Notes: a model not told the origin generated them from the letters alone. A stretch of DNA of 64,000 bases from an uncultured Methanosarcinaceae archaeon (GCA_963833425.1 CAWHXP010000010.1:32001-96000); one strand, 5' to 3'. Shown: positions 1 to 64,000, numbered from the stretch's first letter. Program-made: numbers and translations.

Positions 1-714
1 CAAATAAGCAACAATCGGCAAGTTAATTATCAAGCCTTCTCTTCTGTTTCCTGCTCTGTAAACTGTTATTGATATCTTTCCATCGGCAATCATAAAAAAT
101 TCTTCTTTATACTGAACGCCGTCAATTGCAATTTTATTCATAAAACTTGTAAACTTTTTTGAAGTTTCTCTGAAATCAAGAGACATTGATGTGAACTTGT
201 CCAGTTTATCAACGATAAGATTTACACTACAAATTTTTCCCAAATTTTTTATCTCTGGCTCAAACTCCTGTAGAAATTCGGGATTTGTAGAATAGATAAT
301 CACTTCTTCTCTAATTCCGTTCATAATTTCACGTATACGGACTTTCATTACACGGTCACTCTGAATATACCAAACAGGAGATTTTTTTGGGAGTTCATAA
401 CTTAGTTCATTGAGCTGGTTAAGTGTATCAATTGAACAGTTTAAAAAATCGTCTCTTATTTCTTCGATTACCTCCTTAGGATCAACTGCTCGGAAATATG
501 TTGGAGATCCCTGCTTCACTTCCAGATAGCCTTTCTTCGCAAGCGTGTTAAGAATCTCATAGATTTTAGCTCTTGGCACATTTGTAAATTCATGAATTTC
601 GCGAGCTGTAGCTTCTCTCAAACTAACAAGTCCTACATATGCCTTTGCTTCATTTTCGGTTAGCCCAAGCTTTTCAAGATTACTAATTAACTGAAGATTT
701 ATCTGAGAACACAT
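1..714 (-). CDS. TrmB-family transcriptional regulator (3' end outside window)
   Basis: Manual translation from ATG 714: MCSQINLQLISNLEKLGLTENEAKAYVGLVSLREATAREIHEFTNVPRAKIYEILNTLAKKGYLEVKQGSPTYFRAVDP, a typical TrmB N-terminal wHTH. Not in the ORF track because it runs off the edge. Confidence 0.9.
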   Translation of the reverse strand, partial: MCSQINLQLISNLEKLGLTENEAKAYVGLVSLREATAREIHEFTNVPRAKIYEILNTLAKKGYLEVKQGSPTYFRAVDPKEVIEEIRDDFLNCSIDTLNQLNELSYELPKKSPVWYIQSDRVMKVRIREIMNGIREEVIIYSTNPEFLQEFEPEIKNLGKICSVNLIVDKLDKFTSMSLDFRETSKKFTSFMNKIAIDGVQYKEEFFMIADGKISITVYRAGNRREGLIINLPIVAYL

Positions 715-745
715 GTTACTACTATAGTAACAACAGATTTAAATA
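714..745 (-). promoter_or_regulatory. Palindrome at TrmB start and upstream TATA box; candidate autoregulatory operator
   Basis: TGTTACT-N5-AGTAACA at 714-732 abuts the start codon; TTTAAAT lies about 25-30 nt upstream on the minus strand. Confidence 0.5.
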
Positions 746-880
746 CTCTCTGTTTATTATTTTTATCTATAGCAGGATTAGAAAGTTATTGGCCTTTTGA
801 TGTTGATTTTATATCCAAGTGCGTAAGTCCTGCTGTAGATACGATGTGTGAGAAAATTGAAACTATATGGAGATTGTTTT

Positions 881-1822
881 ATGACAGAAACAGAAAAATT
901 AGGCTTTCCGGAATATCTGGAATTTGACGCGGAACAAGCCCGGAAAGAAATAGTTGAATTTGTTAGGAATCAGGTAACCAATTTTAGGAAAGATGGTGTA
1001 GTGGTCGGCCTTTCTGGCGGACTGGATTCATCGACGGTTGCATACCTGTGTGCTGAAGCACTAGGCAAGGATAAGGTTTACGGTCTTATACTGCCCGATC
1101 GTGACACTAAGCCACAGAACACAGATGATGGTATGAACTTGGCTAAGAGCCTCGGAATACCTCACCAGAAGATCGTTATTTCGCCGTTTCTAAAAGAGCT
1201 GGGTGCATACGACATCATTTCCCACGAAAAGGCATCTGACAGGAAGGCCATAGAGAAGGCCGGGGAAAGCTTTACAATAATTAATGATAAGGAGTTGCCT
1301 TCAACCGAGAACTTCAGCCCAACAGCAACTGTCGGTGCATCATCCGCGTCTCTAAGGGATTTTATGGCTGTGGGGGGAGCAAAATTACACACAAGGATGA
1401 CAGTATTGTATTTCTATGCCACTCTCAAGAATTACCTGCTTGTGGGCACCGATGACAATTCCGAGTTAACTATGGGTGTGTACGACCGGTATGGCGATGG
1501 TGCCTGTGACATTTCTATCATGTCGCATCTATACAAAACGCAGATAAAACAACTGGCAAAGCACATTGGGGTACCGGATCACATCGTAAACAAGACATCC
1601 TCTGCGGACCTTTTTGGGGACAGCATGCCCAACGAAAAGTTAATTGGATTATCTTATCTAAAGTTGGATGACATCCTCGTTGGCATCAGGAAGAGCGGCT
1701 TAAGTGATGACGATATTGCCAGAAGAGCAGGAGTGAAACCGGCTGTAGTGCAATCTGTCAGGAAGGGGATGAAAGATGCCAGCTTTGTTGCAAATTTGCC
1801 GATATCAGTAAAAAGAATATAA
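881..1822 (+). CDS. nadE: NH3-dependent NAD+ synthase
   Basis: GLSGGLDS PP-loop, GTDDNSE...G..D.YGDG, and LYKTQIKQLA..G.P..I..K.SSADL motifs; ATG 881 preferred over GTG 848. Confidence 0.88.
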   Translation: MTETEKLGFPEYLEFDAEQARKEIVEFVRNQVTNFRKDGVVVGLSGGLDSSTVAYLCAEALGKDKVYGLILPDRDTKPQNTDDGMNLAKSLGIPHQKIVISPFLKELGAYDIISHEKASDRKAIEKAGESFTIINDKELPSTENFSPTATVGASSASLRDFMAVGGAKLHTRMTVLYFYATLKNYLLVGTDDNSELTMGVYDRYGDGACDISIMSHLYKTQIKQLAKHIGVPDHIVNKTSSADLFGDSMPNEKLIGLSYLKLDDILVGIRKSGLSDDDIARRAGVKPAVVQSVRKGMKDASFVANLPISVKRI

Positions 1823-2001
1823 AAAAGTTAAATGCCCATAAAATGTTGCCATGAATAAAACACAAATTGGAAGGAATGTGATTTTATTAGATAAATATTA
1901 TACTTAAACAGAAAATAGCAGATGTAACAATTAAACCTACAAAAAATCAGTTGAATAATATCGATTTTGATATTGATGAAAAAATAAATTAGGTGAGACA
2001 A

Positions 2002-2175
2002 ATGCTAAACCAATTATCTAGTAGAATTAAAAAAGTATTGGCTATTTTTATGGCAGTACTTTTTGTTGTATCGTTGACAGGAGTAGCGGTTGAAGCACAC
2101 GGCGGCGGTCATGGTGGCTTCGGCGGCTAAGGCTGGGGCTGGCCTTATCTAGGTTATGATTATCCCTACTACTAA
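2002..2175 (+). pseudogene. Secreted Gly/Trp/Tyr-rich peptide with in-frame TAA at 2128-2130
   Basis: MLNQLSSRIKKVLAIFMAVLFVVSLTGVAVEAHGGGHGGFGG*GWGWPYLGYDYPYY*; leader homologous to ORFs at 28401, 56866 and 57238. Confidence 0.7.
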
Positions 2176-2516
2176 ATAGGGTTATGCTATCCATATTATT
2201 CTAGAAATATATGGAGCTCTATGCATGATGGACAATACTAAGCCCCCACAACTTTAACCCAAGACCAAAATTAAAATCAAACTGGAACTCAAACGCGAGC
2301 TTCACCACCTGGAGCTCCAACCAAATAAAAACTCAACAAAAAACGCTGAAAGTGATATATTAAAGATATATAATAATTAATATATTCACAGAGGATTATA
2401 TCTTTGATTTATTTTTTGTAGAGATCTTATTTAACTCTTTCTTTTTAATCTGTTCTTTGAAGCCATTTTATATTAAATTTCATACGTCAGTGTTTAGTTA
2501 CCTTGACTTTTTTAAA

Positions 2517-2715
2517 ACAGCAGCTTAATTTCAATTGCTTTGTCATATGCTTTTATTGCTTCATCTAATTTGCTTAGTTTCACTCGACTAATTCCTTTAT
2601 TATATCAAGCGTCTAAATCTCGAAGGTTGTCTGATGTAGCAGAAGCACTTAGTAGTGTAAGGATAAGAATTAAAACAGTTTTCAATGCAAATTGATTAAA
2701 GGTAATTTTTGTCAT
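2517..2715 (-). pseudogene. Secreted TPR protein remnant
   Basis: MTKITFNQFALKTVLILILTLLSASA...DA*YNKGISRVKLSKLDEAIKAYDKAIEI: signal peptide plus one TPR with an internal stop. Confidence 0.7.
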
Positions 2716-2788
2716 GCTTTTTTGTCCAAGCTGAATTGTTATGACTGCCGTTTTCCTGGATTAAGTTTTGAATATAAACAGTTTTCTT

Positions 2789-2820
2789 ATGCATAGATTT
2801 ATATAGCAAAATCTCTGCAT
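2789..2820. repeat. Palindromic site, family A (8-nt spacer variant)
   Basis: ATGCATAGATTT ATATAGCA AAATCTCTGCAT. Confidence 0.75.
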
Positions 2821-3112
2821 TAGGATACCTGTTTTGTAAGCCTGATATACGATGCACGAATGTGCCTTCTCCTTATTATTACACCTACAAGGAAGGAAAC
2901 AGAAACAGATTACTCACTCACTACTAGAAAAACCAAGACCGGAAAAAAGAGCGATAAAGGGAAAAGCAAAATATAAGTGGATCTTTTAATTTTGTAAAGG
3001 AACTGTGAAAAATGAAAAAATATTATCCATTACAATTACCATCAACCACTAACAATAAACTATGAATGTTAATAAATCGTATATAGTAGCGTAGTTTCTT
3101 GAAAATTTACGG

Positions 3113-3370
3113 GTGGATAGACTGGGTAATATGAAAGGCGGTAAAACAAAATTTCAAAAAAAATTTACAGAAGATATGTTCCTGAATGCGCTATCAATTG
3201 ACAGTATTAAGTCCACTACAACTATTATGAGTTTAGTAGGATGCAGCAGGTCCACTGCCAAAATCATGCTTTATAAGCTTGTAAATGAAGGTAAAGTAAA
3301 TAAAATAGAAATCGAAGGCGACGGATACGGTTGGCAAAAAGTGAAAGGTGATTTAAATGAGTTTCATTGA
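3113..3370 (+). CDS. Small winged-HTH DNA-binding protein
   Basis: STTTIMSLVGCSRSTAKIMLYKLVNEGKVNKIEIEGDGYGW fits a wHTH pattern. Confidence 0.6.
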   Translation: MDRLGNMKGGKTKFQKKFTEDMFLNALSIDSIKSTTTIMSLVGCSRSTAKIMLYKLVNEGKVNKIEIEGDGYGWQKVKGDLNEFH

Positions 3371-3747
3371 TAGCTACAGAAAAGAAATCAGTCCAGAATT
3401 TGCATTGCAACTCATGCCTGAATTAAAAGAAGATTATCTCCAAGATCGTCCGTGTAAATGGGAAGAAGATACGATACAGCTTTGGAAAGTCGCAAGTGCA
3501 TTTATTGAAGATTGTGACCCATCAATCGAGAAACGTTCTTTTTTGTGTACTCCGGTATTTTTTGACAAAACAGGTAAACATAGATATTTCACATCACACG
3601 AAAAAAACAATGCAAGAGCAAATAGCTGAGTTTGATCAACAAGTTGGTGTTATTCATGAATTGGGTTGCACTATAACCGATAAGGATGGTAATACAGAAG
3701 CAAAAGTTTGGCTTCTGCAGATTGAGACCGAAATTAATCATGGGTAA
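3357..3747 (+). pseudogene. Hypothetical protein, frameshifted in an A7 run at 3601-3607
   Basis: The duplicate at 63816-64000 has A6 and reads in frame (TSHEKTMQEQIAEF), joining the ORFs at 3357 and 3496. Confidence 0.7.
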
Positions 3748-4618
3748 TTAGTATATATTTGACTGGAAAGTTGACTAATTGACAATCACTTCTAACATTC
3801 AATTTTTTTGTTTAATTACAGCCATAAGTCTTTCCACACTAGTAAATAAATTATTTAGTTTTTATTATTTTAAAGTAATAAAAATATATGAAAAATATCT
3901 CGAAGACACTTACCGGTCTATGGCTGCAAATTTATGGGGACTTGGTTCTGTCAAAAAAATGACTTAATCTGGGGCCACTGGAGAGACTTTTATAAGCAGT
4001 CCCATAAAATAAAGACTAGCCTAGTCAAAAAACGTCTTAAAACGTCTGAGAATGGCTCATTGTTGATTAATCTAGTCAAAACCCCGCCTTAGTGCATAAA
4101 AGAACTAAATAAACATTTAATACAAGATTCACTAATATTAACTATTGAAAATAAAAAACGGTGTTATCATGCCACGTCCTACAAAGCTCACTCATGAAGT
4201 ACAACAAAAAATTGGTGATAGTGTATCTCTTGGATTAACTTATGCTCTAGCTGCTAATTCAGCAGGTCTATCGTATCAGACTTTTAATCAATGGATGAAA
4301 CTGGGAAGAGATTCTACATCAGGAAAGTACTTTGAATTCTATCAACATATTGAAAAATGTAATGCTGATGCCGCAAAGGTTCTTCTTGAACGGTTAAATA
4401 ACGCAGCTACAGCTGGAAATTGCCAGGTTTCCATGTGGATTTTGGAGAGAAGGTTCCCTGCAGAATTTGGACGGCGGGTATATAGAAAAACGAATGTTGT
4501 TGCAGAAAACCTGAATCAAAATGTCGAGATAAGAGTCACGGACGCAGATATACTGAGAAAACAAATTTTAGCAAAATTTTATCGGATTGGAGAAGGTAAT
4601 GAGTCTTTAACTAATTAA
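3562..4618 (+). repeat. Inverted duplication of 62956..64000 (the other copy continues past the window end)
   Basis: Reverse complement of the window end matches from 3562 onward; paralogous ORFs 3779/63784 and 4169/63405. Confidence 0.95.
4169..4618 (+). CDS. HTH protein resembling a phage terminase small subunit
   Basis: MPRPTKLT.EVQQKI...GL..QTF..WM...YFEFY..IEK.....W.LERRFP.EFGRR pattern; ATG 4169 matches the paralog's start. Confidence 0.6.
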   Translation: MPRPTKLTHEVQQKIGDSVSLGLTYALAANSAGLSYQTFNQWMKLGRDSTSGKYFEFYQHIEKCNADAAKVLLERLNNAATAGNCQVSMWILERRFPAEFGRRVYRKTNVVAENLNQNVEIRVTDADILRKQILAKFYRIGEGNESLTN

Positions 4619-4701
4619 TATTTTTCATCCTAACTTGATCTATTTTTAATACAAAATATCCTTTTATTCATTTTTATTCGTTGGTATAATTGTAGTCGGA
4701 A

Positions 4702-5412
4702 TTACCAAAATTGCCACCAAGGTTTCTTTTCTCCTGGTGCTTCAATAGCCTTCTGATTAATTAACGTTTGAACCTGCAGGAAGTAATTGTTATGCGTTGT
4801 TTTGAGATCTTCCTTATCCCTTTCTGCCTTATCAAGCTCTGCCTTTAAGGTGGTATTATGCCGTTCTAACTCTTCGAATCTGGCTCGCAGCTGGAGAAGT
4901 TCCCCAGGTTCCCGGGCTTCCTGCAGAGAATCTTTAAGTTTAAAGTTTTCGGCCTGTAGTACCTCTATATTCTGTGTATATCCTGTGATATCCTGATTTA
5001 GATCCTTTTTGATCCTTTCTATATCCTTTTTGTATCCTTCTGTATCCTGCTTGTATCCAACTATATCCTTTCGATATCCTAAAAGGTCATCTTTCAATTG
5101 AGTATTTTCAGATTTGAGAGCTTCAATATTCTGTAAACATCCCTCAATATCCTGTTTGTATCCGATTATATCCTTCTGATATCCTAAAAGGTCATCTTTC
5201 AATTGAGTATTTTCAGATTTGAGAGCTTCAATATCCTGCAAATATCTCTCAATATCCTGTTTGTATCCTACGATATTTTTTCCTGGATCCTCTAGGAGTC
5301 TTTGAAGGGCTGTTATTATGGCTTGTGTGGTATGTTCGTACCCTGCAGATCCTATCTTATCATACAAGCTCACAGGTATCCAACAATTTATTTTCCTCTT
5401 ATCCTCGGGCAT
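4702..5412 (-). CDS. Coiled-coil protein with RHH-like N-terminus, 35-aa tandem repeat and KKPWWQFW tail
   Basis: KRKINCWIPVSLYDKI N-terminus; 105-nt repeat unit (blocks at about 5074 and 5179); heptad periodicity. Confidence 0.7.
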   Translation of the reverse strand: MPEDKRKINCWIPVSLYDKIGSAGYEHTTQAIITALQRLLEDPGKNIVGYKQDIERYLQDIEALKSENTQLKDDLLGYQKDIIGYKQDIEGCLQNIEALKSENTQLKDDLLGYRKDIVGYKQDTEGYKKDIERIKKDLNQDITGYTQNIEVLQAENFKLKDSLQEAREPGELLQLRARFEELERHNTTLKAELDKAERDKEDLKTTHNNYFLQVQTLINQKAIEAPGEKKPWWQFW

Positions 5413-5526
5413 GTATCCATGTTATTTTTTAGTAGGATATAGTTGTATCCTTTTGTATCCGGGATGGAGTGTCAAGTCTCACGGTAACAATCATTAGTAT
5501 GCCATCTTTTATCTCATGTTAAATGG

Positions 5527-6388
5527 GGTTCTGTTGCAAAAAATCATATTAATAAGTAATAATTTAGTTTTACAGCAAAGTACATAAAAACAGAATGTTC
5601 CTCAGAGAACATTCAGATTTAGATAGCTATTCCGAATAACTTGTTTATAAAATTAACTTCATCAAGAACACATCGATTTAGAGTAGCAATCTGTCCTTTT
5701 CTTATCATATGCATTATTTCAATTCCTTTTAAAGTCTTGATGGCTGTACAAAAAGACCGAAAGCCTAACATTGGGCGAATTATCCGCTTTATAAATCTAT
5801 GATCCTGTTCAACAACATTATTCAAATACTTGATTTGCTGAAGATTTATGTTTTTAGGTAATATTTTATCATTTTTGAGTTCATTTACCGCAGGTGGATA
5901 AGCTGGATTTTTATCAACAGCTATTACCTTTGGAATTTGATTATGGTTAGAACTCAAAGCTTTCTTAAGGAATCTCTTTGCAGCTTTTCTATCACGTTTT
6001 TCACTTAGCATAAAATCAACTGTGTTTCCAGTTGAATCAACTGCAAGATACAGATATTTCCATTCTCCTTTTACCTTGACGTAAGTTTCGTCCACTCTCC
6101 AAGAATCATTAGTTGGCCTTAAATACCTACGCACCTTCTTTTCGATCTCAGGAAAATATTGATGCACCCATTTCATTATAGTACTGTGATCAACTTGAAT
6201 TCCTCTTTCTATCATCATTTCCTTTAAATTTCTATAGCTCAATGGATATCTTAAGTACCATCTGACATTCAATAAGATAATCTCACCTACAAAGTGCTTC
6301 CATTTAAAGGAATTAGATAACATATTACTACTTTTGATTTCCTTTTTGTTTTATGATATCCTTAAAAAATATTTTTTGCAACGGAACC
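5527..6388 (-). mobile_element. IS6-family insertion sequence
   Basis: Terminal IRs GGTTCTGTTGCAAA / TTTGCAACGGAACC around a transposase; no flanking duplication seen. Confidence 0.95.
5619..6323 (-). CDS. IS6-family DDE transposase
   Basis: WRVDETYVKVKGEWKYLY..VD, VDKNPAY and YLNNVVEQDHRFIK motifs. Confidence 0.95.
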   Translation of the reverse strand: MLSNSFKWKHFVGEIILLNVRWYLRYPLSYRNLKEMMIERGIQVDHSTIMKWVHQYFPEIEKKVRRYLRPTNDSWRVDETYVKVKGEWKYLYLAVDSTGNTVDFMLSEKRDRKAAKRFLKKALSSNHNQIPKVIAVDKNPAYPPAVNELKNDKILPKNINLQQIKYLNNVVEQDHRFIKRIIRPMLGFRSFCTAIKTLKGIEIMHMIRKGQIATLNRCVLDEVNFINKLFGIAI

Positions 6389-6476
6389 ATCCTTTTACTT
6401 CATTTATAAATACTATACGCATTATAGTGATAATTATGTCCAAGACCATATAATCAGATAACAAAGAAGGTGATAA

Positions 6477-6704
6477 ATGATGAAAGTAAAAGAATTTCTT
6501 GTTATCTTAGAACAAGATGAAGATGGAACTTATATTGCTTCAGTACCTGATCTTCCGGGATGTCATACTCAAGGAGATACAATTGAAGAAGTGAAAGATA
6601 ACATCAAAGAGGCAATTGAACTTTATCTTGAAGTTAAACCAGAAATGATAGACTGTGAGCCTGTAAATTTTATTGGAGTAGAGAAAGTTAAAGTTGAGGT
6701 TTAA
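6477..6704 (+). CDS. hicB: HicB-family antitoxin
   Basis: EQDEDGTYIASVPDLPGCHTQGDTIEEVKDNIKEAIELYLE. Confidence 0.9.
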   Translation: MMKVKEFLVILEQDEDGTYIASVPDLPGCHTQGDTIEEVKDNIKEAIELYLEVKPEMIDCEPVNFIGVEKVKVEV

Positions 6705-6715
6705 TAAGTAGAATA

Positions 6716-6946
6716 GTGCCTCTTCCTGCTAAAAAAATTATTAAAGCGCTTGAAAAGGTAGGTTTTCAATCTATTCGGCAAAAAGGCAGTCATTTATTCT
6801 TAGAACACCCCGACGGAAGAACGACAGTATTACCTATACATTCAAGTAAGGATCTAAAAGTTAACTTAATAAACAAAATTTTAAAAGATGCTGAAATTTC
6901 AAGAGACGAATGGATAGAATTAATTCAAACTTTGATTGTTTTTTAG
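6716..6946 (+). CDS. hicA: HicA-family toxin
   Basis: KIIKALEKVGF..IRQKGSHLFLEHPDGRTTVLPIH. Confidence 0.9.
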   Translation: MPLPAKKIIKALEKVGFQSIRQKGSHLFLEHPDGRTTVLPIHSSKDLKVNLINKILKDAEISRDEWIELIQTLIVF

Positions 6947-6961
6947 AGTGTTGATATAAAC

Positions 6962-7129
6962 GGTTCCGTTGCAAAAAATCTGGCTATTTTACAAAAACAA
7001 TGAAAATATCACAAATGGGATACTTATATACTATAAACAGATCGATAATTATACAAAAAGCAATAATTATAATCTAAAAAGGCAGTAAAGTTATTTTTGC
7101 AACAGAACCAGATTTTTTGCAACAGAACC
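6962..7129 (+). mobile_element. IS6-type MITE (6962-7109) with a tandemly duplicated right IR
   Basis: GGTTCCGTTGCAAAAA...TTTTTGCAACAGAACC followed by a second TTTTTTGCAACAGAACC; interior similar to 31277-31425. Confidence 0.85.
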
Positions 7130-7519
7130 CATAATCTATTTCCTTTTCACGAACATTTAGTTCTCTACCAACTAACTAGGATGAAATTACCATATTTGAA
7201 AATATTTTCCGTGGCAGTATACCTAAAGTTTGAAAAATCGTTCCTTTTGTTGCATTTCGAGTGCTTTTTGTTTTTTCACTAGTTCTTTTAATGTTGGTGG
7301 GACTATAAACCTACTCTCAGGTTTTTTATTATCCGCAATATACATGGGCTTTTTTTATATGTTTATAATTATTTGTATATGCCTATTTTATCTGCTTTTT
7401 GTCACTACAAAAAATAGGACTTATAGTTTTGCTGATATGGAAAGTTTCATACAATGCATGTGCATCTTAGGGTTAAGATAATTAAAATATTTGGACCAAA
7501 ATTGATAACAGGAAACAAG

Positions 7520-7658
7520 TAGGTTAATTAGTTCCAGATGTTACATGAGCTCCATATGTTCTAGGAGTCTCATAAGCTCCATGAGAAATAAATTCATATA
7601 TTTTTTATTTTTTGTGGAACTTCGGAAATGAAGAGATTTTTACGCAAAAACTATGCAT
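7520..7658. repeat. Conserved arm plus family A site (7628-7658)
   Basis: ATGAAGAGATTT TTACGCA AAAACTATGCAT preceded by a TTAATTAGTTCC...GAGCTCCAT arm shared with about 13260-13345 (inverted) and about 57920-57990. Confidence 0.7.
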
Positions 7659-7665
7659 CTATAAG

Positions 7666-8198
7666 TTAGAATTTGTTTTGTCCAGATCTTTTTATTAACC
7701 AATGTAAAGTCAAAATAGCTATTATCCCTATCCCGAATACTTCAGGAATAGAAGAGAGCGAGAAATTTAGTGTAAATGAATTTTCTACCAGTCTTATTAA
7801 ATATTCCATTCCAGTGGAATCCACATGATCTCTGGGGAAATTCAATCCGAAAAAAGGCCAGAATAAAGTTTTAGGAGTTGCCCACATTTGATCTTCCATA
7901 AGATGGAAGAAAGAGCCTGTGGTAAGAGAAATAATCCTGATATCTCCTTTTTTTTGTACAAGTATAAACCTATCAGGAAGAGAATAAGAGAGAAAAATAG
8001 AGTATGACCTATAATGCGTCCGTTTTCGAAGGTAGAAGCAAAGATAACTCTTCCTAGAGGTTTGTCTATCAGATCAGGTAAAAGGGCTCCAATAGCCAGG
8101 TACTTTGAATCTATAGTAGTTCTTAGTCGAGGTATAAAAATTCCAAGTCCGAAAAATACTCCCAACGTGACGCCAATATGTCCAAAAATAAGCATCAA
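7666..8198 (-). pseudogene. Membrane-bound metal-dependent hydrolase (YdjM-like), frameshifted
   Basis: FGHIG, GALLPDLIDKPLG, GHTLFF and FHLMEDQMW motifs split over two frames at the T8 run 7948-7955. Confidence 0.8.
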
Positions 8199-8258
8199 AA
8201 TTAAAAGGTACTTTAGTTATATATAAATATTGTTTGTTTATTACAGAACCTCACCAAA

Positions 8259-8289
8259 GTAGCAACTTTTTGTGATAAAACTTTGCCAT
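8259..8289. repeat. Degenerate family A site
   Basis: GTAGCAACTTTT TGTGATA AAACTTTGCCAT. Confidence 0.45.
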
Positions 8290-8335
8290 TTCCCAGGTTC
8301 TGGCAATTTTTTGCAATGGAACCGGCGTGATATTT

Positions 8336-8803
8336 TCAGGAGCTTTGTTGCCTCCAACAATTATCAACAAAATTCAATATATCTCGGGACATATCAAAAT
8401 AATCACGTAATGGGATAGTAGATACCAGCTCTAAGAACGAGGGTGCTTCGCTATCATCAGTTCTGACAACTAAAACTTTCTTATCTTTAGCCATTGCATA
8501 TCCAATGCTGTATATTACACTATCATCATTTTCCTTCATGAAAGCAATAAGAATATCACATATTTTTATAGTATCAAGAAGAGCAATTCGGTTATCATAT
8601 TCTATTCCCACATAGTTGGTGTCATATATTTGTACTTTAGGATATATCTGTAATTTATGTAATGCACTTATGTTATTGTCTTTTTTTTCAAAATCGTTGG
8701 CATCATATATTTGTATTCCATGTGATTCTAGTTCGTCTTTTAGTGACTGTATATAATCGCTTTCTTTCCCATTAAAAGCATAGGACAAAAAAACCGTCTT
8801 CAT
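8336..8803 (-). CDS. Nucleoside 2-deoxyribosyltransferase/TIR-like fold protein
   Basis: KTVFLSY start; CDILIAF...SVIYSIGYAMAKDKKVLVV resembles the NDT/TIR-like signature. Confidence 0.6.
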   Translation of the reverse strand: MKTVFLSYAFNGKESDYIQSLKDELESHGIQIYDANDFEKKDNNISALHKLQIYPKVQIYDTNYVGIEYDNRIALLDTIKICDILIAFMKENDDSVIYSIGYAMAKDKKVLVVRTDDSEAPSFLELVSTIPLRDYFDMSRDILNFVDNCWRQQSS

Positions 8804-9081
8804 TTTTAAAATCCATCCAAATAAATTTTCTTCTGTTAATATATAATAATATAGCTTTTATATAAACATATTGCGTTTTATTTTGACTGTTCTAAAATAA
8901 ACACATGATTTAGTCTCCTCTGCTTGCATATACCTGGAACCTTATTTATTAATGATCCGTGGGTTATTATCAAAAATAGAAGAATCAAAAAACACATAAG
9001 TAATGTGGAATACTGAGCGAATGCAGTCAATATTTCACAATATTTAAGAAGCAGTGGTCAATGCTAAAGTGCAACTTTTTA

Positions 9082-9112
9082 ATACACAGTTTTTGCTATA
9101 AAATCTCTGCAT
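9082..9112. repeat. Family A site
   Basis: ATACACAGTTTT TGCTATA AAATCTCTGCAT. Confidence 0.75.
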
Positions 9113-9401
9113 TAGTAAAAAAAGATACGATTCTATTTTTTTGTGGCAGTCCACTATTTTTGTATTAACTAGGAATCTAATCAATTAAAACTTGTATATT
9201 ACTCTCTTAGGTTGTGGAATCATTTATTTCTCGGAAAAATAGATAAAAATCAAGATATATTATCAAATTTCAAGCAGAAACATATCTCATTTAGTCGTGT
9301 CAATGGCAGCTAGTTAGTTTTATATCATTTGATTGATGCTATCTCCAATAATAATCTGAATGCCATTTCTTAGTTTGTAATAAATTAATAGAGAAATAAA
9401 T

Positions 9402-10127
9402 ATGCCTTCGAATGGAGAAAATAAAATGAAACTTTTACTGATTGCTGACATTCACGCAAATTATGAAGCTCTCCAAACTGTTCTTGAAGTCCCTCACGAT
9501 AGTGCTATCTGCCTTGGAGATATCGTGGACTACGGACCGGATCCTGACAAATGTATTGATCTCTTGCGAGAAAAAGCAATCCCAACAATAAGGGGAAACC
9601 ATGATAATGCTGTTGCTTTTGGGGTAGACTGTCAATGTGGATACAAGTATAAGCATCTATCAATTGCGACCAGGGAATACACATGGAAAATTCTTAACAA
9701 ATCTAGAATAGAATATTTGCAAAAACTCCCTCTCCTGATTGAAGAGCTAATCGATGGTAAAAGGTTTTATCTGACCCATGGAAGTCCGAGGTCTATGTTT
9801 GAATATATTAAACCAGACACTCCGGATGAAGTAATTAGGGATATGGTAGATGAAGCAATGGAGACTATGGATGCAGATTTCCTGGTAATTGGACATTCAC
9901 ATATTCCTATGGATAAAAAGCTAGGAAATCTTACAATTATAAACCCTGGTTCAGTAGGACAACCAAGAGACGGAAATCCCAGGGCAAGTTGCGTATTGTT
10001 TGATACAGAATACGACAAAGCCGAATTTCTTAGACTTGATTACGATATCGATGCTGTCTGCACAAAAATTAAAGACAGAATGCCTCATGCAGATGAACTG
10101 ATAGATATCCTCAGGCGTGGATATTAA
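9402..10127 (+). CDS. Calcineurin-like metallophosphoesterase
   Basis: ADIHAN, LGDIVDYG, RGNHD, THGS, GHSH and NPGSVGQPRDG motifs. Confidence 0.92.
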   Translation: MPSNGENKMKLLLIADIHANYEALQTVLEVPHDSAICLGDIVDYGPDPDKCIDLLREKAIPTIRGNHDNAVAFGVDCQCGYKYKHLSIATREYTWKILNKSRIEYLQKLPLLIEELIDGKRFYLTHGSPRSMFEYIKPDTPDEVIRDMVDEAMETMDADFLVIGHSHIPMDKKLGNLTIINPGSVGQPRDGNPRASCVLFDTEYDKAEFLRLDYDIDAVCTKIKDRMPHADELIDILRRGY

Positions 10128-10430
10128 TAGTAAATAAATAGGTGTTAACTTCTTTTAGTTCATCGCAATTCCATCGGCGCTCCGCAGCATTGTACATCGC
10201 CATTACAGCATACGTCTGTAGAGCAGCAATTCTCTTCGCATGCATTTGCTACTTCAAGTTCAAACCCGCAGACTTCACAAAAAAGACGCTGACCTTGCAT
10301 TAGCTCACTGCAATTCATTTTATATCACCTCAGAGTGTTTTATATAAAAATAGAGAATTTGTATTTAAATATTTTTCGAAACAATAATTCTTTGTTGCCT
10401 AAGTTATCTCATAATGATCCCTACGTACTT

Positions 10431-11042
10431 TCAGTCCAAACGTGCAATTCTTACAAGAAACTGAATCGGAACATTATAAATTGTATCTGCACCTTTTTTG
10501 TCGACCAGCGCAACTACAACTCTTGGTTTTGCATCCATTTCTCTAAGCTGCTCAATCACTTCTATAATAGTTGAACCGGTGGTAATCACATCATCTACAA
10601 TAACGCAGTTTTTACCGGCAACGGATCCAAAATTTCTGCTTATGGTCCCGCTATGACATAGCTTGACGATATCATGACCTTTACAATGATAAATCGCTAA
10701 ATCTGCACCCAGTTCATATGCCACCATGCTTGCCAGGGGAATACCATTGGCAGCAACACCAACAACAACGTCGACTTCAGTATTTATTTTTTCCAAGGTC
10801 TCAAGCACTATGTCGCAGAGCACAAGTGAGATGTTGTGGAGACGTTTAGCACTTTTTCCTATATTGCTCCAGTTTACGGAAATATCTTTCGGAGCTAGGG
10901 ATAATACTTCTTTTTTTGAACGGTTTAAAAGCCAAGTAACAGTTTCTCTTGAAACGTTGAATTCATCTGCGATCTGACCGGTAATAAGCCCGTTACTCTG
11001 CAGTTCTACAGCTTTCTGAATTAAATCTTCTATATCCTTCAT
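10431..11042 (-). CDS. Orotate phosphoribosyltransferase-like protein with N-terminal HTH (GfcR-type regulator)
   Basis: [19 protein letters not shown] plus the PRPP-binding loop [12 protein letters not shown]. Confidence 0.85.
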
Positions 11043-11575
11043 GCGTACATACCCACCTGAAAATTTTATCTGGCTTTATTTCCGGGGCTTCCAAATTAAT
11101 GACAGTATTATAATATCAAGCGTTATATCGCTTTCTTCTCCTAAGATTGAATTTTTTTCTTTAGCATTTGCTACTGCTGCTGTTACTGATAATAAAAAAC
11201 AGTTCTGGTGTAAAAAATAATATTTACGTAATTTGATACTATAATTCTTACCTTTGTTTACTAATTTTCCAGGAAATGAGATTGATTAACTTCCTAATTG
11301 TGAATGCCTATATTGATTTTGTAACAAAGCCAGATTTTTACATTACAATCCCAAATGAAGTTAATTCCCACAGAAAAAAGGTTAGAAGCTACCCCAGAGA
11401 AATGCAGTAGTTTTCTAAAAGTACTTTATTCTGCCTGTAATCGTCTAAAGTATACCGTTAACTGTAACGTTTAATTCGCTTGATTCTGAACCTCAAGTGC
11501 ATAGATCCTAAGTTTGGATAGCTTAAAGTATCAAGTTATTGTCTTCTACTTCAACAGAATAAATCTTATGAAGAG

Positions 11576-12835
11576 ATGAAAGATTTAATGAAGACCACAC
11601 AGATTGATTATGCCCGTGATGGGATACTTACTCATGAAATGAAACAAATCATGGAAAACGAAAATATTGATGAAGATATACTGCTTTCGAGAGTAGCTGA
11701 AGGAAGCCTAGTTATAATGACAAGGAAAAGTTACTCTCCCATAGCCATAGGTAAAGGCAGCAGCACTAAGGTAAATGTTAATCTTGGTACGTCTGCTGCA
11801 AAAATTGATCCTGACGCTGAGATAGAAAAGGTCAAGGTTGCAGAGAAGTATGGAGCAGATACAATCACTGATCTTTCCATGGGTGGAGATATTAAGTCAA
11901 TCCGTGCAAGTATATTAAAAAATTGTAATCTACCTATTACCACGGTGCCAATTTATCAGGCCATTGTGGAGTGTGGTATGAAAGATATCACTGAAGATGA
12001 TCTTTTATCGTATCTAAGGGCTCACGTAGATGAAGGTATGAGTTCTGTGGTGCTGCATTGTGTGGATAAGAAGACACTAGACAAATTGAAGGGAGTGGGT
12101 AGGATAATGGGTATGGTTTCTAAGGGTGGTTCTCTTACAAGTGTTTATATGCTAACAAATGGTTGTGAAAATCCATTCATAAAGAACTTTGAAGAGATTA
12201 TCGAGATACTTAGAAAAAAGGATGTTGTTCTTTCCCTAGGAAATACTATGCGAAGTGGATGCGTTCATGATTTTAGGGACAGTGCCCAGATGATGGAAAT
12301 TGAGACAAATGTCAGGCTTGCAAATAGAGTTAACGAAGAAGGTGTTCAGGTCATAATAGAAGGCATGGGTGGGCATATACAGGCAGCGGATATTCCTACT
12401 CAAGTTGAGCTGTATAAATCAAGATCAAGTTTCCCTCTCTTCGTTGCAGGTCCCCTGCCCACAGACATCGCCCTTGGATATGATCATATCGCAGGAGCAA
12501 TAGGAGCTAGTATTGCAAGCGGTGCAGGGGCAGATTATTTGTGTTATATTACACCTGCAGAGCATCTTTCTCTGCCGAGTTCTCAGCAAGTAAGAGAAGG
12601 TTTAATTGCTTTTAAGATAGCTGCCCATATAGGTGATTCTGTGAAGTATGGAGTTAATTGCAGGGATCTGCTGCTTGCAAAGAAACGTGCACAACTTGAC
12701 TGGAAAGGTCAAATAGATCTTGCACTTGATCCTGACAAACCTAAGGAGATGTGTCCCACAATTGGTCCCTGTTCTATGTGTGGTGAATATTGTGCCATAA
12801 AAATTATGGGAGATTATAGTCAACGTACTGGATAA
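11576..12835 (+). CDS. ThiC/Bza-family radical SAM enzyme (divergent)
   Basis: TKVNVNLGTS, GADTITDLSMGG, GYDHI, LCYITPAEHL and C-terminal CSMCGEYC. Confidence 0.88.
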   Translation: MKDLMKTTQIDYARDGILTHEMKQIMENENIDEDILLSRVAEGSLVIMTRKSYSPIAIGKGSSTKVNVNLGTSAAKIDPDAEIEKVKVAEKYGADTITDLSMGGDIKSIRASILKNCNLPITTVPIYQAIVECGMKDITEDDLLSYLRAHVDEGMSSVVLHCVDKKTLDKLKGVGRIMGMVSKGGSLTSVYMLTNGCENPFIKNFEEIIEILRKKDVVLSLGNTMRSGCVHDFRDSAQMMEIETNVRLANRVNEEGVQVIIEGMGGHIQAADIPTQVELYKSRSSFPLFVAGPLPTDIALGYDHIAGAIGASIASGAGADYLCYITPAEHLSLPSSQQVREGLIAFKIAAHIGDSVKYGVNCRDLLLAKKRAQLDWKGQIDLALDPDKPKEMCPTIGPCSMCGEYCAIKIMGDYSQRTG

Positions 12836-13187
12836 GAGCCTATTCAAAACTAGAAAAATGAATTAACTAATCAGATATGAATTGCATGCTCAGTAAATAC
12901 TAAAAAAGAATTATGGGATACAGAAATGTATTTAGTATATTTTGGTACCATTTAACTATATAATTGATTAACTCGTTTATGAAGTCTGGTTGGTTTGTCA
13001 GAAATGGGATAATGTGTCTGAAATGATATAAATATAAAAAGCCAGCGCCAGGACTTGTATTACCACCTGTCACAAAGTCATTACTGGCGCTACTTTTACC
13101 ATTGTTGTGGATTGCACTAACCTTTATTGCTACCAATGAAGCTGCAATAACAGCCACTAACAAAAGATCTGTTTTAGAGTTTTATTT

Positions 13188-13345
13188 ATGCATAGTTTTT
13201 ATGTTAAAATCCATGGATTTCCTTGGTTCATCATAATAAAAAAATTGCTGATTTGCTATTCGTGGAGCTCATGGAACTCATAGAACGTATGGGGCTTATG
13301 GAACACTTAGAACTAGTTAATCTAGACCACCATAATAAATAAGAA
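13188..13345. repeat. Family A site (13188-13218) plus conserved arm, inverted relative to 7520-7658
   Basis: ATGCATAGTTTT TATGTTA AAATCCATGGAT, then GGAGCTCATGGAACTCATAGAACGTATGGGGCTTATGGAACACTTAGAACTAGTTAA. Confidence 0.7.
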
Positions 13346-13996
13346 AATCCCAACAAGTTGTTGATCTGGTTCCTGGGATCAGGATTATTTATATATGATA
13401 TAAATTAGTAAAACTTGCTAAAATATAGAAAATCTTAAAAAAGTATAAATTATATAATGTTTATATTTTAGAGTTTGACGCATAAATCACAACTTTATGA
13501 TATAAAATTATTAGAGTATTTATGTGTCATTAGGAGAGATTGGAATTGAGCTATTTGACACATAGTTTACCAAGCTGCAGGTATCATTACCGTTTTAGTG
13601 TAATATGTGTCTGATAGTGAATAATTATCATATAGGTCTTTGGCTCTTAGTCTATTCAGCTGAATTTTGATCTCTCCTGTTTTATATGGGATCTTCAGAT
13701 AGACTGAATAATCCATCCAAAACAGAAATTAGTTGCTATACACTCAATATAAATTTTTTGATTTACTTCATAACTTTTAAAATTACTAAGTAACTATTTA
13801 AAAGCCAAATAGATTTTTATCCCTAGGCTATGATATTACTATTAGTATCATATACATTTTTGATAATTTTTCTCCTTCTTCACTATTACGAATGCTTTTG
13901 CCAGAAGTCGATATTTAGGGGCTGTGTCAAGAATGTCAGAATATGTTTTCGGATACAAGGTAGCATGGTAAACTGCTGGTTTTTGTGACTTAGGAA

Positions 13997-14027
13997 ATCC
14001 AGAGATTTTGTGTAAAAATCTCTGCAT
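13997..14027. repeat. Family A site
   Basis: ATCCAGAGATTT TGTGTAA AAATCTCTGCAT. Confidence 0.75.
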
Positions 14028-14120
14028 CATATTTTAAGACAGAATATATTAAAAATATTTATAAAGTAAACCAACAATTACTGTCTTGTAGAACAAATAA
14101 AAAATCTCATACAGTATACT

Positions 14121-14155
14121 AGATACTGTTGATGTGTGCATCATCAACAGTATCT
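14121..14155. repeat. Perfect 14-bp inverted repeat (family B) downstream of cam
   Basis: AGATACTGTTGATG-TGTGCAT-CATCAACAGTATCT; related copy at 33843-33877. Confidence 0.65.
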
Positions 14156-14194
14156 CCTTTCCTATTCATAATGAATTTTGATTTTCCATAATAA

Positions 14195-14959
14195 TTAAGC
14201 AGGTTCAGCTGCTCTATTGTATCCTTTAGCCAAGTTTGTATTTACGTGTACTACAGCTTCATTTGTATGCTTATATGCAAAGTCTTCGGTAATTATTGGC
14301 AGCTTATCAGCGTCTGTCTGAGAAGTGACGACCATACCTGCTGGAATGTACTTATTGTCAGAAATGGTTACGCCAATAGCTGCTGATTTTGGCTCAAGTA
14401 CACAATTGTTTCCTACTTTTGCCTTGAAAACAAGAGTTTGAAAGCCAATAAATGTATCATTACCTACATAAGCCGGACCATGCACCATGGACTGGTGAGC
14501 AAGAGTAACATTTTCTCCCACATAGACAGAGTATTTTTCACCATTGACATAAACAAGATGCTTTTCGACCGGTTTACCTTGTTCGTCAGTTGTCTCAAGG
14601 CCATGAATTACAACTCCATCCTGGACATTGCTATCCGTACCTATGAAAACAGGCATCCCCTCATCTCCACGGATGGATGCCATGGGAGAAACCATCACAT
14701 TAGCACCGATTATCACGTCTCCAATGACCGAAGCCTGGGGATGGATATAAGCTGTGGGATCAATTACAGGATAGATGGGCTTCGGATTCCATGGTGTTAC
14801 GGGATTGCTCATAATATTCGAAAAATTCAACGATGTTAATTGTTTATCCTTTGCTCCATTGTAATGTTGGGCACTTGTGCTCGCGACGGTGGCCACTAAA
14901 ATAGCCAAAATTAAGATTGTAAATATCTGCTTGTGAAACTTCATAACTTTGTGCCTCAT
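14195..14959 (-). CDS. cam: Secreted gamma-class carbonic anhydrase
   Basis: Signal peptide, hexapeptide repeats, SIRGDEGMP, NVQDGVVIHGLET, LAHQSMVHGPA and HTNEAVVHVN. Confidence 0.93.
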   Translation of the reverse strand: MRHKVMKFHKQIFTILILAILVATVASTSAQHYNGAKDKQLTSLNFSNIMSNPVTPWNPKPIYPVIDPTAYIHPQASVIGDVIIGANVMVSPMASIRGDEGMPVFIGTDSNVQDGVVIHGLETTDEQGKPVEKHLVYVNGEKYSVYVGENVTLAHQSMVHGPAYVGNDTFIGFQTLVFKAKVGNNCVLEPKSAAIGVTISDNKYIPAGMVVTSQTDADKLPIITEDFAYKHTNEAVVHVNTNLAKGYNRAAEPA

Positions 14960-15547
14960 TTTTTTGAAAAAGCGATTCGCCCTTTTTTCTTGATCGACTA
15001 ATTTCAGTTAAAATATACAAAATCCCCACTATTATTATTAATTAATTGTACAAAAAATAGTTTCTGAATAAAAGTTACCTCTACATAAGAAATTTTAATT
15101 TTGAACAACAATTTAATATTAATTATGTCTTTATTATTTCCAAATAAATTCCTAAATTTAGCATAGATTTCCTTCTAAAAAAATAACTAAGTTAAATCTC
15201 ATACCAAATTCTGGTCGTGTACAAATCCTAAATGGGTTGATCTTGTTTTTTTTCTTCCCAATGAAAAACAGAAATTGCTCAGTCTATTAGCAGAACAAGT
15301 TAAACAGTTCGGGAAAAATAAGCTTAAAAGTATCGGATTGATGATCTTACTAACTGCACAAACAACATTTTATTGTTGTTAATTTCACGTTGATAGATGT
15401 GATCTCCATGCATAATTTAAAAGGATTGGTTCCCAATTTTTCAGGTCAATGATGAAATTCCTTAAGATAATCAATATTGCTCTATTTTCTTTTTGAGCTT
15501 TCATTAATTGACCTTAACTAGTAATGTAATCACATAAACGGTATAGT

Positions 15548-15823
15548 TCACACGTTCCTAGCGTCTTCCAATCTATAGCCTTGATACATCAACTCTTCTA
15601 ATTTTTCTTTAGAAGGAGTGTCTAATTCGATCTCTCTTCCTGAAGCACCCTGTCCTTTTCGGAGAGCGACTTCTTTAATCATACCAATCATAATTAATTC
15701 AGCGATAGAGTTTGCTACCGTTGTCCTAGCCCTGCAGTTTTCTCCAATCACTTTACTTATTTGGGTGTACGTATCTTTAATTTCGGTTGCAGTATCAATG
15801 ACTGCGATTGTATTTTCTTCCAT
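15548..15823 (-). pseudogene. Isolated C-terminal winged-helix fragment, probably of Cdc6/Orc1
   Basis: YTQISKVIGENCRARTTVANSIAELIMIGMIKEVALRKGQGASGREIEL; begins 8 nt from the site at 15831. Confidence 0.55.
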
Positions 15824-15830
15824 CTCATAT

Positions 15831-15861
15831 ATGCACAGTTTTTGTGGTTGAACCTATGCTT
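15831..15861. repeat. Family A site
   Basis: ATGCACAGTTTT TGTGGTT GAACCTATGCTT. Confidence 0.65.
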
Positions 15862-15985
15862 TTTTTCCATTTAGCGAAAATTGAGAAAGTTTCAACCAAA
15901 AATTAGTTTGCTTGAGTAAGCGAAGCGCATAAAGCAGATAGTGCGCCGTAAAGACGAAGGAAAATGGCAAAACTCGGGTTGAAAA

Positions 15986-16339
15986 TTACTTATTCTTGAT
16001 ATCTTCCAGTATCCGTTCAATTGGCTCCTTTATAGAAGGAACATCTTTCTTTATAGTGCTCCAAATAATGGGAAGATCTACCACAAAGTATCCGTGAACT
16101 ACTTTGTCACGGATTCCTGCCATAAACTTCCATGGAACTTCTGAATATTCATTTTTCAGGGTATCAGGAATATTCTTTGCTGCTTCTCCAATGATTTCCA
16201 GGGATTTCGTCACGGCATATATTGTTTTCTTATCGCCGGAAAATTCATTAAATTCAATTCCTTTGACGAATTCCTCTATATCATCAATAGAACCTAGAAT
16301 ATCCAGCAAAAATTGAGTGGAATCCCGACTGTAAGTCAT
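15986..16339 (-). CDS. HEPN (DUF86/HepT-like) RNase toxin
   Basis: LEIIGEAAKNIP...VPWKFMAGIRDKVVHGY, containing Rx4H. Confidence 0.92.
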   Translation of the reverse strand: MTYSRDSTQFLLDILGSIDDIEEFVKGIEFNEFSGDKKTIYAVTKSLEIIGEAAKNIPDTLKNEYSEVPWKFMAGIRDKVVHGYFVVDLPIIWSTIKKDVPSIKEPIERILEDIKNK

Positions 16340-16644
16340 AAAGATATAACCTCATTAAGGATATGTTTTTCAACATTCTGTTTGAGCCCAGTTCTTGTCA
16401 CTAGGTCTACTTTTACTCCCAGGAGATCACTAAGATAGTATTCAAGTTCAATGTATTTCAGGAGACCAGGTATTTTATCAAATTCTACCAGAATATCAAG
16501 ATCACTATCCTTAGTCTGCTCCCCACGAATATAAGACCCAAAAATTCCCAGATAGCTTACACTATATTTTTCTTTTAACTCAGGTAGATGTTTCCTTAAT
16601 ATCTTGATAAAATATTCTGAATCTTTTAACTCTTGAGAAAGCAT
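16336..16644 (-). CDS. MNT nucleotidyltransferase antitoxin
   Basis: GIFGSYIRGEQTKDSDLDILVEF and KVDLVT; likely start ATG 16644; overlaps HEPN start. Confidence 0.92.
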   Translation of the reverse strand: MLSQELKDSEYFIKILRKHLPELKEKYSVSYLGIFGSYIRGEQTKDSDLDILVEFDKIPGLLKYIELEYYLSDLLGVKVDLVTRTGLKQNVEKHILNEVISL

Positions 16645-16825
16645 TGTATATGGAGTCCTCCAAGTATCCCCACACAAATATGGTGAAAAAGTGAATTTGT
16701 TGCTAACGAGAATACGCATAATATCTATTTGTCATTTTCTCCAGTTTGTTTTTAACTAATGCGTTAGGAGCTTAGTAATGATTATTTTCTTTCCATATAA
16801 GTAGAACACTGTGCCTTAGAGCTAC

Positions 16826-16968
16826 AGTGTACCGGAAGTTCTGTAAAATATTATTTTCATTAACGCACAGGTTTTGCTATAAAACCTATGCATAAGTGTA
16901 ATCAAAAAATATTATTTAGTAATGAAAAAAAGGGTAAACCGTAGTTCTTACAGAACTTTCAGTACACT
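16826..16968. mobile_element. 143-bp MITE-like element with 21-bp IRs, containing a family A site (16863-16893)
   Basis: AGTGTACCGGAAGTTCTGTAA ... TTACAGAACTTTCAGTACACT; inner ACGCACAGGTTT TGCTATA AAACCTATGCAT. Confidence 0.6.
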
Positions 16969-16988
16969 ACCTTCTCTACTTGATTGGG

Positions 16989-17138
16989 GGTTCCGTTGCA
17001 AAAAATCTGAACATTTTACAAAATCGTTGAAAACATTCACAATAAGGAGATTTTAGTTATCAAAGTTGAGTTAAAATAGTATTTAATGGAAATAATAATA
17101 GCCTCAAAGTACAGAAAAATTATTTTTGCAACAGAACC
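16989..17138 (+). mobile_element. IS6-type MITE, 150 bp (copy A)
   Basis: IS6 IRs; 3 mismatches to 26435-26584; left flank TGATTGGG. Confidence 0.92.
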
Positions 17139-17398
17139 AAATAACTATTTAGTCCATCTAAAATAAGTTAACAGATATCTATTCTACGTAATGTATATTT
17201 TTAATTGCTAACTGATGGAAGGATAAAATGGATTATTAACTAACAGTTAATACATAAAAAAATCGAAATTTGCTGCAAATTTATGCAAAAAAAGTTATTT
17301 ATCTTGTTTTAACCAGGCTGAATAGTTATTATTTTAGATTTAATTTTTATAGTCTTCTTCTAAACTGTAAAGTCTAGTACAACTTTCTTAAAATAATA

Positions 17399-17429
17399 AT
17401 ACATCGTTTTTGATATAAAACCTATGCAT
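17399..17429. repeat. Family A site
   Basis: ATACATCGTTTT TGATATA AAACCTATGCAT. Confidence 0.65.
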
Positions 17430-17875
17430 TAGTGGACACAGCAGAAACAGAAGTTTATTCAGTAAAAGTATTGGCTTTGCATGTAATAGGAAGGAAATCG
17501 ACCAAATATTCTACATTCTTATAAACTATAGAACATCAGATTTTCCAAGCATGTAAGTTCAAGTAGTTGGTGTCCTTCATATTTTTTCATTAATGATTAC
17601 GCCTGCAGCGATCGCTCATCTATTTGCAAAACGACCCAAACAAGACATAATAATCTCCATATTTATTGCTCTAATAGCGACGTGGCTTAGACTCTTCATT
17701 TAGTTTTATGAGCCCTTGAACAGTGAGCTTTTTTAAAACGTATGCATAAATTATTGTTTCTATGAAGTCTGTACAAGTTAGGCACATAGAAAGACAGCAT
17801 CGTAAGCTCTAATGACGTTGTCCACATTGAGATTTACCAAGCTGCCCCGTCTACAACATTGTTTATTTGGTGAAC

Positions 17876-19858
17876 TTATACCCGCTCAACATCCAGAGAA
17901 GCTATCTGGGATGATATGTTAAGCATACTAGCAGGGATCATCACCTGGTAATCAGACACTTTTTGTAAATCGGTTGGAGCAACTTGAATTCGAGTATAAG
18001 TGCCCATATTTTTTACATTTATTTTTGGTGTGTGCCCCATTTTATACCCCCAAACTTCATTGATTACTCTTTTGACTCCATGGCTTTTTGGGGAATCGCC
18101 TTGTGATATCATCCATTGTTTTGGTGTGTAGAGATATTGTGTATTTTTGGTTGTCATAAGCGGTGCACGCGGAGTTGTGAATGTTCCCACTTTCCAGACA
18201 CCTTTTTCCTTAGTTGCTTGCGTGTAAAAAACAGTCCAAACTCCATTATTATCTTGCGCAGGAATCCAGAGTTTCAAGATGTTTCCGTCATCACTAAATA
18301 CACCTGCACTACGATATAATAGAACATCCTGGTGTGTTGCAGATGATGAATCCTTGAGGTTTAGAAGTGATGTGTTTTGAACTGTAAAATTATCGGTGTA
18401 GTTATTTGCAGTTGCAATATGTAGATCGTGGGTGAATTTACCGCCTTTACTCATCAATGTAAATAATGCATATATTGTTGAATTTCCTGGATAATTCATT
18501 GTATTCATGTGCCAGGGCTGGTAGTTGCTCGATTGATCCACAGCTTGTTTATTACCAAAATGAATCCCATCAGTGGACGTGTATCTGTTTATTACATGCG
18601 GGACAGGATCGATATCAACAATCCACATGTAATATGTTCTTGTAGCTTCATCATACAATACAGCTGGTGATACGCCATGACCATTGACATTTATTTCTGG
18701 TGAAACAGTAATACCATCATACGTTTTAACCTTCGGATCTTCTACGATTTCATCACCAACGACATCCCCTATGACATAGTAGCACATGAATTTCCCAGTA
18801 TTAGGATTGTATATTATATGCGAATCAGAACCATATGGATCAGAACCACGTGAATCAGAACCATATGGATCAGAACCATATGGATCAAGACCATAGACAT
18901 TTGCTTCATACTCAGATTCTATTGGTGTTCCAATAGGATTTTTCACTCCTGGCGGTACATACCAAACCAGTCCATCATCAGAATAGTACAAACATGCATT
19001 TTCAAGCTCACCTCTCGAGTATGCATATGGTGTAATAAACATCCACCATTTGTGACCAAAGACGCCAGTCTTATTGAAATAGATAGATGGATGATTGAAC
19101 TGATTATATCCGTATGGGTCAGGTATTGATAACGGTAGACGATTTTGAGTTGCATTTAGCATGCACATATTTGCACTACCAGCAGAATCATAACTGTATA
19201 CCACTGTATGTGAAACATTGTCTTCGATGAAGTCATTTAGCCTGATCCCAGGGGTTGGCATCTGAATATCCGAACTTTCTGAGTTTACCCAAATCATTGC
19301 TTTGTCTATTCCTTGACTTTGGAATGAACCACCACCGGCTTTGAAATATGTATGCCACCAATCTGTTCCCCTAATCCCACCTACGGGTGCGCCGGAACCA
19401 AAAGAAACGTCAGAGAATGTGCCTAGGTTATGAGTGCCCCCTGTTAGTGTTTCATTGATAGCCAATTCAATGCCGTTAGTGAATGGCTTATTCAGCACAA
19501 CATTCGCAGAAGATGTGTTTCCAGAACCTGACAAAACCAAATGTCCATTTTGTATGTCTACTGTTGAATTATTGCTTCCTTCTTTGTAAGCCGTCCACTT
19601 TGATGTATTTAAGCTGTCTGAGCTAAAGTTATCGTATGTCCACATGACTAGATCTCCATTGGGAGAATAGCCAGGAGTATCGTACACATTGAAATGTTGT
19701 GTGCTGCCATTCATATTGACTTTGAGCCACAAGTTATGCTGGGGATCAATGTAATAAGGCTGTACAGAAGATTTCAAGGGCGTAGATGTTGCAAGTGAAG
19801 TTGACAACAATAAAATCATGCTTATTAATATAAAGAATATTTTATATTTCAGTTCCAT
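17876..19858 (-). CDS. Secreted protein with glycosidase-like beta-propeller region
   Basis: Signal peptide; FNHPSIYF...WWMFITPY...ENACLYYSDDGLVW (Asp-box-like); paralog of 40101..42179. Confidence 0.65.
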   Translation of the reverse strand: MELKYKIFFILISMILLLSTSLATSTPLKSSVQPYYIDPQHNLWLKVNMNGSTQHFNVYDTPGYSPNGDLVMWTYDNFSSDSLNTSKWTAYKEGSNNSTVDIQNGHLVLSGSGNTSSANVVLNKPFTNGIELAINETLTGGTHNLGTFSDVSFGSGAPVGGIRGTDWWHTYFKAGGGSFQSQGIDKAMIWVNSESSDIQMPTPGIRLNDFIEDNVSHTVVYSYDSAGSANMCMLNATQNRLPLSIPDPYGYNQFNHPSIYFNKTGVFGHKWWMFITPYAYSRGELENACLYYSDDGLVWYVPPGVKNPIGTPIESEYEANVYGLDPYGSDPYGSDSRGSDPYGSDSHIIYNPNTGKFMCYYVIGDVVGDEIVEDPKVKTYDGITVSPEINVNGHGVSPAVLYDEATRTYYMWIVDIDPVPHVINRYTSTDGIHFGNKQAVDQSSNYQPWHMNTMNYPGNSTIYALFTLMSKGGKFTHDLHIATANNYTDNFTVQNTSLLNLKDSSSATHQDVLLYRSAGVFSDDGNILKLWIPAQDNNGVWTVFYTQATKEKGVWKVGTFTTPRAPLMTTKNTQYLYTPKQWMISQGDSPKSHGVKRVINEVWGYKMGHTPKINVKNMGTYTRIQVAPTDLQKVSDYQVMIPASMLNISSQIASLDVERV

Positions 19859-20400
19859 ATTATCACAAAATTTTTTAAAATATCTTGATAGTTTTACTGA
19901 CTTGTATATTTAATTTTAGAGATAGGCGATTTTCAGTAATAATAAGTAATTTATGTCATAACATGGTAAATAATACGCATGTTAATCTATAAATATTTTA
20001 GTATGTTTAAAAAATATGATTCGCTAAAAAATTATAAACACCACTTTAGAAATTAAGACAGTTTGCTTTGAATAGCTGGGCTAGAAATACAACCAAAAAA
20101 AGAAGTTTTTCAGCAACGATCTTGTTTGCTAACAAAATAAACAGTAACAAGGACGCAATATAAGTATTACTCATCAAAAACCAAAGCAAATCGGACTATA
20201 GCAGACTTCATCTCTTTAAAATTAAACAAGCGAATTTATTACTTTTATACTTCAAATACAAAATCCTTTAACAGTAATGATGGATTTTAATTTTCTTTTC
20301 CGATAATTCGTTTCAAATTTGAAAAGATAGGTAAACAAAAGAACTCTTCAATTAAATATAGGTTTATAGAAATTCTCGTCAAAACCCAATTAAGATTTTA

Positions 20401-20550
20401 GGTTCTGTTGCAAAAATAATTTTTCTGTACTTTGAGTCTATTATTATTTCCTTTAAATGCTAATTTAACTCAACTTTGATAACTAAAATCTCCTTATTGT
20501 GAATGTTTTCAATGATTTTGTAAAATGTTCAGATTTTTTGCAACGGTACC
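20401..20550 (-). mobile_element. IS6-type MITE, 150 bp (copy B, inverted)
   Basis: Reverse complement nearly identical to copies A and C; truncates the adjacent gene. Confidence 0.92.
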
Positions 20551-20810
20551 GTCCATTTTAATGTATTTAAGCTGCCGGAGCTGAAATTATCGTATGCCCA
20601 CATAACTATATCTCCATCAGGAGAATAACCAGGTGTATTGTACACATTAAAATGTTGTGTGCTGCCATTCATGTTGACTTTGAGCCACAAATTATGGTGG
20701 GGGTCGATGTAATATGACTGTGCCGTAGATTTTACAGTCTGAGTTGCTGCAAGTGCAGGAGCAGACGATAAGATTATGCTGATTAATAAAAAGAATACTT
20801 TATATTTCAT
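20551..20810 (-). pseudogene. 5' fragment of a third secreted propeller paralog
   Basis: YYIDPHHNLWLKVNMNGSTQHFNVY...SLNTLKWT, then reads into the MITE. Confidence 0.9.
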
Positions 20811-21264
20811 TTCCAGGATGTTTCCATCTTTTAAGTGTTATTGTGATAGTTTTACTGAAGGATGGGCTAAATTTCAAAGTATACAGTTTTTTAATTTAAT
20901 AAAAGTCAGTATAATTAGAAAGCCTACTTAAAAGTAAGAGTGCTTGTGTATTTATACTTATACATCTCTAAATAAAATTACATATGTTAAAAAAAACACC
21001 TGTCTGGCGTCATAAAATAAATATAATAGCACTTATGTGGTTGAAAATCAAAAAAATCAGCAAGATAAAATCATTAATTATCTAACACTTTCATTTATTT
21101 GGTTAAAAATGTATTAATATCAAAATGAATGTTGCAATAATCTATTAGATGGGGAGAACAATCGTTTAAATTACTAATATCAACAAATTCATTAGTTATA
21201 GACCAGTTGGACTTTAAGGAACTATTTTTTAAAAGAGCTATTAAATTATATAACTCTTAAAATA

Positions 21265-23106
21265 TCAACTAATTAATGGAGAAGCATTATTTACTAAATA
21301 AAGAGCAAAATTACCATCTTTAGCCATTTTATTGTATGGCAAAGATTTTGTCGATATTAGATATGTTGTTTTGTTTAATTCCACGGCTTTTAGAGAAATC
21401 TTTCCGGCATTGACATAATTAATATCTCCTTTATTCCAAAATCCATACACGTACTTTTCTTTGTTTATATTTGTAGGAGTAGTAGCTTGATCGATGAGAT
21501 AGACAGTCCCGTTATTTGTGCTATTTGTTAAAAATTTTGCTATACTATTATTCATTTCATCATTTGATTTTGCTACTGAAACCTGGTATAATGTTGTAGA
21601 AAAAATTAGGGATGAAGTGATAATAAAAATCAATAGTAGATTAATATAATGCTTTTTTTTCATTGATAGTGTTATTAATACTACCATCGCCGAAAAATAG
21701 ATGTAAATAACTAATGATGGATGTAAAGATGATGAGATTGTTTGTGTTAGAGTTGTAAAACTAGGGTCATAAAATCTTGCGAATGCATTAAATGTAGGAT
21801 ACCCATAAAATATATTATATACATATAGTGTCGGATTATTTTGTATGTCATTGAATACATTTATAATAATATTATCCCAGGCGAAAATAGATGCTATAAC
21901 AAGTATGAAAGGAATGCAGCTAACTAAAAAATAAATAATATTCCTCTGGTTCATTATTCTTTGATCAAAATTACTTATACATATAATTCCGATTATCACT
22001 ATTATTGGTATGATTGGCTCGATGTACCTCCCAAGTATCAAGTTCGTATTTTTATCCTTAAACAGAAAGCTGATAGTAGCGATTATCAGTAAGATTGAAC
22101 TTATAGAAGCATAGAAAATTGGCACTGATAATGTATGATTTTTCAATGGTTTCTGATTGATCAGTAACAAGATAAAATAATAAATAATGATGAATAACAG
22201 AAAAGATGAACCAACCGACAGGTAACTTATCAAATTAGTAAAGAATTTAATAAATATCATCATATTTTTCATATTTGCGAAAATGTCTATTCCATGTCCT
22301 GCCACTCCTTTGATATTATGAGCTGATCCAAAATCATAAGTTTTCGTTAATTTATCACTAAAGGGTTGATTTATGTCCACGAAATATGTTGAATATGTAA
22401 GCCAACCCAATAAAAATATGATGATACTAACCATTAAAATGAACTTTTTTTTGATTAAAACAAGCATATGATCAGGACTCAAATTTGAAATAATATAATA
22501 TATAAATGCCAATACAAATGCTATTAGCATTGCCAATCCAGTTGATCTGGTGATATATAAATATACAGTTGACAATGAAGCTAATAATTCCCATTTTTTA
22601 TTGTCAGTTTCATAGCTTTTAAGGATAAACCATATGGAAAATAAAAATAAGGGTATAAATAATGTCTCAGTCATTAGCGTAAAGCTATAAAAATTTAAAG
22701 CTGGCAATGTTGACACGGTAATAGAGCCCAGGACTGATACTGCCTTTGAACAGTATTTTTCCATAATAAAAAATGAAGGAAAAATGATTGTGCTAGATAC
22801 GAAAGCGCTTATCACCAACATTATGTGATAGATAATATTTTGGTTATTGGAAATATGATATGCTAATGACAATAAAAATGGATACCCTGGAGAAAAAGAA
22901 CCTAACTTTCCATACAAATTACCGTGCACAATACTTTGGGCAAGGCTATTGTACAAAGTTTCATCTGGAAAAATAAATGGACCACAAAAACGAGATGATA
23001 ATATAATTTTTACAATTACCAATATTACAAAAAATATACATATGATATGAAACGCGTAATTATTGATTAGTCTATCCAAAAATTTGCTTGCGCTAGTATT
23101 ATTCAT
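21265..23106 (-). CDS. Polytopic membrane protein, GT-C (PMT/ArnT-like) glycosyltransferase candidate
   Basis: PDETLY loop after TM1, PGYPFLL, MTETLF and GRYIEP; many transmembrane segments. Confidence 0.65.
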   Translation of the reverse strand: MNNTSASKFLDRLINNYAFHIICIFFVILVIVKIILSSRFCGPFIFPDETLYNSLAQSIVHGNLYGKLGSFSPGYPFLLSLAYHISNNQNIIYHIMLVISAFVSSTIIFPSFFIMEKYCSKAVSVLGSITVSTLPALNFYSFTLMTETLFIPLFLFSIWFILKSYETDNKKWELLASLSTVYLYITRSTGLAMLIAFVLAFIYYIISNLSPDHMLVLIKKKFILMVSIIIFLLGWLTYSTYFVDINQPFSDKLTKTYDFGSAHNIKGVAGHGIDIFANMKNMMIFIKFFTNLISYLSVGSSFLLFIIIYYFILLLINQKPLKNHTLSVPIFYASISSILLIIATISFLFKDKNTNLILGRYIEPIIPIIVIIGIICISNFDQRIMNQRNIIYFLVSCIPFILVIASIFAWDNIIINVFNDIQNNPTLYVYNIFYGYPTFNAFARFYDPSFTTLTQTISSSLHPSLVIYIYFSAMVVLITLSMKKKHYINLLLIFIITSSLIFSTTLYQVSVAKSNDEMNNSIAKFLTNSTNNGTVYLIDQATTPTNINKEKYVYGFWNKGDINYVNAGKISLKAVELNKTTYLISTKSLPYNKMAKDGNFALYLVNNASPLIS

Positions 23107-23724
23107 TAGTCATCCTTTACCGTCAATCATTAGTCTTCCTTAACTGTTACATATAATTGGTGCAGTTAAATTATAAAAAATATTCTATAACTCCCGAATT
23201 TCATTACATGCTTAGAAATAATATCAAAATTAATCTTGAAAGTAAAATATTTAGATAAATCCACATAAGTTTATAAATCCTCATAAGTTGATTATAAAAT
23301 ATATCAACAGCACAACATTTTCCATTATTCTAGTATTTTCCCAGTATTGAAAGATAAATTAAGTTATTATGATAATCAATAATATGAACAGGAAATGTGA
23401 TAAAGCCAGGTTAAATTGGGTTGAGTTGTGGAGTGGCTTATCTTCAATATTGTTCTTATGATCGAACTGTAGTAATAGTTCAGTAACTCCTTTCCTCTGA
23501 TTCCATGTTTTCATACCGGATTCAAGATTTTTGGAAATTCTGAAGAGAACTCTGGTTTTTTTATTATTGTTGTCTACATAAAAATTGCTTCCTGTAGCCT
23601 TTGATTCTTTCTGACAAATATAAAAACATAAAACTTGATCAGCTAAAAATTCCATGTTTGGTAATTTAGGTTAGCCAAAATTTATATATATACGTGGATT
23701 GTTTTTAACCGTGGTAGTGATTCG

Positions 23725-24429
23725 ATGCCATCAGCACAAGTGGAAGAGTATCTGAAAACGATCTATGATATAGCAGGCAAAAACGGCGCTGTGCGGACTA
23801 CTGAGATAGCGAAATGCCTAAAAATATCGCCAGCAAGTGTTACAGAAGCGGTTCAGCATATGGCGAAAAAAGGCCTTGTAGTTTATGCTCCTTATAAAGG
23901 TGCTACTCTCACAAAGGAAGGATTGATAATAGCTATTAAAATTAAACGAAAGCATAGACTTCTGGAAGTATTTCTCACTGATGCCCTCCACATAGATGAA
24001 AAAAAGGCGCATGCTGAAGCCTGTAAGATGGAGCACGATATTTCTGACGAGACGGAAAACGCTTTATGTAAGATTCTTAATGCTCCTGCTAGGTGTCCAC
24101 ATGGAAGCCATATCAGTTCCTGTACCATGTTTGTAGGTACGTGCGATGAATGCAACGGAGCTACTAGTTCACGGAAGCGTAGAACAAATGATGGTAGTAT
24201 TGTTCCGATTACTGACCTTGAACCGTGTGAAAAAGGCCTCATCAAATTCCTTAGGGGAGATAAGAAAATCGTACAGCGGTTATCTGATCTTGGATTAACA
24301 TTGAATACAAAAGTCGAACTACTGCGAAAAGCACCAATGAATGGTCCCATAGAAATATGTGTCAGAAGGACGAATCTAGCGATAGCAAGGGAAATAGCAG
24401 ATAATATTTTTGTAAACGTGTCAAGATAA
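23725..24429 (+). CDS. DtxR/MntR-family metal-dependent regulator with C-terminal FeoA domain
   Basis: EEYLKTIY, SPASVTE, RKHRLLEVFL, AEACKMEH and CPHG, then RLSDLGLT...APMNGPIEI. Confidence 0.92.
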   Translation: MPSAQVEEYLKTIYDIAGKNGAVRTTEIAKCLKISPASVTEAVQHMAKKGLVVYAPYKGATLTKEGLIIAIKIKRKHRLLEVFLTDALHIDEKKAHAEACKMEHDISDETENALCKILNAPARCPHGSHISSCTMFVGTCDECNGATSSRKRRTNDGSIVPITDLEPCEKGLIKFLRGDKKIVQRLSDLGLTLNTKVELLRKAPMNGPIEICVRRTNLAIAREIADNIFVNVSR

Positions 24430-24442
24430 AACGGAGTATTTA

Positions 24443-26422
24443 ATGGCAGGATGTAAAAATTGTGGGCAATGTGATCCAGCATCTAAAAGGATGAAAGATT
24501 TCAAAAGGGTGGTTGCTCTTGCAGGGAATTCTAACGTGGGTAAGAGTGCCATATTTAACCAATTAACTGGCGTGGATCAGATAATAGGCAACTGGCCGGG
24601 GAAGACTGTAGAGCATGCCGAGGGATTATTGCATTATAAAGGTCTGAGGATCAAGATAATCGATCTGCCAGGAATATACTCGTTCTCCACATACTCAATG
24701 GAAGAGATCGTATCTAGAGATTTCATCGCTCTTGAAAAGCCGGACATAGTCGTAAATGTCATAGACGCATCGGCACTGGAACGAAATTTGTTTTTCACAC
24801 TACAACTGATAGAATTAGGCGTACCGATGGTCATAGCACTCAACCAAGTGGACCTTATGGAAAAGAAAGGATTATCCATCGATGCTAAAAAACTTGAGGA
24901 AATCCTGGGAGTGTCTGTAGTCACCACTGTAGCAATCAAGGGAACTGGCATCGATAAATTGACAGAAATAATCATCGATGCAATCGAAAATAAAAAACTT
25001 CCAACCAAAATAAAATACGGTCAAGAAATAGAGCACCGCTTAGAGAAGCTTATAGCAGCTATGGGCAATGTAAACACTGGATATCCTTCACGTTGGACGG
25101 CTATCAAACTCATCGAGAAAGACGCTGATATTCAAAAACTCTTCGAGAAGGCTGATCCGAATGTTCCCATATTAGCTGATTCGCTGGCTGACGAGATCGA
25201 GAAGATACACGGTGAGCCATCTGGAATAGTGATCACAGGGGAGCGCTATCATGTAGCTGACATGATTGCTCACGAAGTCTTCAGAGATATCATGCCAGGT
25301 ATGAAAAAAAGAACGTTGACAGAAACTTTGGATAATATCGCTCTGCACCCAGTATTGGGATATGTGACTGCTATCATGGTCATTGGGGGGCTGTTGGTCT
25401 GGACATTTCTCATAGGTACCCGTGTTTCGGACTTTATACAAGATTCTTTAACTGCTATAGAGCAATACGAGCCAGTCATTACAGGCTCCATAGAAAACAT
25501 TTTATGGAATGGCGCTTTCACCGGATTTGTGGCCGGAGTAACTCTCATAATCCCGTATGTACTACCATTTTACTTAATACTTGCATTTATTGAGGATTCT
25601 GGATACTTGACTAGAATATCATTCATGCTCGATCGCGGTATGCATAAGCTTGGGTTACATGGCAAAGCAGTCATTCCCTTAATACTTGGGTATGGGTGCA
25701 ATGTGCCAGCGGTTTACTCTTGTCGGATAATGGAAACCCCTAAGCAAAAAACACTTCTAGCCTACCTGGTTACACTAATACCATGCACAGCAAGGACTGT
25801 AGTCATTTTAGGATTAGTAGCTACATTTGTAAGTATTTGGTGGGGTCTGGCGCTATATGTATTTGATATATTACTAATTATCGTGGTAGGCCGTATAGCG
25901 TTCAAAGTAATGCCTGGAGAATCTGTTGGTCTGATTATAGAGATGGCAGACTATCATGTCCCTTCTCTCAAAGTCATACTTAAACAGACGTGGGCACGCA
26001 CCAAATCATTAATTATGATTGTATTTCCGGCTTATATCATCGGCAGTGCAGTAGTACAAGCATTATATGCATTTGGGATACTGACTCCAATTAACAATGC
26101 ACTAATACCAATAACTGTTTGGTGGCTTGGATTGCCAGCCGTCTCTGGTATATTGTTGATATTCGGAATCGTTAGGAAAGAAATGACTCTATTAACACTT
26201 GCAGTACTTTTTCATACAACGAACTTTGGCTCGATCATGACTCCGGTTCAATTAATAGTATTAGCGCTTGTCAGCATGATATACATCCCATGCCTAGCTA
26301 ATATACTTGCCCTAGCATCGGAGTTCGGATGGAGAAAAGCGACAGTTGTAACAATAGCAGAAATAGGCACGGCAATAATGATAGGAGGTATTGGATTCAG
26401 GCTACTAAGTCTATTCATGTGA
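24443..26422 (+). CDS. feoB: Ferrous iron transporter B
   Basis: GNSNVGKS, GNWPGKTVE, DLPGIYS and NQVD GTPase motifs; GYGCNVP and IPCTAR gate motifs. Confidence 0.96.
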   Translation: MAGCKNCGQCDPASKRMKDFKRVVALAGNSNVGKSAIFNQLTGVDQIIGNWPGKTVEHAEGLLHYKGLRIKIIDLPGIYSFSTYSMEEIVSRDFIALEKPDIVVNVIDASALERNLFFTLQLIELGVPMVIALNQVDLMEKKGLSIDAKKLEEILGVSVVTTVAIKGTGIDKLTEIIIDAIENKKLPTKIKYGQEIEHRLEKLIAAMGNVNTGYPSRWTAIKLIEKDADIQKLFEKADPNVPILADSLADEIEKIHGEPSGIVITGERYHVADMIAHEVFRDIMPGMKKRTLTETLDNIALHPVLGYVTAIMVIGGLLVWTFLIGTRVSDFIQDSLTAIEQYEPVITGSIENILWNGAFTGFVAGVTLIIPYVLPFYLILAFIEDSGYLTRISFMLDRGMHKLGLHGKAVIPLILGYGCNVPAVYSCRIMETPKQKTLLAYLVTLIPCTARTVVILGLVATFVSIWWGLALYVFDILLIIVVGRIAFKVMPGESVGLIIEMADYHVPSLKVILKQTWARTKSLIMIVFPAYIIGSAVVQALYAFGILTPINNALIPITVWWLGLPAVSGILLIFGIVRKEMTLLTLAVLFHTTNFGSIMTPVQLIVLALVSMIYIPCLANILALASEFGWRKATVVTIAEIGTAIMIGGIGFRLLSLFM

Positions 26423-26434
26423 GAAGTAAAATCT

Positions 26435-26584
26435 GGTTCCGTTGCAAAAAATCTGAACATTTTACAAAATCGTTGAAAACATTCACAATAAGGAGATTTT
26501 AGTTATCAAAGTTGAGTTAAAATAGCATTTAAAGGAATTAATAATAGCCTCAAAGTACAGAAAAATTATTTTTGCAACAGAACC
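26435..26584 (+). mobile_element. IS6-type MITE, 150 bp (copy C)
   Basis: IS6 IRs; left flank TAAAATCT, right flank TGATTGGG. Confidence 0.92.
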
Positions 26585-26706
26585 TGATTGGGAACTGAAT
26601 ATCTTAAAAAATGAAGATCCAATAAAAGAATCATTGGTTAATTGGTTGAGATTATTTAGGGCAAGCTAAAGAGTATCATATTGCCTTTCTGCGATACTTT
26701 GCCTAT

Positions 26707-27867
26707 TCAATATTCAAAAATAGCTTCAATTACGGGCTCTGCAAGTTTTATCACATCTTTTTTAAAAGAGTATATATCATCTAAAACAGCAGAATTTCTT
26801 CCCTTTAATAGTTTCTGTTTCAGTTTTTTCCCCAGAATGTCGTCGTTTCCCGCTTCCAGCCTGAGCACTAAAGACCCCGGATAAATTTCTGTTCGACGCG
26901 CAAGGTTGTCGCAGTCCCCGTCAATGATCCCGATAATAGGAATCTCAAGCCTGGAGAGGATGTCGCCTGCTATGGCTGTGGTGTCATCCCCCACGGTAAC
27001 TGCAAGTTCAGCTCCAGCAGCTAGTTCGAAGGTGTATTCTGCTTTATGATCTATAAGTACAACTTTTCCTGTTCTGAGCCTGGAAGAGAAACCTGAACTT
27101 CTGTCACAGGGATTTTGTTTTTGGGTATTAGGGAGTAAGAAATCGCTTCTTCTCAGGTTCCCACTCTTTGCCCAGGCTTTTGCAAGGTCAAGTGAGTCCA
27201 TTTTTTCATAATTATGAAGCTTTTCTAACCCGTGCTTCTTTAATACTCCCCCTTCGATTGCAACAATAAAGCCATTTTCGGAAACTATGCTTATTTTGGA
27301 AGATAGGGCTTTCCCAATCACGATCCCGTTTACCAGGATATTTTCACCGGGAAAGATGCCTGAAAGCTTGCGGATAACCCGGATTTTACCTGTGATCTGG
27401 CATTTTTCTACAAATACCTTATTTTGAAGAGGTAGAGGGCTTTTCATAGGAAGCCCTAAAGTCTCGGAAAGTGTCTCGAGGTATTCTCCTGCTTTTTTGT
27501 TAAAAAGTATCAATTTCCCATCGGTGCATTTTGGGCTTTCTATCTGGATAAGAGGCTTCATCTCCGGCTCTCTGAGACGAGCGACAACCATCGCTCCGAA
27601 TACCCCCCCGGTTTCAACTGTTTTTCCTCTGTTCAGGAGGCACACAAGGTTTGAGGTCTCAAAAAAGGCTTCGATACAGGCACTCGGCTTCAAGTGTCGA
27701 CTGATGTCTATAACATTTTCAAGTCCGGCATCAAGGACAGCTGTTTTTCCCATGGTCCCTCCAAGCATGGCCTCTACTGTGCCCATGCGAGAAAGTTTTT
27801 CAAGGACTCTTTTCGCCTCTCCCGAATCAATCACTTCGGGTCCGTGAATTACCAGGCCGATCTTCAT
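26707..27867 (-). CDS. DUF2117-family methanogen protein
   Basis: MKIGLVIHGPEVIDSG, LGGTMGKTAVLDA and VTVGDDTTAIAGDIL. Confidence 0.8.
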   Translation of the reverse strand: MKIGLVIHGPEVIDSGEAKRVLEKLSRMGTVEAMLGGTMGKTAVLDAGLENVIDISRHLKPSACIEAFFETSNLVCLLNRGKTVETGGVFGAMVVARLREPEMKPLIQIESPKCTDGKLILFNKKAGEYLETLSETLGLPMKSPLPLQNKVFVEKCQITGKIRVIRKLSGIFPGENILVNGIVIGKALSSKISIVSENGFIVAIEGGVLKKHGLEKLHNYEKMDSLDLAKAWAKSGNLRRSDFLLPNTQKQNPCDRSSGFSSRLRTGKVVLIDHKAEYTFELAAGAELAVTVGDDTTAIAGDILSRLEIPIIGIIDGDCDNLARRTEIYPGSLVLRLEAGNDDILGKKLKQKLLKGRNSAVLDDIYSFKKDVIKLAEPVIEAIFEY

Positions 27868-28173
27868 TTTCAGCTGGTTTAAAGAGAAGACACTTATTAA
27901 TGTTGCCCTTAGAGCTTATCCAAAAAGTGTTGTAACCTACTGTAATATTTACGGTCCGTCGCTGTTCCTAAACCTTAAAGAGGCGCATCGTGCTTGCAAT
28001 CTGCATGTTCATAGGCCCAGGAATTTTTGCATTGACCGGCCTGGCTCGCAGCATGGGAACTATCCATGAAGCGATCCTTTCCTCGCTCCTTATAACCTTT
28101 GTTACCATTTCAATGATCCAGATATCTTCCTTCTTGGCCTGAAATTCCCTTCGACCACCTAGGCTTGCCGGAG

Positions 28174-28203
28174 ATACACAGTTTTTGTAATAAAACTTGG
28201 TAT
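28174..28203. repeat. Degenerate family A site
   Basis: ATACACAGTTTT TGTAATA AAACTTGGTAT, at the end of a GC-richer block. Confidence 0.5.
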
Positions 28204-28400
28204 GTTTATGGATATCCGTATTGATGACTTACAAAACTAACATGCTTAAATGTCATCAAATATCACAATGGGATTATAAATAATAAACCATTAATTATAT
28301 GTACATATTTATATATCTAAAAATATTATTTTCATTTAGTATTAAGTTGAAATATATAAAATGACCATAATAAAATATTGGAAAAAAATCATCTACTAGA

Positions 28401-28690
28401 ATGAAAAAGGTACTGTCCATTTTGTTTGCAGTCCTTTTTGTAGCATCGTTGACAGCTATGTCAGCTAGTGCACGTCCTGGTTGGTACGTGGTGGAAATTG
28501 GGGCTGGGGTGGAAGCTGGCGTGACGGCCTTGGCTGGGGCTGGAACTGGTCTGACCCTTGTCAGTATGTTTTTAATGGTGCAGGATCCTGGGTTGTGTCT
28601 TGCCCTTCCCCAGCAACCAGTTTTCCCTACTTGTGTGAGGTACCTGCCGGTACCGTTAACAACCATTTTCAGCCCACTGTCCAGTCTTAA
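28401..28690 (+). pseudogene. Secreted Gly/Trp-rich peptide with 1-nt frameshift near 28487
   Basis: TGGTACGTGGT here versus TGGTACCGTGGT in the intact paralog 56555..56866; leader in ORF 28401, mature part in ORF 28481. Confidence 0.85.
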
Positions 28691-29113
28691 CTCCGTTAAA
28701 TGAAAACAACAACTGGGTAAAATAAAATTATATGTAAAATGGAAATAAGGTCTAAATGCTTTTACATCCTGCGCAAAATGACCCCAAAAAAGTCCACTAG
28801 CAATTGGTCATAAAAATAAGTTTGAGACCTTTAATTTCTTTTTTTTAGAAATAAATCTATTTCTTTTTATGATCATATAACACAGATCTAAGAAATCTAC
28901 GTCGTAACAGTAACGTTTTACTCTCGTTGCTATCCAGACAATTGATAAATCATGACGATCCGAAAAACCTTATGTCGAAAAACATAAATATTTGTAGATA
29001 TAAGTTAGTTATGAAGTAATAATTAATTGATATTAATTAATAACTTTATACATGTAAAAGCTTCTGAAAATTAAAAAATTAACGACTATTCTAAATCTAC
29101 TGGAGATAACTAA

Positions 29114-29392
29114 ATGACAGAAGCATTAAGTTCCAATAAATCGAGACCTTCCCCCACCCTTAACACTATTCTTATGGTCGAAGACGCCCTCAAGAATAAC
29201 ATGAATAGTGTTGTAACGATAGCAGAACTAAAAAAAATGCTGCCAAGACAAGTAAACCACAACACTCTGATGGTTATTCTGAATTATCTGGAACAAGGAA
29301 ATAAAATTGTTCTGGGGCTCAAGGGAATAACATGGATTCACAGCAGAAATGAAAATTTGAAAAAGGCCGTGGTTCAAGGACTTGAACTATGA
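29114..29392 (+). CDS. Small winged-helix protein, putative antitoxin/regulator
   Basis: PTLNTILMVEDALK...ELKKMLPRQV..NTL..IL.YLE..NKI; overlaps the start of the next gene. Confidence 0.6.
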   Translation: MTEALSSNKSRPSPTLNTILMVEDALKNNMNSVVTIAELKKMLPRQVNHNTLMVILNYLEQGNKIVLGLKGITWIHSRNENLKKAVVQGLEL

Positions 29393-29655
29393 AACATGTC
29401 AGGGTAATTCTTGCCTCAGAGGCTGCAGAAGCATATTATAATGTTATAAACAAAGCATCAGACTCAAAACAAGAAGAAGTTATCCTTAATGCATTTCTTC
29501 AGAAAGTGGAATTGATAAAAGAGAACGTTCATTATGGACAGCCAATTACCAAAAAATTGATTCCTGTTGAATAAAAAACCAAATATGGAATAACGAACCT
29601 GTTTAGAGTAGAGCTTCCTAATTTTTGGAGGATGCTTTACACACTTACAGCAGGA
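29389..29655 (+). pseudogene. RelE-like protein with in-frame TAA at 29572-29574
   Basis: Frame continues after the stop: KTKYGITNLFRVELPNFWRMLYTLTAG. Confidence 0.6.
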
Positions 29656-30141
29656 AGGCCTGAAAGTACGTGATTAAAAAGGTTCCACACGTACTTCTTT
29701 CTTATTTTCCCATAATTACGATTATTTAACTCATTATTTCTATCCGTTTTTAAATTTCTCTCTATTTATACCCTGTTTTCATCCTCGTACATCTCAACCT
29801 CTGTAATTAAATGCCATATTATATTTATAAAAATGTTGTTTTTGTTTTCACTGGATTTAAGACTTACACAATTGAACTGAGACTTCAATAGCATTAAACT
29901 GTTATAGATTTTTATGCATCTGAGTTTTTTTAAATAACAATATTTATTTATATTTAGCACAACTAAATTTGATTTAACTTAACTAATCTTTACTTGATAT
30001 AATATTGAGACTCGCACAGTTTAACTGAAAAATCACTCTGAAATTCAAGTTTAGACCACATCGTCTGTTACGCTTGATTTTGTACTTCAAATGCGTGAGT
30101 CTTAAGCATATTTACTTGACTTGATATTTAATGGTGATCTT

Positions 30142-30849
30142 ATGCATATAATGGAAGGCTTTTTACCGGTTTTTTGGTGTCTAGTATGGTTTGCAGTATC
30201 AATACCAATGGTCGCATTTGGTGTTTACAAAATGAATAAATTAGTGAGCAAAAAACGCGAGATATTACCTATCCTTGCGGTCGCAGGTGCATTTATCTTC
30301 GTGCTTTCCTCCCTAAAAATGCCCTCGGTTACAGGAAGCTGTTCTCATCCTACAGGAACAGGGGTAGGAGCAATCATTTTTGGGCTTGCGATTACTGCAG
30401 TTCTTGGGTCTATTGTACTAATCTTCCAAGCTCTCTTCCTAGCCCATGGAGGGCTTACGACCCTTGGAGCAAATGTATTCTCCATGGGCATCGTGGGTCC
30501 GGTGGTGTCATACCTAATTTATAAGGCCGGAATGAAAGCCAAAATCAACTTTTATTTTATTGTCTTTCTGGCTGCAGCTTTCGGCGACTGGGCTACTTAT
30601 ATTACAACTTCTACACAACTTGCTTTGGCATTTCCTGCAGGAGGAATCTTAAATTATGTGGGTTTCTTCAGTTCATTCAGCAAATTTCTTGAAGTCTTCG
30701 CAATTACTCAGATACCCCTAGCAATCATCGAAGGCGCTGTTAGTGCCCTACTCTTCAAGTATGTGATTGAGGTCAAGAGTGATATCCTTGTTGAAATGAA
30801 CGTATTGACCGAATCTTTAGTTCGCAAAATCAGGGGGCTTGTTGCATGA
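30142..30849 (+). CDS. cbiM: Cobalt ECF transporter S component (copy 1)
   Basis: [10 protein letters not shown]-terminus, GSCSHPTG and [11 protein letters not shown]. Confidence 0.95.
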
Positions 30850-31190
30850 GCAGGAAACTTGAATTTATCGTGATTGCTATAATTCTGATTTTTGCAGCTC
30901 AGTTCTTTTATATGTCTTCTACTACACATGCCGAATATGGTGGAGCTGATGACAAACCCGAAGGTGTTATTGATCAAATTACAGATGGGACTTACAAGCC
31001 CATTGCAAAACCTATCTGGAAACCTCCGAGTGATGAAATAGAAAGCCTGCTTTTTGGCCTTCAGGCAGCTACCGGTGCAATAATTATCGGTTACTTCCTC
31101 GGGTATTACAGAGCAAAAAACAGTTTTGAAAGCGATTTCGGTATTCAAAAAGATAAAAAACTGCAAAGGGACGAAAAAATCCAAACATGA
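30846..31190 (+). CDS. cbiN: Cobalt transport protein CbiN (copy 1)
   Basis: [36 protein letters not shown]. Confidence 0.93.
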
Positions 31191-31276
31191 TAGGTAATCC
31201 TTAATTTTTAACCTTTAGAGGGTTCTAAAAAACCCTCAAATTTGCTTGATTGTTTGTAAAGAGCATATAATTAATT

Positions 31277-31425
31277 GGTTCCGTTGCAAAAATAATTTTA
31301 CTGCCTTTTTAGGCTATAATGGTTGCCTTTTGTGTCATTATTGACCTGTTGATGGCATATATAGATCCTATTTGTGAATGTTTTCAACGATTTTGTAAAA
31401 TAGCCATATTTTTTGCAACGGAACC
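31277..31425 (-). mobile_element. IS6-type MITE marking the end of the cbiMN duplication
   Basis: IS6 IRs; identity with the 60.6-kb region stops at 31276. Confidence 0.88.
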
Positions 31426-31514
31426 TTAATATGAGTACACTAAAATAAAATATAAAAATTCATTTAAAATAGTTGTATTATTCATTTGCATTAATTCATC
31501 ATCGAGAGAAAAAT

Positions 31515-32809
31515 TCACTTGGAGTTAATAAATCCTGTGTTTTTATGTACTACCTTTGCGTTGGAAAGTACAATAGATTCGATATCAGCGTAATTTTTCA
31601 CAATTGCTGCTTTCAAAAGTGGCGTATATAATATGTCCATGACATCAATAATATCACCAGTCACGGAGAAAAACCGAGTATTGCCGTGTCCACGTATTTC
31701 GTATTTATGAATTAGTTGCTTTTCTCCGAGTTCGCCTAATCTATGTGAAACATGGGTATCGCAATTTGGAGAATCGCCAATTAATTTACATATTTTCTTG
31801 TATACTTGATTCACTATTCCGGAGTGCGGTGGTAATTTGCCTTTCACTGTAGTTAAAGCCATACTAGCCAAGTGAATAGATAATATGAGATATCTATCTA
31901 TGTGCTGATATTTTTTGGAGCATTTCAGTTGTTGCTCTGGTATTTACGGCATTTTCTGCTGCATCTATATGGTCTTTGGTAACGCATATGGAATTTTCAA
32001 ACAATGCTATTTTTCCTGCTTCGTAAATTGTGTCAATTGCTCTGCGAGCATCACCGTGATATTTATCGGCAATTTTCTTTGCGCAGTATCTGAAAATTTC
32101 ATCCGTCACAGCATCGTCCAAGAATGCTTCTCTTCGCATCTGTATTATCTGGGAAATTGCAATAATGAAATGCAGCTGAAGACAATACTTTCCCATCAAG
32201 TTTTTGTAGATAATCTTTCTGATTTGACGCGAGAATTATTTCTATTGCAACATTCTTACCTTTAATTTTTTGGTGTGATAATGCTCGACTTAGCTGGTAT
32301 AGGATATTGTCAGGCTCGTTAAATTTATCAATTTCGTCGAAGAAAACTACAACAGTATAAAAAGAGTATCTTTCTGCTGTCTTGTCGATAAGATCCCAAA
32401 TTTCGCGCAGGTATTGATTAAACTGCAATCCTTGCCTTATGACAACACCGGATAATTGCTCTAATATTTCAGTACATGCCATGATTTCATTTTTCACAGA
32501 TGTGCAGTCTAGTGTTACAACATCGACGAGAATATTCTTTCCCTGCTTTTTTATGCCATCAGCAAGAATATTTAGCACATATCGCACAGTAATTGTTTTT
32601 CCCGCTCCGGTATCTCCCCAAATATACATATTGCCTGGATTGCCCTGGCGAAGAACTGCCGAAAGATTAAACGCAACCTCTCTCACCTCTTTATCTCTAG
32701 CGATTAATGATTTCGGGACAAAAGTGTTACTCAAAAGATTTTCACACCTAAAGATGTTTCCTTGTTGGGGGAATAAATCAGAAAAAACATCATCGGATAC
32801 ATCAACCAT
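31515..32809 (-). pseudogene. cdc6: Cdc6/Orc1 replication initiator in three frames
   Basis: IWGDTGAGKT Walker A, FFDEID Walker B, HGDARRAID sensor and C-terminal wH; breaks near 32145 and 31897. Confidence 0.9.
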
Positions 32810-32859
32810 GTAGTTCACCTTTTTTCGATTATATACAAGAAGATGCGATATATACATAT

Positions 32860-33300
32860 CGGAACTTGTGATTTTTAAAAATATTTAATAACAAGTTCTT
32901 TTTCGTTGGTAGTAGACGCATATACAAGAGAACTTGATATTTAAGAACTTGTGTACAATCCCTCCCCCTTATCACAAGTTGTATAGCAGTAATATCTAAT
33001 TGCAGAACAATTCGATTAGAAACTTAGCGATTTGTGTGAGATTTAAATTAATTAAGTAATTACTTATACTATTAATTCTAAAATTCTACAAAATTGCATT
33101 TTTATTAGATATATGCAAATTATATTAGCATATATTTTTAGGCTCAATAAAAACAAACTTTCCTTACTCTAGCAGATATCACTGTAGAACTTGTGATAGG
33201 GGGGTGGGGATACACCACAAGCTCTCAAATTTTTCGACGACAAGTTTTCTATATGATACCGTTTTTAAAATCTATATTAATAACAAGTTCTTCTATTTAG
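32860..33300. other. Candidate replication origin: inverted ORB-like boxes with G-strings around an AT-rich core
   Basis: 32944-32997 and 33174-33225 are imperfect inverted copies (AACTTGTGATA followed by a G run); extra ACAAGTT minis at about 32863, 32891, 33240 and 33283; directly upstream of cdc6. Confidence 0.75.
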
Positions 33301-33956
33301 ATTTACATACAAACCAAAAAGCTAAATACATTATTTTAGTTTTGTTGATAATGAATTTGTATAAAAAAAATAATTTGTATAATGACCTATAAGGACTATC
33401 AAAATATTTTTAATAGTCCTAAGTAAATATTATTTCTCAAAGTTTTATGGATCTTTTTGCTTTGACATTGGGGCGGGAGTAGGAGTTGATGAACGAGTAC
33501 TAATAAATTGCCTAAAAGTAGTTTCATCGGGTTATGCATATTCATCTGTAACTATATATCTATTTAATGATGATCAAAAGATAACTACAAATCCAAGTGA
33601 TTAGAATTTGATTTCTAATGGGCTTAAGTACGAGTATAGTTCAACGATATTTAATAATTCGTTGGTCTATCAGGATATAGAAATTGTTAAAGGTAGGGAC
33701 ATTAAGACAAAAAAATAGTAAATCTATTAAACGCACATCCAAAGAATGCTCAATTGCAATATGATAGAACTTGGTATATGGGTATGAGTGTTGTGAAAAT
33801 TGACTATTATGGAAATCAAAGTTCATCATGAATTGGGTAGAGAAATACTGTTGAAGTTGAACATACCAACAGTATTTAACTTATTTTTGAAAGCTTATCG
33901 ATCTTTTCTATATAATGTATTAAATCATTATACTTTAATATTTTTTTTTTATTAAC

Positions 33957-34103
33957 TCATTCCTTATATCTTCTGCCAGCTTCGCTGCCCAGACTACGCC
34001 GATAATCTGAACGAACCTGTTTTCTTTGCTTTTCTTTAAGCAATGATTCCAGAGAATCCTTATTAAGTTCTTCCTGTTCACTTTGATCTTTTTCCTCTGC
34101 CAT
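33957..34103 (-). CDS. Small hypothetical protein (48 aa)
   Basis: GGGGTGA RBS-like motif, then MAEEKDQSEQEELNKDSLESLLKEKQRKQVRSDYRRSLGSEAGRRYKE. Confidence 0.4.
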   Translation of the reverse strand: MAEEKDQSEQEELNKDSLESLLKEKQRKQVRSDYRRSLGSEAGRRYKE

Positions 34104-34952
34104 ATTAAAATCACCCCTTATAATAGTAATGATGGACGTGCCATTGTGAACACCGTTTTTTATTTTTTATGATTAATATTAGCTAAGCTTGTATTTAATA
34201 TTAAGTTATTTTTGTTCTGCATGCAAGCGGGATGTATATGCGTCGAATCAAATCAAATATGAGCCATTATAAGGTCGTTAGAGACATTTTCTAAGCAGGG
34301 CAATGAATTTACATGAAACTCTCAATAAAAGTCTCACAAGTAGCCTGAGAATAAGTCGTTTCCCGACAAAACTGAACCCCCATATTTTGCCGGCTTTGCA
34401 CGGTAAGTACCCACGAGATATTTTCCATATACTTTTATTACTTTAAAATAATATAAATCAAGATACTTATAATTGAAAAAAAATATAATAAAACGTGAAT
34501 TCTGGTAATATATAGAGCAGGAGAAGAGCGATTGTGGGGCGATTTATGGCACTTTCTCGAGCGAGTTAGGGCTATTAACTTAGAATTAATTATCAGTCTG
34601 TTCTAGGACCTGAGATTAAGTCATTTATTGACTAACATTGAACATCTATCTTATGTTACACTTACGAGATATGGAATACGTAATTTCAATTACTAATTAG
34701 TTTAGGTTAGTAATATTTAGGATATATACAAAAAATATATATAAAATTAAATCTAGTTTTAATTCAAAGGTTTTCTGGAACCTTTACTTGGGCATTGTAT
34801 CAAGCTGCAGGATTCTAATCCCCTGCAGCTACAAGATCAACTTTTTGACATTTTAGATTAGCCTTGTCATCTTCGCTAATTAAATGCATTTTTATTTTTA
34901 AATTAATTCTTTATTTTTCTTTTCTTTGTTGCATACTTTCTAAGTCAAAAGC

Positions 34953-35445
34953 GGTTCTGGTGCAAAAAATCTGGCTTTGTTGCAAAATCAATGAAAACTT
35001 CATAATTAGGAAATTTAATTAATAACATCAAGGGAAAAATAATACAAAAGGTAAGAATTATAGCATCACATTACGGAAATATTATTTTTGCACATAACCC
35101 TGAAAATAAGAAGAACTTGTTCAAAAATATTGAAATGAGACAACCCAGATATTTGAATAACATTATAGAACAAGATCTTAGATCTATTAAAGCGAATCGT
35201 TAATCCAATGTTAGGATTTCAATCTTTTCGATCTGCTAATAAGACTTTAAAAGGAATTGAAGCTATGGATACGGTTAAAAAAAGACAAGTCAATAATTTA
35301 AATTACTCTGTTCTTAATGAAGTCAAATACATTAATCAATTGTTAGGTATAGTTTTATAATGTTAGTACATTTTCCTTGAATATTTTGATTTTTATTCAT
35401 TACTTATAAATTTACATATTTTTTTGAAGTTTTTGCAACGGAACC
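34953..35445 (+). mobile_element. Degenerate IS6-type MITE (34953-35099) fused to a 3' IS6 remnant
   Basis: YLNNIIEQD-coding fragment and right IR ending 35445, close to the 3' end of the IS6 at 62 kb. Confidence 0.85.
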
Positions 35446-35621
35446 ACACAAAGCCTATCTGATCCTTAAGCTCATCAGGAGTGTGTATCCATCATATGCT
35501 GTTCCTTCTGCAAATGTAGACACTAGAGCAAGTATGAAGCCAGTTTATACTATATAGCCTCATTTTCTTTCCTGGAAAAATTCAAATCTGGATCATGATG
35601 ATCCAAAATTTGATAGATGTT

Positions 35622-35945
35622 TTAGTCCTTAGCCACCCTCTTTCCTATGAAATACAAGAGACTACCCCCAACTATCACGCCTATTACCGCGGACAGAATG
35701 TATCCCGCTGAAGCTACAAGCTTCGAATCTTGGAAAGAAGGACCGTTTGGGATGTTATAATCCTTCAGTGGTGCATGCCATAATTCAGAGAGCTCTTCAA
35801 ATCCTTGTGGTATATATCCAATTTTATCTTTAAGTTCATCTGATTCCCATTCACCATATGCAGTGCCTGCTGCAATCAGACCTAAAGGCGCAACAATTAT
35901 CAGTAATGCCAAACCAATCGCTAAGTTTCTTGTCAGTTTATCCAT
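35622..35945 (-). CDS. nikN: NikN-like (PDGLE) ECF auxiliary component
   Basis: PLGLIAAGTAYGEW...WHAPLKDYNIP...GYILSAVIG; follows nikM. Confidence 0.8.
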   Translation of the reverse strand: MDKLTRNLAIGLALLIIVAPLGLIAAGTAYGEWESDELKDKIGYIPQGFEELSELWHAPLKDYNIPNGPSFQDSKLVASAGYILSAVIGVIVGGSLLYFIGKRVAKD

Positions 35946-35954
35946 GTTCTCACC

Positions 35955-36674
35955 TCAGGCTATGACTTCCCGTTTAATTTTGTTCATCTCAACTTCAGAT
36001 TTCTCTCCATAAAATACAGATGTGTCTGTTCTTTGGATATAAGCAAAAATAATTGCTGTAATCACTGCCTCAAGAATGCTAAATGCTAAAGCATGTTCAA
36101 GTACCATGGCAGGAATAGTTACGCTCAAAGAATATGGCATATAAAGTGGGACTCCTTCAGATGTGTGCTCCAAAATTGGCTGTATACCTAATTCAAAGCC
36201 AGCACACAACGATGCCAAGGTAAGAGAAAGCCAGCCAGCAACACCTGCAGCAATAATTCTCGTAGAGGATGTAATTGCTGAATTTCCACTAATCAACTTA
36301 TAAGTGTAATAAGCAACAAAGGATACCACCACTCCCATGTTAAAACAGTTAGTGGCAATAGCCGTTATTCCTCCGTCGCCAAAAATCAGTGCTTGCAACA
36401 CCAAAGTTACAGAAATAGCTATAAGTGATGCCCATGGGCCAATGACTATGGAGATAATTCCACCTCCTACGGCATGACCTGTGCTCCCTCCTGGAATAGG
36501 TACGTTGAACATCATTATGACAAATGAAAATGCAGCTGCTAGCGCCAACAGAGGAACTTGTCTGGACTTAAGTTCTGCGGTCAGCTTCGTTCCTGCATGA
36601 TACCATATAGGAATCATGATGATCCAAAACGCAATATATGTATGCGGCCCTAAATATCCGTCTGGAATGTGCAT
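35955..36674 (-). CDS. nikM: Nickel/cobalt ECF S component (NikM type)
   Basis: MHIPDGYL N-terminus, PGGSTGHAVGG and QALIFGDGGITA. Confidence 0.88.
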   Translation of the reverse strand: MHIPDGYLGPHTYIAFWIIMIPIWYHAGTKLTAELKSRQVPLLALAAAFSFVIMMFNVPIPGGSTGHAVGGGIISIVIGPWASLIAISVTLVLQALIFGDGGITAIATNCFNMGVVVSFVAYYTYKLISGNSAITSSTRIIAAGVAGWLSLTLASLCAGFELGIQPILEHTSEGVPLYMPYSLSVTIPAMVLEHALAFSILEAVITAIIFAYIQRTDTSVFYGEKSEVEMNKIKREVIA

Positions 36675-37031
36675 TTTTGATATGCCTCCTACTCATTTCC
36701 TATGCTTCTAAACTAAAATTGTTTCATAGACTCAGTAATTAGTCATGATATTGAAAATTCTCCTTATGCGAAGAATAATCACAAGCATAAAACGAGTCTT
36801 TTGAGTGTGTTTTTTGAAAAGACCGGTATTTTTCAGATATTTAATAATGTGATTATTGATTATTTCTAAAAAATATCAGACTCACGCACTTGAAAAAGCA
36901 AAACCAAATTCAATAGGCTTTATGGCCTTAACTTAGAAACTTGGATTTTTGATAGTTGAATGTTTAATGCGGTTGGTTTTTTAGTTCAATTTTGTAAGTC
37001 TTAGAATGCTTTTAGAATAACAGATTGTCGT

Positions 37032-37059
37032 GTGTTACATATGTATCTTTTTATATTAC
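37032..37059. promoter_or_regulatory. Candidate NikR operator overlapping a TATA box upstream of nikM
   Basis: GTGTTA-N16-TATTAC; homologues at 42659-42686 and 53413-53440. Confidence 0.45.
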
Positions 37060-37572
37060 TTTTTTGGACAAATTTTAATTTTATTATTAAGTAATGCTTT
37101 ATTTTCATCTTATAGACATCCAATAGATGCTCTGTATTTGGAATCAAAATTTGAATTATAATAATAATTGGATCCATGAAGAAGGATGAGAAGCTTTTAC
37201 ATATATGGGAATAAAGTAATTCTCGTATAGATAGAGTAGTAATGCAAGATAAAAAGGAAAGTAGCTGAGAATACAGATTTAGGTTGATTGAAATTAATAT
37301 AGTAGTCAAACTTTTTGATCTCTCGATTGTCATTTGAGTTTTCCACACAAACATTGTAATTCAGACATGTTACAGTAGAATTACCTCAAAAGGTAGGAAG
37401 TACTATAATTTTACTGTAAATTCAAAGTAAAATTTTTGTTTACTGCATGTACTTGAGTCTTCTGATGTGGAACTTTTGTTTAATAACTTATTGATATTTG
37501 TGATTTTACAGAAAATTAGACAATCTGCTATAAATTTGTCTCGTTTATCCTTGTTTAGAGGCACTCATGAAA

Positions 37573-37657
37573 GGATTTCAATAAATTCCAAAATCTTGTC
37601 ATATGCTTATAAATAGTATATAAATGACTCGTGAAAATACGAGGTTTATCGAAATCC
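37573..37657. mobile_element. About 85-bp MITE (GGATTTCGATAAACCTC-type IRs)
   Basis: Related copies at 38805-38893 and about 58074-58158; single ends near 20360, 39948 and 60606. Confidence 0.65.
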
Positions 37658-38023
37658 TCCTGAGTCTATGTTCTTCAGAACAGATTCTTCCGATCAAGTC
37701 TGTTGACTCCATGAAATATCTAAAGAACACTGGTAGTTTTCAGAAAAAATGCCAAAAAAGATTTCATTGAGTAGCGAACCATAATTTTTAGTACCCTTCC
37801 CTTGCAGCTGAAATTCCCTACCTGCCTGCTTTTACAGGTGAAGAATATCCAGTGCTGCAAGATCAAGTACCAAATTTAGGAGGTTTTTTTATTTTTGTGT
37901 CTGTTCGTATAAACATATGTATGTAGGATAAACTTATATTTAATATTTTTTGTAATATTTGTTATATTTCATGTTATTATATTTTAAAATTATAACACAT
38001 AATCTAAAGAAATACATAATTTA

Positions 38024-38343
38024 AGGGCAGATTGTGTAAATCTTTGCTCCCAAAGATGGAAAAAAAAATCACGATTTCTTTAGTAGTTAGATGAAATCTC
38101 AGCTTCTTCTGTTCCCAGAATTATTAAAGAACTGGATGTAAAGGTCAAAAAATACCTTTCAAAACGAATAGAACAAGAAATCCCTTACTTGCTTATTGAT
38201 GCTAATTACTATAAAGTAAAAGATGGGCTTCACTATGAAACAAAATTCTCTTTGTAGTTACTGGAATAAGGATTGATGATTACCGTGAGATCCTTGGAGC
38301 AAAATTAACAGACCGTGAATATTGTTTGTTTTGGGAAGATCTA
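38024..38343 (+). pseudogene. IS256-family transposase remnant
   Basis: ISASSVPRIIKELD...IPYLLIDANYYKVKDG...VVTGIRIDDYREILG...FWEDL with a frameshift. Confidence 0.75.
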
Positions 38344-39101
38344 ACATGATCAATAGCCCATAGTTATAGAAAATAATGCCACCGAAATTTGCTTAGTGGA
38401 CCTTAATAAAGATGTTTATTGATATTATTTTCCCTGGCTGAAGAAGTTCATTTCTTTGTTAAAAGTAAATAATTAATGTAAAAATTATAACCTTTTCAGA
38501 GGTCTGAAATTACTCACTTTTCGGTAAAGGAAGGTGGGAAGTTTCAAGCTCAAGTACGGAAGGGGAAAATTATGGCGTTCTGTTCGGCATTGAATTTTTT
38601 CCAAAATCCTTTATTGCGTATCATCTATAAAATCCCAAAATTCTTAGATTATTAAGTCCAATCTGTTTGGCCGGGTGACTGTTAACAATTAACATATATA
38701 AATTATTTTTTCGGTTATTGATAACACAAATTTTTACTTTAATATCATAAAATATAATTTAATTAAAGAAAAATATTAAATACGAGCTTGTCATACATCC
38801 ATATGAGAATTTCGATAAACCTCCAATCTTAACAAAATGTGTATAAGCGCTTTAGAAACAACCATTCAAAAATTGAAATTTATCGAAATCCTCGAAAAGA
38901 TCTTATTAATTAAAAAAAAACCAAATCGTACCTGAGATGTAATTGGTCATGTCTATGTGTTGTTGAAAATCGTAAACACAATATTCTATCGACATTTTCC
39001 CCAAAATGAGCGATAGACTCAGTTTGCAGATTTGACCAATGATTCAAAGAAACGATCTAAAATTTTACTATTAAAATATATTTAGAAGGAGATTTTTGAA
39101 C

Positions 39102-39320
39102 ATGCATGCCGAAATGTGTGAAACACATCCAATAATGGAGACTGTAATGGCTGAAATGTGGGAACTTCTGACTGTAGAAGAGAGAAAGAAAGTTGCAGTA
39201 ATGAGAATGGATATGATAATACAATGGATGGAAGTAAAAATCAATGATATGGAAAAGATGATTGAGCTGAAGAAGAAAGCTATATCAGACATTAGAAAGG
39301 TTCAGGAAATGCTAAAATAA
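39102..39320 (+). CDS. Small Met-rich helical protein
   Basis: AGGAGA RBS; MHAEMCETHPIMETVMAEMW...; downstream 11-bp hairpin at 39358-39390. Confidence 0.65.
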   Translation: MHAEMCETHPIMETVMAEMWELLTVEERKKVAVMRMDMIIQWMEVKINDMEKMIELKKKAISDIRKVQEMLK

Positions 39321-40100
39321 AAGACTTAAATTAGACAGAAAAACAATCTCCGATTTTGTTGGTATCCAGATTTCTTACATGGATACCAACGTAATTAGAA
39401 TAATCAGTTATATAACCATCTTTACCAAGCTTCAATGAATAAAATTTGTCTGTTTTTTGTAACTGTCGGTTATTGGTCCTTTTCCATTTGCTCACCATTT
39501 AGTGATCAGAAAAATATAAAACTATAATAGATTACAATGCACTGGTTTTTTTTGTAAATTTAATAGTTGCCCAAAATAATTTTTTTAAGAAATTTAGAAA
39601 AATGGACAGCTTTATTGTGTAATGTTCCAAGGGAGGAAGTGATGCAAGCTGTTAATTAATTTGTCATAGACAGTTGAAGGTTTAATGCTATCGATTTATC
39701 AATTCAACTGGTTCAGTTCTCTTCGAGTTATTTTTGGAATATACACCGATTCTTTTTCGTATGAAATTATTCTATTTGAGCACTTTCTAAGGTATATATT
39801 ATCATAATTATCATTAAATATATTTTTAAAAAATCGAGTAATAAATATGAAATTAAACAAATCACTGAATTTTAGAACTGACCTATAATTCAGTAAAACT
39901 ATCATAATAATACTTAAAAGATTGGATATTATGGAAATGAACTATAGAGGATTACAGATAAACTTCTGATTTTCAGAATCATTTATATACATTTCGAAAT
40001 ATCGGACGAAATTCGGATATTTATTGATACCTTCTATAAAATATTCTTTGTATTAATCATCATAATTTTATTGCCGGCGAGTAATTTGCATCTTAGATAG

Positions 40101-42179
40101 TCATAGGTGTAACAATTGATTCTTCAGTTCAGACTCATAGGCCCGAATGAAATTACTAGCAGTGGGATTTCCCAAGCTGTCCTGTCTACCACGTTTATTT
40201 GTTTCATTTGCACGCTCAACATACAGAGAATCATTCTGAGATGATATGTTAAGCATACTAGCGGGAATCATTACCTGATAATCAGAAACTTTTTGTAAAT
40301 CTGTTGGAGCAACCTGAATTTGAGTGTAGGTTCCCATATTTTTCACGGCTATTTTTGGTGTGTGTCCTATTTTATACCCCCACACTTCATTGATTACTCT
40401 TTTAACTCCATGGCTTTCAGGGGCATCACCTTGTGATATCATCCATTGTTTTGGAGTGTAGAGATATTGTGTGTTTTGGATCGTCATAAGAGGAGAACGC
40501 TGAATTGTGAAATTTCCAACCTTCCAGACACCATTTTCCTTAGTTGCTTGAGTGTAAAACACAGTCCAAACTCCGAGAGTATCTTTAGAAGGAATCCAAA
40601 GTTTTAATATGTTTCCATCATCGTTAAATATACCTGCACTACGATATAATTGAACATCTTCATGTGTTGCAGATGATGAATCCTCGACTTTTAGAAGTGG
40701 TGAGCTTTGAACTGTAAAATTATCTGTGTAACTGTTTGCAGTTGCAATATGTAGATCATCGCTGAATTCTTCATTGCTTGTCAGTGTAAATAATGCATAT
40801 ATTGTTGATTTTCCTGGGTAATTCATCATATTCATATGCCAGGGGTGATATTGACTTGATAGACCCACAACTTGCTTATTACCAAAATGAATCCCATCTG
40901 TGGACGCGTATCTGTTTATTACATGCGGCTCAGGATCGATATCTACAATCCACATGTAATATGTTTTCGTAGCTTCATCATACAATACAGCCGGTGATAC
41001 ACCATGACCATTGACATTTATTTCTGGGGAAACAGTGATACCATCATACGTTTTAACTTTAAGGCTTTCTATGGTTGCATTACCAATGGTATCCCCAGTT
41101 ACATAGTAGCATATGAATTTTCCGGTATTAGGATTATATACGAGATCAGGATCAGAACCATATGGATCAGAACCATATGGATCAGAACCATAAGGGTCAG
41201 AACCATAAGTATTTGAGTTATATTCGGATTCTATTTGCGTTCCAATAGGATTTCTTACTCCTGGTGGTACATGCCAAACTAGGCCATCATCAGAATAATA
41301 CAAACATGCATTTTCATATGTATCGTTCGAATATGCATATGGTGTAATAAGCATCCACCATTTATGACCAAATACGCCAGTCTCATTGAAATAGATAGAC
41401 GGATGATTGAACTGGTTATACCCATATGGATCGGGGATAGATAAAGGAAGACGATTTTGAGTTACATTTAGCATATACATGTTTGCATTACCAGAAGTAT
41501 CATAACTGTATGCTACAGTATGTGAAATATTCTCTTCGATGTAATCACTTAGCGTGATTCCAGGAGTTGGTATCTGAATATCCAAACTGTTTGAGTTTGC
41601 CCAAATTATTGCTATGTATATTCCTTGATTTTGGAATGATCCCCCACCAGCTTTAAAGTTTGTATGCCACCAATCTGCTCCTCGAATCCCACCTACGAGT
41701 GCACCGGAACCAAAAGAAACATCCGAAAATGTACCTAAGTTATGTGTACCATCTGTTAGTGTTTCATTGATCGCCAATTCAATGTCGTTCGTGAATGGTT
41801 TATTCAGCACAACATTTGCAGAAGATGTGTTACCAGAGCCTGACAACACTAGATGCCCATTCTGTACGTCTATTGTTGAGTTATTGCTTCCTTCTTTGTA
41901 AGCTGTCCACTTTGAGGTATTTAAACTGCCTGAGCTAAAGTTATCGTATGCCCACATGACTAAATCTCCATTGGGAGAATAGCCAGGGGTATTGTACACA
42001 TTGAAGTTTTGTGTGATGCCATTTATGTTGACGTTGAGCCACAAATTATGTTGTGGATCAATATAATATGGCAGTGAAGAAGATTCCAAAGTCGAAGATA
42101 CCGCAAGCGCAATTGCGGGCAATAAAGTCATGCTGATTAATAAAAAGAAGATTTTAGATTTCATTTCCATAACATCCAA
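40101..42179 (-). CDS. Secreted protein with glycosidase-like beta-propeller region (paralog)
   Basis: Colinear and highly similar to 17876..19858, with a longer C-terminus. Confidence 0.65.
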   Translation of the reverse strand: MDVMEMKSKIFFLLISMTLLPAIALAVSSTLESSSLPYYIDPQHNLWLNVNINGITQNFNVYNTPGYSPNGDLVMWAYDNFSSGSLNTSKWTAYKEGSNNSTIDVQNGHLVLSGSGNTSSANVVLNKPFTNDIELAINETLTDGTHNLGTFSDVSFGSGALVGGIRGADWWHTNFKAGGGSFQNQGIYIAIIWANSNSLDIQIPTPGITLSDYIEENISHTVAYSYDTSGNANMYMLNVTQNRLPLSIPDPYGYNQFNHPSIYFNETGVFGHKWWMLITPYAYSNDTYENACLYYSDDGLVWHVPPGVRNPIGTQIESEYNSNTYGSDPYGSDPYGSDPYGSDPDLVYNPNTGKFICYYVTGDTIGNATIESLKVKTYDGITVSPEINVNGHGVSPAVLYDEATKTYYMWIVDIDPEPHVINRYASTDGIHFGNKQVVGLSSQYHPWHMNMMNYPGKSTIYALFTLTSNEEFSDDLHIATANSYTDNFTVQSSPLLKVEDSSSATHEDVQLYRSAGIFNDDGNILKLWIPSKDTLGVWTVFYTQATKENGVWKVGNFTIQRSPLMTIQNTQYLYTPKQWMISQGDAPESHGVKRVINEVWGYKIGHTPKIAVKNMGTYTQIQVAPTDLQKVSDYQVMIPASMLNISSQNDSLYVERANETNKRGRQDSLGNPTASNFIRAYESELKNQLLHL

Positions 42180-42379
42180 TCTTTTAAGTATTATTCAGAT
42201 AATTTTAGTGAATTATAGGCTCAATTACAAAATTCAGTGATTTTTTTAATTTCATATCTAGCATTGGATTCTGAAAGCCAGCCGAATAATATATATCTTA
42301 ATATATATTTTCTAATGAGCGTTAAATAGTACCAAGTATATCTAAAAAAATAAAATCTGTGTTTCAGAATGACTGGACT

Positions 42380-42629
42380 AAGACTTACGCAGTCTAACTG
42401 AAAAATCAATACCATCAATTCATTGATGATACAAAATCTAAATTTGAGCCACAACGTCTTTTGTATTGAGTTATATTCTTTAGCTGAATAACTATTGCAG
42501 GATCATCAATTGTAGGACTGACGTACTCAAAGAACAAAATCAGATTCAATTGGCTGTAGATTTAAATATGAATTTAAGCTAGTTGAAAATCTAATTTTAT
42601 TGATTTTTCAATTCGCCTGCGTAAGTCTT
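42380..42629. mobile_element. MITE-like element with about 32-bp IRs (AAGACTTACGCAG...)
   Basis: AAGACTTACGCAGTCTAACTGAAAAATCAATA versus TATTGATTTTTCAATTCGCCTGCGTAAGTCTT; relatives at 30008-30102, 36878-37001 and about 53268-53383. Confidence 0.7.
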
Positions 42630-43139
42630 TGAATGATTTTATAATATCAAATTGATAAGTAGTACATATGTATCATTTTATATTACTTTATTGGATAAAT
42701 TTTAATTTTAGTATTAAGTACTCCATTTTACAGAGGTACAGAAACGCTTTATATTTTAGAGTCAAATTGTAAATTATAACGATAAGTGTGTTCATGAAGA
42801 AAAAAACATGCTTTTACACAGATCCCGGAAATAAATATCTATAATGACAAAATTACACCGAAAATGTCAAAGATAGCAAGGTAGATTCTAAAGCATCTTG
42901 ATACATATTTGGAACTATTCAAACCATGAATCAAGCTGATTTCCTTAAGAAAAAAACATTAAAATTGCCTATTTCGCAATTAAAGTTGCTGCACCAATCT
43001 CTTCAATACTAGGAACAGATACTAAAATTTCATATAACTTTTATTTTTTCTCTAAGCATAATTAAAAATTTTTCCCCCTAAAGTTTCGATTTCACAATTA
43101 AGATATTTTATAAGATTTAGACAGAAAATATTGTCGTTG

Positions 43140-44177
43140 TCATAGTACTAGTTTCCACTTGTGCATTTTTTTGTTTTGGGTGATTGCAACTCCACAAGGT
43201 CTGTTTTCTATACGCACCGTGGATTTAACAGTATTAGTACCCGTATCAATTACAGAAACATCGCTACTCCCCAAGTTCGTCACATATAACTGTTTTTCAT
43301 TTGAATCCACTGCAACTCCAAGAGGATAAGTTCCTATCTTCACCGTGGATGTAACTTTGTTTGTAGCAGTGTCAATTACAGAAACATTTTGGCTAAAGAA
43401 GTTAGTAACAAATACCTTCGTTCCATCTGGATCAACTGCAATTCCCTCAGGGCCATTCCCTACCTCAATAGTGGATATAACTTCGTTTGTTTTTGCATCA
43501 ATTACAGAAACAGTTCCTGGAATGTTGTGGCTGCCTGAATTCGTGACGTATACTGTACCCCCATCCGGAGTGACTACAACTCCCGAGGGTTTTTGTCCTA
43601 CATTTACAGTAGCTGTAATTTTATTTGTGCCTGTGTCAATTATAGATACATTGTTGCTACCATAGTTTACCACATATACCTTTGTTCCTGCTGGGTTGAC
43701 TGAAACTCCACGAGGCCCTACTCCTACATTCACAGTAGCTGTAACCTTGTTTGTGTTTGCATCGATCACAGATACATTTTTGTCGCCGGTGTTCGTTACA
43801 TATACCTTTTCTCCATCAGGAGTGACTGCAATTCCTCTAGGATGGGATCCTACAGGCACATTGGCTATAATGGTGTTTGTAAATGTGTTAATTACAGAGA
43901 TGACGTTGTCGAGGGGATTTGTAAAATATACCTTTGTTCCGCCAGGGTTGATTGCAACTTCAAGAGCAAAATGAGTAGTTTCTAAATTTACATTGGCTGT
44001 AATTTTGTTTGTAGCAGTGTCAATTACAGAGATATTGTTGCTGCCAGCGTTCGTAATATATGCAAATGGGACCGCGCCTGAGATACTCATCACCATTGAA
44101 AACACCATTACTGATATCCCTAAAATCTTTATGAATGTATTTCCTTTGTGTATTTTATTCCATTTCATTTTATTCAT
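43140..44177 (-). CDS. Secreted YVTN beta-propeller repeat protein
   Basis: Signal peptide and about seven YVTN...VSVIDT.TN.V.ATV.VG..P.GVAV repeats. Confidence 0.93.
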   Translation of the reverse strand: MNKMKWNKIHKGNTFIKILGISVMVFSMVMSISGAVPFAYITNAGSNNISVIDTATNKITANVNLETTHFALEVAINPGGTKVYFTNPLDNVISVINTFTNTIIANVPVGSHPRGIAVTPDGEKVYVTNTGDKNVSVIDANTNKVTATVNVGVGPRGVSVNPAGTKVYVVNYGSNNVSIIDTGTNKITATVNVGQKPSGVVVTPDGGTVYVTNSGSHNIPGTVSVIDAKTNEVISTIEVGNGPEGIAVDPDGTKVFVTNFFSQNVSVIDTATNKVTSTVKIGTYPLGVAVDSNEKQLYVTNLGSSDVSVIDTGTNTVKSTVRIENRPCGVAITQNKKMHKWKLVL

Positions 44178-45499
44178 TTTTAAACCTCAGGACATGAATT
44201 TCTATTGAGTAAGATGAAAAAACTAACATTAAAAGATGTGTCATTGTGTACTTACAGCTGAAATTCCCTGTCAGCTTGTTTTAACAAATGAGGAATATGA
44301 TAGTGCTGAAAGGTCAAGTAATGAATTGAGGATGTTTTTTGTTCCTGTGTTTGTTCGCATAGAACATATATATGGTAAAATTATATTTTATATTTTTTGT
44401 AACATTTATCATATTTAATATTACTATTTTTAAAACTTATGATATATATCGAAAATAAATACAACATTTAAGTATAGATGTCATCAATTTTGAAAAGTAG
44501 TTTATGAAAAATTATAGGCATAATGGATTTTTATATCTTTGATGTCGCCATTTTTAACTGGATAATTATTTACAACCCACATAAAACAACGGAGAATCCG
44601 ATTTTCTTAGTTGATAGGTGGAAGGAAATCTTGATAAATCCACTAGCTTCACAAATCATTTATGTACCATTTTAGAATCCTATGACGGAATGTAGGAGTT
44701 TATTGGAATCCTTTTAAATATTTTTTGAGATTTTTCTGATTTGTACAAATGGTTTTCAGAATGAGTAGATTTGGAAATACTGATAATATAAGTGGATTTG
44801 TATATCATATTGCGCATATGGCTCTTAAGTCTGAGAATCAACTCAAGGAGTTCTAAATACGCTTATATGTTTCATTTCATCAAGTTCAGTCCCTTCAGGT
44901 GCACTACAAAAGATATCCACACCAGGGATTCCTGAAGGGGCTCCTATGGCTGTATTAACTTTGCTTCTGCTCCTTTTGCTCAGAGATTTCCTTCCATTGT
45001 CAAAACAGTGTTGAAATATTACAAAAGTCTCTTTGTATATGGGAATTATTCCACTGTTATTTATCTTTGTTGCTAGCATTGTTTTAAAGCTCGTCGAGCT
45101 ACTTTAATGGCCATAATATTTTATATTTTTTAAGGACATTTTCCAAGTGTCTGAATTTTATTATATCTCGTTTATTGATTATTCTATTTATTTGGTTGAT
45201 GTTATTCCATAATACTCTTAATGCTGTTTTTAAGTCTGTTTTGTTTCGCATTTCAGTTATATGGGAGCAGACTTGTCTCAATGAATGAAAATGTAAGTTT
45301 TCATTGCATGAAGATTAATACTTCATAGCATACTCGATAGGGATTATGAGCTGATCAGAAGGTTTAAAACAAAAACTGCATCACTTCATGATTCGTATGT
45401 AGATTTATCAGAAAAAATGAGGTGTTTGACAGCAACAAGGTCTCTGTAATTGACACTGCTAAAAACAACGTTACATCCACGGTAAATTTGTAAAGGGAT

Positions 45500-45750
45500 C
45501 GAGGATGCTTTTGAGCAAAATCAAAAGGTTATAATTCAACAATAAAAAGAGAAGTAAAAGAACATCCTGAAAAGAAGGGTTATATTAAGAAAAAGAGGAT
45601 CGGCTCCAAGAAAGTACTAGGTGAGCGAGTTTATGCAGTGAGTAAAAAAATATTCAAAGCAGGAAAGGTTCTTGTAACTACTATCCAAAGAGCGAATCTG
45701 AAGATGTTATGTAAAATTTTTTGTTATAATTTCCATCAATTAATGACAAA
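45500..45750 (+). pseudogene. IS5-family transposase 3' remnant
   Basis: GERVYAVSKKIFKAGKVLVTTIQRANLKMLCKIFCYNFHQLMT resembles the DDE C-terminus; an isolated YVTN repeat fragment precedes it at about 45425-45492. Confidence 0.6.
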
Positions 45751-46030
45751 AATTACAGAAATTCGCGGAAATGATTTAAACAGGATTCTCACGAAGAAAA
45801 AAAACAAAGGTAAATCTGAATCCTCCGAGGACTAAAATTTCTGATTTCGGTTAGAGCTTTAAAAATAGAGGGTGTGCAGATAAAATAAAAAAATAAATTT
45901 ACTTTCAATACTATAAAACATGGAAAAATGTTCTGACAACTTTAACAGCTCCCAATTTCTTTAGTCATAGTTTTGATATTTTTCCGTGTTTCTGATTTTT
46001 AAAGTCTTTCAAGGAAATTCTTTTACTGTA

Positions 46031-47017
46031 TCACACTCTCAGAGCCTGATTACTATCAATCCTGTTATACAACGCTTCCAAATTTTTCTGAAGCCTGTCA
46101 ATTCCCTGTTTCCAGAGCATTTTATTGGATTTCAGAGATTCGCTCAGCTTCAAAGCTACGAGCTTTGCATAGTTTTGGGAAACTTTTTGATTGTTCCAGG
46201 AAAAGCCGAAAGCCATATCTGTTTTTTTGATACTGTATTTTTCGTGGATCAGGAATTCATAAAGTTCAGGAACACAATCTAGCTTTTTTTCGAAATTTAC
46301 GGAAAAGTTTGTGGTAAGGTAAGCCAGATTTCGGAGACTAGACTGGACACCACAGCTTTCAGGACACAGTTTCTCCGAGTTTGCGAACTTGAGCATCTCT
46401 TTGAATTCAAGAAAAATATCAGTTTGCTCGAAACTGGATGGTAGAGTTTTTCCGAAGAAAATTAAGATATGGATGCATTCGTGAAAGAGAATTTTTGCAA
46501 TCAGGAACTCGATTCTCTCCTGAAGGTTCCAGAACATTTCGACCAGTTCTTTTCCCCATAATTCATAGGGATTTATCAGGATAAGGGACCTGTAGATTAT
46601 TTTGTTATTTTTTCTGGAAACGATCTTCTGTGGTTCGAAGGCCAAACCCGGCATATTACCAAAAAATTGTGCTTGAATAGCTAGATCCCAGAAGTATTCC
46701 CATTTTCTGGAACTTACACATTTTACTCTATAATATTTCCCATCAAAGTGAACTTTTTTTATTAACTGGTATATATCATCATTTTGTTCTTTAATAAGAA
46801 TTTTTATCATGGCCTCTCGATAAATGTTTAGGTCAAGAAAGAAAAACCCTGGATAAGAAACTGAGCAGTTTAGACCAGGATAAGAAACAGGAAAGAAGAA
46901 TTTAGTAATAGGGGAAGTTCCCAATGATGCTGGTAACGACTTACCATGTTCCACATGTACCTGCAAACTGTTATTTTGCTCCAGCAAAGCCTTTTTTGTT
47001 CTAATTTCTTGCAACAA
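46031..47017 (-). CDS. Hypothetical protein with HExxH motif
   Basis: KILFHECIHILI and a later HEKY; true start uncertain. Confidence 0.55.
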   Translation of the reverse strand: MLQEIRTKKALLEQNNSLQVHVEHGKSLPASLGTSPITKFFFPVSYPGLNCSVSYPGFFFLDLNIYREAMIKILIKEQNDDIYQLIKKVHFDGKYYRVKCVSSRKWEYFWDLAIQAQFFGNMPGLAFEPQKIVSRKNNKIIYRSLILINPYELWGKELVEMFWNLQERIEFLIAKILFHECIHILIFFGKTLPSSFEQTDIFLEFKEMLKFANSEKLCPESCGVQSSLRNLAYLTTNFSVNFEKKLDCVPELYEFLIHEKYSIKKTDMAFGFSWNNQKVSQNYAKLVALKLSESLKSNKMLWKQGIDRLQKNLEALYNRIDSNQALRV

Positions 47018-47873
47018 GAACCCATCCTTTGCAATTCATCTTATTTTCTTATATTATGGAGGTTAGTATTACTAAATTTTATTTTTGTATTGAATTATGA
47101 TAAAATATTTTACAATATTTATACTTATTCATAAAAATATAAAAATTAGTATTAACAGCTTCGATGATAAAAAGGAACTGAAATTTTTTGAAAAAAATAG
47201 AAAATAAATGCAAATAATTAGTGTGAGAACTAGAATCTAATCCATTTGTTCAACTAAAATCACAAAAATTTTTCGGCGGCTTCCTTCAATTACGTTTTTT
47301 CCAGAGATATTTCCCAATACTTTTTTGCAGTTATTGTTACATATTCTATTCTCTTTAATCATACAAACTGCTATAACTTTTTTACAGTACTCTGAACTCA
47401 AAACAAAAATCTAGTAAGTTAATTCCAAAGCCGACTTTTCAAAGGCGTTCTTGAAATATTTGTTTTTTCAGAATATCAATCAGTTACCTTTTTGAATACA
47501 TTAAAGCTATATTTTGGTATTATTTATATAAAATTATTTATCAGTTTTGTGTGTAATAAATATCAAATAGGAAATAATTTATCTTAAAAAAACTAACATT
47601 AATATGAATCAAAAGCTAAGAAAACAATGTTTAGCAAGGAAAGGAACAAAATATGCCTAAGGAAGTTGCGAAAACAAAAATCTTTGGCTTAAAAAATACG
47701 CGTATACAAAGTTTGAAAATAAAAGATATAACGCCAAAACCATTCATCATAAAAAACCTTGCGCGAAAGGAAGTTACCTTCTATAGAATCAAATCATAAC
47801 AATAAATAAAAATTGATTCTAAATTTACATCAAATTTGCAATACTACCAAAAAAGGCTCTAAAACTCTAACCT

Positions 47874-48770
47874 TTGGAAAATAGTGAGCTTACCCACCCA
47901 AAAGAAAAACCTGGATACAAAAACATTCTGAAAACCAAACTAAGAAAGCAGGAAAAAGTTTTGCAAGGAAAGGAGCCGGTAATACCTCTCTTTTTAAGAT
48001 TTCTTGGAGGAATTTGCATAGACTGCAAGAAAGTTATTGCCAACTACTGGAATATAAGGTCTTCAACATACACAAACGGAGTAAATGGTTTTGATGAAGA
48101 AGAACGCCATGTTTGGAAACAAACCTTTGAAAATTCTCTGCCTGCCAATGAGCATTTGAAAATACTGGACGTTGGGACAGGCGCTGGTTTTCTAGCCCTT
48201 CTTTTTGCTGAGATGGGACATGAGGTAACAGGTATAGATCTTTCTGCAGGCATGCTCGAGAAAGCAAAGGATAATGCAGAGAATATGGAACTTAAAATTG
48301 ATTTTTTTCATGGTGACGCTGAAAATCTTTCATTTGAGGATAATTCCTTCGACTTGGTTGTAAGCAAATTCTTGCTCTGGACTCTCCCAAAACCTTCTTG
48401 TGCGGTTAGGGAATGGAAGAGAGTCCTGAAACCGAACGGCAGGGTTTTTGCCATAGATGGAGATTGGTTTGATCCCAGACCAAATAGACGGATAAAAAGA
48501 AAGATTTCCGAGTGGATAGGAAGAATTGTGAAAAAGAACCATAATTCTTTGGTTTTCAAAAATTATTATGGATCAATCCGAGATTTTTTGCCTCTCTATG
48601 AGAAAATAAGTCCGGAAAATGGTTCATTTCTTTTTTCGCAAAACGGACTTGTAAACACTGCAGTCAATCCTCTTCTGGAGGTACAAAAATTTAAAAAAAA
48701 TAGGCAATCATTCACGCAGAGGTTTATTGGGAATAATTCTATTTTTCTGATATCTGGAGAAAAAAGGTAA
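47874..48770 (+). CDS. Class I SAM-dependent methyltransferase
   Basis: KILDVGTGAG, GIDLSAGML, GDAENLSFEDNSFDLVV and EWKRVLKPNG; start uncertain (GGAGG RBS precedes ATA at 48018). Confidence 0.88.
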   Translation: MENSELTHPKEKPGYKNILKTKLRKQEKVLQGKEPVIPLFLRFLGGICIDCKKVIANYWNIRSSTYTNGVNGFDEEERHVWKQTFENSLPANEHLKILDVGTGAGFLALLFAEMGHEVTGIDLSAGMLEKAKDNAENMELKIDFFHGDAENLSFEDNSFDLVVSKFLLWTLPKPSCAVREWKRVLKPNGRVFAIDGDWFDPRPNRRIKRKISEWIGRIVKKNHNSLVFKNYYGSIRDFLPLYEKISPENGSFLFSQNGLVNTAVNPLLEVQKFKKNRQSFTQRFIGNNSIFLISGEKR

Positions 48771-49044
48771 AAAAACTATTTAGTACCTATATTTTTTTGG
48801 GTTGGATCCTCCCTGAAAATGCCGCAACATACCTTAATTCACGCTTTTAACAAATGTCTTTTTCCCATTTTCATACCATTCTGAAAGTTATTGCTAATCC
48901 TTCTTACGTTTGTTATCATATTTTTGATTTGTCAGATACTAATATTATATTTATACATACTTTTCTATAAAACTCACAAACTTTAAATACGGGTTCCCTA
49001 CAAAAAAGAATTATTAAAACTAGGCTATTATGAATTCAAGATTT

Positions 49045-49168
49045 TGCAGATGTACACAAATGTATAATTTGTTTGCCTAGTTGGCCACTATCATTCGTTA
49101 AAAGTTAGATTAAATTTTAAACTACCGCCATATTGAGAAAAGGGATAGCATTTTTGTGTACATCTGCA
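49045..49168. mobile_element. 124-bp element with perfect 16-bp IRs upstream of the NAS pair
   Basis: TGCAGATGTACACAAA / TTTGTGTACATCTGCA; degenerate relative at about 54046-54172. Confidence 0.65.
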
Positions 49169-49205
49169 GGAAATGAATATAATATAATATATATTATATT
49201 TAACT

Positions 49206-50105
49206 GTGGGGAATAGGGGATTAAACGGCATGAGCACTGCACAGATAACTGAAAATATTAATTTCCCAGCCTTATTTCAAGCTTCAGAGAAGCAACTGCA
49301 GCTATATGATATAAGATCCAAGTTGTTACTTTTTTGTAGTAAAATTGCAGAGTTTGATTTGACCAAAATGACAGATTCAAATCTGGCTGGACTCTACAAG
49401 GTTTTTGCAGAATTGGATGCACTAGGAAATCTGGATGTTGACAACGAAATGTGTGAGTGTATTCTTCAAGACCCAGTGATTCAGTCCTTACTTCCTACAA
49501 TCCATTCCAGCTACAGCAGCTTTTTCAGCTTGCATGAGACACATCTTGCACAAAAAATACTTAACTATGAGAACCCCTGGAAAATGTTGCAATCTTTCCC
49601 CCTATATCCGAAATACGAAAATCTGATCAGTGTACATTTCCATAATTCCCCAAAAATTGAAGTGCTGGCCTTTGTAGGTTGTGGTCCCATTCCTGTTACT
49701 CTGTTACTTTTCAGTAAATTATATGGCATCCTCTGCATCGGCATAGATCAAGATCCCGGAGCAGCAGCACTGGCCAAAAGGTGTGTAAAGCACTTTGGCC
49801 TCGAAAAAAAAATCAGTATTATTTGGGGGGATGAAACATCACTTTCAAAAATTGAATGGAATTCTGTACTCATAGCAGGGCTTGCTGAACCAAAACTACG
49901 AATTTTCCAGAACCTCCATAAAATAATTAAAAAAAAATCCGAGTCAAAAAAACCTATTTCTGTATGCTATCGTAACTATACCGGCATGAGGCAGTTGCTC
50001 TACTGGCCCATCCAGCCGAAGTGGACCCGAGGTTTTCGGAAAATAAATGAAATTTATCCCACAGGTGGAGTAAACAACACTCTAGTCTTCCTGGAGTGTG
50101 AATAA
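49206..50105 (+). CDS. Nicotianamine synthase-like protein 1
   Basis: LHETHLA, FPLYPKYENL, AFVGCGPIPVT, AGLAEPK, YR...GMRQLLY and VNNTLVF. Confidence 0.82.
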   Translation: MGNRGLNGMSTAQITENINFPALFQASEKQLQLYDIRSKLLLFCSKIAEFDLTKMTDSNLAGLYKVFAELDALGNLDVDNEMCECILQDPVIQSLLPTIHSSYSSFFSLHETHLAQKILNYENPWKMLQSFPLYPKYENLISVHFHNSPKIEVLAFVGCGPIPVTLLLFSKLYGILCIGIDQDPGAAALAKRCVKHFGLEKKISIIWGDETSLSKIEWNSVLIAGLAEPKLRIFQNLHKIIKKKSESKKPISVCYRNYTGMRQLLYWPIQPKWTRGFRKINEIYPTGGVNNTLVFLECE

Positions 50106-50919
50106 TATCTTACAAGTCGAAGCTTCGTACTTAATTTCAGAACTTCGACAGATTCATGCTCTGATAAAGGATATTGGAGAAGAAGAAGTTTTGGAGAGCT
50201 CCTCGGTAGAACTGCAGGTAGCTTTTAAGAGGTTGGATGAACTAGCTGCTCTTGAACTGGATGAAGAATCCACAGAGATGATCCTCAAAAGGCTGGAGCT
50301 TGAACCTTTGCTTATTTCAATTTCTAACTTTCGGTTCTCATATAATCTGAAGGTTGAAATCGAAAAAGCAAAAAGCATCCTTGAAAGCCAGGACCCGTGG
50401 AAAACCCTCAAGAATTTTACGTTTTATACAAACTATCTGCAGCTCGCTAGGACTGAATACATAGGTTCCAAACTAAAACCAGAAGACTGCGTTGTGTTTC
50501 TTGGCAGTGGTCCTCTACCACTGAGTTTGATAATGCTCTGTCACGAGCATGGTGTTCAAGGAATTGGAATTGAGCAAGATGGACAAAGAGCAAGTCTCTC
50601 ACGGGAAATAATTTCCAAACTCAAGCTTTCAGAAAAAATTAGAATAATTGAAGGAAATCACATCTGTCTTCCTCTCAAGGATAGATGTGAACTTTACATG
50701 ATCGCTGCCCAAGCCGAACCCAAAAAAGAGATATTCGAGCACCTAGCAAAAGTTCTGCCCAAAGGAAGTAAAATCTCCTATCGTCTATATGAAAAAGGCC
50801 TTAGAAGAATACTGGATGGCGGTATTCTCTTCGAACTACCGGCAGAATTTGAAGAATATCTTAGAGTTCAGCCAGAACCTCCGGTTAATAATACAGTTGT
50901 GTTTTTAGAAAAAAATTAG
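50098..50919 (+). CDS. Nicotianamine synthase-like protein 2
   Basis: VEIEKA, FTFYTNYLQLARTE, VFLGSGPLPLS, AAQAEPK, YR...GLRRIL and PPVNNTVVF; overlaps NAS1 stop. Confidence 0.85.
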   Translation: MNNILQVEASYLISELRQIHALIKDIGEEEVLESSSVELQVAFKRLDELAALELDEESTEMILKRLELEPLLISISNFRFSYNLKVEIEKAKSILESQDPWKTLKNFTFYTNYLQLARTEYIGSKLKPEDCVVFLGSGPLPLSLIMLCHEHGVQGIGIEQDGQRASLSREIISKLKLSEKIRIIEGNHICLPLKDRCELYMIAAQAEPKKEIFEHLAKVLPKGSKISYRLYEKGLRRILDGGILFELPAEFEEYLRVQPEPPVNNTVVFLEKN

Positions 50920-51075
50920 TAGCCCAGCAACCTCTATTTACCTTTTAGTTTAGCTGGGAATTTATTCCACTCCTCTTGCCAACAATAGCTAAGATCGAGC
51001 AGTTGATAGGTCGCACGACAACGTGCAGCATCTAGATTTTCTGTAATTTTGGATATTGCCCGGTCAGTTACAACC

Positions 51076-51915
51076 TTAATTCTCATGCTCATGAATGTGC
51101 TCCTCATCAAGGGCAGGGTGCAGATGCTCATGCACAAGCATGCCGTGAATGTGCATGTGCTCATGGATCAAATTTGCGGAAAGAAGAAGCTCCCGGTTAT
51201 CAAGTATCTTTTCTGCTCTATCATCCACCACAATCCTATGGTCTTCGCCCATGACTATGACTCTTTTGCTAATCTGCTCGACTGTTTCAAGGTCATGAGT
51301 TGCAGTAATTATTGTCTTTCCCGCAGTCCCAAGATCTTGTAATAGCTCTATAAGCCATAGCTGGGTTCTCGGGTCCAATCCTGCAGTAGGTTCATCCAAC
51401 AAAAGGACATCGGGGTTATTAGCCAGAACGGAAGCTATGCAGACTTTTTTCTTCTCCCCCCCGCTTAGAGTGTGAGGAGATCGATCTTTAAGCTTAGTGA
51501 TTTCTATCATCTCCATTACTTCCAAAACTCTGGTCCTGACATCCTCAGGATTCATGTCGAGCTGAAGGGGTCCAAATGCAATCTCATCAAAGACTGTGGG
51601 CGAGAAGAGCTGCACATCAGAGTTCTGAAAGACAAATCCTATTTTTTTTCGGAAATAGGACCTGAATTCATTATCTTTAATAGTATCGAAAACCTCTTCT
51701 ACTATCTTATTGTCAAAGGCATAGAATTCTCCCAAAGTAGGATATATAAGCCCGTCTAACATAGCCAACAAAGTAGATTTGCCACAACCATTTGCGCCAA
51801 TTATAGAAATCCGCTCACCAGGCTCCACTTTGAAGTTAATATCATTTAAGGCATTTATTTTTCCTACATATGAATATGAAACATTCCTTAAGTCAAAGAT
51901 CGTTTCCATATCCAT
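51076..51915 (-). CDS. nikO: ECF ATPase (NikO/CbiO) with His-rich C-terminus
   Basis: GANGCGKST, LSGGEKKK and LLLDEPT; tail HEHMHIHGMLVHEHLH...HIHEHEN. Confidence 0.9.
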   Translation of the reverse strand: MDMETIFDLRNVSYSYVGKINALNDINFKVEPGERISIIGANGCGKSTLLAMLDGLIYPTLGEFYAFDNKIVEEVFDTIKDNEFRSYFRKKIGFVFQNSDVQLFSPTVFDEIAFGPLQLDMNPEDVRTRVLEVMEMIEITKLKDRSPHTLSGGEKKKVCIASVLANNPDVLLLDEPTAGLDPRTQLWLIELLQDLGTAGKTIITATHDLETVEQISKRVIVMGEDHRIVVDDRAEKILDNRELLLSANLIHEHMHIHGMLVHEHLHPALDEEHIHEHEN

Positions 51916-51916
51916 G

Positions 51917-52853
51917 TCATCTGATAATGTTCTGAGAAATCAACACCAAGGCTATGCTCAGAGATATTACTATTGCCCCTGAAACATAATCTCGGATACG
52001 CATTTTAAATTCTTGCATTGTTTTAACATCCCCATTGTAGCTCCTGGATTTCATGGCTTTATATACCTCTTCACTCATTCCCAGAGATCTTATCAGCACG
52101 TATCCTATTCGTCCCCCTACCCACTTTTGCTCCTCAAACATGCTTCTATATTTTATTGTCCTAGCTTTCTTTGCAATGTACATATCGCGAACCAGATTAG
52201 TTAGAACGAAAATATACCTGTAGGTCATACCCAACGTGAAAACATAGATTTTTGGAACGCCAATACTACGAAAGGACTTAAAGAGCATTTGCTGAGGTGT
52301 AGTCAGAAAAAGTAGAACTGTGGCAGAAACACATGTTGCAACACGCATTGTAAATATTACAGCGGCATTGACGCCCTGTCTGGTGATATAGATATACTCT
52401 CCGGCAGTGAAAATGGCCCCAAGTGAGAGTCAGGACCAAGGTATGCTAACCTAATTAGAGAATCGCCTGGTAAGAAGATATTGAAGATCATGGGTATAGC
52501 GATGATGCCTGAAAAGATGGGGATGAAAAGCCAGACCCGCTTGATGAAAAACAGGGCATCTATTTTACTGAGATACGAAAACAACAGCGTAAGCATATAA
52601 ACAAAGATCAGTAATTTCAGATCTCTGATCAAACTCGTTGCGAATATCAAAATCAGGATAGAAACTAGCTTAATCCTGGAATCCAAGCTTTGAAGCAGGC
52701 CTTTTCGCCTTGAATATACTTCTGAAAAAAAGTGGTCTCCATGAACTCGACAACTTCCTCAATTGTTCTACCTATGAAGCTCTTTTTACCATGATATACA
52801 GCAGAGCACCTACAAGGTTCTACCTTCACTTCTTTCATCCAGTTCGGGATCAT
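51917..52853 (-). pseudogene. nikQ: ECF T component NikQ/CbiQ with two frameshifts
   Basis: Three ORFs join to give SRRKGLLQSLDSRIKL...MTYRYIF...AMKSRSY; breaks at the A7 run 52725-52731 and the TA repeat near 52390. Confidence 0.88.
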
Positions 52854-54356
52854 TTGCCTCCAGTAAAAATAAAATGAGCTATTAGTTTGGTTAATCGTTG
52901 AAGCCTCTCTGACACAAAGCCTATTTTATCATTAAGCTCCTATTGTGCAGATTTTTTATCTGTAGTGCCTGCATTTGCAGCAGGCACTAGAGCAAGTAAC
53001 TGAAGCCTTTCAGACTAGAGAGTTCCCATTTTCCTTTTTGCATAAGTCCAAATTGAGATTATGATTCTCCAGAATACGATAGATATATGTGACCCTAAAA
53101 ACTGAAATCTTTATTTTGATTGAATAATTCTTCATGTTATGGAAAATGCGTCTTATGTGAAGAATAATAACACTCTCAAAACAAGCTTGTTGAGAGAGAT
53201 TTCCACAAATAATTCAGCTTCTTCAAACATCTAATACGGTTCTTATGAATTATTCTTGAAGAATATGGGAATTGTGCACTTGAGAAACGAAATAAAATAT
53301 TACCGAAGCTGTTGTCTAAACATCTATTTTAGACAATTTAAGGTTAAATGATATTGATTTTTCAGTTCAACTGCATAAGTTCTAGAATATTCTTATAATA
53401 CCAGATTGTTAAGTATTACATAGGCATCATTTTATATTACTTTGTTGGATAAATTTTAATTTTATTATTAAGTATTCCACCTTACAGAGATCCTAGAAAC
53501 GCTTTGTATTTGGAATCGAAATGTAAATTATAACGACACGTGAGCCCATAAAAAAGAGAATTTTACAGATATTGGATTAAAAAAATTCTCAAAGATAGAG
53601 TAGTAATATAAGATTAAAAAAGTAACCGAGAATACAGATCTTGGACAATTGAAATCGATGTTATAGTTAAGCTCCTTGATTTTTCGGTATTATCATGTGA
53701 TTTCCCCACACAAATATTACAATGCTGCATGTTACAACAGAATTACTCAATAGGTAGGCACTATTGCAAATTTGATGTAAACTCAAAGTTAGATTTTGTT
53801 TGCTGCGTGTAATTAGGTTTTCTGAAATGGAACTTTTTTGTTCAAGAACTTATTGAGATTTGTGCTTTTACAGAAAATGAAACAATTTGATGTAATTTCT
53901 TCTCGTTTGTCCCGGTTTAGAGCTAGCCATATGTCTATGTTTTTCAGAACCGATTATCTGGTCAAGTTTGTTGATTCTATAAAATATCCTAAAACATTAG
54001 CAGTTTTCAGAATAAATGAGGTGAAAGATTTCATTGAGCCAACCCTCTGCAGATGTGCGCAAGAATACCATATATTTTTCAGATATGACAGTAACTTAAA
54101 AAATAATCTAACTTTTAATAAATAATAGTAACCAAATAGACGAACAAATTATACATCGTATACATCTGTAGAGTATAGGAGATGGGAAATTAATCTCCTT
54201 TAGCAGGTAATTATTTAAAAAAATAATAAATATCTATACATTAGTATTACTCTATACTACATATTTTACAAAAAGTATTTAACAAATAGCAATTATACAT
54301 TTATATATAGCCAAATGAATTTAAGGTTCTAAACTTTTGGCTGAAAAATATGACAG

Positions 54357-54578
54357 ATGGTGAAAGATATGGAAGAAAAAGAAATGCACATCCACGTACA
54401 TAAGCCCGATGAAAAAAAGCTTGAGGAAGCACAAGTACATATACACTTACATGTCCACGAATATAAACATGAACATGAGCATGAGCACGAAGAAGAGACT
54501 CACACACAAGAGCATCCGCATAAAATCGAACATGAACACGAGCATGAGCACGGACACGAGCATGAGTACAAAAAATAA
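54357..54578 (+). CDS. His/Glu-rich small protein, putative Ni/Co-binding
   Basis: 20 His in 73 aa, mostly as HxHxH runs; 0.9 kb from nikR. Confidence 0.75.
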   Translation: MVKDMEEKEMHIHVHKPDEKKLEEAQVHIHLHVHEYKHEHEHEHEEETHTQEHPHKIEHEHEHEHGHEHEYKK

Positions 54579-55494
54579 GGATGGATCAAGATAACAATCT
54601 AGCTAGTTATGAGTAATTGATGTACTGGCAAAGAAATAATCATTTTTCAGGATGTCGATAGAGCAGAGACAAAAATTTTGACCAATCGAGAAAATTTCAT
54701 TTCATCTACAACCTAGATGAATATAATTTTCTCGATCTTTATTCTTGGGATCCATTCGCTTACTAGTCTTAGTTTTCAAATAATTTGGAAATAGTGCTCA
54801 TAAGCGGAAAAATAAAGCATAAGCAGAGATGCCATAAATATTATCATTTAAATCAATAGCTACCTAATTTTATTGATTTCTTACTATAAACACTTAAGTC
54901 TTAAATTGAATAAAGGAGTGCCAAAATGTTTCAGTTGATAGTCCCAAGTTTAGATAAAATTTTGGCTTTACTTGCATTAACTTATGCAGTAATTTGGCGT
55001 TGTAGAAACTTTCTCTAAAGTAACATTCTTAGGTTAAATTTGAATCTAGAAACTTGCCATTGTAAATTTAATTAAAAATGTTCAGTTTGTTTCAACCGTT
55101 CCAACCTGCTGTAATTTCTAATGATCAATTATAGTAATGAGACTAAATAGTTCAGAAGACACTACAAGAAAGATATTTGTATTCACATTGGACATGGAGC
55201 CATTTTGGATATCACATTAAACAATTCTATTATCTTCAATCATTTTTATAATTGCAACTTAATCTATAAAAAATAGCTTTCTGAACTAAAGAGATTCAAA
55301 ACTACTTTAGTATATATGTAAAGATTTCTAAAAGGTTATTATTGAATTAAAAAATTCTGTCTACTATATTGAAGCTATGTTTGAATCTACTACACCCAAA
55401 AATTAAATTGAAAAAATCAAGAGAAACTTCATCCACCTATCAAGTTTGACTTCCTTTGATACCAGATACTAATTTATATCATTCCACTAAAGAA

Positions 55495-55917
55495 TCACAC
55501 ATTTTCGTTTGATGGTACAGTTGTGAGTTTTGAGAATTTTACCCCTTTTAGGGCCATTATAGATTCGTCAACCTCTTTAATTCTTTCACCATCTCCATCC
55601 AAAACAATTACTTCAAAACAGTTTTCATGATCGATGTGTATATGCACGGATGACTTTATTAGGTGAGAGTATTGATGCTGGATATCTGCAAGGGCGTTTG
55701 AGAGACCTCTTTTATTGTGGTCATAAACAACAGCAATGGTTCCGATACGATGGCCTTTAATGCCACCCATCCACTCGTAATAGGAAATATAACTCCTGAT
55801 GGCATCTCTTATGCCTTCTGAACGGGAAGAATAGCCTCTTTTTTTGGTAATCTCATCAAATTTACTCAAAAGGTTGTCAGGAAGAGAAACCCCTATCCTC
55901 ATAAGTTCTGTTTCCAT
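55495..55917 (-). CDS. nikR: Nickel-responsive regulator
   Basis: [30 protein letters not shown] and [13 protein letters not shown]. Confidence 0.96.
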
Positions 55918-56554
55918 CGTATCACCAAATTATTTGGATTTATCCATTTAATAATACTTTATTATAACATAAGTATTACTATATATGTTTTATCCACTTA
56001 ATAACCACATAAAATAATTAGTTATGATTCCATACTAGAAATCAGTACTTCATAAGCCCCGAAAGATATTTTTAATCTGTTAAAGTTTTGAAAACTTCAA
56101 TATTTAGCAGTTATTTATAGTTCAAAACGTCTTCAATACCATCTCTCAGTTTTTTTGTTTCGCCTTTTGGATGGAGAGCGTAGAACGTCTTGATGCATGA
56201 AAAACCTAAAAATTTTGGTATTTTACAGATGATATGCCAGAAAAGACTTTGGAAATATTGAAATTTATCGATGGCCATGTTTTTTTAACTAGTTATCCGA
56301 AATATTTACAATCCTAAGCCAACAAAGGTTTGTTAATATGCATTCACTAAAGCAGGATTTATTCAAAATTATATAATCATAAAAAGAAGTCGATTTAGTC
56401 CTAAAAAGAAAGAAATTAAGGGTTTTAAATTTATTTTTACGACCTATTGCCGGTAGACCTTTTTGGGGTAGTTTTGCATAAGGATCGCAAAATAATTTAG
56501 ACCATTATTTATATTCCATATATTTTTTCCAGTTGTTTATATCATTTTCTGGAA

Positions 56555-56866
56555 CTAGGGTTCGACAATTGGATTAAAGTGTCCTGACTCTGTACCAGCA
56601 GGTACCTCACCCAAGTAGGGGAAACTGGTTGCAGGAGAAGGACAAGATACAACCCAGGATCCTGCGCCATTATAAACATACTGACAAGGACCAGACCAGT
56701 TCCATCCCCAGCCAAAGCCGTCACCCCAGCTTCCTCCAAAGCCCCAAGCTCCACCACGGTACCAACCTGCACGTGCACTAACTGACATACCTGTCAATGA
56801 TACTAAAAACAGAGCTGCTAAATAAATAGACAGTACCTTTTTCATTTTACTGGATGATTGTTTCAA
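56555..56866 (-). CDS. Secreted Gly/Trp-rich peptide with a Cys pair
   Basis: MKKVLSIYLAALFLVSLTGMSVSA signal, then RAGWYRGGAWGFGGSWGDGFGWGWNWSGPCQYVYNGAGSWVVSCP. Confidence 0.8.
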   Translation of the reverse strand: MKQSSSKMKKVLSIYLAALFLVSLTGMSVSARAGWYRGGAWGFGGSWGDGFGWGWNWSGPCQYVYNGAGSWVVSCPSPATSFPYLGEVPAGTESGHFNPIVEP

Positions 56867-57237
56867 TATTTTATTACGCTCCTTTTATATTGTTTAACTT
56901 AACACTGAATACTGATAACATTTATAGATATATAAATATATATGTATAATTACTAATTTATTGTTTATAAGCCCTGGAAGATAATGATATTCCGTAAGGT
57001 AACAAATATTGCCCTATTTCTTTTTTGAGTCGTCAGTAGTACTTATTATTTAATCCTTCGTTAAAATTGATTCAAAGCATTTCTTATAATCAATCTTTTA
57101 CGCCTATTTATTTTGCTAATTTATTAGATTTGGTAATAAAATTTGGATATTATCAAAATATTTAGAATATAACCAAAAATTTATCTATAATAGATATAGC
57201 ATATAATTCTTAATATTTATTAGAATAAATATAAAAG

Positions 57238-57564
57238 GTGAAACAAATGTTAAAACAAACATCTAGTAGAATGAAAAAGGTACTGTCTATTTCTTTAGCA
57301 GTTCTTTTTGTAATATCGGTGACATCAGTGGCAGCTAGTGCACACTATGGTGGCTGGGGCGGCTATGGCTGGGGTCCCGGATGGGGCTATGGTACTGGTT
57401 GTAGGTGGGTGGGTGGTGATAATTGGCTTTGCCCTGGATTCAATTTTACATCGGGAATGCCATACACTATTCAAAATTCAACACCTGCAGCTCCAGCTCC
57501 TGCGGCTCCGGATCTAGGTCCAGATGCAGGACTAGCTATATTTCCAAAAAAAGCATCCACATAG
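57238..57564 (+). CDS. Secreted Gly/Trp/Tyr-rich peptide with a Cys pair and Pro/Ala tail
   Basis: Same leader family, then HYGGWGGYGWGPGWGYGTGCRWVGGDNWLCP. Confidence 0.8.
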   Translation: MKQMLKQTSSRMKKVLSISLAVLFVISVTSVAASAHYGGWGGYGWGPGWGYGTGCRWVGGDNWLCPGFNFTSGMPYTIQNSTPAAPAPAAPDLGPDAGLAIFPKKAST

Positions 57565-57919
57565 ATAATTTCTTCAAGTATGTGATTAAAACAATGTAAA
57601 TGATGTTACCCTTAGTCATTGTATAGGATTTTGATAAGCAAGGCATAAAACATTTTAAAATTGACAATAGTTTGAGCTTATTACATTTTTAATCATTCCT
57701 GGATAACATCACAAGCTTATCAACAAATAACGTAATTTGTGGAGTTCAAACATTGTCATAAAATATTAATATATTAAAATTTTGCATTTGATTTAGATAG
57801 GTTTCTTTGATGGTTTAGCTGAAGTTCTGTTATATCTGATGAGCTCTTTATCATTTTCTTTCACTTCAAAAAAGCAGGATGCTGAAGTAGTAGTTATACT
57901 AACTAAATTTTTGTTATTT

Positions 57920-58056
57920 TATTCTTATTTATGCTTGTGATTTAGTTTAATTAGTTCCAAGTGTTCCAAGAGCTCCATGTGTAATGGATCTTCAATGTTT
58001 TCTTATTCTGGAAGGAGCTTAGAAAATTCAGAGATTTTCGCACCAAAACTATGCAT
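57920..58056. repeat. Conserved arm plus family A site (58026-58056)
   Basis: TTAATTAGTTCCAAGTGTTCCAAGAGCTCCATG arm; ATTCAGAGATTT TCGCACC AAAACTATGCAT. Confidence 0.7.
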
Positions 58057-58358
58057 GGAAGATTAAAAAGGTAAAATTTCGATAAACCTCTGACTTTCAC
58101 GAGTAATTTGGATATCAATTATAAGCATATGATAAAATTAAGGACTTTATTGGACTCCTCTATAACCCTAAGTTTACAGATCCTACTGATTAATACAATC
58201 GTTTATTACACAAAGCATATTTTAGCGGCACGACATATTTATAAAAAGTTAATAATGTTACAAATCAAAGCACATACTGTAAAACTTTAAATTATATGGG
58301 GAAAAAAGAAGTTGAAGCCCATTTTTATATTGCAAAATATGCTTCGATCAAATTATAG

Positions 58359-59730
58359 TTATAATTGTAGCTTAAGAATTTCAGAGCTGTCATCGGTATC
58401 CTCAACCCACTTGCAGCTATCTTCCCAGTTGAACACTCCAACAGCGAACTCTATTCCGCTCATTTTCACGTATTCCCGGATTTTGTTCAGCGCATGATCT
58501 ACCATACCACCAGCTGTAAGGATAAGGCAACGCTTTCCACAAAGAGCCATTAGTATAGATTTGTCTATAACTCCTGAGGTGACATCCAGGTGGATTCCAT
58601 CCTGCTCTGCGAGATTTTTACTTTTATTGCCCATTCTACCTACAAAAACCATTTTCCCTTCTTCCAAAAGTTGTCGTACCTCTCCCAGAGAATAATTAAC
58701 AGTATCATAAACCAAAATTCCTCCGGCTTTAATCCCTTTACGCTTTACTCCAACAATGGCTTTTCCATCGGGATGGAAATGGAGAACTGTAGCGTTAATG
58801 GCTTCGTAAGGAGATTGAGTTGCATATTCTCCATACATAATTCCAAGGTTTAGACTATCTCCTTCTTTGACTTTCGGAGGAACATCTACCCACATCAGGT
58901 CCAGAATTTTTAGGGTACTTACTATTTCTGGTATAGTTTTTGGGGAGTGTTTGCCGTATGCAAGCCCTCTTCTTTCGAGTTCATGATACATTTCAAGAGT
59001 AGTTGGTTGGCAGATGTCTACTTTTTGAAGAAACTCCTGCTTTTTGAAGACCTCTACAGCAGGTGTTCCCTGGCCTATAAGTTTGCTGCTGGACATGATG
59101 TACACATAGTCAGATCAGCGGTACGCCAGATCCACATCATGAGTGGAGATGATGATAGTGGTTCCGAATTGGTTAAATTCGTCAATCAGATCCATTATTT
59201 CGTCCGCACCCATCGGATCAAGATTCGAGAGAGGTTCATCCAAAATGATTACTTCGGGTTCCATTGCCATAATCCCAGCAATTGCAACTCTTTTTTTCTG
59301 GCCTCCGCTGAGATGATGTGGAGGCTTGTCCTGCAAGTGGGAAAGCCCAACTTGCTCAAGAGAACTCCTGTACGCAGACATCGACCCTTTCTTTTGAATA
59401 ACCCAAGTTTGCAGGCCCAAAAGCTACATCCTGGTACACAGTTGGAGCAAATATCTGGTCATCAGAATTTTGGAAAAGTATTCCTATGGATTTTCGGATT
59501 TCTCTGAGGGATTTTGAATCATATTTAACTGAAAATCCATGAAAATGAACCTCACCTTCATCAGGTTTGAAGGTTCCATTCAGAAGTAGAAACAGTGTGG
59601 ACTTTCCTGAACCATTTGGCCCTACAAAAGCGACCTTTTTCCCTTTTTTGATTTCAATATTCAGACCCTGGCAAGCTACAGTCCCGTCCGGATAGGTGTA
59701 TTTAAGGTTCTTAGTCTCAAGAATGATCAT
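58359..59730 (-). pseudogene. cbiO: CbiO ATPase with long C-terminal extension, disrupted
   Basis: [17 protein letters not shown] and ILDEP; frameshift near 59364 and an in-frame TGA at 59115-59117 (AYR*SDYVYIM). Confidence 0.9.
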
Positions 59731-59741
59731 AACCTGTTACC

Positions 59742-60524
59742 TCAAAAAATGGATATATTTTTTGTAAAATAAAAGAGTGAAAGAGTCGAAATGAAATAAA
59801 CAGAAGTTAAAAGCAATTCTATCGACTTTATAGGCTTGTGAACTTCGAAAATCGTCATTTTCCCGTTATAACATCTGGAATTCATGGCAATGAAGAGCTT
59901 CTCTCCCTGTTCCCACGATCTTATAAAAAGTGTGCTTGTAAGCATGCCAATAGAATTAATGGAACGCCTGAAATTCGAGTATCCTAATCTTATTGTCTGA
60001 GCATACATTATGGAAATGGCAATTTCGAGAAAGACGAAGATATAACGATAAATTAGCATGGTAAGTTCTATCAGAGTATCTGGTAGTCCGGAAGTTTTGA
60101 AAACAGCAAAGAGTTCGATCATAGGGGTTGTCAGTGCAAGGAAGTAAAGGCAACACATCCCACTTATAGCCCTTGACAAGACCAGAAGTGCAAGCTCAAG
60201 TCCATCTGCCTTTATTGAAAGAGGATATCCTATAAGTTTGAAGGATAATAGGTCCTGTCCCGAGCCTGAAAAAAAAGCAATTATAAGAACACCAACGGCA
60301 GCAAAGCTCATAGGAGCTAGCAAAAGTTTGAAATAGAGTATAGGAGACACCCTCCCAAAAACAATTATCGTAAAACTCATACAGAGGGCTATGAATACAG
60401 GAGTGATAGGGGATGTACATGAAACTCCTATAATTAATCCAAAGAAAGCTATTGCTAGTTTCAACCAGTTGTTTCGGTGCCTTAGAGGACTCATAAGAGC
60501 ATGATCGTCAAGAATATTGGTCAT
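59742..60524 (-). CDS. cbiQ: Cobalt ECF T component
   Basis: LIYRYIFVF, AQTIRLGY and AMNSRCYNG; lies between cbiN and cbiO. Confidence 0.92.
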   Translation of the reverse strand: MTNILDDHALMSPLRHRNNWLKLAIAFFGLIIGVSCTSPITPVFIALCMSFTIIVFGRVSPILYFKLLLAPMSFAAVGVLIIAFFSGSGQDLLSFKLIGYPLSIKADGLELALLVLSRAISGMCCLYFLALTTPMIELFAVFKTSGLPDTLIELTMLIYRYIFVFLEIAISIMYAQTIRLGYSNFRRSINSIGMLTSTLFIRSWEQGEKLFIAMNSRCYNGKMTIFEVHKPIKSIELLLTSVYFISTLSLFYFTKNISIF

Positions 60525-60721
60525 TGGGGCACCTGCTAGATAAGTAGATCGAAACTAAAGAATTCTTCGTTATTTCAAGTGAGTTCTCGCCAACTAAAAA
60601 TTAAAGAGGATTTCGATAAATCTCTGATTTCAATGAATTAATTATATGCTCTTTACAAACAATCAAGCAAATTTGAGGGTTTTTTAGAACCCTCTAAAGG
60701 TTAAAAATTAAGGATTACCTA

Positions 60722-61066
60722 TCATGTTTGGATTTTTTCGTCCCTTTGCAGTTTTTTATCCTTTTGAATACCGAAATCGCTTTCAAAACTGTTTTTTGCT
60801 CTGTAATACCCGAGGAAGTAACCGATAATTATTGCACCGGTAGCTGCCTGAAGGCCAAAAAGCAGGCTTTCTATTTCATCACTCGGAGGTTTCCAGATAG
60901 GTTTTGCAATGGGTTTGTAAGCCCCATCTGTAATTTGATCAATAACACCTTCGGGTTTGTCATCAGCTCCACCATATTCGGCATGTGTAGTAGAAGACAT
61001 ATAAAAGAACTGAGCTGCAAAAATCAGAATTATAGCAATCACGATAAATTCAAGTTTCCTGCTCAT
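60722..61066 (-). CDS. cbiN: CbiN (copy 2)
   Basis: One amino-acid difference from 30846..31190. Confidence 0.93.
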
Positions 61067-61770
61067 GCAGCAAGCCCCCTGATTTTGCGAACTAAAGATT
61101 CGGTCAATACGTTCATTTCAACAAGGATATCACTCTTGACCTCAATCACGTACTTGAAGAGTAGGGCACTAACTGCGCCTTCGATGATTGCTAGGGGTAT
61201 CTGAGTAATTGCGAAGACTTCAAGAAATTTGCTGAATGAACTGAAGAAACCCACATAATTTAAGATTCCTCCTGCAGGAAATGCCAAAGCAAGTTGTGTA
61301 GAAGTTGTAATATAAGTAGCCCAGTCGCCGAAAGCTGCAGCCAGAAAGACAATAAAATAAAAGTTGATTTTGGCTTTCATTCCGGCCTTATAAATTAGGT
61401 ATGACACCACCGGACCCACGATGCCCATGGAGAATACATTTGCTCCAAGGGTCGTAAGCCCTCCATGGGCTAGGAAGAGAGCTTGGAAGATTAGTACAAT
61501 AGTCCCAAGAACTGCAGTAATCGCAGGCCCAAAAATGATTGCTCCTACCCCTGTTCCTGTAGGGTGAGAACAGCTTCCTGTAACCGAGGGCATTTTTAGG
61601 GAGGAAAGCACGAATATAAATGCACCTGCGACCGCAAGGATAGGTAATATCTCGCGTTTTTTGTTCACTAATTTATTCATTTTGTAAACACCATATGCGA
61701 TCACTGGTATTGATACTGCAAACCATACTATACACCAAAACACCGGTAAAAAGCCTTCCATTATATGCAT
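61063..61770 (-). CDS. cbiM: CbiM (copy 2)
   Basis: MHIMEGFLP; near-identical to 30142..30849. Confidence 0.95.
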
Positions 61771-62072
61771 AAAGATCACCATTAAATGTCAAATCAAGTA
61801 AAATATACTTAAAACTCATGCAATTGAAGTACAAAATAAAACGTTTATTGCGCGAGTTCTAATATTATATCAAGTAAAGATTAGTTAAGTTAAATCAAAT
61901 TTAGTTGTACTAAACCTAAATAAAGTTTGTTATTAAAAAAACAAAGTGCATAAAAATTTATAAAAGTAGTTTAATGCAACCGCTATACTCAATGTAAAAT
62001 AAATTGTAGATTAGAACAAGTAAACTTATATCAGCAGATATATCTTCGAAATACAACTATCTTGCTTTTAGC

Positions 62073-62928
62073 GGTTCCGTTGCAAAAAATCCTTTCTAAT
62101 GATACAATAGAATAAAAAGAAAATCAAAGATAGTAATATGCTATTTAATTCCTTTAAATGGAAACATTATGAAGGGGAAATCATCCTATTAAATGTAAGA
62201 TGGTACTTAAAATATGCATTAAGTTATAGAAATTTAAAAGAAATGATGGCAGAAAGGGGAGTAAAAGTAGACCATACAACAATCATGAGATGGGTACATC
62301 AATATTCCCCTGAAATAGAAAAGAAGATAAGAAGACATTTAAGGCTAACAAACTATTCGTGGAGAGTTGATGAAACCTATATCAAAGTAAAAGGTAAATG
62401 GGACTATTTTTACCGAGCAGTTGACTCAAATGGGGATACAATTGATTTCATGTTAAGTTCAAAACGAGATAGAAAAGCAGCAAAGAGATTCTTTAAGAAA
62501 GCTTTAAGTTCTAATCATAATCAAATTCCAAGAGAAACAACCGTTGATAAGAATCCAGCTTATCCACCTGCTATAGATGAACTGAAAAATGATAAAATAT
62601 TACATAAAAACGTAGGAATTAGACAAATCAAGTATTTGAATAACATTATAGAACAAGATCATAGATCTATAAAGCGAATCGTTAATTCAATGTTAGGATT
62701 TCAGTCTTTTCGATCTGCTAATAAGACCTTAAAAGGAATTGAAGCTATGAATATGATTAAAAAAAGACAAGTAAATGATCTAAATTACTCTGTTCTTAAT
62801 GAAGTCAAATACATTAATCAATTGTTTGGTATAGTTTTATAATGTTAGTACATTTTCCTTGAATATTTTGATTTTTATTTATTACTTATAGATTTACATG
62901 CTTATTTTGAAGTTTTTGCAACGGAACC
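62073..62928 (+). mobile_element. IS6-family insertion sequence
   Basis: IRs GGTTCCGTTGCAAAAA / TTTTTGCAACGGAACC. Confidence 0.95.
62138..62842 (+). CDS. IS6-family DDE transposase
   Basis: WRVDETYIKVKG, YRAVD and YLNNIIEQDHRSIK. Confidence 0.95.
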   Translation: MLFNSFKWKHYEGEIILLNVRWYLKYALSYRNLKEMMAERGVKVDHTTIMRWVHQYSPEIEKKIRRHLRLTNYSWRVDETYIKVKGKWDYFYRAVDSNGDTIDFMLSSKRDRKAAKRFFKKALSSNHNQIPRETTVDKNPAYPPAIDELKNDKILHKNVGIRQIKYLNNIIEQDHRSIKRIVNSMLGFQSFRSANKTLKGIEAMNMIKKRQVNDLNYSVLNEVKYINQLFGIVL

Positions 62929-62955
62929 AAAATATGTTAAGTTAAACTGAAAATA

Positions 62956-63405
62956 TTAATCAACTGATAACTCATTACTTTCTGCAACCAGATCAAATTT
63001 CTCTAGAATTTGTTTTCTAATTTTGTCTGCGTCCTTGACGCTTATCTCGACATTTTGATTCAGGTTTTCTGCAACAACATTAGTTTTGCTATATACTCTC
63101 CGTCCAAATTCTTCAGGGAACCTTCTCTCCAAAATCCACATGGAAACCTGGCAATTTCCAACTGCAGCTGCATTATTTAACCGTTCAAGAAGAACCTTTG
63201 CGGCATCAGCATTACATTTTTCAATATGTTGATAGAATTCAAAGTACTTTCCTGATGTTGAATCTCTTCCCAGTTTCATCCAATCATTGAACGCCTGATA
63301 AGTCAGACCTGCTGAATTAGCAGCGAGAGCATAAGTTAATCCGAGAGATACACCATCACCGATTTTCTGTTGTACTTCGGGAGTGAGCTTTGTAGGACGT
63401 GGCAT
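62956..63405 (-). CDS. HTH protein resembling a terminase small subunit (copy 2)
   Basis: Paralog of 4169..4618. Confidence 0.6.
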   Translation of the reverse strand: MPRPTKLTPEVQQKIGDGVSLGLTYALAANSAGLTYQAFNDWMKLGRDSTSGKYFEFYQHIEKCNADAAKVLLERLNNAAAVGNCQVSMWILERRFPEEFGRRVYSKTNVVAENLNQNVEISVKDADKIRKQILEKFDLVAESNELSVD

Positions 63406-63815
63406 GATAACACAGTTTTTTATTTTTTAGTAATAATATTAGTGAATCTTGTATTAAATGTTTCTTTAGTTCTTTTATGCATTAAGGCGGGGTTTTGACT
63501 CGATTAATCAACAATGGGCCATTCTCAGACGTTTTTTGACTAGACTAATCATCTTCTAAGGGACTCCTAATAAACGTCACTCTAGTGGCCCCAGATTAAG
63601 CCATTTTTTCGACAGAACCAAGCCCCCATAAATCTATGCACTGAGAACTTGGGATAGGTTCTCGAGATTTTTCATATATTTTTATTACTTTAAAATAATA
63701 AAAACTAAATAATTTATTTACTAGTGTGGAAAGACTTATGGCTGTAATTAAACAAAAAAATTGAATGTTAGAAGTGATTGTCAATTAGTCAACTTTCCAG
63801 TCAAATATCTACGAA

Positions 63816-64000
63816 TTACCCATGATTAATTTCGGTCTCAATCTGCAGAAGCCAAACTTTTGCTTCTGTATTACCATCCTTATCGGTTATAGTGCAACCC
63901 AATTCATGAATAACACCAAGTTGTTGATCAAACTCAGCTATTTGCTCTTGCATTGTTTTTTCGTGTGATGTGAAATATCTATGTTTACCTGTTTTGTCAA
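63816..64000 (-). CDS. Hypothetical protein, 3' part (in-frame copy of 3357..3747)
   Basis: DKTGKHRYFTSHEKTMQEQIAEFDQQLGVIHELG...EINHG*. Confidence 0.65.
   Translation of the reverse strand, partial: DKTGKHRYFTSHEKTMQEQIAEFDQQLGVIHELGCTITDKDGNTEAKVWLLQIETEINHG

Follow-up and report, generated by a model that had tools for sequence, protein, structure and literature searches.

The 64-kb window, i.e. the whole stretch of DNA from an uncultured Methanosarcinaceae archaeon that was analysed, carries small gene modules interspersed with copies of a short palindrome. The cassette cargo on the minus strand includes genes for a YdjM-like membrane protein (7842-8195), a nucleoside 2-deoxyribosyltransferase (NDT)/TIR-like protein (8336-8803), a hexapeptide-repeat protein resembling gamma-carbonic anhydrases (14195-14959) and a toxin-antitoxin pair of a HEPN (HepT-like) protein and an MNT nucleotidyltransferase (15986-16719). 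A block at 9402-12835 encodes a phosphoesterase (9402-10127, plus strand), a GfcR-like phosphoribosyltransferase (10431-11042, minus strand) and ThiC (11576-12835, plus strand). A C-terminal fragment of Cdc6, a gene remnant, lies between two palindromes (15548-15823, minus strand), and a small ORF made of 9-nt tandem repeats of the ATGGAGCTY type (13265-13342, plus strand) belongs to a family of about 30. Overall, cassette cargo comprises toxin-antitoxin pairs, methyltransferases, esterases, repeat proteins, many genes without an assigned family and gene fragments. The only transposase genes in the window are two of the IS6 family (DDE_Tnp_IS240; 5619-6323 and 62138-62842), and the window holds no tyrosine recombinase gene, as the original prediction had stated.

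Palindromic sites in the window and in the genome

The palindrome is best described as a 31-bp site of 13-5-13 layout, ATGCAYAGnTTTT-N5-AAAAnCTRTGCAT, with an asymmetric centre, which is the same geometry as the nearly fixed 12-7-12 arrangement proposed originally. Conserved sequence is confined to these 31 bp, with none in the flanks beyond, and the site has the layout that characterises core sites of tyrosine recombinases, in which an asymmetric centre (5-8 bp) separates two inverted arms (11-13 bp). We scored sites with a weight matrix for half-sites derived from the source genome's own copies, setting the threshold at 18 bits or more. Ten of the 11 copies predicted for the window pass this threshold and no further window site does. 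They are located, all given without strand, at 2789-2820 (32 bp with a centre one base longer, as had been noticed; 35.1 bits), 7628-7658 (31 bp, 32.6 bits; left flank with a conserved leader and 9-nt-repeat small ORF on the minus strand), 9082-9112 (36.4 bits; right end of the NDT/TIR-like module), 13188-13218 (29.9 bits; about 47 nt ahead of the small ORF at 13265), 13997-14027 (32.8 bits), 15831-15861 (25.4 bits, with a weak right arm), 16863-16893 (36.0 bits; 144 nt upstream of the MNT-HEPN pair), 17399-17429 (34.2 bits), 28174-28203 (a decayed site of 19.5 bits in total, with an intact left arm of 17.9 bits and the right arm nearly lost) and 58026-58056 (29.7 bits; of the subfamily followed by a conserved leader and small ORF, minus strand). 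The eleventh copy at 8259-8289 (again without strand) scores below 8 bits and retains the inner CTTTTT-GTGAT-AAAAC alone, and is therefore at best a possible relic. The Cdc6 fragment indeed starts close to a site, 7 nt from the one at 15831, and the GC-richer block that had been described ends at the site at 13188 (9113-13187, 36.9% G+C vs 29.9% in the next segment). The strict pattern first proposed matched the 2789 copy alone because most copies differ from it by one or two letters. Half-sites with at most one mismatch gave 18 matches vs 4.3 expected, and a weight-matrix scan of the reversed window gave no match of 10 bits or more.

The sites are real and non-random. Scanning the source genome (G000) with the matrix yielded 246 raw and 234 de-duplicated sites of at least 18 bits, compared with 0-1 in the reversed genome, and 206 of its 248 half-sites of at least 16 bits lie inside full sites. 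Clusters, 25 in number and distributed over many contigs, contain 145 of the 234 sites. The centres differ among many sites and are related, ATAGC/GCTAT being the most frequent, in agreement with the asymmetric but related spacers initially recognised. According to a crude gene model (53% coding), 224 of the 234 sites are intergenic, their surroundings being convergent in 57, divergent in 43 and tandem in 123 cases, with widely varying distances to genes (medians of 400-470 nt). A fixed distance to transcription starts had been named as the observation that would point to an operator instead; judged by gene starts, such a distance is not general and is found solely at the recombinase gene described below and in a subfamily of about 30 sites lying 47-50 nt ahead of the conserved small ORF. 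Adjacent sites at most 3 kb apart share the orientation of their centres in 61 of 75 pairs (81%, p = 4e-8).

Homology breaks and recurring modules

Homology breaks inside the sites. In the source genome, a paralogous alignment of at least 150 bp ends within 4 nt of the outer edge at 87 of the 234 sites, compared with 4-14 alignment ends at control positions shifted outward by 20-200 nt, which are also intergenic. The position of the break within the site was resolved by comparing 24 pairs of sites that share one flank (identity of 90% or more) but not the other (below 50%). At the variable positions of the near arm, agreement between the two sites is 0.88-0.92 for positions 3 and 6 and 0.67 for position 9; in the centre it is 0.67 for position 14 and 0.88-0.92 for positions 15-18, and the far arm is near baseline (0.46-0.54 vs 0.30-0.43). 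On one side, 16 of 21 pairs keep the centre together with the shared flank, vs 6 of 16 on the other, which hints at a crossover at a fixed side and is only suggestive, as this count rests on related pairs.

The same behaviour is seen in the window, where the expected synteny breaks inside sites were recovered within the genome, against related genomes and in metagenome contigs. Three copies of the NDT module (8305-9112) in the source genome, 97-98% identical, have the same sequence as far as the centre of the site at 9082 (...GCTATAAAAT) and are unrelated past that site. The ThiC block is 96% identical to a segment of a related genome (G059:C7:92000-95809), and this shared block stops in the site at 13188, where centre, far arm and outer flank differ. 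Homology of the YdjM module (7665-8289), which recurs in four other genomes (G056, G032, G042, G058), stops at 8261-8289 in the possible relic site, and homology of the carbonic-anhydrase-like module in G063, G046 and G059 begins at 13990-13997, at the site at 13997. In metagenome contigs of relatives, similarity is lost at 13200-13203, 9077-9082, 16858 and 16893; the contigs diverging at the latter two positions (site 16863) come from an RNA library.

The same cassettes are found in differing contexts. The cassette G000:C10:30594-31523 also lies between two sites in G059:C13 with 92% identity and unrelated flanks, and a second one (C10:12463-13415) is site-bounded in G063, again with unrelated flanks. 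A 32-kb island adjoining the window contains modules matching G063 or G059 at scattered places, and neither of these two genomes has a collinear counterpart of it. As a correction to the proposal that site pairs bracket modules, some modules end at inverted repeats of IS6 type instead of palindromes. The NDT module has such a repeat at its left end, several joints at 16987-16989 are caused by a miniature element of 150 bp bounded by IS6-type inverted ends (GGTTCCGTTGCAAAAA; 16989-17138, without strand) outside the palindrome system, and the left end of the ThiC block is a ribosome-binding site near 9413, away from any palindromic site. Many module ends thus lie away from palindromes, and other processes therefore also build the mosaic. 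The empty single-site alleles that had been anticipated did not appear, a search within the source genome for a single site in one place and site-cassette-site in another returning none.

The candidate recombinase

On a contig separate from the window, we identified a gene for a 202-aa tyrosine recombinase (G000:C6:91902-92510), which scores 37 bits against Pfam Phage_integrase (PF00589; cut-off 27.1). Across 36 homologues with identities of 61-95%, residues R56, K86, K143, R146, H169 and Y178 do not vary; from their positions in known motifs we take them to be the catalytic Arg, Lys, (His/Lys)-x-x-Arg, His and Tyr nucleophile in an integrase fold. The structure model (pLDDT 84.6) has as closest folds archaeal XerA, phage and Tn1549 integrases, XerH and an integron integrase (2a3v, rank 10, TM 0.56). 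A XerA/integrase clade and the host tyrosine recombinases had been named for testing, but the enzyme is not the host Xer: in an NCBIfam scan at E <= 0.01 the 202-aa protein matches recomb_XerA_Arch alone, at 19.4 bits with a cut-off of 220. The best score of the source genome on this model is 122 bits, also below the cut-off, in a genome that is 80% complete.

Site and recombinase gene are linked and vary together. Among the orthologue loci of 71-82% identity, nine of 11 carry two copies ahead of the start codon, one of 31 bp between -121 and -152 and one of 29 bp between -36 and -68, the two flanking a TATA-like stretch just upstream of the gene. Orthologues of 61-67% identity are accompanied by palindromes whose layout is unchanged but whose outer arms differ; the variant ATCAGGTTTT-N5-AAAACCTGAT is present as a single copy, located beside the gene, in three of five genomes searched. 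In the high-copy clade the upstream 31-bp copy has decayed and the 29-bp site at about -50 is kept in all five loci examined and in the source genome. Throughout the genus Methanosarcina, the gene with its double site occurs both on chromosomes and on small second replicons. The co-occurrence with a recombinase clade anticipated by the original prediction is borne out in 59 genomes of the genus, with both site and gene present in 44, the gene only in four, the site only in four and neither in seven (Fisher p = 2.4e-4, a value uncorrected for kinship). Copy numbers are 0-29 genus-wide and reach 50-121 strict matches in one clade.

Proposed cassette exchange, alternatives and known systems

Taken together, we consider it probable that a dedicated minimal tyrosine recombinase of Methanosarcina, of about 200 residues, uses the 31-bp palindromes as its core sites, and that these bound exchangeable cassettes. 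According to this model, each 13-bp arm would be bound by one monomer, two sites would pair and strands would be exchanged at the 5-bp asymmetric centre; a recombinant site would therefore combine one parent's arm, in most cases together with its centre, with the other arm of a second parent. Since neighbouring sites are mostly co-oriented, the intervening DNA could exit as a one-site circle and re-enter at any other site, and the sites would thus delimit exchangeable cassettes of about 0.7-2.7 kb. Binding by the enzyme, strand exchange, circular intermediates and activity at the present day are what we infer from sequence. In this reading the ancestral state is a recombinase gene with its own double site, the 31-bp and 29-bp copies lying around a likely promoter, and the site has multiplied in the high-copy clade, reaching the 234 matrix-defined sites of the source genome. 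That no empty single-site alleles, excised circles or inversions were seen counts against the cassette reading, as do the differing centres; in classical tyrosine recombinases differing centres block complete exchange. Further points against it are the missing core-binding domain of the enzyme, the location of the source genome's arrays away from the recombinase gene, the decay of the upstream 31-bp copy in the high-copy clade and the many module ends that lie away from palindromes.

The existence of integrase-fold repressors also counts against a recombinase, one of them, SroF of phage phi3T, being among the fold matches of the 202-aa protein. They lead to an alternative we regard as unlikely, in which the palindromes are operators, the recombinase-fold protein mainly represses its own gene and an accessory regulon, and sites were duplicated with promoter-gene units by other means. 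A double site around a TATA-like stretch is a classic autoregulatory layout, this double site also stands ahead of an MNT-HEPN pair in G005, of the gene for a 405-aa integrase on G000:C10 and of further genes, and the spacing of about 30 sites ahead of the small ORF is fixed. A pure repressor, however, would have no need of the invariant catalytic residues, and operator function does not predict breaks in the site centre or far arm. The occurrence of sites in all four intergenic arrangements at widely varying gene distances (crude gene model) and the co-orientation of neighbouring sites also speak against operators. The small-ORF spacing and the double site around the TATA-like stretch therefore suggest that a regulatory role is possible in addition to recombination.

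We judge it improbable that the palindrome is a selfish REP or miniature-transposon repeat, moved by an IS200/IS605-type Y1 transposase or the small recombinase, with borders arising secondarily by ordinary recombination between copies. Such a repeat would explain hundreds of nearly exclusively intergenic copies lacking conserved flanks and an expansion specific to one lineage, and the Y1 transposase family is represented by 24 matches in the source genome, but most of these contain stop codons. Presence or absence of the element alone, as expected of such repeats, is not seen within the source genome: among 278 site-spanning paralogous alignments (at least 40 nt on both sides of the site) a single one, 59% identical, lacks the site, and there is thus no sign of site-only insertion. 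The genus-wide tie to a tyrosine recombinase gene with co-varying arms and the strong clustering and co-orientation of the sites also argue against it. Very improbable, and the least likely of all, is a mosaic made by IS6 elements and homologous or illegitimate recombination, with the palindromes as bidirectional transcription stops or insulators at gene borders that meet breakpoints solely because both are intergenic: IS6-type ends are abundant (277 matches vs 1 in the control) and present at the left end of the NDT module and at 16989, each arm has a T run on one strand and genes on the upstream side more often end facing the site (94 vs 47), but the intergenic controls and the break resolved inside 31 bp speak against it, and it does not account for the recombinase link and the arm covariation.

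The cassette reading had been framed as a pdif- or integron-like shuffling system, and this is supported in its integron-like part by the co-orientation of neighbouring sites, but not in the alternation typical of pdif. We read the palindromes and their recombinase as an integron-like rather than Xer- or pdif-type cassette system, of which no published description was found. With integrons it shares a tyrosine recombinase with a site adjoining its own gene, many short palindrome-bounded cassettes, co-oriented sites within an array, cargo in which toxin-antitoxin pairs and genes without known function are frequent, arrays that differ completely between close relatives and the hint of a one-sided crossover. 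In contrast to integrons, whose IntI integrase is a tyrosine recombinase with an extra attC-binding segment, the enzyme has 202 aa and matched no integron-integrase model in the NCBIfam scan, which together with the rank of 2a3v among the folds probably sets it apart from IntI. The attC sites of integrons are imperfect hairpins of 57-141 bp conserved in structure, whereas the 31-bp sites here are near-perfect palindromes conserved in sequence. Integrons have their cassette array beside the integrase gene at an attI site. Instead of a single array beside the gene, the source genome has its 25 clusters on many contigs, and its arrays do not adjoin the recombinase gene; in three other genomes (G035, G007, G005) one to three cassettes adjoin a double site. 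A further difference from integrons is that the recombinase gene points in the same direction as its double site.

In the pdif modules of Acinetobacter plasmids, which depend on XerC/XerD, short dif-like sites with inverted arms likewise bound discrete modules that recur in different contexts, often with toxin-antitoxin genes. These are substrates of the host chromosome-dimer resolvases, with 28-bp 11-6-11 sites alternating in orientation, whereas here a dedicated small recombinase other than XerA would act on 13-5-13 sites whose neighbours are predominantly co-oriented. Archaeal XerA/dif, Cre/loxP and plasmid multimer resolution systems, simple systems with a site beside the recombinase gene, have in common with the palindromes two inverted arms separated by a short, asymmetric centre. 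The enzyme's closest matches in fold are XerA structures, and in the variant clade a single cognate palindrome lies beside the gene on small second replicons (G070:C2, G034:C2). They differ from the Methanosarcina sites, which are doubled around a promoter-like stretch and bound cassettes by the hundreds in one clade, and the enzyme lacks the usual N-terminal core-binding domain (XerA has about 280 aa). FimB/FimE, about 200 residues long, and the shufflon recombinase Rci are also tyrosine recombinases acting on short inverted-repeat sites, but these invert a switch or shuffle the ends of one gene within one locus, whereas the sites described here are mostly in direct orientation and distributed genome-wide.

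The palindromic site and its distribution

Scoring inverted pairs with a weight matrix of the 13-nt half-site, built from the copies of the genome itself (G000, 4.07 Mb in 21 contigs, the window being C10:32001-96000), recovered ten of the eleven palindromes originally noted in the window, with scores of 19.5-36.4 bits; the copy at 8259 scores below 8 bits and is a relic at best. The reversed window, used as a control, contained no match of 10 bits or more. The exact degenerate pattern in which the site had initially been written matched one copy only and was replaced by the weight matrix. Genome-wide, 246 sites of at least 18 bits were detected (234 after de-duplication), compared to 0-1 in the reversed genome, with the consensus ATGCAYAGnTTTT-N5-AAAAnCTRTGCAT, i.e. 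a 13-5-13 arrangement of arm, centre and arm. The centre has 5 nt in 162 of the 234 sites, and its asymmetry was confirmed, ATAGC/GCTAT being the most frequent form. Outside the 31 bp we detected no conservation across the 234 sites of this genome. Half-sites of at least 16 bits lie within full sites in 206 of 248 cases, supporting that the unit is the palindrome and not a lone terminal repeat.

Using a crude, home-made codon-score gene caller that assigns 53% of the sequence as coding, which makes all position statistics approximate, 224 of the 234 sites are intergenic, occurring in all four arrangements of neighbouring genes (68 and 55 tandem, 57 convergent, 43 divergent). The sites are strongly clustered, with 109 of 217 neighbour distances being 3 kb or shorter versus 34 expected, and 25 clusters with a total span of 239 kb hold 145 sites. 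The biggest cluster, C10:2503-49399, contains 26 sites and takes in the left part of the window. Centre orientation agrees in 61 of 75 adjacent pairs at most 3 kb apart (p = 4e-8), so that neighbouring sites are co-oriented as in an integron array, whereas pdif sites alternate. Relative to an oriented site, the upstream gene ends facing the site in 94 versus 47 cases; the downstream gene is without bias (73 versus 68).

At some sites, the palindrome is followed by a conserved leader of about 47 nt (TTTCCTAAGTTCCA...) and then by 9-nt tandem repeats (ATGGAGCTY), the run of which reads as an ORF of 17-35 amino acids of the type MELMGLIEHLEL.... Leader and repeat ORF occur in the window at 13265-13342 on the forward strand and also beside the sites 7628 and 58026, at about 30 loci genome-wide, and they are located within 130 nt of 32 of the 234 sites. 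The ORF could encode a small protein, or the repeats could be an array of accessory binding sites.

Breaks of homology within the sites

Synteny was expected to break within the sites, and this was borne out within the genome, between genomes and in metagenome contigs. In a self-comparison of G000, paralogous alignments of at least 150 bp end within 4 nt of the outer site edge at 87 of the 234 sites, compared to 4-14 for positions shifted outward by 20-200 nt; about 19 sites are crossed by paralogous alignments with 40 nt on either side. We further compared 24 pairs of sites in which identity is 90% or more in one flank and below 50% in the other. Agreement in the near arm is 0.88-0.92 at the variable positions 3 and 6 and 0.67 at position 9; in the centre it is 0.88-0.92 (positions 15-18) and 0.67 (position 14), and at variable far-arm positions it falls to 0.46-0.54, the baseline being 0.30-0.43. 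In some of these pairs the centre differs too. When the flank in common lies on one side, the centre goes with it in 16 of 21 cases, compared to 6 of 16 for the other side, hinting at a fixed crossover beside the centre; as these pairs are themselves related, the count is suggestive only.

Individual modules display the same behaviour. The NDT module (8305-9112) is present in three copies of 97-98% identity in G000, which match through the left arm and the centre of site 9082 and are unrelated past this site. A block of 96% identity in common with the related Methanosarcina genome G059 stops in site 13188, with centre, far arm and onward flank being different. The cassette C10:30594-31523 is also found between two sites on contig C13 of G059 (92% identity, unrelated flanks), and the cassette C10:12463-13415, whose end lies immediately past the left arm of site 13403, is site-bounded in a second relative, G063. 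Neither G063 nor G059, both 94-100% identical elsewhere, contains a collinear counterpart of the 32-kb island to the left of the window; the modules of this island match scattered loci. Public metagenome contigs diverge at 13200-13203, 9077-9082, 16858 and 16893, these being contigs read for presence only, from runs matching at most 21% of the sampled words of window 7501-17500. A single-site empty allele, i.e. a site with the outer flanks of a site-cassette-site unit, was not found in a search within G000, and an island on contig C8 shows indels without bounding sites relative to G063.

Activity of IS6-family elements, as an alternative origin of the joints, accounts for some of them. The joints at 8305 and 16987-16989, representing module ends and metagenome joints, are inverted ends of IS6-family elements, and a second recurrent joint motif, TTTTGCAAYRGAACC, turned out to be the inverted end of these elements and of their 150-bp derivatives, its end motif being present in 277 copies in G000 versus one in the control. 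IS6 activity does not account for the joints at palindromes. The left end of the ThiC block, located between the sites 9082 and 13188, lies at a ribosome-binding site and not at a palindrome. The IS6-family elements (DDE_Tnp_IS240) and the 120-150-bp miniature derivatives have common inverted ends of the form GGTTCCGTTGCAAAAA; elements and derivative are located in the window at 5619-6323, 62138-62842 and 16989-17138, and two IS6-family genes are its only transposases. G059 carries at least 40 copies of the element.

A small tyrosine recombinase linked to the sites

Site clusters of complete low-copy genomes contain a recurrent double site composed of the 31-bp palindrome and a 29-bp palindrome with a 3-nt centre, 82-84 nt apart. 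In the Methanosarcina genome G007, it directly precedes a short integrase gene, the orthologue of which in G000 is C6:91902-92510, outside the window. The encoded protein of 202 residues, from a genome with 15 Phage_integrase matches, matches PF00589 with 37 bits and reaches only 19 bits against XerA_Arch (cut-off 220); a sequence comparison with solved structures revealed no close relative. R56, K86, K143, R146, H169 and Y178 do not vary among 36 homologues with identities of 61-95%. The structural model (pLDDT 84.6) is nearest to archaeal XerA, followed by phage and Tn1549 integrases, XerH and integron integrase, the enzyme being essentially the catalytic domain alone.

Two families of full-length tyrosine integrases were considered as well, but the 202-aa enzyme was preferred, since their copies share only the gene and about 60 nt and just one of them, C10:102506-103723, is near sites. 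These are the 378-aa proteins (six copies, on contigs C1, C6, C18, C21 and C8 of G000) and the 403-405-aa proteins (four copies, C10:102506-103723 and on C5, C20 and C9). The integrase at C10:102506-103723 lies 218 nt downstream of a double site, the position occupied by the small recombinase gene in other genomes.

We examined 20 orthologous loci. Among the 11 encoding proteins of 71-82% identity, nine have both sites before the gene, at -121 to -152 and -36 to -68, and the remaining two have one distal site only and, on a short contig, one half-site only. In the five loci of the high-copy clade and in G000, the 29-bp site is retained at about -50 and the distal copy is decayed, and the four loci at 61-67% identity have palindromes alike in layout with other outer arms. 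The variant ATCAGGTTTT-N5-AAAACCTGAT occurs as a single copy beside the gene in three of five genomes searched, two of these on small second contigs. Recombinase and site are found on a small second contig in three complete genomes (G033:C2, G070:C2, G034:C2), with sizes of 42-58 kb for G033 and G070. These contigs are perhaps plasmids, and an original role of the recombinase in resolving or integrating such replicons fits this location.

The predicted co-occurrence with an integrase holds across 59 genomes of the genus: 44 have gene and site, four the gene only, four the site only and seven neither (Fisher p = 2.4e-4, without correction for kinship). Two of the four gene-only genomes contain gene fragments, and the site-only genomes have 1-4 sites each. 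Counting matches with at most three mismatches, most genomes have 0-29 copies, and G000 has 121, G059 101, G063 98, G060 83, G046 54 and G045 50. A search of 12 genomes from other families of the order did not yield the motif; among 150 sampled genomes of Methanosarcinaceae, 48 encode the recombinase family, which is represented in 7 of 16 genera. In G035, G007 and G005, 1-3 cassettes adjoin the double site. The double site at the gene probably mediates autoregulation, and it may serve as a docking site. Double sites, 82-84 nt apart, also precede genes other than the recombinase gene: an MNT-HEPN pair beside a SIR2-like cassette in G005 (locus L007, C4:413642-416246) and ORFs without Pfam family in G004 (L010) and G015 (L006).

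A model for cassette exchange and the cassette cargo

We regard it as an even call whether Methanosarcina independently evolved an integron-like gene capture, in which a tyrosine recombinase of about 200 residues, comprising the catalytic domain only, acts on 31-bp double-stranded palindromes, with about 6% of the genome in one soil/peat-associated clade (25 clusters, 239 kb) being exchangeable cassettes reshuffled between close relatives and with the sites possibly also controlling the promoter of the recombinase gene and of some cassettes. According to this model, one monomer would bind to each arm, two sites would synapse and strands would be exchanged at the centre, resulting in hybrid sites, as observed. 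Between directly oriented sites, a cassette would exit as a circle with one site and re-enter elsewhere at another site. Considering that the centres are unequal, exchange may be one-sided, as in integrons. The original prediction of a pdif- or integron-like system is supported in the way the system would work, which resembles an integron or a pdif module, although it lacks defining features of both.

The sites may also have a regulatory side-role, considering the fixed distance to the small ORF at about 30 of them and the TATA-like stretch between the two palindromes of the double site. That the sites are operators only is weakened by the conserved catalytic residues of the recombinase and by the breaks inside the sites. 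The palindrome being a self-inserting repeat is unlikely, as the site is missing in just one of 278 spanning alignments.

Site-specific capture of gene cassettes is well studied in bacteria, i.e. in integrons and pdif modules. For archaea, cassette capture is known only from classical integrons in uncultured lineages (PMC9668308), and the passages covered mention neither Methanosarcina nor such a system. The passages covered of a review on archaeal tyrosine recombinases include Methanosarcinales only for pT26-2-type integrases, and such a system is absent from them (PMC8371274). In the main texts of openly available literature, we found no description of the site or system, matches to the arm strings being unrelated. 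If the model is true, methanogens that can be cultivated and genetically manipulated possess a cassette system of their own, in which the recombinase is very small and the site a simple one of 31 bp, and this would explain the exchange of accessory, defence and toxin-antitoxin genes in Methanosarcina. Its mechanism would be directly testable by binding, excision and integration assays, and the minimal enzyme-site pair would be usable as a genetic tool for methanogens, with arm covariation between enzyme clades providing natural specificity variants.

The genes between the sites of the window encode HicB/HicA, a YdjM-like and a nucleoside-deoxyribosyltransferase/TIR-like protein, followed by phosphoesterase, phosphoribosyltransferase and ThiC and, further along, a hexapeptide (gamma-carbonic-anhydrase-like) protein, a Cdc6 C-terminal fragment and a HEPN-MNT pair. 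We scanned 107 ORFs of at least 70 aa from 110 inter-site intervals (median 1.4 kb) against Pfam. About half have no family at E <= 1e-5; the others include methyltransferases, BD-FAE esterases, pentapeptide and TPR proteins, HEPN/MNT, HicB, three NDT-like genes, CorA and several gene fragments.

Gene fragments are also numerous in the window (15548-15823, 31515-32857, 51917-52348, 59115-59730), representing two Cdc6/Orc1 remnants, a truncated CbiQ and an ABC ATPase split in two ORFs. The majority of Y1 transposase matches in G000 contain stop codons, and gene decay seems common in this lineage. Three paralogous cobalt/nickel ECF-type uptake clusters (CbiM/N/Q/O), NikR and two adjacent nicotianamine-synthase-like genes (30121-31190, 35622-36674, 49230-50919, 51076-52348, 55495-55917, 58359-61782) make the right half of the window, almost devoid of palindromic sites, look like a metal-uptake region. 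A multi-copy ORF of 660-689 aa is located at 17876-19858 and 40101-42170, both on the reverse strand, and at C13:76124-78234 of G000. Neither Pfam nor NCBIfam contains a family for it, the only match being a weak one to a carbohydrate-binding protein, and its 660-aa copy (17876-19858) was set aside, having neither a family or useful structure match nor a constant link to sites. Each genome of the high-copy clade carries 3-4 copies of this ORF, the homology of which comprises the gene and about 80 nt.
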